The notes: a model not told the origin generated them from the letters alone. Positions 1 through 64,000 are shown, counted from the first letter of the stretch. The stretch is 64,000 bases of DNA from Macrostomum hystrix (GCA_950097015.1 CATNEN010000037.1:1116001-1180000); one strand, 5' to 3'. Numbers and translations are program-made.

Positions 1-571
1 ACTCGCGACCAACGCCGCATCCGTCATCCTGGCCAGCTTGGCGGCAGCCGATGCGCCCAGCTGCTTCGGCGAAGTCAGCCTCGACTGCGGCGGCAGCGTC
101 GGCGGCTTCCGCGGCTTCATCAACTGCTTCCTCGCTGCCAACCGGTTGATAGAGTCAGCTCTGGCCAGGCGTACTCGACCAGGCAACGCTGACGAAGGCG
201 GAAAACAGCTTCGGCAGGAGAAGCCGAACGCTTTCGGCATTCGCGGTGCGGCCGGTCTGAAGCAGAACAACCGCGGCGGAGGCGGCGGCGGCAGCGGCGG
301 CGGCAGCGGCGGCTGCTGCATTGGGCCGTGGCTGAAGCTTCGAGTCAGCGGAGTGAGCAGCGAAGGTCGAAATGTCAGTTCTGCCGAGGCATTAGGCGCG
401 GCGTCGTTTGTCATCTCCTGCCGAGGCTGCCTTGACAAATTCGGCGCTGTCTGCAGCTGCGGTGGCGCCGGCAGACGCGACGACAGATGCGGACCGGGCG
501 AGGCGTTGGTTGGAGGACGCGCAGAGAAAGGATTGCAAACTGCCGAAGCGGCCGGAGCTGCGGTGGTCAGG
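1..571 (-). CDS. Partial exon of an unidentified gene, Pro/Ala/Ser-rich low-complexity protein, running off the window edge
   Basis: GC-rich block with a stop-free minus frame (...LTTAAPAASAVCNPF...MQQPPLPPPLPPPPPPRLF...KLARMTDAALVAS) open to base 1; acceptor-like cctcatcccattatcgcag ends at 572. No homology recognised. Confidence 0.5.
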
Positions 572-1379
572 CTGCGATAATGGGATGAGGCGAATAGTTA
601 AAGCACACAAATGACGCCTAGCCCAGGTGTACAGCCATTCGGTACAGCCGCAGCTAACTGTACGGCGTATCCAATCGCTGTACAGCTGTTCAGTCCATGG
701 ACAGGGGAGTAAAATTTCTACATCAGCTGAAGCTGATACCTATTTTAAAGCTGGATGCACTAATGTATTTATTGTCTTGTTCAATCTCAGAGGTGTCCAC
801 TAAGACAACTCAGGGATGTCTTAAGTTAATTCATGGATCCGGAGCCATAGACAAAATCAATTACACAAGCAATTTACCTGAGCCAAGATCTTCCACGGCT
901 GTCGCAACAAGTTTGCACTCTGTACTGAGGCATATAACTCCACAGAAACCTGTGAATTGGATTATCATGCAGCAGAGAAATGATTACTTTGATAGTCGCT
1001 CAACTTGTCCAGTGTAGGTTGTAAATAAATTTATTTATAACGACTGTTTGAGTACTTTGAGCAGTGTTTTAGCCCGGTGGACGGGGGCTAGAGATTGAGA
1101 CAGACAGAGATAACACAGGGTAGGGCTGACACTGGTTGAAAAAAAGCCTAATACGCTCGTAATAAGACGAAAACAGAAAACCGGTTGCCGCCAGTCGCGA
1201 CCGAATTTCGCGCAGGAATACAGAGGCGGCTAAAACAGGCGCTCTGGGAGCTAGAATTTAGTGAACTCTTTGAGAACAGTTCTCTGATTCTAGTTTCAAG
1301 CTGCATTAGTGACCGCCCTGAGGCGGAAAGATAATGCTGATAAGCAAGGACTTAATGAAGAATTAGGATTTGATAATGA

Positions 1380-2520
1380 AAATTGAACTATTAAGAATGA
1401 GAGTAAGCGAATGAAAAATGAAGAGTGAAAGTTACAGAATGAAAAATGAAAAATGAAGAATAAAAAAATAATAATTAAATAGTAAAAACTAAAGAATGAA
1501 GAACGAGAGTTAAAACATGAAGAATGAAGAATGAAGAATGAAAGTTAGAGAATGATGACTGAAGAATAAAGATTGGAGAATGAAAAAAGTGACGAAAAAT
1601 GAAGAATGAAAAATGAAGTGAATGCACAATTGAAAAATGAAGAATGAAAGTTAGAAAATGAAAAATGAAGAATGAAAGTTAGAGAATGAAAAATGAAGAA
1701 TGAAAGTTAGAAAATGAAAAATGAAGAATGAGAGTTAGAAAATGAAGAATGACGAATGAAAGTTAGAAAATTAAAAATGAAGAATGAAAGTTAGAAAATG
1801 AAAAATGAAGAACGAAAGTTAGAAAATGAAAAACGAAGAATGAAAGTTAGAAAATGAAAAATGAAGAATGAAAGTTAAAAAATGAAGAAAGAAGAATGAC
1901 GAATGAAAGTTAGAAAATGAAAAATGAAGAATAAAAGTTAGAAAATGAAAAAAGAAGAATGACGAATGAAAGTTAGAAAATGAAAAATGAAGAATGAAAG
2001 TTAGAAAATGAAAAAAGAAGAATGACGAATGAAAGTTAGAAAATGAAAAATGAAGAATGAAAGTTAAAAAATGAAAAAAGAAGAATGACGAATGAAAGTT
2101 AGAAAATGAAAAACGAAGAATGAAAGTTAGAAAATGAAAAATGAAGAATGAAAGTTAGAAAATGAAAAAAGAAGAATGACGAATGAAAGTTAGAAAATGA
2201 AAAATGAAGAATGAAAGTTAAAAAATGAAAAAAGAAGAATGACGAATGAAAGTTAGAAAATGAAAAATGAAGAAAAAAGAAGAATGACGAATGAAAGTTA
2301 GAAAATGAAAAACGAAGAATGAAAGTTAGAAAATGAAAAATGAAGAATTAAAGTTAGAAAATGAAAAATGAAGAATGAAAGTTAGAAAATGAAAAACGAA
2401 GAATGAAAGTTAGAAAATGAAAAATGAAAGTTAGCGAATGAAAAATGAAAGTTAGCGAATGAAAAATGAAGAATAAAGAATGAAAGTTAGAGAATGAAAA
2501 ATGAAAAATTTAAAATGAAG
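1380..2520. repeat. Degenerate A-rich tandem repeat, about 28 bp unit (gaagaatgaaagttagaaaatgaaaaat)
   Basis: Direct reading of repeated units with gacgaat variants. Confidence 0.9.
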
Positions 2521-2762
2521 GTTTTTTAGAGTGAAAAATGAAGATTGGAGAAAAAAACGAAGAATTAATATTTTAGATGAACAAGTGGCTTTACGGTAAA
2601 AAGGTCGTCACCGATTACGTATTTATACCTCAGACGTGGTGAATAAAAAAACAATTAAAAATTTCCTAAGAGTTTCCTAAAACAGGAAATCCTTTTCACA
2701 TGGCTAACTATTGACAAACGGTTGCAATATAAAATCAAAATCGTTAGCAACTTACAAGAGCA

Positions 2763-2856
2763 AAAGCCAGTTATTTACAAAAGCCAGTTATTTACAAAAG
2801 CCAGTTATTTACAAAAGCCAGTTATTTACAAAAGCCAGTTATTTACAAAAGCCAGT
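2763..2856. repeat. 17-bp tandem repeat (aaaagccagttatttac), about 5 copies
   Basis: Direct reading. Confidence 0.9.
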
Positions 2857-3079
2857 TATCAGCTTTAAAAATTGGTTAAAAGTTACAGTTCAAACCGGTT
2901 TCTACCTGCCCATCAAACCAGTGCAGCCCGCCCAGAAACACAAAATTCGCTGTTTTTTTTAATCAACGAGTTTTTGGTGCTCTCTACCACACTGTGTCTG
3001 AGTCTGGCAATTGTCTTAATTCTAGCTTGTAGCTTGAATGGACGAGAGAAACTGCATTTCGCAAGTGACTGATGACTGT

Positions 3080-4570
3080 TTGTCCTAAGCTGAAGGAAAC
3101 TCTTATCCAAGAGAGTCCTTGTCCTAAGCTGAAGGAAACTCTTGTCCAAGAGAGTCCTTGTCCTAAGCTGAAGGAAACTCTTGTCCAAGAGAGTCCTTGT
3201 CCTAAGCTGAAGGAAACTCTTATCCAAGAGAGTCCTTGTCCTAAGCTGAAGGAAACTCTTGTCCAAGAGAGTCCTTGTCCTAAGCTGAAGGAAACTCTTG
3301 TCCAAGAGAGTCCTTGTCCTAAGCTGAAGGAAACTCTTGTCCAAGAGAGTCCTTGTCCTAAGCTGAAGGAAACTCTTGTCCAAGAGAGTCCTTGTCCTAA
3401 GCTGAAGGAAGCTCTTGTCCAAGAGAGTCCTTGTCCTAAGCTGAAGGAAGCTCTTGTCCAAGAGAGTCCTTGTCCTAAGCTGAAGGAAACTCTTGTCCAA
3501 GAGAGTCCTTGTCCTAAGCTGAAGGAAACTCTTGTCCAAGAGAGTCCTTGTCCTAAGCTGAAGGAAACTCTTGTCCAAGAGAGTCCTTGTCCTAAGCTGA
3601 AGGAAACTCTTGTCCAAGAGAGTCCTTGTCCTAAGCTGAAGGAAACTCTTGTCCAAGAGAGTCCTTGTCCTAAGCTGAAGGAAGCTCTTGTCCAAGAGAG
3701 TCCTTGTCCTAAGCTGAAGGAAACTCTTGTCCAAGAGAGTCCTTGTCCTAAGCTGAAGGAAACTCTTGTCCAAGAGAGTCCTTGTCCTAAGCTGAAGGAA
3801 GCTCTTGTCCAAGAGAGTCCTTGTCCTAAGCTGAAGGAAACTCTTATCCAAGAGAGTCCTTGTCCTAAGCTGAAGGAAACTCTTGTCCAAGAGAGTCCTT
3901 GTCCTAAGCTGAAGGAAACTCTTGTCCAAGAGAGTCCTTGTCCTAAGCTGAAGGAAACTCTTGTCCAAGAGAGTCCTTGTCCTAAGCTGAAGGAAACTCT
4001 TGTCCAAGAGAGTCCTTGTCCTAAGCTGAAGGAAGCTCTTGTCCAAGAGAGTCCTTGTCCTAAGCTGAAGGAAACTCTTGTCCAAGAGAGTCCTTGTCCT
4101 AAGCTGAAGGAAGCTCTTGTCCAAGAGAGTCCTTGTCCTAAGCTGAAGGAAACTCTTGTCCAAGAGAGTCCTTGTCCTAAGCTGAAGGAAACTCTTGTCC
4201 AAGAGAGTCCTTGTCCTAAGCTGAAGGAAACTCTTGTCCAAGAGAGTCCTTGTCCTAAGCTGAAGGAAACTCTTGTCCAAGAGAGTCCTTGTCCTAAGCT
4301 GAAGGAAGCTCTTGTCCAAGAGAGTCCTTGTCCTAAGCTGAAGGAAGCTCTTGTCCAAGAGAGTCCTTGTCCTAAGCTGAAGGAAACTCTTGTCCAAGAG
4401 AGTCCTTGTCCTAAGCTGAAGGAAACTCTTGTCCAAGAGAATTCTTGTCCTAAGCTGAAGGAAACTCTTGTCCAAGAGAGTCCTTGTCCTAAGCTGAAGG
4501 AAACTCTTATCCAAGAGAGTCCTTGTCCTAAGCTGAAGGAAACTCTTGTCCAAGAGAGTCCTTGTCCTAA
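3080..4570. repeat. 39-bp minisatellite (tgtcctaagctgaaggaaactcttgtccaagagagtcct), about 38 copies
   Basis: Highly homogeneous units; 13-aa periodicity in ORFs on both strands. Confidence 0.97.
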
Positions 4571-5156
4571 TCGCTTGAAGGAAACTCTAACTGGCCGAGG
4601 TTTAACAGAGCTTTCTCATTGGCTGGCACGAAGTCGCAAACGGAAATTCCGTGGGTGTGCCATAGCTGTGGTGTAAAAACCGCGGAAAAAACGTGGAAAA
4701 ACCGAAAAACATCTTTCCTAGCACAACCGCTAACGGACACAAAGACTCCATACATAATTTAATTAACTAGATACACTAATCTAAATCATTCAGATAGATG
4801 AGTATCTAGTCTGCTATGATGTAATTCGTCTATTTTTTTAGAAAAAAACCTGTGGGAACTGCAGAGCAGGCATGAATTTCCTTCTCATTTGTTGGTTTTT
4901 TTTACACAGCAGACACCTGATTGGTTGACGCTGCGAACGGGCGAAAATAAAATAAGGAATAACATTTTGACTTTCAAGCTGCAGTTTCCCAACTGTTTTG
5001 AAACCATAGGAAACGACGATATTACAATAGAAACACGTTTCTAGATCCCCGTTTTTGTGCTTTTGCAGTTCAAAATTTGTGAGTTCCATTTTGCTTCATT
5101 TTTTCAGTTAGTCAGAAGAGCTTGTTGAAATGGGTCTAAAATCTGGTAGAACAATC

Positions 5157-5280
5157 TGACATTAGACATTAGACATTAGACATTAGACATACGACATAAG
5201 ACGTTATACATTAGACATGAGACATTAGAAATTAGACATTAGACATTAGACATAAGACATTAGACATTAGACATTAGACA
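5157..5280. repeat. 7-bp tandem repeat (acattag)
   Basis: Direct reading. Confidence 0.85.
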
Positions 5281-5351
5281 TATGATAGTTCTACAAAAAA
5301 GTCTAACAGATTTTTTAAACAATCTGACCAATATCTGAGATATTTTTACAG

Positions 5352-5745
5352 ATTTCCAACATGACCAGACAGATTTCCAACATGACCAGACAGATTTCCA
5401 ACATGACCAGACAGATTTCCAACATGACCAGACAGATTTCCAACATGACCAGACAGATCTTCAATATGACCAGACAGATTTCCAATATGACCAGACAGAT
5501 TTCCAACATGACCAGACAGATTTCCAACATGACCAGACAGATCTTCAACATGACCAGACAGATTTCCAACATGACCAGACAGATTTCCAACATGACCAGA
5601 CAGATTTCCAAAACATGACCAAACAGATTTCCAACATGACCAGACAGATTTCCAACATGACCAGACAGATTTCCAACATGACCAGACAGATTTCCAACAT
5701 GACCAGACAGATTTCCAACATGACTAGACAGATTTTCAATATGAC
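5352..5745. repeat. 21-bp minisatellite (gaccagacagatttccaacat)
   Basis: Direct reading; 7-aa periodic ORFs. Confidence 0.95.
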
Positions 5746-6009
5746 CTGACAGATGAAAAAAATGACTTGACAGAATTCCAAAAATATGTGAGACATTTTC
5801 TAGATAGTCAGGCAAATTCAATAAAAAACTTGACAGAATTCCAAAAATGCTTAGTGCAGAGTGTCCTAAGACTGATAGGTTTTTCTGAAACTCTGACAAT
5901 AATAAAGGTCAGTAATAAAGAGTAATTGACACAGTAATTGTTAACGAAACTCGATCCAAACTCAGGAAAGGTTCATCGTTCAGTCGCCCCAGCAGCTCAG
6001 AGGCAAATC

Positions 6010-8536
6010 ATGCAGTGTAAGTATCCGAATACAAGAAAACTAGATTTTTTACTCCTTTACCGAAATTGAGAAACAAAACCCTGCGAATCGCAGTTCACCA
6101 GCAGGTTCTGTCTCTGTACCCGCTGCTGATGCTGCTGATGCTGATTGGTATGTCCGCAGCCGCTCCGTCCAGCTTTGAACAGAAGCGCTGGCCCGGCGAA
6201 GCGAAGCGCGCCTGGGCTGGCCGCGACAGCGGCCTCGACTCCCTGAAGGCCAGATTCGTGGCGGCTGGCCTGCTACAACCGGGTGCCACCGACGCCGAGC
6301 TGCTCAGACAGTTCCGAGCCTACCTGGACATTATTAGCAAGCCCAGGTGGACAAATCTGCTGTGCATTCATGGTGGTGTCACTCCCCAAATCCGTGGTGT
6401 CACTCCCCAAATCAGTGGTGGCACTCGCCAAAGCCATGGTGTCACTCTCCAAAAATCCATGACGTGACTCCCTAAATCCGTAGTGTCACTCCCCAAATCC
6501 GTAGTGTCACTCCCCAAATCCGTGGTGTCACTCCACAAATCCGTGGTGTCACTCCCCAAATCAGTGGTGGCACTCCCCAAATCCGTAGTTTCACTCCCCA
6601 AATCCGTAGTGTCACTCCCCAAATCCGTAGTGTCACTCCCCAAATCCGTAGTGTCACTCCCCAAATCCGTGGACGTCACTTCCCAAATCCGTAGTGTCAC
6701 TCCCCAAATCCGTAGTGTCACTCCCCAAATCCGTGGACGTCACTCCCAAAATCCGTAGTGTCACTCCCCAAATCCGTAGTGTCACTCCCCAAATCCATAA
6801 ACGTGACTCCTAAAATCCGTGGTGTCACTCCCCAAAACCATGTGTCATTCCCCAAAAACCATGGTTGCAAAATTGTTAAATATCCAGTTGAGATTTTAAG
6901 TTCGTTTGAACTAAAAAATCGATATGAAACTCGAGGCATTTTAAGTGCCTCGGATTCTCAGGGCCTGCTGGGGAAGCCCTATTAGACTGTTAGAAAGCCC
7001 ATAGAGGCTGATTGCATTGAAAGGCAATTTCAGAATTTTACAAATGGAAAGCTGGCTCGCAGGCCGCACGGTCTGGCTTCTCTCACGGGCGCCCTAGTGA
7101 CGCTCTTTTTCAGGCCAACTTTTCAGAAAAACTGAACTTTGTTCGTAATAGGTGACTGTGCTGATTCATTTTGTAGTTAGCCTACGCGTGTTGAAACGAG
7201 GTTGAAACTAACGGCAGCCCCGCCCGCCGCTCAATACGAGCTTAGAAACCATTTTAGACGCAATAATAGAATTAAAAACAATAAAAACTGTCAGCATGGT
7301 CACAGTGAGTAAAAAGCACAATGGTCAGTTGCTGCCGTGCCCTTGGTTTATACTGATCGTGCAGTTTTCAAACTTACAATAGCTGAAAATGTTAGGTAGG
7401 AACTCCAATTGCAACACTGCAGTTTGCGATCGCAGGCGACGCAGTTGTTGACGGGCCAACCACAGTATAGCTCTCGACTACAGGAGAAGACTGCGCTACA
7501 AGAAGAACAGAGATGTCTGACGTAGACATCTACGTAGACACTGACGTAGACACTGACGTAGACACTGACGTAGACACTGACGTAGACACTGACGCCGTCT
7601 TCAATCAGGTTTGTGACCACGCTTGCACGGATGCAGTGGTTGGTGTGATTCCGGCCAGCAAGACCAGCCAGTTCTTTCCTAGTACGAGATTATTGTGATA
7701 CCAGTAGCCGTCAGTATTGTAACCACGTTGGATTCCACCATCGTTGGATTGGCGACGTCCAAGGCGCGTCAAAAAATCATAGCTTGGACCGCTAATATCG
7801 ATCTCTAGTATTGAATCGTAATCCGACATGTCGACGCAGTAAAAAGAATAGGCAGCAAAACAACACTCGACTTCACTAAAGAATGTATTTGCTCTAAAGA
7901 ACGTCAAAGGAATTATTCTTACTCAACACCAAAGTTTTGCCAGATTTTGCCATAGACTAAATATTAATTTAGATATAGACTATATGTTTTTGTTTGCCTA
8001 AGCTATTCATGTTGGGACTCCACCTCCCCCTCCACACCCCGCAAGGAGTGTGGAGGTGTCACTCCCCAAAATCCGTAGTGACAATTACGGATCCGTAGTG
8101 GCAATAGGCTGTACGCTCCGTTGAACCCGCTGTATTTTTCCATCCATAGACATTCTTACCGGGCCGTGAAACCGACTGAAAGCATAGAACTCAGAGCGAT
8201 TTTACCATAGAAGTCTCAGCGGGCCATGAAACGCGTTTCACGCCCGCTAACTACAGCACCAATATGGATAGGCTGCTCGGGCTGAAACGAGGTGATACGC
8301 CTCGGCGCTACGCGCCTCGATGTTTACCTCGTTTCATCCCTCTGCAGCCTATCAATAGTGGTATATTCCTTTGAATTAAAAAAGTGATTAATAAGCATTT
8401 TGAAACCCTGAATAGTTAACTAGCTTCAACTACTATAATTTAATACTATGCTACTAGTACATAGTACATACTACTATTATTACTAATACGCAGATTCGGT
8501 CGCAGTGTCGCAGGTCCGGCGCCACCGCCAACCTGA
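6010..8536 (+). CDS. npf: Neuropeptide F / NPY-family precursor, join(6010..6016,6094..6346,8494..8536), 100 aa
   Basis: ATG CAG T|gtaagt, then cgcag|TT, then a hydrophobic signal peptide (VLSLYPLLMLLMLIGMSAAA), KR/KR/GR sites and mature peptide ...LLRQFRAYLDIISKPRF-GR. Tyr lies 10 residues from the amidated Phe. A phase-2 intron splits the penultimate Arg codon (AG|gtgga ... tactaatacgcag|A TTC GGT CGC), the conserved NPY/NPF intron position. ATTAAA at about 8605. Confidence 0.92.
6375..6850. repeat. 21-bp minisatellite (gtgtcactccccaaatccgta) in NPF intron 2
   Basis: Direct reading; starts about 30 bp after the donor; an isolated unit also occurs near 8057. Confidence 0.95.
7520..7592. repeat. 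12-bp tandem repeat (gtagacactgac)
   Basis: Direct reading. Confidence 0.85.
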
Positions 8537-8969
8537 AGTCTTCAAGCAGACATCCAGGATCTTATTGGACATTGCGATTAACAAACCGACGGATTTAAAC
8601 AATCATTAAAACAGTAAACTGATCGAGAAACAAATACAATGTCTGCGTCTTTGTAACAAGTATAAAGACTAAGTTTTTTCTGCACTTTCTCTTTGACTTT
8701 TCTGAGTTGCTATGCGGTATCAATCACTTAGAGATTGGCACGTTTTTATTACAGGAGTAGAAATTTCGTTCAAATGATTTTTTCTTCTCTATTTTAGCTA
8801 TTGTTGTCTCCGGGTTTAGACAGGGAACAAATTTACTCTTGGTCATGAGTAAATAGAAATATTTCGAACCGTTAGTCGGAGCCTAACCTCGATTTCATCC
8901 TTAAAGTTTTGCTTAACAGAAATATAGAACTTTAAAGTAGATATTTGTAGCGTGTTGAGAAATTCAAGC

Positions 8970-10445
8970 TTTGAGTAGGATATGACCTGCAGTTTGAGTA
9001 GGATATGATCTGCAGTTTGAGTAGGATATGATATGCAGTTTGAAGTAGGATATGACCTGCAGTTTGAGTAGGATATGATCTGCAGTTTGAGTAGGATATG
9101 ACCTGCAGTTTGAGTAGGATATGACCTGCAGTTTGAGTAGGATATGACACGCAGTTTGAGTAGGATATGACCTGCAGTTTGAGTAGGATATGACCTGCAG
9201 TTTGAGTAGGATATGATATGCAGTTTGAAGTAGGATATGACCTGCAGTTTGAGTAGGATATGATCTGCAGTTTGAGTAGGATATGATCTGCAGTTTGAGT
9301 AGGATATGATCTGCAGTTTGAGTAGGATATGACACGCAGTTTGAGTAGGATATGATCTGCAGTTTGAGTAGGATATGATCTGCAGTTTGAGTAGGATATG
9401 ATCTGCAGTTTGAGTAGGATATGATCTGCAGTTTGAGTAGGATATGATCTGCAGTTTGAGTAGGATATGACACGCAGTTTGAGTAAGGATATGACACGCA
9501 GTTTGAGTAGGATATGATCTGCAGTTTGAGTAGGATATGACACGCAGTTTGAGTAGGATATGACCTGCAGTTTGAGTAGGATATGACCTGCAGTTTGAGT
9601 AGGATATGACCTGCAGTTTGAGTAGGATATGATCTGCAGTTTGAGTAGGATATGACCTGCAGTTTGAGTAGGATATGACACGCAGTTTGAGTAGGATATG
9701 ATCTGCAGTTTGAGTAGGATATGACACGCAGTTTGAGTAGGATATGATATGCAGTTTGAGTAGGATATGACCTGCAGTTTGAGTAGGATATGATATGCAG
9801 TTTGAGTAGGATATGACCTGCAGTTTGAGTAGGATATGACACGCAGTTTGAGTAGGATATGACACGCAGTTTGAGTAGGATATGACCTGCAGTTTGAGTA
9901 GGATATGACCTGCAGTTTGAGTAGGATATGACCTGCAGTTTGAGTAGGATATGATCTGCAGTTTGAGTAGGATATGACCTGCAGTTTGAGTAGGATATGA
10001 CACGCAGTTTGAGTAGGATATGACACGCAGTTTGAGTAGGATATGACACGCAGTTTGAGTAGGATATGACCTGCAGTTTGAGTAGGATATGACCTGCAGT
10101 TTGAGTAGGATATGATCTGCAGTTTGAGTAGGATATGACCTGCAGTTTGAGTAGGATATGACACGCAGTTTGAGTAGGATATGATCTGCAGTTTGAGTAG
10201 GATATGACACGCAGTTTGAGTAGGATATGATATGCAGTTTGAGTAGGATATGACCTGCAGTTTGAGTAGGATATGATATGCAGTTTGAGTAGGATATGAC
10301 CTGCAGTTTGAGTAGGATATGACCTGCATTTTGAGTAGGATATGACCTGCAGTTTGAGTAGGATATGACCTGCAGTTTGAGTAGGATATGACCTGCAGTT
10401 TGAGTAAGGATATGACACGCAGTTTGAGTAAGGATATGACACGCA
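8970..10445. repeat. 23-bp minisatellite (tttgagtaggatatgacctgcag), about 64 copies
   Basis: Direct reading; 23-aa periodicity in all three minus frames. Confidence 0.97.
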
Positions 10446-10924
10446 GTATGACCCGAATTCGCTTTTAAGCCACAGAAAAAGATAACAAATTGCATCTACA
10501 GGAAAAAGCAGTTTTTTTAATTATCTTTTTATAGAAATACAGCCAGGAAATCGAGAGAATCGAGAGACTTCCCTTTGTGTCTTCAATAACTTCAAGCAAT
10601 AACAAGAATGCAATTAATGACAGAATGTGTAAATCTTGTATTTAGAGAATCCGCTTTTAAATATTGGATTGCTGGGAGTGGAAAAGTACGAGTTAACAGT
10701 TTTCCCTAATAATTCAACACTTATTTTTCCTGTGCCAAAAATCCCAAATTTTAATCAACTGACAGACTTCTGAGGAATAAACAGTACGGCAAAAACGCCC
10801 CATTACAATCAGAACAAATTGAAATGAAAATACTCCCCTAAATTAGGAACAGATCCGATAAATCTCCCCCTAATGGGAGGACGGATCCCAAAAGCTTGCC
10901 TAATCGAGAAGATCAAATAAAAAA

Positions 10925-11340
10925 TCCCCTAATTAGGAACAGATCCCATGCAACTCCCCTAATTGGGAAAAGATCCCATGCAGCTCCCCTAATTGGGAAA
11001 AGATCCCATGCAACTCCCCTAATTGGGAAAAGATCCCATGCAACTCCCCTAATTCGGAAAAGATCCCATGCAACTCCCCTAATTGGGAACAGATCCCATG
11101 CAACTCCCCTAATTGGGAACAGGTCCCATGCAACTCCCCTAACTGGGAAAAGATACTATGCAACTCCCCTAACTGGGAACAGATCCCATTAAAATCTCCT
11201 AATTGGGAAAAGATACCATGCAACTCCCCTAATTGGGAACAGATCCCATGCAACTCCCCTAACTGGGAACAGATCCCATGCAACTCCCCTAATTGGGAAC
11301 AGATCCCATGCAACTCCCCTAATTGGGAACAGATCCCATT
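10925..11340. repeat. 30-bp minisatellite (aactcccctaattgggaacagatcccatgc)
   Basis: Direct reading; 10-aa periodic ORFs. Confidence 0.93.
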
Positions 11341-11467
11341 AAAATCTCCTTGCGGGGAACAGATCCCACAAAAATCTGTTGCAAGGAATAGATACCATTA
11401 TAATCCCATTCACAGAACATATTCCATAAATGCCGCACCAAGTAACTAATTCCTAACACAGCCAGTC

Positions 11468-11686
11468 TCAGTCCCGCTGCAGGTCCGGCTCAGTCGACAG
11501 CAACGGCAGCAGCAGCCGTTGGCAGGCCTGGTCGCCGCGCTCGCGTCGGTTCTCGCACTTGGCGATGCGAGAGCCGAATTGCATGGCCCGCTTGGGTCGC
11601 ACGGCGGCTTTGCACAGGCCCAGACGCCAAGCACACAGGCGCAGGAGCAGCTTCTCCCCGACTCCGCGATCTTGACTGAGGTCCGC
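11468..11686 (-). CDS. ASNSD1: ASNSD1 exon 11 (terminal): [16 protein letters not shown]...[13 protein letters not shown]...stop
   Basis: acccag|GCG acceptor, phase 0, TGA at 11468. Confidence 0.93.
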
Positions 11687-14600
11687 CTGGGTCAAGTCAA
11701 ATTGAGTAGGGATAGGTCAGAATTGAGTAATGGGAAGTTGGGAGTGGGTCATTGAAATTGTCCAGAGAATAATTTCATGCAAATAGATTGGAATTAGGCC
11801 ATATGGGAATGTGTCAGGAGTAGGTCATGGGAATGGGTCAGAAGTTGGTCAAGGGAATGGGTCAGGAGTTGGTCATAGGAATGGGTCAGAAGTTGGTCAT
11901 GGGAATGAGTCAGGAGTAGGTCATGGGAATGGGTCAGGAGTAGGTCATGGGAACGGGTCAGGAGTAGGTCATGGGAATGGGTCAGAAGTTGGTCAAGGGA
12001 ATTGGTTAGGAGTTGGTCATGGGAATGGGTCAGGAGTAGGTCATGGGAATGGGTAAGGAGTAGGTCATGGGAATGGGTCAGAAGTTGGTCAAGGAAATGG
12101 GTCAGGAGTAGATCTTGGAAACGGGTCAGGAGTTGGTCATGGGAACGGGTCAGGAGTAGGTCATAATGAGTCAGGAGTAGGTCATGGGAATGGGTCAGGA
12201 GTAGGTCTTGGGAATGGGTCAGGAGTTGGTCATGGGAATGGGTCAGGAGTAGGTCTTGGGGATGTGTCAGGAGTAGGTCATGGGAATGGGTCAGGAGTTG
12301 GTCATAGGAATGGGTCAGAAGTTGGTCATGGGAATGAGTCAGGAGTAGGTCATGGGAATGGGTCAGGAGTAGGTCATGGGAACGGGTCAGGAGTAGGTCA
12401 TGGGAATGGGTCAGAAGTTGGTCAAGGGAATTGGTTAGGAGTTGGTCATGGGAATGGGTCAGGAGTAGGTCATGGGAATGGGTAAGGAGTAGGTCATGGG
12501 AATGGGTCAGAAGTTGGTCAAGGAAATGGGTCAGGAGTAGATCTTGGAAACGGGTCAGGAGTTGGTCATGGGAACGGGTCAGGAGTAGGTCATAATGAGT
12601 CAGGAGTAGGTCATGGGAATGGGTCAGGAGTAGGTCTTGGGAATGGGTCAGGAGTTGGTCATGGGAATGGGTCAGGAGTAGGTCTTGGGGATGTGTCAGG
12701 AGTAGTTCATGGGGATGTGTCAGGAGTTGGTCATGGGAATGTGTCAGGAGTTGGTCATGGGAATGTGTCAGGAGTTGGTCATGGGGATGTGTCAGGAGTT
12801 GGTCATGGGGATGTGTCAGGAGTTGGTCATGGGAATGTGTCAGGAGTTGGTCATGGGAATGTGTCAGGAGTTGGTCATGGGGATGTGTCAGGAGTTGGTC
12901 ATGGGAATGGGTCAGGAGTTGGTCATGGGAAAGGGTCAGGAATGGGAGGTCGAATCGATGAATAAAGTCGATCATTTCAGCGGATAAGGAAATGCTTTCG
13001 CTTCATTTCGTGGTTAATAGAATGAGTGACGCGAGTTGGGTTCATGTTGTGTGTCAACAAGGATTTGAGTAGCACCTTCTTCCACGGCGGCAAGTTTGCC
13101 AGGTAGTTGACTAGCCGCTCGTCAAGATAGGGAAATCTGGCCTCCCTGCCGTGATCTGCCACCATTCTGTAGGTAAAATGGGTTTTCAATATACTAATAG
13201 TAGTGAGTAGAGTGTGTTGCGCTTTTTAGTGATAAAAAAGCATACGATATATAGTACAAAAATATGATAGCTCATATTCGTAGATTAGTCGATAATGATC
13301 ACACTGCTGTGGTTGACGCACTCAACTCAGCCAATCGGGTGATTAATACATCTATTAAATCAATGAGATTATGGTGCAAGCAATAATATGCATGTCATCG
13401 ATTTGTGAAACCAAATCCTACGAGCCACTCCCTGCGCGTTTAAACTGATTAACTAATGACGGCTTTGACGTGTGAGAATTTTAGTTAATGTAACAAGACC
13501 ATGCTTATGAAGACAGTAGGATAGACTGGCACTGTGAGTGAGAGAGTGACACTGTGAGTGAGTGAGTGACACTGTGAGTGAGAGAGTGACACTGTGAGTG
13601 AGAGAGTGACACTGTGAGTGAGTGAGTGACACTGTGAGTGAGAGAGTGACACTGTGAGTGAGAGAGTGACACTGTGAGTGAGTGAGTGACACTGTGAGTG
13701 AGTGAGTGACACTGTGAGTGAGAGAGTGACACTGTGAGTGAGTGAGTGACACTGTGAGTGAGAGAGTGACACTGCGAGTGAGTGACTGCCTCACTGCCTC
13801 ATTAGAAGAGGCAGTGAGGGAGAGTTAGAAGAGGCAGTGAGGGAGAGTTAGAAGAGGCAGTGAGGGAGAGTTAGAAGAGCCAGTGAGGGAGAGTTAGAAG
13901 AGGCAGTGAGGGAGAGTTAGAAGAGCCAGTGAGGGAGAGTTAGAAGAGGCAGTGAGGGAGAGTTAGAAGAGGCAGTGAGGGAGAGTTAGAAGAGGCAGTG
14001 AGGGAGAGTTAGAAGAGGCAGTGAGGGAGAGTTAGAAGAGCCAGTGAGGGAGAGTTAGAAGAGGCAGTGAGGGAGAGTTAGAAGAGGCAGTGAGGGAGAG
14101 TTAGAAGAGGCAGTGAGGGAGAGTTTGAAGGGGCAGTGAGGGAGAGTTAGAAGAGGCAGTGAGGGAGAGTTAGAAGAGCCAGTGAGGGAGAGTTAGAAGA
14201 GGCAGTGAGGGAGAGTTAGAAGAGGCAGTGAGGGAGAGTTAGAAGAGGCAGTGAGGGAGAGTTTGAAGGGGCAGTGAGGGAGAGTTAGAAGAGGCAGTGA
14301 GGGAGAGTTAGAAGAGCCAGTGAGGGAGAGTTAGAAGAGGCAGTGAGGGAGAGTTAGAAGAGGCAGTGAGGGAGAGTTAGAAGAGGCAGTGAGGGAGAGT
14401 TAGAAGAGGCAGTGAGGGAGAGTTAGAAGAGCCAGTGAGGGAGAGTTAGAAGAGGCAGTGAGGGAGAGTTAGAAGAGGCAGTGAGGGAGAGTTAGAAGAG
14501 GCAGTGAGGGAGAGTTAGAAGAGGCAGTGAGGGAGAGTTAGAAGAGGCAGTGAGGGAGAGTTAGAAGAGGCAGTGAGGGAGAGTTAGAAGAGGCAGTGAG

Positions 14601-17600
14601 GGAGAGTTAGAAGAGGCAGTGAGGGAGAGTTAGAAGAGGCAGTGAGGGAGAGTTAGAAGAGGCAGTGAGGGAGAGTTAGAAGAGGCAGTGAGGGAGAGTT
14701 AGAAGAGCCAGTGAGGGAGAGTTAGAAGAGGCAGTGAGGGAGAGTTAGAAGAGGCAGTGAGGGAGAGTTAGAAGAGGCAGTGAGGGAGAGTTAGAAGAGG
14801 CAGTGAGGGAGAGTTAGAAGAGGCAGTGAGGGAGAGTTAGAAGAGCCAGTGAGGGAGAGTTAGAAGAGGCAGTGAGGGAGAGTTAGAAGAGCCAGTGAGG
14901 GAGAGTTAGAAGAGGCAGTGAGGGAGAGTTAGAAGAGGCAGTGAGGGAGAGTTAGAAGAGGCAGTGAGGGAGAGTTAGAAGAGGCAGTGAGGGAGAGTTA
15001 GAAGAGCCAGTGAGGGAGAGTTAGAAGAGGCAGTGAGGGAGAGTTAGAAGAGGCAGTGAGGGAGAGTTAGAAGAGGCAGTGAGGGAGAGTTAGAAGAGGC
15101 AGTGAGGGAGAGTTAGAAGAGGCAGTGAGGGAGAGTTAGAAGAGGCAGTGAGGGAGAGTTAGAAGAGGCAGTGAGGGAGAGTTAGAAGAGGCAGTGAGGG
15201 AGAGTTAGAAGAGCCAGTGAGGGAGAGTTAGAAGAGGCAGTGAGGGAGAGTTAGAAGAGGCAGTGAGGGAGAGTTAGAAGAGGCAGTGAGGGAGAGTTAG
15301 AAGAGCCAGTGAGGGAGAGTTAGAAGAGGCAGTGAGGGAGAGTTAGAAGAGGCAGTGAGGGAGAGTTAGAAGAGGCAGTGAGGGAGAGTTAGAAGAGGCA
15401 GTGAGGGAGAGTTAGAAGAGCCAGTGAGGGAGAGTTAGAAGAGGCAGTGAGGGAGAGTTAGAAGAGGCAGTGAGGGAGAGTTAGAAGAGGCAGTGAGGGA
15501 GAGTTAGAAGAGGCAGTGAGGGAGAGTTAGAAGAGGCAGTGAGGGAGAGTTAGAAGAGGCAGTGAGGGAGAGTTAGAAGAGGCAGTGAGGGAGAGTTAGA
15601 AGAGCCAGTGAGGGAGAGTTAGAAGAGGCAGTGAGGGAGAGTTAGAAGAGGCAGTGAGGGAGAGTTAGAAGAGGCAGTGAGGGAGAGTTAGAAGAGGCAG
15701 TGAGGGAGAGTTTGAAGGGGCAGTGAGGGAGAGTTAGAAGAGGCAGTGAGGGAGAGTTAGAAGAGGCAGTGAGGGAGAGTTAGAAGAGGCAGTGAGGGAG
15801 AGTTAGAAGAGGCAGTGAGGGAGAGTTAGAAGAGGCAGTGAGGGAGAGTTAGAAGAGGCAGTGAGGGAGAGTTAGAAGAGCCAGTGAGGGAGAGTTAGAA
15901 GAGGCAGTGAGGGAGAGTTAGAAGAGCCAGTGAGGGAGAGTTAGAAGAGGCAGTGAGGGAGAGTTAGAAGAGGCAGTGAGGGAGAGTTAGAAGAGGCAGT
16001 GAGGGAGAGTTAGAAGAGCCAGTGAGGGAGAGTTAGAAGAGGCAGTGAGGGAGAGTTAGAAGAGGCAGTGAGGGAGAGTTAGAAGAGCCAGTGAGGGAGA
16101 GTTAGAAGAGGCAGTGAGGGAGAGTTAGAAGAGGCAGTGAGGGAGAGTTAGAAGAGGCAGTGAGGGAGAGTTAGAAGAGGCAGTGAGGGAGAGTTAGAAG
16201 AGGCAGTGAGGGAGAGTTAGAAGAGCCAGTGAGGGAGAGTTAGAAGAGGCAGTGAGGGAGAGTTAGAAGAGGCAGTGAGGGAGAGTTAGAAGAGGCAGTG
16301 AGGGAGAGTTAGAAGAGGCAGTGAGGGAGAGTTAGAAGAGGCAGTGAGGGAGAGTTAGAAGAGGCAGTGAGGGAGAGTTAGAAGAGGCAGTGAGGGAGAG
16401 TTAGAAGAGGCAGTGAGGGAGAGTTAGAAGAGGCAGTGAGGGAGAGTTAGAAGAGGCAGTGAGGGAGAGTTAGAAGAGGCAGTGAGGGAGAGTTAGAAGA
16501 GGCAGTGAGGGAGAGTTAGAAGAGCCAGTGAGGGAGAGTTAGAAGAGGCAGTGAGGGAGAGTTAGAAGAGGCAGTGAGGGAGAGTTAGAAGAGGCAGTGA
16601 GGGAGAGTTAGAAGAGGCAGTGAGGGAGAGTTAGAAGAGGCAGTGAGGGAGAGTTAGAAGAGGCAGTGAGGGAGAGTTAGAAGAGGCAGTGAGGGAGAGT
16701 TAGAAGAGGCAGTGAGGGAGAGTTAGAAGAGGCAGTGAGGGAGAGTTAGAAGAGCCAGTGAGGGAGAGTTAGAAGAGGCAGTGAGGGAGAGTTAGAAGAG
16801 GCAGTGAGGGAGAGTTAGAAGAGGCAGTGAGGGAGAGTTAGAAGAGGCAGTGAGGGAGAGTTTGAAGGGGCAGTGAGGGAGAGTTAGAAGAGGCAGTGAG
16901 GGAGAGTTAGAAGAGCCAGTGAGGGAGAGTTAGAAGAGGCAGTGAGGGAGAGTTAGAAGAGGCAGTGAGGGAGAGTTAGAAGAGGCAGTGAGGGAGAGTT
17001 AGAAGAGCCAGTGAGGGAGAGTTAGAAGAGGCAGTGAGGGAGAGTTAGAAGAGGCAGTGAGGGAGAGTTAGAAGAGCCAGTGAGGGAGAGTTAGAAGAGG
17101 CAGTGAGGGAGAGTTAGAAGAGGCAGTGAGGGAGAGTTAGAAGAGGCAGTGAGGGAGAGTTAGAAGAGGCAGTGAGGGAGAGTTTGAAGGGGCAGTGAGG
17201 GAGAGTTAGAAGAGGCAGTGAGGGAGAGTTAGAAGAGGCAGTGAGGGAGAGTTAGAAGAGGCAGTGAGGGAGAGTTAGAAGAGGCAGTGAGGGAGAGTTA
17301 GAAGAGGCAGTGAGGGAGAGTTAGAAGAGGCAGTGAGGGAGAGTTTGAAGGGGCAGTGAGGGAGAGTTAGAAGAGGCAGTGAGGGAGAGTTAGAAGAGCC
17401 AGTGAGGGAGAGTTAGAAGAGGCAGTGAGGGAGAGTTAGAAGAGGCAGTGAGGGAGAGTTAGAAGAGGCAGTGAGGGAGAGTTAGAAGAGGCAGTGAGGG
17501 AGAGTTAGAAGAGCCAGTGAGGGAGAGTTAGAAGAGGCAGTGAGGGAGAGTTAGAAGAGGCAGTGAGGGAGAGTTAGAAGAGGCAGTGAGGGAGAGTTAG

Positions 17601-20600
17601 AAGAGGCAGTGAGGGAGAGTTAGAAGAGGCAGTGAGGGAGAGTTAGAAGAGGCAGTGAGGGAGAGTTAGAAGAGGCAGTGAGGGAGAGTTAGAAGAGGCA
17701 GTGAGGGAGAGTTTGAAGGGGCAGTGAGGGAGTGATAAAGTGCAGGAACAGTCGGATCATTAGCTCTATGGCATGGAAGTTTCGTAACAGGCACTGGGTG
17801 ACCCTGTGTTTTTCATGTCGCCCAGGTTCTCGCTGATAGCAGCCAGACGCAGTGACATGGAAGCGCACTTTCTACTGAGCCAAACTTGTCCTAGATATCA
17901 GGGTGCGAAAGGAAGTCAAGCAATTAGTAGGCTAATATGCCGCGACGGAAGCATTAGAAGAGGAAGAAGAAGAATGATAATCTCAGACAGCGGCTTGCCA
18001 TTAGAAGAGTGAAATTTTCAATGAAATTTTTAGAAAAGCTGAGAAAAAGTAGTTAGGCATGACGCACAAAATAAATCGACTAGCCTGGCCTTCATACTCG
18101 CATCGGATTAGATAATCACCAATCACTGGTTTAGATAGACAGTAAATTTTTATGTCCTAATGCATTGCGAACAGTTGAAAAAAGCATTGGAGACTTTAGG
18201 GCATTTAATTAAATAAAATTATATTTGAACGTCGATTTGTGTTAGTACGCTCGTAGTATTCAAGATTTTTTATGGGGATTTGGGACTTGCTTCAGTGGGA
18301 TTTAATATTTTTTATGGTGATTTTAGATTTTTATAAGTGGGATTAAAGATACTTGCCGTGGGGATTTGCGTCTCACTGGGATTTAAGATTTTTACAGTGG
18401 GGATTTGGGATTCGTTTCAGTGGGATTTAGGATATTGACAGTGGGGATTTAGGATTCGTTTCAGTGGGATTTAGGATATTGACAGTGGGGATTTGGGATT
18501 CGTTTCAGTGGGATTTAGGATATTGACAGTGGGGATTTGGGATTCGTTTCAGTGGGATTTAGGATATTGACAGTGGGGATTTGGGATTCGTTTCAGTGGG
18601 ATTTAGGAGTTTTACAGTGGGGATTTGGGATTCGTTTCACTGGGACTTAGGCTTTTTACAGTGGGGATTTGGGATTCGTTTCACTGGGACTAAGGATTTT
18701 TACAGTTGGGATTTGGGATTCGTTTCAGTGGGACTTAGGATTTTTACAGTGGGGATTTGGGATTCGTTTCAGTGGGACTTAGGATTTTTACAGTTGGGAT
18801 TTGGGATTCGTTTCAGTGGGACTTAGGATTTTTACAGTTGGGATTTGGGATTCGTTTCAGTGGGATTTAGGAGTTTTACAGTTGGGATTTGGGATTCGTT
18901 TCAGTGGGACTTAGGATTTTTACAGTTGGGATTTGGGATTCGTTTCAGTGGGACTTAGGATTTTTACAGTTGGGATTTGGGATTCGTTTCAGTGGGACTT
19001 AGGATTTTTACAGTTGGGATTTGGGATTCGTTTCAGTGGGATTTAGGAGTTTTACAGTTGGGATTTGGGATTCGTTTCAGTGGGACTTAGGATTTTTACA
19101 GTTGGGATTTGGGATTCGTTTCAGTGGGACTTAGGATTTTTACAGTTGGGATTTGGGATTCATTTCAGTGGGATTTAGGAGTTTTACAGTTGGGATTTGG
19201 GATTCGTTTCAGTGGGACTTAGGATTTTTACAGTGGGGATTTGGGATTCGTTTCAGTGGGACTTAGGATTTTTACAGTTGGGATTTGGGATTCGTTTCAG
19301 TGGGATTTAGGATTTTTACAGTTGCGATTTGGGATTCGTTTCAGTGGGACTTAGGATTTTTACAGTTGGGATTTGGGATTCGTTTCAGTGGGATTTAGGA
19401 GTTTTACAGTGGGGATTTGGGATTCACCGCATTGAGGGGATTTGGGATCAGTGTTTTTTTAGATTGGAATTTCGGATTTGTCACAATCGGACTCAACATT
19501 CTTTCAGGGATTTAAATCTTTTTATTTGGTCTTATTTAAAGTGTGATTATTGAACTGCCTTTTCTGGGCCTCTATGCATTATTCTCATTGGGATTTTCTC
19601 ATCATTGCTACATAACCATCGAGAAAAAACACTAAAGAACAAGAGATAAAAATCGAGAACTTTCTTCCAACCAGGCGCACGCTGATATTTTTGGAAGGAA
19701 AACATTGCTAATCATGATCCTGATGATCCTGACAAGGCCAGGGCGCAACAGAAACAGCGAATTCCCAAATGGAGTGTTTTTATTGATATATTGATCGTTC
19801 AAACTGTCAAGCGAAATAAATATAATCGAAATTGGACGCAGCTTGTACGGTCGCAATTTTAGATTAATTCCATAACCCCAGGAAGGACACGATTTTATCG
19901 CTAAGCTAAGCTCCAGATCGTCTATTTTTACACTGGCAGTAAAAGTACAGCAGCTGATACAATCGCAGGCGGAACTGCTCACCTGTCGTCTCTGCCAAGA
20001 TTTCGTTGCGCAATCCGTTTGATCTCCATGGCAACCTCGCTAGCCACTGCCGGATATCCGAGCTGGCTGAATTGCAATTAAGGGAGACGATTTTAGGCGA
20101 CTGCAATAGAGCTTGTTCGAGACTTTAAGATAAATATAGGGCATGTTTCTAGTTATTTCGTTTGCTTGAATGTTGCCTTGAAGGCATTGTTTGGGCTGAT
20201 GTGCTGATCAATCATTCCTTGATCTTTCTAATCTTGCTAAGGGACAAATATTTCCAGTTGGTCGAGAATCCCAATCCTTAGTCACTGTTTTATAAATAAA
20301 TTTGCACACACATATTTTATAAATAAAGTTTCTGAAAACGTACGAAGAATAGGTTGAGTACTAGAGCATATGGCATATTTTCCATCTGAACAAAAATATT
20401 AAACAATTTAATAACTAGACTTCTTTTCTCAGCTCCTACAGTTGAATTTCCCACATGCACTTTAATCCTCTTATAAAGACAAGTGAACGTCGTGTGACAC
20501 TCGAATACGTTATTGTAAACGAATTGAACAGATAGGCCTATTTTATTCGAAACATAGTCAGTTTAATCCGCCTTGTCTAATTTGTCATAATTACAATCTG

Positions 20601-23600
20601 ATTTCCCAACGGACAAGACTAATTCCGATTTTAATCCGGCTTGCAAATTTGGCCCAGTTTTTTGGTGAGAAGGTCGAATTAGGAGTTTAAAGAATCTGGG
20701 ACCAGCTACAATGAATCAGAGGAGAGTGTTTCGTAATCCTAGATTTTTCCCATAGGGAAATATTCTCAAAGCGAAAGTGTTCAACCTGAGGAAAACTGAT
20801 GTGACTTGTTTTCTTATTTAAAAACAAGCGAAAAGAGAAGTCATAAAAATGTCGTTGCCGTCAGATTAGGGCAATTTTATTGACAGCAATTTTGTCGCCA
20901 AATTAGTTTCTGCGGCTAATCACCTCAGACTGATCCCATGGGAACATGCTATGGATTGGAATAAGTGGCTCTCCAGAATTAGAAAAGAGGATGTAGGATA
21001 AGACGGACTACTGGCTTTGCTAGCAGTTTTGTGAAAAGTCTCTGAAAATTATTTTGAGATCAACGATTAGGACTTGTGCGAAAAAATGTGAGTGAACAGT
21101 TTTTTTTCAAACGATTAAATTGATTTTAGCAAAGGTTTTCCTAATAGAAAGTCCTTGATTATAACATAAAGCATAAATTAGAAATTAGTAGTGCAACTTT
21201 TTGGTGCATTTTCAAAGCGACTGAGATTTAATCGAGTTTTATTTTATAATCTCAGCTTTGATCCTAATGATCTGTATGAATGGGTGGTGACCAGAGCCGA
21301 GATAGTAATTGAATTAGTGAGAATATGTGCACTGATCTGAAAACGACGGCATCTAAAACTAAACCCTATCGGGCCAAATGTACAGCCAGTGGACATGGCT
21401 GCGTACAACTGTTTAGTCCATGGACTGGTGTGCGATGTTCACAACGACATCAAACGAGGCGATAACATACGAGCCTTAACACTGGGCATTAACAATCAAG
21501 CGCTTGATGAAGACTGCTGCTAAACAGTAGCATCTAGTTGACACGAAATAGTAGAAATACTAGTATCTAGCTAGAGTGGAAGGGCCACCAATCAGCCAGC
21601 TCTGAGGCATGTTAAACTGCACAGCCAATCAGCCAAAGCGGAGTAAGAAAAAAGCAATGGGAAAATATTTTGTGTCTTGCAGATTCCCAAACGACTCCCC
21701 ATGATCCTGTTTTCCTTTATAATCTCCTACCGGCAGAATCCAACCCGAATCGACACTAAAATACCCTAATTGAGGTAGCTAAAGCAACACTATACAATAT
21801 GAGCCTGATTCTAGTGGACGATAGTCTGCGCGAAATCTGCCGCCGAGGCAGATTCTGCGGCGCCATCGGAAGGGAATTCCGCGGTGAGTGAGTCACATCC
21901 TACATGTACTATGTGTACTAATACGTATTAGAACGGTCCTGAAAAGCCAGTACACTTAAGACCAGATTAGTAAAAATATAAAGTGCTAAATTTACATGTA
22001 ACATTCTTTGTGTGTCAGTGTCTATTATGTTCACCAATGTAAATGCGCTCCTCATGGACATTGTTAAATGAATTTGTAAGATAAAAAGCACCAATGAAGA
22101 CTCAGTTTTTCGATAAATGTTTAGAGTAACATGATTTAGCTTAAAAAAAGTAGAATTGTAAGTAAGGTAAAACTTTAAGTTCTAGCTATTTTATGGTTAG
22201 CATAAATGATCCTATTTTTAGCCAAAAATCGCTCTCAGTTTTAATTGCGAAGAATGCCAACTTCAAAAAGACTGAGTGCAAAGTACGAGTAAAGCATAAT
22301 TTTAATTGCAGACTTCGAAGCCTTTTTGTAGTCTACGAGCTACGGTACTTAAGCAGCAGGTCAAGGGCAACTCTTACACCAAAGATGCTTCTCAGAATCG
22401 AACAACGTCCTTTGAAACACCCAGGATAGATAAAATCGCAACAAGGGCGTTTCGATAGAGCTGCTAATTGGAGAATCGATCGATATAGAGCGAAGAATAA
22501 CATTACCTCTGCGTTTTTTCTTAAGGACTGCTAGGTCCATCCCTGATCTTGACATCGTTTTTTAATCAATTCGAACTAAATCCAATACTTAGTATAACGT
22601 AATACGAGTACTTGAAGAGCGTAAGACCTACAAGCTGTACCTTACGTAACTCAAGTTATAAACTATCGAATCTATAACAACTCGTTTTCCGGCACCAAAT
22701 AAGCCGTCGCAACCATTTCTCTCCATGTTGAGCATGTTGAACATGTTATATATGCAACTGAAAGATTCTAACGAAGGGCAAGCACACTGCATTGGCTAGC
22801 ACTTTTTTGGCTTTTGATCAATATCATCAGAATCATATTCAGCATAGTCGATGCTCACTATAACTGGTGGCACACGATGCATAAAGGCTTCGTCTGTTTG
22901 TATTTTGAGTGCGAAAATTTCCACCCGGATAAAAATTTAGATTCCTCACAAACCGGGCTTCACGCATGGCTTTCGCCGCTAGGTGAAGCGTTGCAAGTGC
23001 TAAGTAGTAACACACCTTAGTAGCTGACCCCAAAGGATCAGCCTCTTAGCAGGATTAACAATGCTTGCTGATGCAAAAGACAATCTAATTGAAGCGAACG
23101 AATTTCACGCAGTCAGGTCGAATGTGGCACTCCAGCTACCGCGCTGAACTCTCTTAGAGATGAGGAGAAATTGAAAATATTTTCTGCTTATAAAAAGACT
23201 TGTTTCAAGAAGGAGTAGTCGTGTTCAAAGCAAAGTTAAATATATATTTCAAATTTCACTCTTTTTATTGTCTATTTTTAGCGCCGAAGGAGGATCGAAA
23301 TCTGACAGCCGAGCATCCCTACGTCCTGTTCGCGCACTGCATGTGGTGCACCAACGCCGACCAGAAAAACATGATAGCCGAAATGTAAGTTAAAACACGC
23401 GGTTACGCATGAGTCCTGTTAGCCAACGGTTTAATCAATGCCGAAAATTGAAGAATACAGATGGATAAAACACATCATATGGATCGGGTATTGAAATGGA
23501 TTATAGAAGAATGGAACAGCGGGAAGAGTGGGCTTTCGGAAAGACTAATTTTCTGATACAAGATGGGTACATGCTGTAAAAAAAATTGAGACTCTATAGG

Positions 23601-26600
23601 CGTTCATTGAATTGAACACGGAGTACTACCAAACCAAAGGCAGTGGAATGTATTGCAGCAAAATCAAGAAAAAACGCATAATTCTAGACATATTTTTCCT
23701 GTCGCTGTAACAGGTCCCTGTCAACTGCAAACCTCTAGGGCGTTTCCAATCAACATAAAACCTATTTTTCTGTTGACGCTCACAGAATGTCTTGGTTAAA
23801 GCCCCCCTTAATTTATTTCAAAGTCACACAAAAGTCCTTCCAAGCAACGAAATTCTTTCAGAATGCATACATTTCACTTGCTTTTATACATCTCCACACT
23901 CAAACCCCAAATCTTCAACTACAGAGGCGACTGCATAAACCACTATGTGACGTTCATTAACTACAGCGAGCCAGTGCCGCCAATGATGTACGCCGATCCG
24001 ACTGACGGCGCCGCAGTCACCGAGGCTAATGGTTCTGGCGAGAAGCCACGTGAAAATATCGCTGTGCTGGCTATCCTGCTGAGCCTATACTCCGTGCTTA
24101 TCTGTGTCGGCTTGTTCAGCAACCTGCTAGTGGCTATCATTCTGGTGCGCAACCGAGCCTTCACCAACATCACCAACTTGTTCGTGCTGGCACTATCGCT
24201 AAGCGACATATTAATCTGCGGCATGCTCATGCCGGCGCTGGTCTTCCACGACATGACTACAAGGAACTATCTGACATTCAGCCTGCCGCGTACACTCTAT
24301 TGCAAGTTCTTTTTAATATCCTTGAACGTGCCTATCTACGCTAGCTGCCTGATTATCCTGTGGATCTCGGTGGACCGCTATCGCATCATCTGCCATCCGC
24401 ATCGAAGCCGCATGACGCTGCGCCAAGCCCGAGGCCTGCTCCTTTTCACCGTGTTCCTAGGTCTGCTAGTTCACTCGCCAATCATCGCGTTTAACACGGT
24501 CGACAAGCATCGAGATTACGGTTGCGCCGAGCGCTGGCCAGATAAGGAGCTTAGGCTGGCCTATTCAATCAGTGCATTCTGCCTGCAGTTCTGCACCCCA
24601 CTCATTGTCACCGGTGTGCTGTACTTTCGAATTTATCGTCGCTTAACAGAACGCGTTCTGCGTCGCAGGGACGTTGAACGCAAGCATCGAACTAATAAAA
24701 TCCTAATTAGCATTGTGATCAGCTTTGCTTTCTTCTGGAGTCCCTGGTCAATCTTCAATGTCATCAGCGAGGTGGAGCAATATCGCAAGAATAGTCCAGA
24801 AAAGTTGGCTAACTTTCTAGACTGCATCTCCGTGACCAAGTCGTGGGACGCCATCAATGCCAATGTGCATAGCACATTTAATTCGGAGGGTAAGCTTTGA
24901 GTTGAAGAAGCTCTTTGAGTAAAATTGGAGCATTCACGATACTCGCCTTCTACAAGAAAAAATAAACCATCAACATAGTATTCATATTCAAGTTCCCTAA
25001 CCTTTTAGTTATCAGCAGGCTTAGTTGTTTGATATTATGCATGATATGCATGTGCATGCAAGCATGATACATGATGTGATGATGCTTGATTTGATGTGAT
25101 GCAGTTGTCATAGGTTGCCTAAAAAGTCATAGCCCCCCTGATCGCGACTGCTTCCATTGTGATTTTGCAGCTGACTCGAGTTCATAAACCTTATTGCAAG
25201 ACCATCGTCAGAACCTTCGTCATATACGTTGTATTTTAATATAGAAACTAAAGACAAAAACAGCGGTATAAACTATTTCGCCGAGAAAAAAACGAGGCAC
25301 AAACAAAGAAGCTCTTGGTGAAGTGAAAAAATACTATGTAGTTCAAGCTCAAAGACTGACGTTTCATCATACTATCAAGATCGATGGGACACTGTCAGCT
25401 GCTGCGTGAACAGGAGACTTTCACGACAGAAGCATCTGACATGCTATTCCTGAGCTATAGACAAAAGTGGGAGAAAATGAGAGCAGGAAACTCTCTTGTG
25501 TTGGGTTGTCACAAGTCTGTAGACTAGGCCCCCATGTTTTAATTCTATATTTTCACAAGTTTCAGGGCACACAACGCGATTTTCAAAGTGCCTCTCAAAG
25601 TCTGCGATCCCGAGAGAACTGCAGTCACTTGGACCAGTTTGTGACTATTTGATTAGTAGGACAATGGAAAACAGGAGAAAATGTCTGCTACTAGACGGCT
25701 ATTTAGTGGCGGCAGAAACAACAGCAGACAGATAGCTCAGAGGAGGGGGCTAAAAGGCAGTGGAGCAGCTGGCCCTCCATTATCGCCACTTCCTTCATCC
25801 AATCCGGCTAAAGGGCGACGTACGAAATCGATTTCCTGCTCACCAAAGCCGCCTTGTTCAGGGACAGGTTAGTTTAGTTGGCAGCAGCGGTGCTAAAAGC
25901 AGAAAAATTAAGTGAGATAGATAGAGTGAAAAGGAAGGAACAAAGTCAGGCAAAAGGAGAAGAGAAAAATGACGGGAGCGGTCGGTGAGCCTGCATTGCC
26001 TAGTGAGTGAATTAGGACAACTATGCCTACCACTACTCATCCCGGCTCAGACGTCTATTTCTCTCAACCCCATCATTTTAGTTTCCATGAGGCCATCTTT
26101 CAGGTTAATTAATGAGTCGAGAGGGGAAGCGCGAGAAAAACGGAAAAGGCCAGCTTTTAGATAGGGGTTCTCTTTTAGAAGAAACGAATTCGTTGCTATC
26201 CGTGAGGGTGCACTCTGAAAGCGTGGGATGAAAAAGGGCCAGAAAAAGAAGTCCATGCAAGCTAGGAGGGAAGACGGAGCAGCTACTTGGAAAAATCGCT
26301 CTGTCCTGCTTGCTCAGTTGAAGCTACAATTTTGCAGCCTTTTTGCAGCAGTTGAACCAGATACAGTTGTCTGTAATTTCGTAGAAACCAATGAAAAGAC
26401 TGTACTCCAGAAGAATATATTTGATTGATTTATGTACTATAGATTAATATATAGATACAAATCCCAAAACAACTATCAAGGAATAGGCGGCGATCATAGG
26501 CGGTGAAAGAGAAGACCACTGGAAAAACTGACAACCTCTTTCGCGTAAAAATTACCTTAACAATAGGGTAGTAGGGCGGCGAACGTTAATAGCAGAATGC

Positions 26601-29600
26601 AAAAAATCCTATGGTTTTAGGAATCTAATAAAAAACCCTAGGCTCAATAAATACCAAAATAATTCTCTAGGTCACGTTCGCTCACTATCTTGACATCGCA
26701 CTCGATTTTTGCTTTGACTCGCAATAAAGAAACAAGACTCCACCTTCCTGACGTTGAGTTGCGTCGTGTTAAAAAGTCGTCATGATTAGACATGACGATC
26801 AGAAGTAGATCCGGATGCTATTGTGGTAGGCGCTTTGACTGAAAACTGCACTGCAAGATCCTCTTTGATATAAATTATTGTGTCATAAATAAGAGACTAA
26901 CTGGCATTATGATTTCCAGAAATCCGACTCCACAATCACATCTCGCCCGTTAACGATTCACATCCCTTAACAATAATTATGTCACTGTAATTGACTGATC
27001 ATGGCGCTAATACATTACAAAGCACCATATGGCTTTTATCCAGGTAGCAGAATCCTAAACACAATCGCCCAATAGTCGTGCACTATTTCGCAATATAACA
27101 ATTGGTAGCATTGTATTGACATAGATTATATTAGCTGATTAAGTTAGATTTGAACTATCGCAATGTGATCAGGGATTTGGCTGACAGTGCAATCAAACAG
27201 CAGTCTATCTTCTCTCGCTGATCCCAACGGGAGCATCAATGAACGAGGACTCGGCCAAGCTGAGCTATCGGGATTTGATGAAACTGCAACACGAGGAACG
27301 CACTAGAGTAAACACACTGGAATTTGATGCCGCTATGATAGCTAACTATTTGTTCAACCCGCATCAATGTGGATCTATTATCTGGCACATGCTGTTTAGA
27401 TAAGATAGGCGCCCAACGAGAGAAAAGTAAAGCTTAAATAGGATCACAGCTGCCGTAAAATTATATCTCTGTCACTGCGCTGGTTGCCTGGTCTCATTCA
27501 CTGACCCATCGCGGTCCAATGTTATTATGCCTGTCACTCGAAAATTAGTGTTAATCTTTAACCCATTACTTGTCCTTTCGTTTTACTTATCTGTCCAGAT
27601 ATTCGTAGATCTGAGTACGCCATCCTCTTTGACAAATGTAAGTCAGTTAGTTTTCGGTTCTTCCCGGGAGTTTATCTTCATCAAATCCACATTGCCTGAT
27701 ATTGAATTGTCGAACCTTTTAAGATCCCTTGGAGAAATTCCTAGCAAATTATGACAGTGGATTAAAACACGTCTCATGAGGCACGGGCAAGCTCACTATG
27801 CACCGCATGTTATTCGGCGCTTATCTTGGTACTGCTAATATTGCTCTATCAGAGTCTGTAAACACTTGTGCTAGGAACAACCAGCACTGCATGATGATAT
27901 CGAGTTTCCGTCCCTTTAGTCGGCGGTTAACATCAAAATCCAATATCTCCAAAGTGGATCACCAATCCAGTTAGTGTTAGAAATGCGATACTTAAAGCTC
28001 GAGGTATGGAAATGTTTGTTCCCACAGTGCTGCCACTGAAGAGCCCCAACTTTTCACTCGATCGTCAGGCTTTATGTAGTGCTCATGTCAGGTTTATACG
28101 TGACATGGCATCGCTTTTAGCTTCCTTTCTTTATCGCAGCGCAGTTTCAGTTTCAAGACTAATGGTGTTTAACAACAGTTTCAGTCGCTTTTTAGACGTT
28201 TAACGAGAGGATATTTAACAACAGTTTCAGTCGCTTTTTAGACGTTTCACGAGAGGATGTTTAGCAACATTTTCAGTCGCTTTTTAGACGTTACACAAGA
28301 GGGTCTTTAACAACAGTTTCAGTCGCTTTTTAGACGTTTCACAAGAGGATGTTTAGCAACATTTTCAGTCGCTTTTTAGACGTTACACAAGAGGATGTTT
28401 AACAACAGTTTCAGTTACTTCCTAGACGTTTCACAAGAGGCGGTATACGGTTCACTATTTTTGTTGCACAACAAAAATATTAAGTTACTCTTAAGTCGAT
28501 AAACTGGTTCATAAAACCTTTTTAGCTGTTGAAGTGCATATGAGGTAGGTTTTAACCAGAAATGGTGCAAAACTTTTGCGCCAATGGATAAGTCTCAGGC
28601 ATTAGGTTGTTGTTATTGTTATTGCTTGTTGATTGCTTGGTATTTCTTATTTCCTAAAAACACAGGCGAATCCATAGTCCAGGCGTCCTGGAATCTCTAC
28701 GAACTGTTTGTGCGCCTGTTCGCCCTGGGCTCGGCCTGCGTCAATCCCTATTTGTACGGCTGGCTGAACGAGCACGTCCGAGCCAGTCTCAAGGCCTGTC
28801 TGGGCCGCGGTGGCGCCTCCGAAGACGCAGGACAGACTGGAAGACGCGGTGTCAATGACAACAGCCGACGCCGGCGCATCGTCGGAGGTCAGGATCCTGA
28901 CGATACGCTCTATCCAGCTGGCGACGATGCTGCCGACGACGACAATCTGGACGATGCCAGCCATGACTGCGATGAGGATCACCGTCGAGACTGCGAGCGG
29001 CGCCAATGCGCCAGCGACCAATCAGCGGCGATGACAACCGTTGTCAAGGTAAACAAGCAAGAGGGGAAAGACGACGATGCCGGTCCCGAGGCGGCTCTAG
29101 TGATCATTGATGGCGGCGAGAGCTGCGAATTGATGATGACTCACCGCCCGCAGCAGTCGCCGCTGCTGACACCGCAGCATATCGAAGAAAACGGCGAACA
29201 CGAAACTGGGGCGGTTTAGCGACTGACAACAGCCTGTTTCTATCACCTGCCCGAAGAAACCTGCTCGATCTATGAGATAACATGGAAGATTGAGCCATTT
29301 CAGACCGACTGAAATAAAGAAACGAAACGGCAGATTTGCTATGAAAAACTAGTTAAATTAAAAATCAAAGATCTAAATAAATAAATAAATAAATAACTAT
29401 ATATATTTCTTTATTTAAGAGAAATCCAATTTCTTGGAAAGCATTTACTGCACCTTTACCCCTTTACCGTAGCAGCTGATGCGGTAATTCAAAGTGAAGT
29501 CAAGTCCCAAACTGAAAAGACTGACGCTGGCAACTGCAGCGCAGCAGTGCAGGAGAAAGACGTGGCAGATTGACAGAGCCGAGGTCGCGGAACTCTCAGG

Positions 29601-32600
29601 GGACCCGTCCAATCCTAAGCCCCGAACCCGGAAAAGCTGGCGGAAAGTTCTACTTTCTTCGCATTAACCTACACAATCGACCTGAAAAGGAAATTTCGAC
29701 CTTAGAAGACCGCGACTTGCAGACATCTTTTGATGTGTGGCGTTTTGGATGACCAGCAAAAGAACCGATACTTCTTTCGCAGTTTTTCTCTCCTCCGTCT
29801 AGGCGAAACGGCTACGAAATAATAATAACTAGCTAAAGAAACAGAATAATAGAAACCTGTAGATGTAGCGGTGCCGGGAGTAGCCACACAGAAGCTCGTC
29901 CGCTCCCATGCCGCAGAGCACCACCTGCGGGCGAGGACTGAATAAGCTGAATACGACTTCACACCTACCCCGTCAGACTTCACACCAACCCCGTCAGACT
30001 TCACACCTACCCCGTCAGACTTCACACCTACCCCGTCAGACTTCACACCTACCCCGTCAGACTTCACACCTACCCCGTCAGACTTCACACCTACCCCGTC
30101 AGACTTCACACCTACCCCGTCAGACTTCACACCAACCCCGTCAGACTTCACACCTACCCCGTCAGACTTCACACATACCCAACCAGCCCCAACCAATCAA
30201 ACCTTAGCTGGCGATCGATACAGCAGTGATTCCTCCAGCCGCAGGTGTTCATTGTGCTCAGGCAACAGGGTGCCTTCGCCACGAGCCGCGAACCAAACGG
30301 CGCAGCCGAGGCTGTCGTCGAGCACCGTGCCGCAGGGCCGGCAAAGTCGGGATATTCTACGATTTCTGAAATTTTATTATGATTTGTTGGATTGGTCTGG
30401 GAAGGTTTCAGATAAATCTAGGTGTCTCGTAGGGTGTCAGATGAGTCTAGGTGTCTCGTATGGTGTCAGATGAGTCTAGGTGTCTCGTATGGTGTCAGAT
30501 GAGTCTAGGTGTCTCGTAGGGTGTCAGATGAGTCTAGGTGTCTCGTAGGGTGTCAGATGAGTCTAGGTGTCTCGTAGGGTGTCAGATGAGTCTAGGTGTC
30601 TCGTTGGGTGTCAGATAAGATAGTTTAAAATATACTTATTGCTATCCAAGTCGAGCACAGCAATACCTTGCATCCTGCAGTTCTTGAAGTGTCACGTCGA
30701 TCTGAAACAACAACAGAATGAGGTAAAAATATGCATAAGAAACAATTAACTTAACGAGTTTAGAATGCAAAAACTCGTAGGGCATTCAATCCATAATTAG
30801 CTAATGAGCACCAGAATCATTTCTTTCTTACGTAAACATTTTTAAAGAAAATCTTTGTTAGAACGATGTCACTGAATCTGTACACAATGTCACTTAATCT
30901 GCACACAATGTCACTGAATCTGCACACAATGTCACTGAATCTGTACACAATGTCACTTAATCTGCACAAAATGTCACTGAATCTGTACACAATGTCACTT
31001 AATCTGCACACAATGTCACTGAATCTGTAAACTATGTCACTGAATCTGTACACAATGTCACTGAATCTGTACACAATGTCACTGAATCTGTACACTATCT
31101 ATATATATAAAAGTGAAAACTCTGTCTGTCTGTCTGTCTGTCTGTGTGCAACCTTTTGTCTTTATAGACGCCGAAACCGCTCAACTAAATCGCACCAAAC
31201 TTTGCACATACCTAAAACCACCTACGCTGAGTGCAATAGGCTACTCAAATTCCCAAAAAGTCATTTCCTTCCTGCTCAAAAGTGCAAAAAACTGCTCAAA
31301 AATCGTCAAAAAATCACTCAATTCGACATATCGTCGCCCCACTTTGTCAGATTTTCTCCAAATTTGATCCACTTACACTTTACATGTTTTCCAACAATGC
31401 TGTCAATTTTGAACATCTCTACTCAATCCAGAGCAAAGCTGCATCATCTCAAAGTGAGTCACTTTTTGTTTTCCGAGGACAGCCACCCCAACTCCCCTCC
31501 GCCACTCTGCGGGCCAAATTTTAATACAGCCACCCCCTCCCTTCCCCGGGCGCCGAAGCCCCAGACTGTACATTGCATTTCAAGCCGTGAATGTACACAG
31601 CCCAAACCCCTAGACTGTCTACTGGCCCCCAAGCAGCACTGAGACTGAGTGCGGTGAGTGCGGTGGCGTCCCAGTGCGCAGGGCTCTCCGGTCAATATTT
31701 CTCTCCAGCCAGCCTGGGATAGAAGAAAGAGAGAGGCTGGCGTACAGTGCTTTGCTAAAATACAAGACGGTTATCCGCTGTATCGACGGAGATCACGTGA
31801 GGATGGCGGCTTTACCACTCGCATTATTCTATGCAGCCATGGGAATGAAGAGATCGATCTGTACAACAGATGGGTCGTTCCCTACTGCCCGCTACTGTCC
31901 AAGGTGTTCAATCCACACATCAACGTTGAGTACTGCAACTCTGTTAAATCAATCAAGTACATTTGCAAGTACGTGAACAAGGGTAGCGACCAAGCAGTGT
32001 TCAACATTGAGGGACCTGGAGGCATAGTAAACGAATTTGACGAAGTCAATCGCTTCAAGAGCGGAAGGTATCAGCTCTAACGAGGCAATGTGGCGAATCT
32101 TCGGATTCTCTATTCATGAACGCCACCCAACTGTCATGCACCTCAGTGTGCACCTGGAAAACGGTCAGAGAGTATACTTTACGGAGGAGAACATCCAGCA
32201 GCGTGCTCAAAGGCCACAGGACACTACTCTTACTGCTTTCTTCAAGTTGTGCGCTGAAGACCCCTTTGCCAGGACTTTGCTGTACCACCAGGTGCCTGCC
32301 TATTACACATGGAACGCCTCTTCGAAAGGATGGAAGCGGCGGGTTCAAGGCGCTGCAGTTCCAGGCCATCCTGAAATATGACAGACTGATGCATTAGCCA
32401 GAGTACACGGTGCACCCAAACCACAGTGAATGCTACTACCTGCTACACACCGTGATTGGTCCGACGTCATTTAGACACATTAGAACGGTGGAAGGCCATA
32501 CCTGCCAAACTTTTCATGAAGCATGTCAGCGACTGGGACTGCTGGAAGAGCTGGATGACCAGGAGCAGCTGGGACAGTTCATAGAGGAGAATGAGCCCCG

Positions 32601-35600
32601 ACTCATGCCTGAGCAGCAAGAGGCGTACCGCGAGCTATTGCTCAGAGTCAACAACAACGTTGGTGGCATGGTTTTTCTTGATGCTCCAGGTGGCACAGGA
32701 AAAAAATTTCTAATCAACCTCCTTCTGGCAAAGGTCAGGCAACGAGGCGACGTTGCCATTGCTGTAGCTTCCTCTGGAATTACAGCCACCTTGCTGCCAG
32801 GCGGTCGCACTGCCCACTCAGCACTGAAGTTGCCGCTTGATCTGATTGAGCGGAGAATCCGCTGTACAACATCAAGAAAAACACAGGCACTGCCAGAGTG
32901 CTTCAGGCTTGCAAGCTTATCGTCTGGGATGAGTGTACCATGTCCCACAAACTGGCATTTGAAGCACTCAACTTAACTTTGAAAGACCTGCGCAATAGCA
33001 ATCAACTGATGGGTGGTGTCACTCTGCTGCTGTCTGGAGACTTTAGACAGACGCTGCCTGTGATTCCGCGAGGCACTCCTGCTGATGAGATTAATGCTTT
33101 CCTAAAATCATCTCACCTGTGGCCATCGGTTGTGAAGTTGCACCTACGAACAAACATGAGAGCTACAATTCAAGGAGACGAAACAGCTCATGAGTTCTCT
33201 GCCAATCTATTGCGAATCGGCAATGGTCTGCTGGAGATTAGCACAGAGAATGGGCAGTCATCGATCGCTACAATCGGAACCATTGTGCAGTCAGTGCAGG
33301 AGCTCAAGGCAAAAGTTTACCCGAACCTGATGGTTCGATATGCTGACGTTGACTGGCTGTCAGAGCCAGTACGCCCTTAAACAAACTCTTCACTTTTCAT
33401 TCATGCAGTAAATAAATAAATGGTGACCTTCACTATAAAGTTAATACAGAGACGTGAATTGCTTACTGCTTTGCTTTAAATTTCTGCCCCAAAAACAACG
33501 GGCAAAAAAAGCTAGTATCACTTAATCTGTACACAATGTCACTGAATCTGTACACAATGTCACTGAATCTGTACACAATGTCACTTAATCTGCACACAAT
33601 GTCACTGAATCTGTACACTATATCACTTAATCTGTACACAATGTCACTGAATCTGTACACAATGTCACTGAATCTGTACACAATGTCACTTAATCTGCAC
33701 ACAATGTCACTGAATCTGCACACTATGTCACTGAATCTGTACACAATGTCACTTAATCTGCACACAATGTCACTGAATCTGTACACTATGTCACTGAATC
33801 TGTACACTATGTCATTTAATCTGCACACAATGTCACTGAATCTGTACACAATGTCACTGAATCTGCACACTATGTCACTGAATCTGCACACTATGTCACT
33901 GAATCTGTACACAATGTCACTGAATCTGCACACAATGTCACTGAATCTGTACACAATGTCACTGAATCTGTACACAATGTCACTGAATCTGCACACTATG
34001 TCACTGAATCTGTACACAATGTCACTTAATCTGCACACAATGTCACTGAATCTGTACACAATGTCACTGAATCTGTACACTATGTCACTGAATTTGTACA
34101 CAATGTCACTGAATCTGTACACAATGTCACTTAATCTGTACACAATGTCATTGAATCTGTACACAATGTCACTGAATCTGTACACAATGTCACTGAATCT
34201 GTACACAATGTCACTTAATCTGCACACAATGTCACTGAATCTGCACACTATGTCACTGAATCTGTACACAATGTCACTTAATCTGTACACAATGTCACTG
34301 AATCTGTACACAATGTCACTGAATCTGTACACAATATCACTTAATCTGTACACAATGTCACTGAATCTGTACACAATGTCACTGAATCTGTACACAATGT
34401 CACTGAATCTGTACACAATGTCACTGAATCTGTACACAATGTCACTGAATCTGTACACAATGTCACTGAATCTGTACACAATGTCACTGAATCTGCACAC
34501 AATGTCACTGAATCTGCACACAATGTCACTTAATCTGTACACAATGTCACTGAATCTGTACACAATGTCACTTAATCTGTACACAATGTCACTGAATCTG
34601 TACACAATGTCACTGAATCTGTACACAATGTCACTGAATCTGTACACAATGTCACTGAATCTGTACACAATGTCACTGAATCTGTACACAATGTCACTGA
34701 ATCTGTACACAATGTCACTGAATCTGCACACAATGTCACTGAATCTGCACACAATGTCACTTAATCTGTACACAATGTCACTGAATCTGTACACGATGTC
34801 ACTGAATCTGTACACAATGTCACTGAATCTGTACACAATGTCACTGAATCTGCACACAATGTCACTGAATCTGTACACAATGTCACTTAATCTGCACATA
34901 ATGTCACTGAATCTGTACACAATGTCACTTAATCTGCACACAATGTCACTGAATCTGTAAACTATGTCACTGAATCTGTACACAATGTCACTGAATCTGT
35001 ACACAATGTCACTGAATCTGTACACTATATCACTTAATCTGTACACAATGTCACTGAATCTGTACACAATGTCACTGAATCTGTACACAATGTCACTTAA
35101 TCTGCACACAATGTCACTGAATCTGTACACTATATCACTTAATCTGTACACAATGTCACTGAATCTGTACACAATGTCACTGAATCTGTACACAATGTCA
35201 CTTAATCTGCACACAATGTCACTGAATCTGCACACTATGTCACTGAATCTGTACACAATGTCACTTAATCTGCACACAATGTCACTGAATCTGTACACTA
35301 TGTCACTGAATCTGTACACAATGTCACTTAATCTGCACACAATGTCACTGAATCTGTACACAATGTCACTGAATCTGCACACTATGTCACTGAATCTGCA
35401 CACTATGTCACTGAATCTGTACACAATGTCACTGAATCTGCACACAATGTCACTGAATCTGTACACAATGTCACTGAATCTGTACACAATGTCACTGAAT
35501 CTGCACACTATGTCACTGAATCTGTACACAATGTCACTTAATCTGCACACAATGTCACTGAATCTGTACACAATGTCACTGAATCTGTACACTATGTCAC

Positions 35601-38600
35601 TGAATTTGTACACAATGTCACTGAATCTGTACACAATGTCACTGAATCTGTACACAATGTCACTGAATCTGCACACTATGTCACTGAATCTGTACACAAT
35701 GTCACTTAATCTGCACACAATGTCACTGAATCTGTAAACTATGTCACTGAATCTGTACACAATGTCACTGAATCTGTACACAATGTCACTGAATCTGTAC
35801 ACTATATCACTTAATCTGTACACAATGTCACTGAATCTGTACACAATGTCACTGAATCTGTACACAATGTCACTTAATCTGCACACAATCTCACTGAATC
35901 TGTACACTATATCACTTAATCTGTACACAATGTCACTGAATCTGTACACAATGTCACTGAATCTGTACACAATGTCACTTAATCTGCACACAATGTCACT
36001 GAATCTGCACACTATGTCACTGAATCTGTACACAATGTCACTTAATCTGCACACAATGTCACTGAATCTGTACACTATGTCACTGAATCTGTACACAATG
36101 TCACTTAATCTGCACACAATGTCACTGAATCTGTACACAATGTCACTGAATCTGCACACTATGTCACTGAATCTGCACACTATGTCACTGAATCTGTACA
36201 CAATGTCACTGAATCTGCACACAATGTCACTGAATCTGTACACAATGTCACTGAATCTGTACACAATGTCACTGAATCTGCACACTATGTCACTGAATCT
36301 GTACACAATGTCACTTAATCTGCACACAATGTCACTGAATCTGTACACAATGTCACTGAATCTGTACACTATGTCACTGAATTTGTACACAATGTCACTG
36401 AATCTGTACACAATGTCACTGAATCTGTACACAATGTCACTGAATCTGTACACAATGTCACTGAATCTGTACACAATGTCACTGAATCTGTACACAATGT
36501 CACTGAATCTGTACACAATGTCACTGAATCTGTACACTATGTACACTGAGACTCACTCTTCTATATTTGGTTGCAGAATATATATTCTCAATTTTTCCTT
36601 TCTCCCACGATGTAGAAACTATCTGGGGAGTTGGCGGCGCGTGTAATAAATCTATGTAACAGCGGACCGCAATAAAGCTACACCAGCAGCCCAGTCGGCC
36701 AGTGTTACCGAAACCACTCATTCGTCAGTTCTTATCTGACGGACGCAGTCTTTCTCGCTTAGACGCTTGAAGATTTTTTCCCTTGGGCAATCTGTAGTGT
36801 TTTAGTAGTCTCAGCCAAAGCGATCAAAAGCATGCTGTCTCTAATTGCCTGAATTCATTGCACCAATTTCGTCAGTTTTATTATAACGCTTGCTTCGCAC
36901 TTGTCATTAGAATCGGCATCCTATTAACAGAAATGCAGATTCCCAGATTTGTTAGCACTTTTAAATGGCATCGCACGTTTAACTGTGGACTTTATAATTT
37001 ACGGCTCGTAGAAGCATTGAATCATTCGGTTAAAGTGCCTGTCTGAGGATCTGTTGGGGATCTGAGGATCAGTTGCGGATCAGAGGATCAGTTGGGATCT
37101 GTGGATCAGTTGGGGATCTAAGGAACAGTTAGTGATCTGAGGATCAGTTTGGGATCTAAGGAACAGTTAGTGATCTGAGGATCAGTTGGGATCTGAGGAT
37201 CAGTTGGGATCTGAGGATCAGTTGGGGATCTGAGGATCAGTTGGGATCTGAGGATCAGTTGGGATCTGAGGATCAGTTGGGATCTGAGGATCAGTTGCGG
37301 ATCTGAGGATCAGTTGGGGATCTGAGGATCAGTTGGGGATCTGAGGATCAGATGGGGATCTGAGGATCAGTTGGGGATCTGAGGATCAGATGGGGATCTG
37401 AGGATCAGATGGGGATCTGAGGATCAGTTGGGGATCTGAGGATCAGTTGGAGATCTGAGGATCAGATGGGGATCTGAGGATCAGTTGGAGATCTGAGGAT
37501 CAGATGGGGATCTGAGGATCAGTTGCGGATCTGAGGATCAGTTGGGATCTGAGGATCAGTTGGGGATCTGAGGATCAGTTGGGGATCTGTGGAGCAGTTG
37601 GAGATCTGAGGATCAGTTGGAGATCTGAGGATCAGTTGGGATCTGAGGATCAGTTGGGATCTGAGGATCAGTTGGGGATCTGAGGATCAGATGGGGATCT
37701 GAGGATCAGTTGGGGATCTGAGGATCAGATGGGGATCTGAGGATCAGATGGGGATCTGAGGATCAGTTGGGGATCTGAGGATCAGATGGGGATCTGAGGA
37801 TCAGTTGCGGATCTGAGGATCAGTTGGAGATCTGAGGATCAGATGGGGATCTGAGGATCAGTTGGAGATCTGAGGATCAGTTGGGATCTGAGGATCAGTT
37901 GGGATCTGAGGATCAGTTGGGATCTGAGGATCAGTTGCGGATCTGAGGATCAGTTGGGGATCTGAGGATCAGTTGGGGATCTGAGGATCAGATGGGGATC
38001 TGAGGATCAGTTGGGGATCTGAGGATCAGATGGGGATCTGAGGATCAGATGGGGATCTGAGGATCAGTTGGGGATCTGAGGATCAGTTGGAGATCTGAGG
38101 ATCAGATGGGGATCTGAGGATCAGTTGGAGATCTGAGGATCAGATGGGGATCTGAGGATCAGTTGCGGATCTGAGGATCAGTTGGGATCTGAGGATCAGT
38201 TGGGGATCTGAGGATCAGTTGGGGATCTGTGGAGCAGTTGGAGATCTGAGGATCAGTTGGAGATCTGAGGATCAGTTGGGATCTGAGGATCAGTTGGGAT
38301 CTGAGGATCAGTTGGGGATCTGAGGATCAGATGGGGATCTGAGGATCAGTTGGGGATCTGAGGATCAGATGGGGATCTGAGGATCAGATGGGGATCTGAG
38401 GATCAGTTGGGGATCTGAGGATCAGATGGGGATCTGAGGATCAGTTGCGGATCTGAGGATCAGTTGGAGATCTGAGGATCAGATGGGGATCTGAGGATCA
38501 GTTGGAGATCTGAGGATCAGATGGGGATCTGAGGATCAGTTGCTGATCTGAGGATCAGTTGGGATCTGAGGATCAGTTGGGGATCTGAGGATCAGTTGGG

Positions 38601-41600
38601 GATCTGTGGAGCAGTTGGAGATCTGAGGATCAGTTGGAGATCTGAGGATCAGTTGGGATCTGAGGATCAGTTGGGATCTGAGGATCAGTTGGGGATCTGA
38701 GGATCAGTTGCGGATCTGAGGATCAGTTGGAGATCTGAGGATCAGTTGGGATCTGAGGATCAGTTGGGGATCTGAGGATCAGTTGTGGATCTAAGGATCT
38801 GTTGGGATCTAAATGAAATCTGCTAGCAATAAATAGATCTGAGGCATAAGTTACAATGCAGTTGGAGTACTTTAATAAGCTCTCCTGAACTTTAAGATAT
38901 AAAAACACAAAAAACCCTGAGATGCAACTCACGCAGACGAAGTTAAATACGCGCTCTGGATAGAGCTGTCGCAGCTCGTCAAGACTTTCGATTCCTGTGA
39001 GCCGATCCGGAACATTGAAATTCTTCTCCTGGCAGGTGGCATCTGGCCTTTCCTGGTCTTTCCTGCCCCTGCTCTTGCCACTGGCCGCTGTGGGGTTGAC
39101 TTTCGGAGGCGCCTGCTCGAAGGCTACGTTGAGTAGGTCGATGCTCTGCTCATGGGGAGCGAGTCTGTGGTGAGTAGTTTAAGCTTTAAACATTTCAGGA
39201 AATCAGGTTCGCTTTCTAAGAAATCCAGAATGAAATCAGGTTAGCTTTTCAAGACACACTTCAGCCAATCAGGTTAGCTTTTCAAGACATCCTTCAGCCA
39301 ATCAGTTTAGCTTTTCAAGACACCCTTCAGCCAATCAGGTTAGCTTTTCAAGACACACTTCAGCCAATCAGGTTAGCTTTTCAAGACACACTTCAGCCAA
39401 TCAGGTTAGCTTTTCAAGACACACTTCAGCCAATCAGGTTAGCTTTTCAAGACATCCTTCAGCCAATCAGGTTAGCTTTTCAAGACATGCTTCAGCCAAT
39501 CAGTTTAGCTTTTCAAGACACCCTTCAGCCAATCAGGTTAGCTTTTCAAGACACACTTCAGCCAATCAGGTTAGCTTTTCAAGACATGCTTCAGCCAATC
39601 AGTTTAGCTTTTCAAGACACCCTTCAGCCAATCAGGTTAGCTTTTCAAGACACACTTCAGCCAATCAGGTTCCCTTTTCAAGACACCCTTCAGCCAATAG
39701 GGTTAGCTTTTCAAGACATGCTTCAGCCAATCAGGTTAGCTTTTCAAGACACCCTTCAACCAATCAGGTTAGCTTTTCAAGACATCCTTTAGCCAATCAG
39801 GTTAGCTTTTCAAGACATCCTTCAGCCAATCAGTTTAGCTTTTCAAGACATCCTTTAGCCAATCAGGTTAGCTTTTCAAGACATCCTTTAGCCAATCAGG
39901 TTAGCTTTTCAAGACATCCTTTAGCCAATCAGGTTAGCTTTTCAAGACATCCTTCAGCCAATCAGTTTAGCTTTTCAAGACATCCTTTAGCCAATCAGGT
40001 TAGCTTTTCAAGACATCCTTTAGCCAATCAGGTTAGCTTTTCAAGACACCCTTCAGCCAATAGGGTTAGCTTTTCAAGACATCCTTCAGCCAATCAGGTT
40101 AGCTTTTCAAGACATCCTTTAGCCAATCAGGTTAGCTTTTCAAGACATCCTTTAGCCAATCAGGTTAGCTTTTCAAGACATCCTTTAGCCAATCAGGTTA
40201 GCTTTTCAGAAATGCCAAGTTCATTAACCTTCACAGCAGAATAAAAAAGTCTGGAGAAAATCATCTTTGAACTCATTGAATACGCTCGTAATCAGCGTTC
40301 TCAGCTGCAGCAAACATTTTGGCCTGATATTTCATGCATCCAGTGAAAATAATGAGGAGATCAAGTTTCCTCAACGACGAATAAGAGGAAGAGAGGCTTG
40401 AGCAGTGCTAACTAGCTCCAGAAGAGGAGCAAGCATTTCCGGATATTGATTTATCGCCTAGATTATCGCCTAGCGGTGGGGTGAGCAATATCTGAGAAAA
40501 CAGGGAAAGGCTTTCTATGCTGGTCGATTAGCACGAATGATATCGAACATTAATAGTCCGCATAAGTAAAGGGTTCGAGCGGCGCGCACAACGAACACCC
40601 AAAAACAACCATCGCATAGTGACTGGAATAGTTTGTGGCCAATAATACTACAAGCCTCATAGAACCACAATAACTCAGATGAAAACAGATTAAAGGGGGA
40701 ATTCGAAACGTTTTTCCAAATCAAAGTGACATAAAAGTGCAAAAATGCTACATTTAATTACTCAATGAGTTCAGAATATGAGCAGTCAATGAGTTGAGAA
40801 TATGAGCAGTCAATGAGTTGAGAATATGAGCAGTCAATGAGTTGAGAATATGAGCAGTCAATGAGTTGAGAATATGAGCAGCCAATGAGTTGAGAATATG
40901 AACAGTCAATGAGTTGAGAATATGAGCAGTCAATGAGTTGAGAATATGAGCAGCCAATGAGTTGAGAATATGAGCAGTCAATGAGTTGAGAATATGAGCA
41001 GTCAATGAGTTGAGAATATGAGCAGTCAATGAGTTGAGAATATGAGCAGTCAATGAGTTGAGAATATGAGCAGTCAATGAGTTGAGAATATCAGCAGTCA
41101 ATGAGTTGAGAATATGAGCAGTCAATGAGTTGAGAATATGAGCAATCAATGAGTTGAGAATATGAGCAGTCGATGAGTTGAGAATATGAGCAGTCAATGA
41201 GTTCAGAATATGAGCAGTCCAGTTAAGAATACAAAAAATCATAAAGTACAAGGACCCCTTAATCCAGCAGTAAATCAAAGATCTTTTTAGGAACGAGGAT
41301 AATTGAAATGCTAAAGTTGATAAAGGTGGGGCGTCTTATCTTATCAGGCGTATTCGAACAAGGGAAGGGTCAGGTTCTCAAACGTCTTAAGCATTTTCTA
41401 ATAAATGAGCAAACGAAGACCAATGAGATGCTTAAATGCACAAGAAATTTTATTAAATCTTAACTTATCTACTCAAAAAGTACCTTTGAGATTTTAGAAG
41501 AATGCAAACATCTCTAAGCTTCTGATTTTGTTTAAATTTAACAAGTAAATTCTAAATTCTAAAATGCCTCCTGTTGCGATTCTACATTAGATTCCTCCTG

Positions 41601-44600
41601 CTGCCATTCTACATTAGATTCCTCTTGCTGCGATTCTACATAAGCTTTCTGCTGCTGCGATTCTACATTAGGTTTCTCCTGCTGCGATTCTAGGCTAGGC
41701 TCTAGCTGCGATTCTAGGCTAGGCTCTTTCTTCGATTCTAGGCTAGGCTCTAGCTGCGATTCTAGGCTAGGCTCTTTCTTCGATTCTAGGCTAGGCTCTT
41801 GCTGCGATTCTAGGCTAGGCTCCTTCTTCGATTCTAGGCTAGGCTCTAGCTGCGATTCTAGGCTAGGCTCTTGCTGCGATTCTAGGCTAGGCTCTAGCTG
41901 CGATTCTAGGCTAGGCTCTTTCTTCGAGTCTAGGCTAGGATCTTTCTTCGATTCTAGGCTAGGCTCTTGCTGCGATTCTAGGCCAGGCTCTAGCTGCGAT
42001 TCTAGGCTAGGCTCTTTCTTCGATTCTAGGCTAGGCTCTAGCTGCGATTCTAGGCTAGGCTCCTTCTTCGATTCTAGGCTAGGCTCTAGCTGCGATTCTA
42101 GGCTAGGCTCTAGCTGCGATTCTAGGCTAGGCTCTTGCTGCGATTCTAGGCCAGGCTCTAGCTGCGATTCTAGGCTAGGCTCTTTCTTCGATTCTAGGCT
42201 AGGCTCTAGCTGCGATTCTAGGCTAGGCTCTTGCTGCGATTTTAGGCCAGGCTCTAGCTGCGATTCTAGGCTAGGCTCTTTCTTCGATTCTAGGCCAGGC
42301 TCTAGCTGCGATTCTAGGCTAGGCTCTAGCTGCGATTCTAGGCTAGGCTCCTTCTTCGATTCTAGGCTAGGCTCTAGCTGCGATTCTAGGCTAGGCTCTA
42401 GCTGCGATTCTAGGCTAGGCTCTTGCTGCGATTCTAGGCCAGGCTCTAGCTGCGGTTCTAGGCTAGGCTCTTTCTTCGATTCTAGGCTAGGCTCTAGCTG
42501 CGATTCTAGGCTAGGCTCTTTCTTCGATTCTAGGCTAGGCTCTAGCTGCGATTCTAGGCTAGGCTCTTGCTGCGATTCTAGGCTAGGCTCTTGCTGCGAT
42601 TTTAGGCCAGGCTCTAGCTGCGATTCTAGGCTAGGCTCTTTCTTCGATTCTAGGCCAGGCTCTAGCTGCGATTCTAGGCTAGGCTCTTTCTTCGATTCTA
42701 GGCTAGGCTCTAGCTGCGATTCTAGGCTAGGCTCTAGCTGCGATTCTAGGCTAGGCTCTTGCTGCGATTCTAGGCCAGGCTCTAGCTGCGATTCTAGGCT
42801 AGGCTCTTTCTTCGATTCTAGGCCAGGCTCTAGCTGCGATTCTAGGCTAGGCTCTTTCTTCGATTCTAGGCTAGGCTCTAGCTGCGATTCTAGGCTAGGC
42901 TCTTGCTGCGATTCTAGGCCAGGCTCTAGCTGCGATTCTAGGCTAGGCTCTAGCTGCGATTCTAGGCTAGGCTCTTTCTTCGATTCTAGGCTTGGCTCTA
43001 GCTGCGATTCTAGCCTAGATATGGAAGCTGTCGAAACAAGCGGTGGATATTATATTATTATTATTATTATGTTATTAGTATTATATTATAATAGTGGATA
43101 TTAACTTTTTGCTGACTTTTTAAAACACAATAAACAAAAAAAACCAGTGAAATACGAGCTTATATTTAAAATGTGCTCCTTGAGCCATTAACTTATAGTT
43201 GAGTACCGATTGTAATGAATATTTTTTGAGAAATTTATGCAGCGAAAGCAGCAGCAATGACAAAAGGCCGTCAGGCCACATGGGAGCCACCTGGAAGTGT
43301 ATCGTAAAAAACTGATTCTCTAAAATCTAGCGCATAGCGTTAATAAAGACCTATAGAATTAGTACTCGTAGTTCAAAATGTTGTGTAAAATACCTGATTA
43401 TTCACTACAGCTATTCTTGGAGTGACTGAGTGAGCTTAGGAACACGAAAATCTGTTCTCTTACTTGCAGATTAGCTGGGCAAAAAAATTAATTTCGCATC
43501 CTATAAACTCACTTTTCCATTAGTAACAAGAAAGAAAAAAAATTGTAAGAGGTACAGGATAGAGCGAGAGACAAGGATACAGACGACAAAGTAGAGAGGA
43601 GGAACGATCTAAAATCCGCAGGCCCAAAAGGTGCTCACCACGATGGCACTGACTCAAAAGGTGCTCACCACGATGGCACTGACCCAAAAGGTGCTCACCA
43701 CGATGGCACTGACCCAAAAGGTGCTCACCACGATGGCACTCACTCAAAAGGTGCTCACCACGATGGCACTGACCCAAAAGGTGCTCACCACGATGGCACT
43801 GACTCAAAAAGTGCTCACCACGATAGCACTGACCCAAAAGGTGTTGACCCCGATGGCACTGACCCAAAAGGTGCTCACCACGATGGCACTGACCTCGCAG
43901 CTAAAAAATCAAGAAAGATTGTTTAAATCAAAAGACAAAGTTTATTTTTAATTATATTTTAATAATTGTCAGAGAGAGAGGAAAAGAGAAGTGGCGCATT
44001 AGCCAGTCGCTATTTTAGCTCCGTTTGCAGACATTATTATCTAGGCTCAAAACTGTTCCTCTGATACAAGAAAGCGGAATAGCAATTCACTTATGCTCTA
44101 CTGAACTCGAAAATGAATAGATTCTCACCTAAGTAATTGTAACGGAATTAATGCCTAGTAGATTTGAATAACAGCAGAGTGACAAAGCGCGAGACGCCTA
44201 TCGTAGGTTATGTGCTCGAATCGGCAATTATGTCGTTTGAATTAATTAATTTAACTACTGATGCAAAAAACACAAGCGCACGTTGCAAAAACTGCGCCAA
44301 ATTAATTAAAAGAGAGAGAGGGTGAGCAGGACAAGTTGCTCAGGGGAAGAGCTGGGTCAGAGGGAGGGGTGGGTGACAGGGACAGGTGGGTCAGAGGGAG
44401 AGGTGGGTGAGAGGGAGGGGTGGGTGAGAGGGAGGGTGGGTGAGAGGGAGGGGTGGGTGAGAGGGAGGGGTGGGTCAGAGGGAGGGGTGGGTGACAGGGA
44501 CAGGTGGGTCAGAGGGAGAGGTGGGTGAGAGGGAGGGGTGGGTGAGAGGGAGGGTGGGTGAGAGGGAGGGGTGGGTGAGAGGGAGGGGTGGGTCAGAGGG

Positions 44601-47600
44601 AGAGGTGGGTGAGAGGGAGAGGTGGGTGAGAGGGAGGGGTGGATGAGAGGGAGAGGTGGGTGAGAGGGAGGGGTGGGTAAGAGGGAGAGGTTTGTGAGAG
44701 GTAGAATGGGTCAGAGGGTGAGGTGGGTGACAGGGAGAGGTAGGTGAGAGGGAGGGTGGGTGAGATGGTGAGGTGGGTGAGAGGGAGAGGTGGGTAAGAG
44801 GGAGAAGTAGGCCAGAGGGTTGAAACTAGATAAGGGGAGAGGGTGCAGAGATGGGTACAGAGGCATAGATACACAGGGGAGAGGGGAAAGTCAGAGGGAG
44901 AAAGGTGTTGGCTGGGTAAGTTCTGTAGTCAGGTCGAACAATTGACCTGTTTATCATTATTTTCAATCAACAAACTAACAAACGCCTAATTTATAGGACA
45001 GTTAGCTTACCGTGCAGCCAGCGCGGCAAGGAGAGTGGAGTCGACACCCCCAGAGAACAGCACAGCGACCGCGGACTGCAGCCCCAGCAGCTGCTGTGAC
45101 GGATAGGGCGAGGAGCACAGGCGGACCCTGCAGGAAACGGATTCGGAGAGCAGCTGGCTGAAGGTGGCTGCCTCACTGGCTATCCACTCCGGAACTGACA
45201 GATCTGGCTGCTGCTGATTATCGTTTACAACCGGAGCCGAGACAGCGGTATCGATCGGACAGTCCACCCCAACAGCATCCGGATCAATAACGAACTTTTT
45301 AATGAGACGGTGCTGGTCCAGAGTCACTGGGCAGTCGCACAGTGACGTCACAGATGCAGCCTCGCTAGGATAGTACAGATCGTACGGATGCAGGACAAGC
45401 TCCTTGGCTGAGGCACTGGTTAGACTGAGTGAGAATACACCGAATGCTGGCACTTCAGTCCAATCAGCTGACTGGTCTATGGCCTCCAGAGCCACGGATG
45501 ACCAGACTAGGTGGCCGGAGTTTGTCCCCGTTGTCATGAGCAAGCTGCGACGCCCGAATAGATCCCGGCCGAATAGAACTAGATTGAGATCCGACTGCGG
45601 GGGAATTGTGTATTTACCTGATTTATGATTACACCAGCCCCACTCGATCAGTCTGTTCAGACTGTTCAGTCCATGGACTGGGAATACGCCAAACCCATTT
45701 AACAGCTGGGTGAACCGAAGCAATGCATAGTTAAGTGTCTTGCTAAAACGACACAAATAGTTCCAGTGGAGTCAAGAATCGAACCCCCGACCTTCAAGTC
45801 GTGAGTCCGAGGCTCTAACCACTAGGCTACAACCCCAGATTGCATTTAGCACATTCGTATTAGGAATTTTATGGGCACTTACCCACTCAATCCTATTTTG
45901 AAGATAAAATTTCTAATTTATTCACTTATTATAAGCTATATGATCCCCTTAGAGATCAATTGAGTAGAGTAATCTAAAACATGGTTCAGACATTAGAAAA
46001 TTTTACACCCGAATAGAAAAAACGCCATTGGCACAGCAGCAGCTGTACAGATCCAAAGTCATCTGTACAGCTTTTAAGTCCATGGACTGGGGAAAATTAA
46101 GGGCCTTGAGCAAGAATGCAAATTGTTTATCTTGGGCTGAGATTCGAACTCCGGACCTATTGATAGACCTTTTGACCCTTCGTTTGGGCACGATTTTATC
46201 TATAACTTTTTGACAATACTACCCTAAAAATCTTAGACTGACAATTGAGCTGTAGAGAAAATCCCTAACGTAAAACTAACCGCCACCCTGTTACTCAGGT
46301 CCTAGAAGTGATTTATGGCACTCATTTGTCAGTGGAAGCAAGTTCTGAGTCTGGGTTGGCGTGTTCTTGTGGCTCTGGCGTGAGCTTGAGCACAAATATA
46401 CGAGCCGTCTCTCCTTTCTCACGTCTTCAATTTGCAACAAAATATTTGTTCTGTCACAGCCTCACGGTGAACTTATCTATATTGTTTTTCTATCTCAGTA
46501 CTGGTGCACTAAATACTTATATAAGACACTGAGATTAGATAGTGAGATTAGACACCGAGATTAGACAATGAGATTAGACACTGAGATTAGACACTGAGAT
46601 TAGACACTGAGATTAGACACTGAGATTAGACACTGAGATTCGACACTGAGATTAGACACTGAGATTAGACACTGAGATTAGACACTGAGATTAGACACTG
46701 AGATGAGGCACTTAGATTAGACACTGAGATTCGACACTGAGATTAGACACTGAGATTAGACACTGAGATTAGACACTGAGATTAGACACTGAGATTAGAC
46801 ACTGAGATTAGACACTGAGATTAGACACTGAGATTAGACACTGAGATTAGACACTGAGATTAGACACTGAGATTAGATACTGAGATTAGACACTGAGATT
46901 AGACACTGAGATTAGACTCTGGGATGAAATACTGAGAGTTGACACTGAGATTAGACACTGAGGGTAGACACTGAGAGCAGGCCTTACAGCATAGTAGAAG
47001 AAGGCATGCGGCCCGTCAAGTTGTCCCAGCGAGGCCAGCAATTCGTCCAGAGATCGGCACTTTTGAAGCAGCAGGCCCACCGCTTCCGTGTCGCTGCCCG
47101 TCAGATCCACCTGTGGATGTTGGCAGGATGAATCGGAAGTGAGGGGTAACACTTTAGTGATTTATAAACTCACCTCCCACAAAACAAGTATTTTTTCAAG
47201 GTGGGACATACTTCCCATAGTGAGAAATATACATATTTTACAGTGAGATATAAACACATTCCATAGTGAGACACAAACACATTCCACAGTGAAACACAAA
47301 CACATTCCACAGTAAAACACAAACACATTCCATAGTGAAACACAAACACATTCCATAGTGAAACACAAACACATTCCACGTGAGACAAACACATTCCACA
47401 GTGAAACACAAACACATTCCACGTGAGACAAACACATTCCACAGTGAAACACAAACACATTCCACAGTGAGACAAACACATTCCACAGTGAAACACAAAC
47501 ACATTCCACAGTGAAACACAAACACATTCCACAGTGAAACACAAACACATTCCACGTGAGACAAACGCATTCCACAGTGAAACACAAACACATTCCACAG

Positions 47601-50209
47601 TGAGACAAACACATTCCACAGTGAAACACAAACACATTCCACAGTGAAACACAAACACATTCCACAGTGAAACACAAACACATTCCACAGTGAAACACAA
47701 ACACATTCCACGTGAGACAAACACATTCCACAGTGAAACACAAACACATTCCACAGTGAGACAAACACATTCCACAGTAAAACACAAACACATTCCACAG
47801 TGAAACACAAACACATTCCACAGTGAAACACAAACACATTCCACAGTGAAACACAAACACATTCCACGTGCGACAAACACATTCCACAGTGAAACACAAA
47901 CACATTCCACAGTGAAACACAAACACATTCCACAGTGAAACACAAACACATTCCACAGTGAAACACAAACACATTCCACAGTAAAACACAAACACATTCC
48001 ACAGTAAAACACAAACACATTCCACAGTGAAACACAAACACATTCCACAGTGAGACACAAACACATTCCATAGTGAAACACAAACACATTCCATAGTGAA
48101 ACACAAACACATTCCACGTGCGACAAACACATTCCACAGTGAAACACAAACACATTCCACAGTGAAACACAAACACATTCCACAGTGAAACACAAACACA
48201 TTCCACAGTGAAACACAAACACATTCCACAGTGAAACACAAACACATTCCACAGTGAAACACAAACACATTCCACAGTGAGACACAAACATATTCCACAG
48301 TGAAACACAAACATATTCCACAGTGAAACACAAACATATTCCACAGTGAAACACAAACACATTCCACAGTGCCATGTAAGCACATTCCACAGTAAAACAA
48401 AAACACATTCCACAATGAGACACAAATGCACTACCTGCGAATCTGTGCAATGAAACAGCTCCCCATTCCACAGCAGGAGCCGACGCCTCTGATCCTCTCC
48501 GCCGTCGCTGTCGAGCCACTCAGCCGGCTGCAGGCGTGGCTGCAGGCCTCGCTGATGCAGCACGCATCCAGCTAGGTGAAGCCGTCCCGCTGACATCCTT
48601 GACAGGCCGTCAGGGCCGCGATTTGACCAGCACTCCCGAGACAGGTCCAACTGTGCGAGGATTGATTGAGCAGGTGAGAATCGGTTGATTGAGAACATAT
48701 TGGAGATTAAAAACTAAAGGGATATTGAGCACACGTGGGATATTGAGTCTAATCTCAGTGTCTAATCTCAGTGGCTAATCTCAGTGTCTAATCTCAGTGT
48801 CAAATCTCAGTGTCTAATCTAGGAGTCTAATCTCAGTGTCTAATCTCAGTGGCTAATCTCAGTCTCTAATCTCAGTGTCTAATCTCAGTGTCTAATCTCA
48901 GTGTCTAATCTCAGTGTCTAATCTCAGTCTCTAATCTCAGTGTCTAATCTCAGTGTCTAATCTCAGTGTCTAATCTCAGTGTCTAATCTCAGTGTCTAAT
49001 CTCAGTGTCTAATCTCAGTGTCTAATCTCAGTGTCTAATCTCAGTGTCTAATCTCAGTGTCTAATCTCAGTGTCTAATCTCAGTGTCAAATCTCAGTGTC
49101 AAATCTCAGTGTCTAATCTCAGTGTCAAATCTCAGTGTCTAATCTCAGTGTCTAATCTCAGTGTCTAATCTCAGTCTCTAATCTCAGTGTCTAATCTCAG
49201 TGTCTAATCTCAGTCTCTAATCTCAGTGTCTAATCTCAGTGTCTAATCTCAGTGTCTAATCTCAGTGTCTAATCTCAGTGTCTAATCTCAGTGTCTAATC
49301 TCAGTGTCTAATCTCAGTGTCTAATCTCAGTGTCTAATCTCAGTGTCAAATCTCAGTGTCAAATCTCAGTGTCTAATCTCAGTGTCTAATCTCAGTGTCT
49401 AATCTCAGTCTCTAATCTCAGTGTCTAATCTCAGTGTCTAATCTCAGTGTCTAATCTCAGTGTCTAATCTCAGTGTCGAATCTCAGTGTCTAATCTCAGT
49501 GTCTAATCTCAGTGTCAAATCTCAGTGTCAAATCTCAGTGTCAAATCTCAGTGTCTAATCTCAGTGTCTAATCTCAGTCTCTAATCTCAGTGTCTAATCT
49601 CAGTGTCTAATCTCAGTGTCTAATCTCAGTGTCTAATCTCAGTGTCTAATCTAGGAGTCTAATCTCAGTGTCTAATCTCAGTGGCTAATCTCAGTGTCTA
49701 ATCTCAGTGTCTAATCTCAGTGTCTAATCTCAGTCTCTAATCTCAGTGTCTAATCTCAGTGTCTAATCTCAGTGTCAAATCTCAGTGTCTAATCTCAGTG
49801 TCTAATCTCAGTGTCTAATCTCAGTGTCTAATCTCAGTGTCTAATCTCAGTGTCTAATCTCAGTGTCTAATCTCAGTGTCAAATCTCAGTGTCAAATCTC
49901 AGTGTCTAATCTCAGTGTCAAATCTCAGTGTCTAATCTCAGTGTCTAATCTCAGTGTCTAATCTCAGTATCTAATCTCGGTGTCTAATCTCAGTATCTAA
50001 TCTCAGTGTCTAATCTCAGTGTCTAATCTCAGTGTCTAATCTCAGTGTCTAATCTCAGTATCTAATCTAATAGTAGAATCCCAGAGCCTAATCCCAGAGA
50101 AAAATCCCAGAGTCTAAAGCCAAGGCCGCTCGCTCACCTGACTGAGTTTGCATTGGCGCCCATCGGAACATTGGTCAGTGCAGCATAGCAGGGCAAAGAT
50201 GCCACACAT
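11468..50209 (-). CDS. ASNSD1: Asparagine synthetase domain-containing protein 1, 11 coding exons, 625 aa
   Basis: All exons join with GT-AG introns and consistent phases (1878 nt). Motifs in order: [121 protein letters not shown], which match the ASNSD1 family as I recall it. Confidence 0.96.
11805..12945. repeat. 24-bp minisatellite (gggtcaggagtaggtcatgggaat) with a 453-bp higher-order duplication
   Basis: Direct reading; identical blocks start at 11811 and 12264. Confidence 0.95.
13076..13166 (-). CDS. ASNSD1: ASNSD1 exon 10: [30 protein letters not shown]
   Basis: ctacag|A acceptor, AAG|gtgcta donor. Confidence 0.95.
13530..13785. repeat. 20-bp minisatellite (gacactgtgagtgagagagt)
   Basis: Direct reading. 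Confidence 0.95.
13800..17730. repeat. 23-bp purine-rich satellite (agttagaagaggcagtgagggag), about 170 copies
   Basis: Direct reading; variants gagccagt and agtttgaaggggcag. Confidence 0.98.
18385..19420. repeat. 44-bp minisatellite (ttcgtttcagtgggacttaggatttttacagttgggatttggga)
   Basis: Direct reading. Confidence 0.95.
19983..20066 (-). CDS. ASNSD1: ASNSD1 exon 9: [28 protein letters not shown]
   Basis: ttcag|C acceptor, AG|gtgagc donor; conserved RNLGRDDR. Confidence 0.93.
23983..29219 (+). CDS. Class A peptide GPCR, NPY/NPF/RFamide-receptor-like, join(23983..24889,28666..29219), 486 aa
   Basis: Seven hydrophobic segments; N-terminal NGS sequon; TM1 SN; TM2 [11 protein letters not shown]; TM3 Cys and DRY ([10 protein letters not shown]); ECL2 CAERWP; ICL3 [13 protein letters not shown]; TM6 FWSPW; TM7 [10 protein letters not shown]. 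Phase-1 intron G|gtaagc ... cacag|GC. An acceptor-like AG at 23965-23966 suggests a further 5' exon or trans-splicing. Subfamily assignment is by motif recognition only. Confidence 0.9.
28168..28440. repeat. 46-bp tandem repeat (tttaacaacagtttcagtcgctttttagacgtttcacaagaggatg), about 6 copies, in the GPCR intron
   Basis: Direct reading. Confidence 0.9.
29857..29924 (-). CDS. ASNSD1: ASNSD1 exon 8: [22 protein letters not shown]
   Basis: ccgcag|GTG acceptor, AG|gtttct donor. Confidence 0.93.
29950..30180. repeat. 21-bp minisatellite (gacttcacacctaccccgtca) filling ASNSD1 intron 7
   Basis: Direct reading. Confidence 0.95.
30203..30356 (-). CDS. ASNSD1: ASNSD1 exon 7: [26 protein letters not shown]...YRSPAK
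   Basis: cgtag|A acceptor, AAG|gtttga donor. Confidence 0.93.
30415..30615. repeat. 29-bp minisatellite (tctaggtgtctcgtagggtgtcagatgag) filling ASNSD1 intron 6
   Basis: Direct reading. Confidence 0.93.
30667..30701 (-). CDS. ASNSD1: ASNSD1 exon 6 (35 bp): [12 protein letters not shown]
   Basis: gtttcag|ATC acceptor, AG|gtattg donor; phases fit both neighbouring exons. Confidence 0.88.
30865..36545. repeat. 21-bp satellite (aatgtcactgaatctgtacac), interrupted by a Helitron at 31098-33515
   Basis: About 11 units left and about 144 units right of the insertion; 777-bp higher-order blocks. Confidence 0.97.
31098..33515 (+). mobile_element. Non-autonomous Helitron (internally deleted and frameshifted Rep-helicase remnant)
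   Basis: Starts with TC after an A (TCTATATATATAAAAGTG followed by (ctgt)n) and ends in CTAG before a T, with a small tgccc...gggca hairpin upstream. Rep-region remnants ([38 protein letters not shown]) and PIF1-like helicase motifs ([31 protein letters not shown]) are spread across shifted frames. Confidence 0.95.
37045..38800. repeat. 19-20 bp satellite (gatctgaggatcagttgggg)
   Basis: Direct reading. Confidence 0.96.
38933..39164 (-). CDS. ASNSD1: ASNSD1 exon 5: [15 protein letters not shown]...[28 protein letters not shown]
   Basis: accacag|A acceptor, TGC|gtgagt donor; not in the ORF track, translated by hand. Confidence 0.93.
39225..40210. repeat. 33-bp minisatellite (tcaggttagcttttcaagacatccttcagccaa)
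   Basis: Direct reading. Confidence 0.95.
40760..41220. repeat. 24-bp minisatellite (aatgagttgagaatatgagcagtc)
   Basis: Direct reading. Confidence 0.95.
41570..43020. repeat. 24-bp minisatellite (gcgattctaggctaggctctagct and variants)
   Basis: Direct reading. Confidence 0.95.
43620..43895. repeat. 30-bp minisatellite (gacccaaaaggtgctcaccacgatggcact)
   Basis: Direct reading. Confidence 0.93.
44340..44900 (+). repeat. G-rich degenerate repeat (gggtgagagggagggg-like)
   Basis: Dense GGG/GGGG runs. Confidence 0.85.
45011..45594 (-). CDS. ASNSD1: ASNSD1 exon 4: [19 protein letters not shown]...[20 protein letters not shown]
   Basis: cccgcag|TCG acceptor, CG|gtaagc donor. Confidence 0.95.
45650..45835 (-). 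mobile_element. tRNA-derived SINE
   Basis: Minus strand shows A-box tagcctagtgg, B-box ggttcgattc, a body with agcaagacacttaac...cacccagctgttaaatggg, and a tail cagtccatggactgaacag. Confidence 0.75.
46030..46170 (-). mobile_element. Truncated or diverged related SINE
   Basis: B-box gttcgaatc, cttgctcaaggccctta body, same cagtccatggact tail. Confidence 0.5.
46525..46980. repeat. 13-bp satellite (acactgagattag) in ASNSD1 intron 3
   Basis: Direct reading; reverse complement of the 48745-50070 array. Confidence 0.95.
46988..47110 (-). CDS. ASNSD1: ASNSD1 exon 3: [16 protein letters not shown]...[11 protein letters not shown]
   Basis: ccacag|GTG acceptor, GCT|gtaagg donor. Confidence 0.93.
47230..48420. 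repeat. 23-bp minisatellite (acacaaacacattccacagtgaa) filling ASNSD1 intron 2
   Basis: Direct reading. Confidence 0.96.
48435..48650 (-). CDS. ASNSD1: ASNSD1 exon 2: [14 protein letters not shown]...[15 protein letters not shown]
   Basis: cgcacag|TTG acceptor, CAG|gtagtg donor. Confidence 0.92.
48745..50070. repeat. 13-bp satellite (ctaatctcagtgt), about 100 copies, in ASNSD1 intron 1
   Basis: Direct reading. Confidence 0.96.
50138..50209 (-). CDS. ASNSD1: ASNSD1 exon 1: [24 protein letters not shown]
   Basis: MCGI start typical of class II glutamine amidotransferase domains; CAG|gtgagc donor. Confidence 0.92.
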
Positions 50210-50449
50210 TTATTTTTGAAGCGGTTTCTCTTTATTATTATATTATAATTACGATAATGCGCTGAATTATTGTTTTCCGGAAACTGAAAATCAGCTGAAA
50301 TTTTAATTGAAACACTTAGCCTCTTTAACATTCGAGGACGAAATTCTAGAAAATGTAGTCATCAAGTACAAAACATAATAATAATACTAATAGATTACCT
50401 CTGACCTGATTGAGCCCACAGCTGTGCCAATAAGGGACGCATCTGAAGG

Positions 50450-50660
50450 CTGCGTACGGCTGTTCAGTCCGTGGACTGGGAGCGGCACCACAAGTACTTT
50501 TAATTACCCCAGCTAATGCTGCTATCCATTTAACAGCTGGTGAAAATGAATCAATTTATTGTTGACTGTCATGCTAAACGACAGTCAAATTTTTCAGCGG
50601 AGTCGGGAATCGAACCCGTGACCTTCAAATCGCGAGTCCGAAGGTCTGACAGCTAAGCTA
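50450..50660 (-). mobile_element. tRNA-derived SINE (same family as 45650-45835)
   Basis: A-box-like tagcttagctg, B-box gggttcgattccc, accagctgttaaatgg body, cagtccacggactgaacag tail. Confidence 0.72.
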
Positions 50661-51669
50661 GAAGACAATGAATCACAGTATCTAATCTCAGTGTCCATGG
50701 ACTAATATACACGAAAGAAGGATCCAAAAGGATCTGATTGAGAGGTTCTTGAAGGTAAGATGTTGGTGGTTCAAAAAGTATTGTGGACTACATGAATTGA
50801 CTGGAACAGCACATTGTTCAGATGTGATTTTTCCAAAAGCCCAAATTTAGATATTGGTATGCCCTATCCCTAGCGACCCGATAACAGAATGACAAATGAA
50901 AGACCAGAACGAAATTCCATTGTATCTGGGGGCTTGGCGTTGCTTACAGTATAGACAATCATTCAGTAAGGGAAAAAGTAAAAATAAGCAGCTGTATAGA
51001 GACTGAAACTAAAAAACTTTGGACTATTTTCTGCATCAGTGGCTCGCCCAGCTTGGTCGAAGTTGCAGAATCGAAAAAATCTGGGGAAAAAACTAAATCC
51101 GTTTGCAGCCGCAGGTAACTAGGGACAGGGATATTTGTTCGGGACAAAGTTTTTTTGCGCATTTTCTGCTACTTCACCCCGCAATGGCAATGTTAATTCT
51201 GGTTGCGCTTATTTTGAACAGTGGCCTGAACTAATCAAATATATGACCGAACAATAATTACATGTAGTCATCAGCAAACACTAGCCTCAGCTCGTACGCT
51301 CGTAGCTATAAAAAACCTCAGTACTGAACTTGTCCATCGATCCAACAGCAAGATAGCTTTGTTACTGCCCCAACGTAAAATTCTGTAACAAGTAACGGAT
51401 AACATCTATGCTTTAATTCAGGATAATAAAAGATGGTTGGACCTGAAGGACACTAGAAAATGTTTGTTCAAGAAAAAAACTATCTCAGTTCTCAAGACCA
51501 AACCAAGTACCACAGAAACAAAAATTGTTAGATGCCATTTTTGTCAGAATGAGGCATCTTTTTTCAAGTAAAACAGAGACAAATACAGACACACACACAA
51601 ACACACAAGCAACTAGGATTTTTCCAGTTTTGTCAACAAAACATAGCACAGATAGTTTAGTATAATCTC

Positions 51670-54600
51670 ACGACCAGACGAACGACCAGAAACATTTCAA
51701 CAACGACCAGAAACCTTTCATCAACGACCAGAAACGTTTCATCAACGACCAGAAACATTTCAACAACGACCAGAAACGTTTCATCAACGACCAGAAACAT
51801 TTCAACAACGACCAGAAACGTTTCATCAACGACCAGAAACGTTTCATTAACGACCAGAAACATTTCATCAACGACCAGAAACGTTTCATCAAAGACCAGA
51901 AACGTTTCATCAACGACCAGAAGCGTTTCATCAACGACCAGAAACGTTTCATCAACGACCAGAAGCGTTTCATCAACGACCAGAAACGTTTCATCAACGA
52001 CCAGAAACGTTTCATCAACGACCAGAAGCGTTTCATCAACTACCAGAAACGTTTCATCAACAACTAGAAACGTTTCGTCAACTACGAGTACCAGACACAT
52101 TTTAATAACCACCAGGTCCATTTCATCAACGATTAGACACATTTCAATAACCACCAGGTCCATTTCATCAACGATTAGACACATTTCAATAACCACCAGG
52201 TCCATTTCATCAACGATTAGACACATTTCAATAACCACCAGGTCCATTTCATCAACGATTAGACACATTTCAATAACCACCAGGTCCATTTCATCAACGA
52301 TTAGACACATTTCAATAACCACCAGGTCCATTTCATCAACGATTAGACACATTTCAATAACCACCAGGTCCATTTCATCAACGATTAGACACATTTCAAT
52401 AACCACCAGGTCCATTTCATCAACGATTAGACACATTTCAATAACCACCAGGTCCATTTCATCAACGATTAGACACATTTCAATAACCACCAGGTCCATT
52501 TCATCAACGATTAGACACATTTCAATAACCACCAGGTCCATTTCATCAACGATTAGACACATTTCAATAACCACCAGGTCCATTTCATCAACGATTAGAC
52601 ACATTTCAATAACCACCAGGTCCATTTCATCAACGATTAGACACATTTTTATAACCACCAGGTCCATTTCATCAACGACCAGACACATTTTTATAACCAC
52701 CAGGTCCATTTCATCAACGATTAGACACATTTTTATAACCACCAGGTCCATTTCATCAACGATTAGACACATTTCAATAACCACCAGGTCCATTTCATCA
52801 ACGATTAGACACATTTCAATAACCACCAGGTCCATTTCATCAACGATTAGACACATTTCAATAACCACCAGGTCCATTTCATCAACGATTAGACACATTT
52901 CAATAACCACCAGGTCCATTTCATCAACGATTAGACACATTTCAATAACCACCAGGTCCATTTCATCAACGATTAGACACATTTCAATAACCACCAGGTC
53001 CATTTCATCAACGATTAGACACATTTCAATAACCACCAGGTCCATTTCATCAACGATTAGACACATTTCAATAACCACCAGGTCCATTTCATCAACGATT
53101 AGACACATTTCAATAACCACCAGGTCCATTTCATCAACGATTAGACACATTTCAATAACCACCAGGTCCATTTCATCAACGATTAGACACATTTCAATAA
53201 CCACCAGGTCCATTTCATCAACGATTAGACACATTTCAATAACCACCAGGTCCATTTCATCAACGACCAGACACATTTTTATAACCACCAGGTCCATTTC
53301 ATCAACGATTAGACACATTTCAATAACCACCAGGTCCATTTCATCAACGATTAGACACATTTCAATAACCACCAGGTCCATTTCATCAACGATTAGACAC
53401 ATTTCAATAACCACCAGGTCCATTTCATCAACGATTAGACACATTTCAATAACCACCAGGTCCATTTCATCAACGATTAGACACATTTCAATAACCACCA
53501 GGTCCATTTCATCAACGATTAGACACATTTCAATAACCACCAGGTCCATTTCATCAACGATTAGACACATTTCAATAACCACCAGGTCCATTTCATCAAC
53601 GATTAGACACATTTCAATAACGACAAGGCTCATTTCATTAACGACCGCAGATCAAGAATCACGCACTTCATTAACGGCCAGACACATTTCAATAACGACA
53701 AGGCTCATTTCATTAACGACCGCAGATCAAGAATCACGCACTTCATTAACGGCCAGACACATTTCAATAACCACCAGGTCCATTTCATCAACGATTAGAC
53801 ACATTTCAATAACCACCAGGTCCATTTCATCAACGATTAGACACATTTCAATAACCACCAGGTCCATTTCATCAACGATTAGACACATTTCAATAACCAC
53901 CAGGTCCATTTCATCAACGATTAGACACATTTCAATAACCACCAGGTCCATTTCATCAACGACCAGACACATTTTTATAACCACCAGGTCCATTTCATCA
54001 ACGATTAGACACATTTCAATAACCACCAGGTCCATTTCATCAACGATTAGACACATTTCAATAACCACCAGGTCCATTTCATCAACGATTAGACACATTT
54101 CAATAACCACCAGGTCCATTTCATCAACGATTAGACACATTTCAATAACCACCAGGTCCATTTCATCAACGATTAGACACATTTCAATAACCACCAGGTC
54201 CATTTCATCAACGATTAGACACATTTCAATAACCACCAGGTCCATTTCATCAACGATTAGACACATTTCAATAACCACCAGGTCCATTTCATCAACGATT
54301 AGACACATTTCAATAACCACCAGGTCCATTTCATCAACGATTAGACACATTTCAATAACCACCAGGTCCATTTCATCAACGATTAGACACATTTCAATAA
54401 CCACCAGGTCCATTTCATCAACGATTAGACACATTTCAATAACCACCAGGTCCATTTCATCAACGATTAGACACATTTCAATAACCACCAGGTCCATTTC
54501 ATCAACGATTAGACACATTTCAATAACCACCAGGTCCATTTCATCAACGACCAGACACATTTTTATAACCACCAGGTCCATTTCATCAACGATTAGACAC

Positions 54601-55570
54601 ATTTCAATAACCACCAGGTCCATTTCATCAACGATTAGACACATTTCAATAACCACCAGGTCCATTTCATCAACGATTAGACACATTTCAATAACCACCA
54701 GGTCCATTTCATCAACGATTAGACACATTTCAATAACCACCAGGTCCATTTCATCAACGATTAGACACATTTCAATAACCACCAGGTCCATTTCATCAAC
54801 GATTAGACACATTTCAATAACCACCAGGTCCATTTCATCAACGATTAGACACATTTCAATAACGACAAGGCTCATTTCATTAACGACCGCAGATCAAGAA
54901 TCACGCACTTCATTAACGGCCAGACACATTTCAATAACGACAAGGCTCATTTCATTAACGACCGCAGATCAAGAATCACGCACTTCATTAACGGCCAGAC
55001 ACATTTCAATAACCACCAGGTCCATTTCATCAACGATTAGACACATTTCAATAACCACCAGGTCCATTTCATCAACGACCAGACACATTTTTATAACCAC
55101 CAGGTCCATTTCATCAACGATTAGACACATTTCAATAACCACCAGGTCCATTTCATCAACGATTAGACACATTTCAATAACCACCAGGTCCATTTCATCA
55201 ACGATTAGACACATTTCAATAACCACCAGGTCCATTTCATCAACGATTAGACACATTTCAATAACCACCAGGTCCATTTCATCAACGATTAGACACATTT
55301 CAATAACCACCAGGTCCATTTCATCAACGATTAGACACATTTCAATAACCACCAGGTCCATTTCATCAACGATTAGACACATTTCAATAACCACCAGGTC
55401 CATTTCATCAACGATTAGACACATTTCAATAACGACAAGGCTCATTTCATTAACGACCGCAGATCAAGAATCACGCACTTCATTAACGGCCAGACACATT
55501 TCAATAACGACAAGGCTCATTTCATTAACGACCGCAGATCAAGAATCACGCACTTCATTAACGGCCAGAC
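51670..55570. repeat. Compound satellite: 21-bp unit (gaccagaaacgtttcatcaac) changing at about 52090 to a 42-bp unit (catttcaataaccaccaggtccatttcatcaacgattagaca), with interspersed longer variant blocks
   Basis: Direct reading; 7-aa and 14-aa periodic ORFs. Confidence 0.97.
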
Positions 55571-55988
55571 ACATTTTATTAACACTATATACAAGTACAA
55601 CTCACAAGTAACTAATAGCAGAAAAGTTTCTTGAGTTGGTCAACACAATCACAATTTTTTAGCTGTCGCTATTACGATGTCAACCAAATGGTGCTAAGTA
55701 TCACAAAGGAATTTTTGTATTACGATTCGATAGTTTTTATTATATTCTAAAACATTTTTATTCGGATATCTATTCAACAGAAAAGAATTAAATAGAATAA
55801 GTAGAGACTATATTTAAGAGTTTTAAAAAAATGATTTTTTCAGTTACAATGTTTGAAACTGTTTAATTCATTATTGTTTATTATATATTTTACATTGAAA
55901 ATGCACTTTGTAGATTAATTGTCTTACAATAAAATATTTTATCTCGTAACTTGCATGAACAAACTGATTGAGTGACTGACTAGTAAAG

Positions 55989-56375
55989 TCAGCTCCGAGA
56001 TGCAGATTTCAGGCCCGTCGCTGAGGCTGCCTCGGCCTTGACACCAACTGCTGGCGGCTGCAACAGCAACAGCTTGTCAGTTTGGCCAACCAGCCTGATG
56101 CTGGGACTGGGAGATGCGTCAGCCCGCTGCTGATCCGCCAGTTCAAAGTACATCACAGTGCCGGCAGCGTCTTTGTAACGACCGCGCAAGTCCAGGCGGC
56201 CCTGCTGCAGCCGAGGTCTGGTCGAGTCCAGGCCGGTGATCCGGCAGGGCCGCTCCAGGCCGCTTATCAACAGGTGACCGCCATGCTCCACGTGAACTAG
56301 GCGTTCGTCCACTGTCTCCCAGTTGGCGCTGTCATCATGGGCTGATGCCTGCTGCTGCTTAGTCGCCGTTGTCAT
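55989..56375 (-). CDS. GTF3C6: TFIIIC subunit 6 (GTF3C6/Sfc7-like) homologue, single exon, 128 aa
   Basis: ERLVHVEHGG...CRITGLDSTRPRLQ...LRGRYKDAAGTVMYFE matches the TFIIIC_sub6 pattern (LVxVELSG..CKVLGIDTERPILQ..FAGEYEDTLGTCVIFE as recalled); ATG at 56375; AATAAA near 55880. Confidence 0.8.
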   Translation of the reverse strand: MTTATKQQQASAHDDSANWETVDERLVHVEHGGHLLISGLERPCRITGLDSTRPRLQQGRLDLRGRYKDAAGTVMYFELADQQRADASPSPSIRLVGQTDKLLLLQPPAVGVKAEAASATGLKSASRS

Positions 56376-56419
56376 CAGCTTGGAGTTTTTTTTCTGGTAA
56401 AACTGCAATTTTTTTTCAA

Positions 56420-57245
56420 TATTTCATAAGAGACCAGACACTTTCATAAGAGACCAGACACATTCATATGAGACCAGACACATTCATATGAGACCAGACA
56501 CATTCATATGAGACCAGACACATTCATATGAGACCAGACACATTTATAAGAGACCAGACACATTCATAACAGACCAGACACATTCATAACAGACCAGACA
56601 CATTCATATGAGACCAGACACTTTCATAAGAGACCAGACACATTCATATGAGACCAGACACATTTATAAGAGACCAGACACATTCATAACAGACCAGACA
56701 CATTCATATGAGACCAGACGCTTTCATAAGAGACCAGACACATTCATATGAGACCAGACACATTTATAAGAGACCAGACACATTCATAACAGACCAGACA
56801 CATTCATAACAGACCAGACACATTCATATGAGACCAGACACTTTCATAAGAGACCAGACACATTCATATGAGACCAGACACATTCATATGAGACCAGACA
56901 CATTCATAAGAGACCAGACACATTCATATGAGACCAGACACATTTATAAGAGACCAGACACATTCATAACAGACCAGACACATTCATAAGAGACCAGACA
57001 CATTCATAAGAGACCAGACACATTCATATGAGACCAGACACATTCATAAGAGACCAGACACATTCATATGAGACCAGACACATTCATAAGAGACCAGACA
57101 CATTCATATGAGACCAGACACATTCATAAGAGACCAGACACATTCATATGAGACCAGACACATTTATAAGAGACCAGACACATTCATAACAGACCAGACA
57201 CATTCATATGAGACCAGACACTTTCATAAGAGACCAGACACTTCA
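56420..57245. repeat. 20-bp minisatellite (gaccagacacattcatatga)
   Basis: Direct reading. Confidence 0.96.
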
Positions 57246-57469
57246 GTTCAAAAACACATTACAGATTATTTTGTCCAGTTATATTGTACATCACTCTCCA
57301 ATACTTTGATTTCCAGGCCACTGTTCAAAATATTTTAATAAAAAAAACAAAAACCTTTTTTTTAAATCGTACAAATTAAAAACTGTACAGGATAGCTCTA
57401 TTAATAAATTCATTTTGAAGAAAATTTAGTTGTATATAAAATATTACCGAGCTCACTAAGCTTTTCATT

Positions 57470-58845
57470 GCTCATCCTGAGGATCTGGGGAGGATGGCTG
57501 CTCATTCTGGGGATCTGGGGAGGATGGCTGCTCATTCTGGGGATCTGGGGTGGATGGCTGCTCATCCTGAGGATCTGGGGAGGATGACTGCTCATTCTGG
57601 GGATCTGGGGTGGATGGCTGCTCATCCTGAGGATCTGCGGAGGATGACTGCTCATTCTGGGGATCTGGGGTGGATGGCTGCTCATCCTGAGGATCTGGGG
57701 AGGATGGCTGCTCATCCTGAGGATCTGGGGAGGATGGCTGCTCATCCTGAGGATCTGGGGAGGATGGCTGCTCATCCTGAGGATCTGGGGAGGATGGCTG
57801 CTCATCCTGAGGATCTGGGGAGGATGGCTGCTCATCCTGAGGATCTGGGGAGGATGGCTGCTCATCCTGGGGATCTGGGAGGATGGCTGCTCATCCTGAG
57901 GATCTGGGTGGATGGCTGCTCATCCTGAGGATCTGGGGAGGATGGCTGCTCATCCTGAGGATCTGGGAGGATGGCTGCTCATCCTGAGGATCTGGGGAGG
58001 ATGGCTGCTCATCCTGAGGATCTGGGGAGGATGGCTGCTCATCCTAAGGATCTGGGGAGGATGACTGCTCATTCTGGGGATCTGGGGTGGATGGCTGCTC
58101 ATCCTGAGGATCTGCGGAGGATGACTGCTCATTCTGGGGATCTGGGGTGGATGGCTGCTCATCCTGAGGATCTGGGGAGGATGGCTGCTCATCCTGAGGA
58201 TCTGGGGAGGATGGCTGCTCATCCTGAGGATCTGGGGAGGATGGCTGCTCATCCTGAGGATCTGGGAGGATGGCTGCTCATCCTGAGGATCTGGGGAGGA
58301 TGGCTGCTCATCCTGAGGATCTGGGGAGGATGGCTGCTCATCCTGAGGATCTGGGGAGGATGGCTGCTCATCCTGGGGATCTGGGAGGATGGCTGCTCAT
58401 CCTGAGGATCTGGGTGGATGGCTGCTCATCCTGAGGATCTGGGGAGGATGGCTGCTCATCCTGAGGATCTGGGAGGATGGCTGCTCATCCTGAGGATCTG
58501 GGGAGGATGGCTGCTCATCCTGAGGATCTGGGGAGGATGGCTGCTCATCCTAAGGATCTGGGGAGGATGGCTGCTCATCCTGAGGATCTGGGGAGGATGG
58601 CTGCTCATTCTGGAGATCTGGGGTGGATGGCTGCTCATCCTGAGGATCTGGGGAGGATGGCTGCTCATCCTGAGGATCTGGGGAGGATGGCTGCTCATCC
58701 TAAGGATCTGGGGAGGATGGCTGCTCATCCTGAGGATCTGGGGAGGATGGCTGCTCATTCTGGAGATCTGGGGTGGATGGCTGCTCATCCTGAGGATCTG
58801 GGGAGGATGGCTGCTCATCCTGAGGATCTGGGTGGATGGCTGCTC
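57470..58845. repeat. 30-bp minisatellite (ctcatcctgaggatctggggaggatggctg)
   Basis: Direct reading; 29-bp variants shift the ORF frames. Confidence 0.96.
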
Positions 58846-59495
58846 ATATATTTAGATGATCAAATAAAAACCTGAAGATCACACACGACAAGGCGACAAC
58901 TCAAGCATGAGAGGCCATCTCATAAACAAGGCCATAAAGGCAATAATTTTGTACAGGTCACATGCGGATCTTCTTAATTTCCCTTCCTCCCCTTCCAGTC
59001 ATCCCCAGCTGCAGGAAATGAAATCATTCTTAGAAAACATGGCGCGAATTTAGGCAACGATTCGGTGAAAAAGGTAAGACAGGTATGGAAAAGCTAACTA
59101 AACTCATAGATGATAATCATTTGAACCTAAAAGGGCAACCAATACGCTTAGAAAGTGCGGAAGGCGAGGCAAGAGCATCCATCCTCAAAGAGCTCAAAGC
59201 GCCGAAAAATGCACACATTTGCACATTGATGCAAAAAAGGATTAAATATCTGAAAAAGTGACAAAAATCATTTATAACTTTGATGAGACGCATTTGTAGG
59301 AACAAAACTTTCTTCGTCTAGTATTTGATTGGGGCGTGAAAAAAAATATGGTAACTTCTTTTTAGATTACTAAAATAAAATGGAAGTCAATTAAGATATG
59401 AGGATTCGTGTTTTCCTACTGTTAGTAGGATATCCTGGATAATCCTGGATATTTGCCGATGCATTTTTTTAAGATGTGCGCAAAACTAATTCGTC

Positions 59496-59876
59496 CTACT
59501 TTAACTTGGGCGCATAGCCAGACGCGTAGCTCTTCATATAGGCCGGCAGTGCGTCGTCCATGCCGCGTGCTGTTCGCCGCTTCGGCTGGCCGGGCGTTGC
59601 CAAGCAACCAGGCGGCAGGTTGGGCATGCGCGGATAGGGCGTATTATAATGCAAGGCTAGGCTAATCCGTGACTCAGCCTCCATAATGTGCGCCTCTATG
59701 ACGGCCGGATCCGTGAGAGCTCGATGCCGGCGGAACAGTGAGCCGGCTTCTTTGCGAATGTAGTCGGCTTCAGTTGCGGGATCGGCAACGCCGGGCCGGC
59801 TGGGCCATTGTCTGGCCAAGCGCAGGATGTGACGGTACAGGCCGAGGACACGTTGACGCGTGGTTAATACCGACAT
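59496..59876 (-). CDS. LYRM1: LYR motif-containing protein 1, single exon, 126 aa
   Basis: TRQRVLGLYRHILRLARQW, YIRKEAGSLFR, RISLALHYNTPYPR and LPP match LYRM1 (TRQEVLGLYR..ARKW..EARTLFR..LHYKIPYPRPIHLPP as recalled). Confidence 0.92.
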   Translation of the reverse strand: MSVLTTRQRVLGLYRHILRLARQWPSRPGVADPATEADYIRKEAGSLFRRHRALTDPAVIEAHIMEAESRISLALHYNTPYPRMPNLPPGCLATPGQPKRRTARGMDDALPAYMKSYASGYAPKLK

Positions 59877-61213
59877 GCAAACTGTTCTGAAAGATGACGA
59901 TTAGTGTACTTAATCAATCGTTTGGTCATTTGGTGGCAGTAGGCAATTCTGCCCATTTCGCTGATTCCTGAGCACACTCGCACGCAAATACTCACACTCA
60001 GGTGACTTTCTCATCGCTCTCACACTCTCATTGTGCACTGGAGGTTGGCCCTGAAGGGCGCAAATTGCACGACAAGACACCAAGCCTTCTCTCTGCGGCA
60101 GCGCCCCAATTTAATGTAGCCTTGATGCGAAATCAAGCTCAGAGACCTCGGTGCGAGAGGCAAATGCGATGGAATCGAATTCAAGCTATATTTTTGCACT
60201 GATTGCCATGCCATGCTGGTGTGGTGCCACAAAAAGAAGGTGGAATATAAAAAGGTGCTGGACGGCTATGCGAGCAGCAGCAAGATGTGAGCTATTGTAA
60301 AGAGCTTCCTGCGATCATCAACAGCTATGTATAAATGCCTGCAATATGGATAGCAATCTGGAAAATTTTCTAGAACTGCTGAATGTTAGGAATTACTTGC
60401 AAGAGAACATTGAAATGGCCATTTTACACACCCGAGCAAGTATCCACATGGCCTAAGCTGCCAGCAGCAACATCTATGGCCACTAACAGACTGCGCACGC
60501 CATTACCAGTGGCTGTAAAGCTATAAAGATTGCCCAAACATCAAGTGCAGCCAGCAGCAGCAACCATCTGAAGTCTGTGATCCGGCTTAGAGCAGGAGGC
60601 CCTGCTTAGCCAGCATCCAAAGCATCTTTGATTCACAATCTGCATTTGGCTAGGCCGTCACCACAGTGCCAGCTGTGGCCTGCACTGCTAAAACAGCTGA
60701 ACATAGCCAACTCAGCAATGGCCAGAGGATGAGGAATGAGAAAATATGATACATGACATAAGCAAGTATATGGAAAGAGAGAGTGGCATTTCACACATGA
60801 GCCGTTATACCTCAAAGCACTTAGATTTATAACAATGTAACAGCTTTAAAAGGCTTGCTGCAGCAACATGCTGTCACTGCTCTGCAAGCCATGGCACACA
60901 ATATCCATTGCAAAGCAGCTTCTGGCAAGGTAGTCCTACATCAGAAGGTCTTTAACATGGAGTTTTGGTGGCTCTTCATAAAGATTGGCTAGCCCTACTA
61001 CCAAGCATTGTTGGCCCCTTGTGCATTTTAAGCAGGAGGTGAAAGACAATTATGAACTTTCTCTTTCTTTTAGGTGAGGGGATTTTATGTTGTTTGTTAG
61101 TGCCATCTTTTTATATTTAGTATTTTGGATTTTATTATTTTAATACCAATAGGTTTAACTAGCCAATTTCATAGTTTTATGTATCTTTTATGTATCTTTT
61201 ATGTATGTAAATA

Positions 61214-63473
61214 CTAGCTTTTTTTGCCCGTTGTTTTTGGGGCAGAAATTTAAAGCAAAGCAGTAAGCAATTCACGTCTCTGTATTAACTTTATAGTGAA
61301 GGTCACCATTTATTTATTTACTGCATTAATGAAAAGCGAAGAGTTTGCTTAAGGGCGTTTTAAGTAAAAAATAAGTGAAAAGTTTGTCCAAACAGCCCCC
61401 TCTTGATTACTTCTTTAGAAACATGTCTCTTAGCCACTCCTCTATACAGTCAGTGGCAGATCCAGGAATTTTGTTTTGGGGCGGTCTGTCAGGGGAGCGC
61501 CATGAGAATCACAGAGGGGGTGCCAGCGGCCGAAAAAGGGCGCCAGGAGCCAAGAAAGGGCGCCAGCGGCTGAAAAATGGGAGCCAGCGGCTGAAAAAGG
61601 GGCGCCAGCGGCCGAAAAGGGGCGCCAGTGCTGCGACTGGCGCCCCTGGTGGGGGCATCTTATTCCCATGATTAAAATTTAGGGGGGCAACTGCCCCCCC
61701 GCTCCCCCCCTAAATCTGCCTCTGTATACAGTATGCATGTACACGCGTATACATAAGGAAAATAGCCATGGCATAACAATAACAATGTCAAAGAAACAAA
61801 ATTAAACTGTTTCAGAGTTCAGAGTTGGACAGGTCAAGGTCAATTCGTGACTACTTTTCTATTAATTGCTTGCGAGTCACCTCAAGGCCTGGGGATACAC
61901 CACATTCTTCGTTCTTCCCCTTGGTGCGAAAATGAATAGGCCAGCTGGAGTTCCAACACGGGAGCAGGCGACATAAAGCTGCCCATGCGAGAAGCAAGGA
62001 GTCTCCAGGTTGATGCCAGCCACCTTCAGCGACTGTCCCTGAGCCTTGTTAATAGTCATCGCAAAGCACACTCTCACAGGGAACTGCAGTCGCTTGAACT
62101 GAAATGGCAGGTCCGTGGGGATAATTGGAATCCGGGGAATGAACACAGACTCTCCTCTGCCAGATCCAGTCATTATCGTGGCCTCAATCACGTGTGGGAA
62201 GAGCCGCCTGACTATCAGTCGGGTGCCGTTACACAGCCTTGGCGCATTCAGGTTGCGGAGGAGCATAATTGGTGCCCCAACTTTCAGCTGCAAGTTGTGC
62301 GATGGAGTTGCAGGAGGATCTAGAGAGTTCAGAAACTCAACAGGATACTCCACAGCGGTGTCATCAGTCAACGTTGTATCAATTGACTTGTAGGTGAAAA
62401 CTGCACCTGGCAACTCCTGAAGCAGTTGGTAGTTAATTTCGTTGGCGGCATCATTTCTAGGACACAGAATTGCCCTCTCTGACAGCCAGTCAACGTCAGC
62501 ATATCGAACCATCAGGTTCGGGTAAACTTTTGCCTTGAGCTCCTGCACTGACTGCACAATGGTTCCGATTGTAGCGATCGATGACTGCCCATCCTCGGTG
62601 CTAATCTCCAGCAGACCATTGCCGATTCGCAATAGATTGGCAGAGAACTCATGAGCTGTTTCGTCTCCTTGAATTGTAGCTCTCATGTTTGTTCGTAGGT
62701 GCAACTTCACAACCGATGGCCACAGGTGAGATGATTTTAGGCAAGCATTAATCTCATCAGCAGGAGTGCCACGCGGAATCACAGGCAGCGTCTGTCTAAA
62801 GTCTCCAGACAGCAGCAGAGTGACACCACCCATCAGTTGATCGCCAGCCTCTCTCTTTCTTCTATCCCAGGCTGGCTGGAGAGAAATATCGCCCTGCGCA
62901 CTGGGACGCCACCGCACTCACCGCACTCAGTCTCAGTGCTGCTTGGGGGCCAGTAGACAGTCTAGGGGTTTGGGCTGTGTACATTCACGGCTTGAAATAC
63001 AATGTACAGTCTGGGGCTTCGGCGCCCGGGGAAGGGAGGGGGTGGCTGTAATAAAATTTGGCCCGCAGAGTGGCGGAGGGGAGTTGGGGTGGCTGTCCTC
63101 GGAAAACAAAAAGTGACTCACTTTGAGATGATGCAGCTTTGCTCTGGATTGAGTAGAGATGTTCAAAATTGACAGCATTGTTGGAAAACATGTAAAGTGT
63201 AAGTGGATCAAATTTGGAGAAAATCTGACAAAGTGGGGCGACGATATGTCGAATTGAGTGATTTTTTGACGATTTTTGAGCAGTTTTTTGCACTTTTGAG
63301 CAGGAAGGAAATGATTTTTCGGGAATTTGAGTAGCCTATTGCACTCAGCGTAGGTGGTTTTAGGTATGTGCAAAGTTTGGTGCGATTTGGTTGAGCGGTT
63401 TCGGCGTCTATAAAGACAAAAGGTTGCACACAGACAGACAGACAGACAGAGTTTTCACTTTTATATATATAGA
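61214..63473 (-). mobile_element. Non-autonomous Helitron, same family as 31098-33515, retaining the helicase C-terminal half
   Basis: A|TC 5' end at 63473 and CTAG|T 3' end at 61214. The 5' ~570 bp and 3' ~150 bp are near-identical to copy 1. ORF 61877-62917 carries [36 protein letters not shown] and HGQLYVACSRV. Confidence 0.95.
61451..61724. mobile_element. hAT-like MITE (274 bp) inserted in the Helitron 3' region
   Basis: Imperfect TIRs cagtggcagatccagg / cagaggcagatttagg and a perfect 8-bp TSD tatacagt (61443-61450 and 61725-61732). Confidence 0.88.
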
Positions 63474-64000
63474 TATACTCTAATTTTATAATATTTTTCT
63501 GTGTAACCATGCTTTTGTGTTTTAACCATGCTTTTGTGTTTAATATTTATTTTAATTTTGCTTTTCATCTATAGTTGTCTTAGTACTTGCTGTGCTTGTT
63601 TAAATATGACTAGTACACACCAATGTCAATTGAGATAGGGATCTTTTTTCTTTGAAATAATATTCTATAGGCCTAAATGAAAAAAATTGTTATGAATGAA
63701 CCATTTAAATGCACTCAATCCACCAAATTTATAAAAGTTTTAATGAAGTGGATAAAATTGAGGACGCAAAGAACATGTATAAGTAATCAGGTGAGAGGAA
63801 GTAAAGAAAACATTTTGTTGTGTGTGATAACAATGTACATAGTAAGAAAGTTGGAAATAGTGAAGTGTTTTTCTTAAAGTTATTTCAAGAGACATTGAGA
63901 AAGAGAAGTGAATAGGCCTAAAGTGAAAGAAGGAGAGCTGTAACCCAAAATCTACTGGTAGGGCCTAAGGCCAAGACAGATGGACAAATAACTGAAAAGT

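Follow-up and report, generated by a model that had tools for sequence, protein, structure and literature searches.

A neuropeptide F-type gene and an ASNSD1-nested peptide receptor gene are probably incidental neighbours in Macrostomum hystrix

Computational analysis of a 64,000-nt stretch of the Macrostomum hystrix genome (GCA_950097015.1, CATNEN010000037.1:1116001-1180000; hereafter, the window) revealed two genuine neuropeptide-signalling genes, one for an NPF precursor and one for a GPCR, whose closeness is most likely incidental, the receptor gene being anciently nested in ASNSD1. The pairing looks like a chance neighbourhood because the receptor sits within an intron of this housekeeping gene, as it does in tapeworms and flukes. 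Both genes are ordinary additions to their families.

The NPF gene consists of the following parts (slashes in sequences mark splice points):

6010–6016, plus strand: putative first coding exon of 7 nt (ATGCAGT/gtaagt)
6094–6346, plus strand: exon 1, with signal peptide, KR sites and peptide
6347–8493, plus strand: intron of 2147 nt, phase 2
8494–8536, plus strand: exon 2, with base 3 of the Arg codon, F-G-R-SVAGPAPPPT and stop codon

The peptide encoded by exon 1 ends in ...DSGLDSLKARFVAAGLLQPGATDAELLRQFRAYLDIISKP followed by bases 1 and 2 of an Arg codon. Since the donor reads AAG CCC AG/gtggac at 6346 and the acceptor ag/A TTC GGT CGC at 8494, the intron, which harbors a 21-bp satellite (6376–6856), lies in phase 2 within the Arg codon of the terminal RF. 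The pattern AGRTTYGGNMR has a single match within the window, at 8492. The published hallmark of NPY/NPF genes is a phase-2 intron that splits the Arg codon of their C-terminal RF or RY after base 2 (PMC7314547; PMC8536682). Thus, the initial annotation was right both in reporting the diagnostic intron in the penultimate Arg codon and in reporting a KPRF-GR end, exon 2 reading A TTC GGT CGC ... TGA. This exon is predicted to supply the amidation and cleavage signal, as the precursor ends with ...IISKPR/F-GR-SVAGPAPPPT, where Gly and a basic residue follow the terminal Phe; relative to the RxRF/Y motif, the window copy (K-P-R-F-G-R) carries Lys in place of the first Arg. A hydrophobic leader is present, and the peptide follows a KR-rich spacer, with a length of 42–47 residues set by the N-terminal cut. 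In flatworm NPF, Tyr is expected at positions −10 and −17 counted from the C-terminus. The window peptide has Tyr at −10 and Leu at −17, and the PxxP motif of the PP-fold is absent from the sequence. By its predicted structure, the gene is a genuine NPY/NPF-type precursor.

The precursor had been described as complete, which depends on how its start is placed. There is no in-frame ATG upstream in exon 1, and translation would need either the 7-nt exon at 6010–6016 or the ATG at 6129 with a very short signal peptide. Splicing of the 7-nt exon to position 6094 keeps the frame and gives the product MQFHQQVLSLYPLLMLLMLIGMSAAAP; the signal peptide of a paralogue on contig C39 can be aligned with the open frame preceding ATG 6129. 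The missing start could also mean that the gene model is wrong or that the gene is dead, i.e., start-less in exon 1, embedded in satellites and unexpressed. In line with this, a word search found no homologue, Pfam analysis of exon 1 alone gave no match at E ≤ 1, including Hormone_3 (PF00159), and exon 2 of the C34 paralogue was not found in 27 kb. Nevertheless, we consider a dead or misread gene very unlikely, as the frame is open, the canonical GT-AG sites fall exactly at the family-specific position, the terminal Phe is followed by G-R, and conservation across the three paralogues is highest in the 38-residue peptide core, while the pro-region varies freely. A protein language model grouped the precursor with neuropeptide prohormones (NPF at rank 9), which is a weak lead in the same direction.

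In total, three NPF-like genes were found in the genome, namely the window copy and two paralogues elsewhere, in both of which the intron splits the Arg codon in this way; the one on C39 ends with RPR/Y-GR-SV (R-P-R-Y-G-R). As outlined in the accounts cited, npf of Moniezia expansa (Mair et al. 2000, as cited in PMC7314547) and Hdh-NPF of abalone (PMC8536682) have in common with the window gene a single long peptide with an RxRF/Y-Gly-basic end, the phase-2 intron in the Arg codon of the terminal RF/RY, and a short C-terminal flanking peptide. Compared with those accounts, the window peptide is longer (42–47 rather than 36–40 residues), has Lys at −4 (KPRF, not RPRF), lacks the N-terminal PxxP motif and retains Tyr at −10 but has Leu at −17, whereas the precursor has a KR-containing spacer between signal peptide and peptide, and no second intron was found in its C-terminal flank. 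Neuropeptide KY (NKY), another long peptide of lophotrochozoans that ends in an RF/RY-amide and whose receptor in Platynereis is an sNPF-receptor orthologue (PMC8557429), was rejected as an identity, because the window peptide lacks the two motifs diagnostic of its central region, FW[RQ]P[LM]G[YG] and G[YF]WIWMPAQG (PMC6425005).

The signal peptide of the NPF precursor would direct secretion, prohormone convertases would cut at the KR/R sites, and the C-terminal ...KPRF-Gly-Arg would be trimmed and then amidated. The predicted product is a ...IISKPRF-amide of 42–47 residues acting on a rhodopsin-type GPCR.

The coding sequence of the receptor gene comprises four exons at 21799–29219 on the plus strand, which sum to 1707 nt in frame and encode 568 aa:

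21799–21883, plus strand: coding exon A, ending in phase 1; conserved with M. lignano L036 9561–9647
23282–23384, plus strand: coding exon B, ending in phase 2; conserved with L047, L036 and the P0002 N-terminus
23925–24889, plus strand: coding exon C, with an N-glycosylation sequon, TM1–TM6, DRY, CAERWP, RKHRTN and a long ECL3
28666–29219, plus strand: coding exon D, with TM7 (NPYLYGWLN), an acidic C-terminal tail and the stop codon

Exon C constitutes a 7tm_1 domain (Pfam; E-value, 9e-37). The gene had thus been recognized correctly as a GPCR, but its start had been placed at about 23983, whereas the true start is at 21799, the two upstream exons having conserved counterparts in M. lignano paralogues. 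The motifs CAERWP, RKHRTN and NPYLYGWLN, previously read as hallmarks of NPY/RFamide receptors, are all present, but their value as diagnostics of NPY receptors did not stand, since CxExWP occurs in all of the neighbouring receptor clades.

The best named match of the GPCR is Schmidtea NPYR-13 (36% identity). In an IQ-TREE analysis (LG+C20) of a set without reference NPFR or sNPFR sequences, the GPCR falls in a flatworm clade with Schmidtea NPYR-11/13/14/16 and neodermatan homologues (support, 100/99), within which four Macrostomum paralogues form a clade of their own (100/100). This flatworm clade, NPYR-11 to -16, has been named 'type 3' NPY-receptor-like (Saberi et al. 2016, PMC4862687). The initial annotation as an NPY/RFamide-type receptor thus holds at the level of the superfamily. 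Among solved human structures, the GPCR matches the PrRP receptor (84.7 bits) better than NPY1R (74) and NPY2R (62), which count among the canonical ('type 1') NPY/NPF receptors. These are its best PDB matches, yet identity is low and Leu stands at 3.32, where NPY1R has Gln. On sequence grounds, this peptide GPCR of 568 aa, one of four Macrostomum-specific paralogues, is classified as a member of the NPY/RFamide-receptor superfamily within the flatworm 'type 3 NPYR' clade. With Schmidtea NPYR-11/13/14/16 (PMC4862687), none of which has a known ligand, it shares the motifs CAExWP, RKxRTN, FWSPW and NPxLYGWLN. Compared with these planarian receptors, Macrostomum has its own four-gene expansion on a long stem, and the window GPCR has N at 6.55, where they have S, and a Cys-rich N-terminal extension of ~110 aa derived from two extra exons.

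These features bear on which ligand the receptor binds. It may well be, at somewhat less than an even chance, that the GPCR binds a short RFamide-type ligand (sNPF/LFRFamide-like or PrRP-like) or a flatworm-specific one, and that NPF acts via NPY2R-like receptors elsewhere. The ranking of the human PrRP receptor ahead of NPY1R and NPY2R points this way, as does the position of a hemichordate 'PrRPR-like' protein as the sister of the lophotrochozoan clade (98/86), although names like 'PrRPR-like' are automatic annotations and the tree is the one built without NPFR and sNPFR references. Three other receptors in this genome, encoded at C39:19.31 Mb, C41:1.15 Mb and C2:4.37 Mb, match human NPY2R far better than the nested GPCR does (62 bits), the match of L010 reaching 193.6 bits and an E-value of 5e-56. 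In the clade of the GPCR, position 3.32 is hydrophobic, while Q is usual there in NPY1R and in the arthropod clade. The ligand contacts of NPY1R are Q3.32, N6.55 and D6.59, and the N6.55 and E6.59 kept in the GPCR, which align with N283 and D287 of NPY1R, correspond to Arg-contact residues of the latter. The only deorphanised flatworm NPY-type pair, Schmidtea NPY-8/NPYR-1, in which a long NPY-like amide acts on a rhodopsin-type receptor, may serve as a model for how the window peptide would act; however, NPYR-1 is a 'type 1' receptor that groups with Drosophila NPFR and C. elegans NPR-11, in a different clade from the window GPCR. Against a short or flatworm-specific ligand, Lymnaea GRL105, a deorphanised NPF receptor, was reported to belong to the lophotrochozoan-specific 'type 3' group together with NPYR-11 to -16 (PMC4862687; PMC4208409), and Hdh-NPFR of the abalone Haliotis was found by others to group with the Lymnaea NPF receptor (PMC8536682), both responding to long NPF peptides. 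The presence of these two in the clade of the window GPCR follows the published tree (PMC4862687), their sequences being outside the tree computed here. Given the placement of GRL105, a cognate pairing of the window peptide with the window receptor is therefore plausible, if rather unlikely.

The probably incidental character of the neighbourhood is best seen from ASNSD1, which occupies 11.47–48.7 kb on the minus strand and holds the GPCR gene antisense in one of its introns. Its exons identified in the window are as follows:

11468–11716, minus strand: open segment with the last ASNSD1 coding exon and stop codon; 59% identity over 49 aa to L049 5438–5584 (E-value, 2.6e-11)
12980–13225, minus strand: open segment with an exon matching Asn_synthase profile positions 228–260 (23.1 bits) and L046, L049 and L050; E-value of 7.4e-6 in a second search, above the cut-off
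19982–20077, minus strand: open segment with the exon bounding the host intron at low coordinates; 53–60% identity to L046, L049 and L050
29832–29972, minus strand: open segment with the exon bounding the host intron at high coordinates; Asn_synthase profile 120–143
30200–30373, minus strand: open segment with an exon
45010–45756, minus strand: open segment with an exon; Asn_synthase profile 20–47

The Asn_synthase profile matches themselves lie at 13070–13168, 29856–29927 and 44986–45069, all on the minus strand. In Hydatigera (L046) and in L049, collinear ASNSD1 exon matches flank the receptor on both sides; in L050, such matches lie to one side only, and L045 has one weak match. In the gene tables of L045, L049 and L050, Asn_synthase genes surround or adjoin the receptor. 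Because the receptor is nested in the same ASNSD1 intron in two tapeworm assemblies, and two fluke-clade loci are consistent with nesting, its position is ancestral, inherited with ASNSD1 and independent of NPF. The arrangement, common to the tapeworms and consistent with the fluke-clade loci, is therefore older than the split between Macrostomorpha and Neodermata.

The initial annotation had placed the two genes on the same strand about 15 kb apart and regarded them as a candidate co-located module, co-regulated or co-duplicated. On this view, the receptor next to NPF would have it as its cognate ligand, and the genes would have been kept or have arisen together. Both genes are indeed on the plus strand; the distance from the NPF stop codon to the GPCR ATG is 13.3 kb rather than 15.4 kb, because the GPCR coding region begins at 21799. 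This spacer is not gene-free: at least three ASNSD1 coding exons lie in it on the minus strand, the NPF gene being tail-to-tail with ASNSD1, ~2.9 kb past its stop codon, and satellites make up 64% of it:

8970–19425, no strand assigned: six satellite arrays (23-, 30-, 24-, 20-, 23- and 44-bp units), 8.46 kb in total

Since opposite-strand ASNSD1 exons and satellites intervene, the two genes are neither an operon nor immediate neighbours.

Conserved synteny was not observed either. In tapeworm L049, the sole locus extending beyond the 3' end of ASNSD1, a Peptidase_S9 gene (prolyl oligopeptidase) occupies the place where NPF would be, with no NPF-like exon. Five other loci likewise showed none up to 10 kb from related receptors, and the neodermatan negative is based on one locus and ±10 kb flanks. 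The prolyl oligopeptidase of the window genome is on a different contig. In M. lignano, the closest sister genome, no orthologue of this copy of the receptor turned up for comparison. For the other two NPF paralogues, the nearest receptor paralogue is 646 kb and 11 Mb away, and the Asn_synthase profile search detected no second ASNSD1 copy beside the other receptor paralogues; for these two reasons, no en-bloc duplication is visible.

A module of this kind is therefore not supported, and we regard it as improbable. What speaks for it, apart from strand and distance, is the low chance expectation. By our own arithmetic for this genome, an NPF-like gene would lie within 15 kb of one of the four type 3 receptors with a chance of ~0.002, which rises to ~0.03 if any of at least 69 rhodopsin-type matches counts. 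Macrostomum has expanded both families, and each of the three NPF-like genes is on the same contig as a type 3 receptor paralogue (chance, ~0.03 for two copies, leaving aside the one that raised the question). On the receptor side, the conserved N6.55 and E6.59 and the reported inclusion of the NPF-activated GRL105 in the type 3 clade fit a module, whereas the Leu replacing Q3.32 and the three receptors closer to NPY2R do not. The ancient nesting in ASNSD1 explains the receptor locus in itself, and thus, an incidental neighbourhood is preferred.

We also give little credence to a more specific possibility, that the ASNSD1-nested receptor has the ...KPRF-amide as its selective ligand and that the ligand gene came to adjoin the nest in the Macrostomum lineage, with tightly linked inheritance as the result. 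If this were true, it would be a rare animal case of a physically linked neuropeptide-receptor pair, and the paralogues, three of the peptide and four of the receptor, would owe their joint diversification to this pair.

The 'type 3' NPYR-like receptor gene of the window (21799–29219, plus strand) comprises four coding exons, the phases of which (1, 2, 1) fit and give a CDS of 1707 nt encoding 568 aa.

Coding exons of the receptor gene
21799–21883, plus strand: upstream coding exon (MSLILVDD...EFR), conserved with M. lignano paralogue loci
23282–23384, plus strand: upstream coding exon, conserved with M. lignano paralogue loci
23925–24889, plus strand: exon C, 7tm_1 domain (9e-37), with DRY, CAERWP, RKHRTN and FWSPW
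28666–29219, plus strand: exon D, with NPYLYGWLN and an acidic tail

The two upstream exons were detected because of their conservation with the M. lignano loci, and they move the coding start 2.2 kb upstream of the one initially annotated. They encode a Cys-rich N-terminal extension (ICRxGxFC..., AHC[MVL]WC) common to the Macrostomum type-3 receptors, with counterparts at 9561–9647 and 9947–10021 of L036 and at 11596–11679 of L047 (both M. lignano loci). The junction of exons C and D (G/GC; here and below, a slash marks a splice site) and the long ECL3 were confirmed by M. lignano proteins spanning the junction. The annotation of M. lignano protein P0001 appears to lack the first of the two N-terminal-extension exons, and the M. 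lignano fragment P0004 is a piece of a GPCR, although it is named 'Innexin' in UniRef.

An ORF scan combined with Pfam found no domains in the spacer between the NPF gene and the receptor, a scan which the short exons of the housekeeping gene ASNSD1 escaped; these were revealed only by a scan for the Asn_synthase family (PF00733) and by cross-species comparison. In the gene tables of other flatworms, an Asn_synthase gene is found near related receptors on the opposite strand.

Asn_synthase genes near related receptors
L045 (Trichobilharzia szidati), opposite strand: gene spanning the entire 48-kb locus around the receptor
L049 (tapeworm, GCA_053525275.1; receptor sister to that of Hydatigera), opposite strand: two fragments flanking the receptor
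L050 (GCA_008360955.1; receptor grouping with the clade of Trichobilharzia), opposite strand: gene beside the receptor

The scan of the window genome placed three PF00733 matches in the window, and translated window segments match the other flatworm loci collinearly, on the minus strand.

PF00733 matches in the window
44986–45069, minus strand: profile 20–47
29856–29927, minus strand: profile 120–143
13070–13168, minus strand: profile 228–260 (E 7.4e-6 in a second search)

ASNSD1 segments of the window and their matches in L049, L046 (Hydatigera) and L050
30200–30373, minus strand: L049 12841–13014; L046 15444–15614; no match in L050
29832–29972, minus strand: L049 11910–11990; L046 13690–13776; no match in L050
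Receptor gene, between the segments: L049 10001–11407; L046 10001–11392; L050 10001–29663
19982–20077, minus strand: L049 8163–8252; L046 3208–3303; L050 6853–6942
12980–13225, minus strand: L049 7657–7770; L046 1258–1368; L050 1477–1581
11471–11716, minus strand: L049 5438–5584; no match in L046 or L050

The last segment presumably corresponds to the C-terminus of ASNSD1, which it resembles. Based on the PF00733 matches and the collinear segments, ASNSD1 is a minus-strand gene of about 37 kb, extending from about 48.7 kb (48698) to a stop codon at 11468–11470, and most of the intron flanked by its exons at about 20.0 kb and about 29.85 kb is occupied by the receptor gene. Macrostomum and both tapeworm assemblies (L046, L049) have the receptor antisense in one and the same intron of ASNSD1; thus, the nesting predates the Macrostomorpha–Neodermata split. 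Support from the fluke clade is partial: in L050, ASNSD1 exons lie on one side only, and L045 has a spanning called gene with a single weak exon match. The window copy, on contig C37, has the shortest branch in the receptor tree and is the copy at the ancestral locus.

Satellite arrays crowd the window, with more than 20 families of 7–63-bp units at 1378–19425 and 29955–58875, several of them inside introns of the NPF, GPCR and ASNSD1 genes; one array of a 23-bp satellite extends over 3.9 kb (13802–17732) at 98% identity. A PIF1-like helicase element is present in two inverted copies with common flanking ORFs.

Copies of the PIF1-like element
31658–33380, plus strand: several broken frames, inside an ASNSD1 intron
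61877–63373, minus strand: inverted copy

The copies match PF05970 (3e-22 and 3e-17) and Pif1_2B (1e-18), and the element is possibly of Helitron type.

The NPF gene (6010/6094–8536, plus strand) has an open frame at 6066–6467, ...LLMLLMLIGMSAAAPSSFEQKRWPGEAKRAWAGRDSGLDSLKARFVAAGLLQPGATDAELLRQFRAYLDIISKPR, which then enters satellite sequence; AAG CCC AG/gtggac at 6346 is the donor of exon 1. The motif AGRTTYGGNMR has its sole match in the whole window at 8492 (...ctaatacgcag/A TTC GGT CGC AGT ... ACC TGA), and the spliced product ends ...K-P-R-F-G-R-SVAGPAPPPT before the stop codon, with an intron that splits the Arg codon of the terminal RF after its second base. Across phyla, an intron at this position and phase is the hallmark of NPY/NPF genes (PMC7314547; PMC8536682). 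The expected count of the motif in the window is 2.4, and one match alone is at chance level; the gene model is supported by two paralogues in the same genome, on contigs C39 and C34. Exon 1 has no ATG of its own upstream of 6129, and the paralogues differ here. The start at 6010 given in the initial annotation holds in frame as a putative 7-nt exon (ATGCAGT/gtaagt) spliced to 6094, and in no other way; such an exon would restore a leader that aligns with the signal peptide of the C39 paralogue.

The peptide and receptor searches were run exon by exon. A Pfam search with NPF exon 1 gave no match, a word search for homologues of the precursor found none, and a protein-atlas search with the precursor returned nothing more specific than prohormone look-alikes, among which NPF ranked ninth (score 0.87). 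NKY was ruled out as the identity of the precursor because the diagnostic central motifs are missing.

NPF paralogues elsewhere in the genome
G000:C39:12873595–12873903 (12.87 Mb), minus strand: NPF paralogue, loci L034 and L037
G000:C34:2891488–2891931 (2.89 Mb), plus strand: NPF paralogue, loci L035 and L039

Exon 1 of the C39 paralogue, ...DLDALKSRLVALGKLHAAATDEDLARYFRQVLEALSRPR/gtgagg, is followed 625 nt downstream by an acceptor, ag/A TAC GGC CGA AGC GTC, which gives the junction RPRY-GR-SV. The precursor end ...LSRPR/Y-GR therefore predicts an RPRY-amide, a vertebrate-NPY-like ending, and the core EDLARYF resembles EDMARYY of NPY. Exon 1 of the C34 paralogue, ...DLDAMKENLISRGYLRPGASDEDLARLIRQLIDIYSRRR/gtaaat, ends ...IYSRRR/gtaaat, and no exon 2 was found in the 27 kb downstream; this gene may have a very long intron or an odd C-terminus, or may be decaying. 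A 38-residue core is the conserved portion across the three NPF-like precursors.

NPF and ASNSD1 are arranged tail to tail, with their stop codons (that of NPF at 8536) 2.9 kb apart. The distance from the NPF stop codon to the receptor ATG is 13.3 kb; 64% of this gap is satellite, and it contains at least three ASNSD1 exons. By our own arithmetic (3 NPF-like genes, a ±15.4 kb window, a 220.45-Mb genome in 42 contigs), the chance of such proximity is 0.0017 for the four type-3 receptors, 0.003 for seven NPY-superfamily receptors and 0.03 for 69 rhodopsin-type matches, which is low for one genome but unremarkable across a scan of very many windows for any ligand–receptor adjacency. In L049, the neighbour past the 3' end of ASNSD1 is a Peptidase_S9 gene, and the 3.2-kb gap between the two contains neither an [RK]-x-R/gt exon preceded by an open frame nor a tblastn match to NPF. 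The prolyl oligopeptidase gene of the window genome is on C39, and thus synteny of that flank fails both ways. In L036, L044, L045, L046 and L047, the 10 kb on either side of the receptor showed no NPF-like exon; the M. lignano proteins P0001, P0002 and P0005 are orthologous to the C39, C34 and C2 copies and none of them to the window copy, so the M. lignano loci are uninformative for the window pair. An ORF in L050 (7627–7787, plus strand), 2.2 kb upstream of the nested receptor and on the same strand, was considered as NPF: it has a leader-like start, an end ...YQSRVR/gt (7779) and a possible ag/A TTT GGT AAA 12 kb downstream. This candidate was rejected because such a match is expected by chance and the sequence does not resemble known fluke NPF; the ORF probably represents noise or a 5' exon of the receptor.

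Co-duplication of ligand and receptor was also considered. Each of the three NPF genes lies on the same contig as a receptor paralogue (chance about 0.03 when the window copy, which prompted the finding, is set aside); the distances are 646 kb on C34 and 11 Mb on C39, and C2 carries a receptor only. An en-bloc duplication is weakened by the PF00733 scan of the window genome, in which Asn_synthase matches occur only on C37, with one on C38, and no second ASNSD1 copy was found. The GPCR at L023, which lies 72 kb away from the NPF paralogue of C39, is not NPYR-like, as its ICL3 is long and CxExWP is missing.

The nearest database proteins are M. lignano GPCRs (51–71% identity to the window receptor, 73–90% to the same-genome copies), which points to a Macrostomum species other than M. 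lignano as the source of the window. The best named match is Schmidtea NPYR-13. A full HMMER scan retrieved 5791 relatives, 47 of these below 1e-30, and a tree of 47 rows was built under LG+C20 without named NPFR, sNPFR or GRL105 sequences. In this tree, the window receptor and the C2, C34 and C39 copies, each of the latter three with one M. lignano orthologue, form a four-paralogue Macrostomum clade (100/100) within a flatworm clade (100/99) that contains Schmidtea NPYR-11, -13, -14 and -16 and tapeworm, fluke and monogenean proteins. The flatworm clade falls within a lophotrochozoan clade that also includes Mya 'NPF receptor-like', Lingula and Lineus 'PrRPR-like', Owenia and Nucella proteins, to which a hemichordate 'PrRPR-like' protein is sister (98/86). 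Arthropod 'PrRPR-like' receptors and a second flatworm group, which includes L009–L011 of the window genome, form a separate clade (100/96). This placement agrees with the lophotrochozoan-specific 'type 3' (NPYR-11 to -16), which includes NPF-activated Lymnaea GRL105 (Saberi et al. 2016, PMC4862687; also PMC4208409). In a separate study, the NPF receptors of abalone and Lymnaea group together (PMC8536682).

Among solved human receptors, the window receptor best matches PrRPR (84.7 bits), ahead of OX1R (77), NPY1R (74) and NPY2R (62). L010 scores 193.6 bits (5e-56) against NPY2R.

NPY2R-like receptors of the window genome, much closer to human NPY2R
C41:1145228: L010
C39:19313548: L009
C2:4365622: L011

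These three are alternative NPF-receptor candidates. The window receptor carries Leu at the position of NPY1R Q3.32, where F or L is usual throughout the lophotrochozoan clade and Q is kept in the arthropod clade. N6.55 and E6.59 are kept in the receptor. The best match to PrRPR, the score of L010 against NPY2R and the Leu at 3.32 argue against a canonical NPF receptor, and CxExWP is not diagnostic, since it is common to all neighbouring receptor clades.

The identification of the two genes as NPF-type and NPYR-like is thus sound, and the initial observation was largely right; the proposal that they form a cognate, co-regulated or co-duplicated module is not supported, with the receptor in an ancient ASNSD1 nest, which accounts for its location, and no NPF at the comparable flank in L049. 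The NPF gene neighbours this nest in a lineage-specific manner. In view of the number of potential partners (three peptides, four type-3 receptors and three NPY2R-like receptors) and of the mollusc NPF-receptor precedents in the clade, activation of the window receptor by the peptide is rated as unlikely.

To our knowledge, no ligand is known for the 'type 3' NPYR clade of flatworms, which contains homologues from parasites that are of interest as drug targets. If the pair were cognate and its linkage selected, it would be an unusual ligand–receptor co-location in animal neuropeptide signalling and a shortcut to deorphanising this clade. Three genes of NPY/NPF type, one of which ends in RPRY, are added to the Macrostomum catalogue together with four type-3 receptors, and the receptor gene model is corrected. 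The most useful new fact is the conserved nesting of the receptor in an ASNSD1 intron, because it provides a robust orthology anchor across flatworms for an orphan receptor clade.
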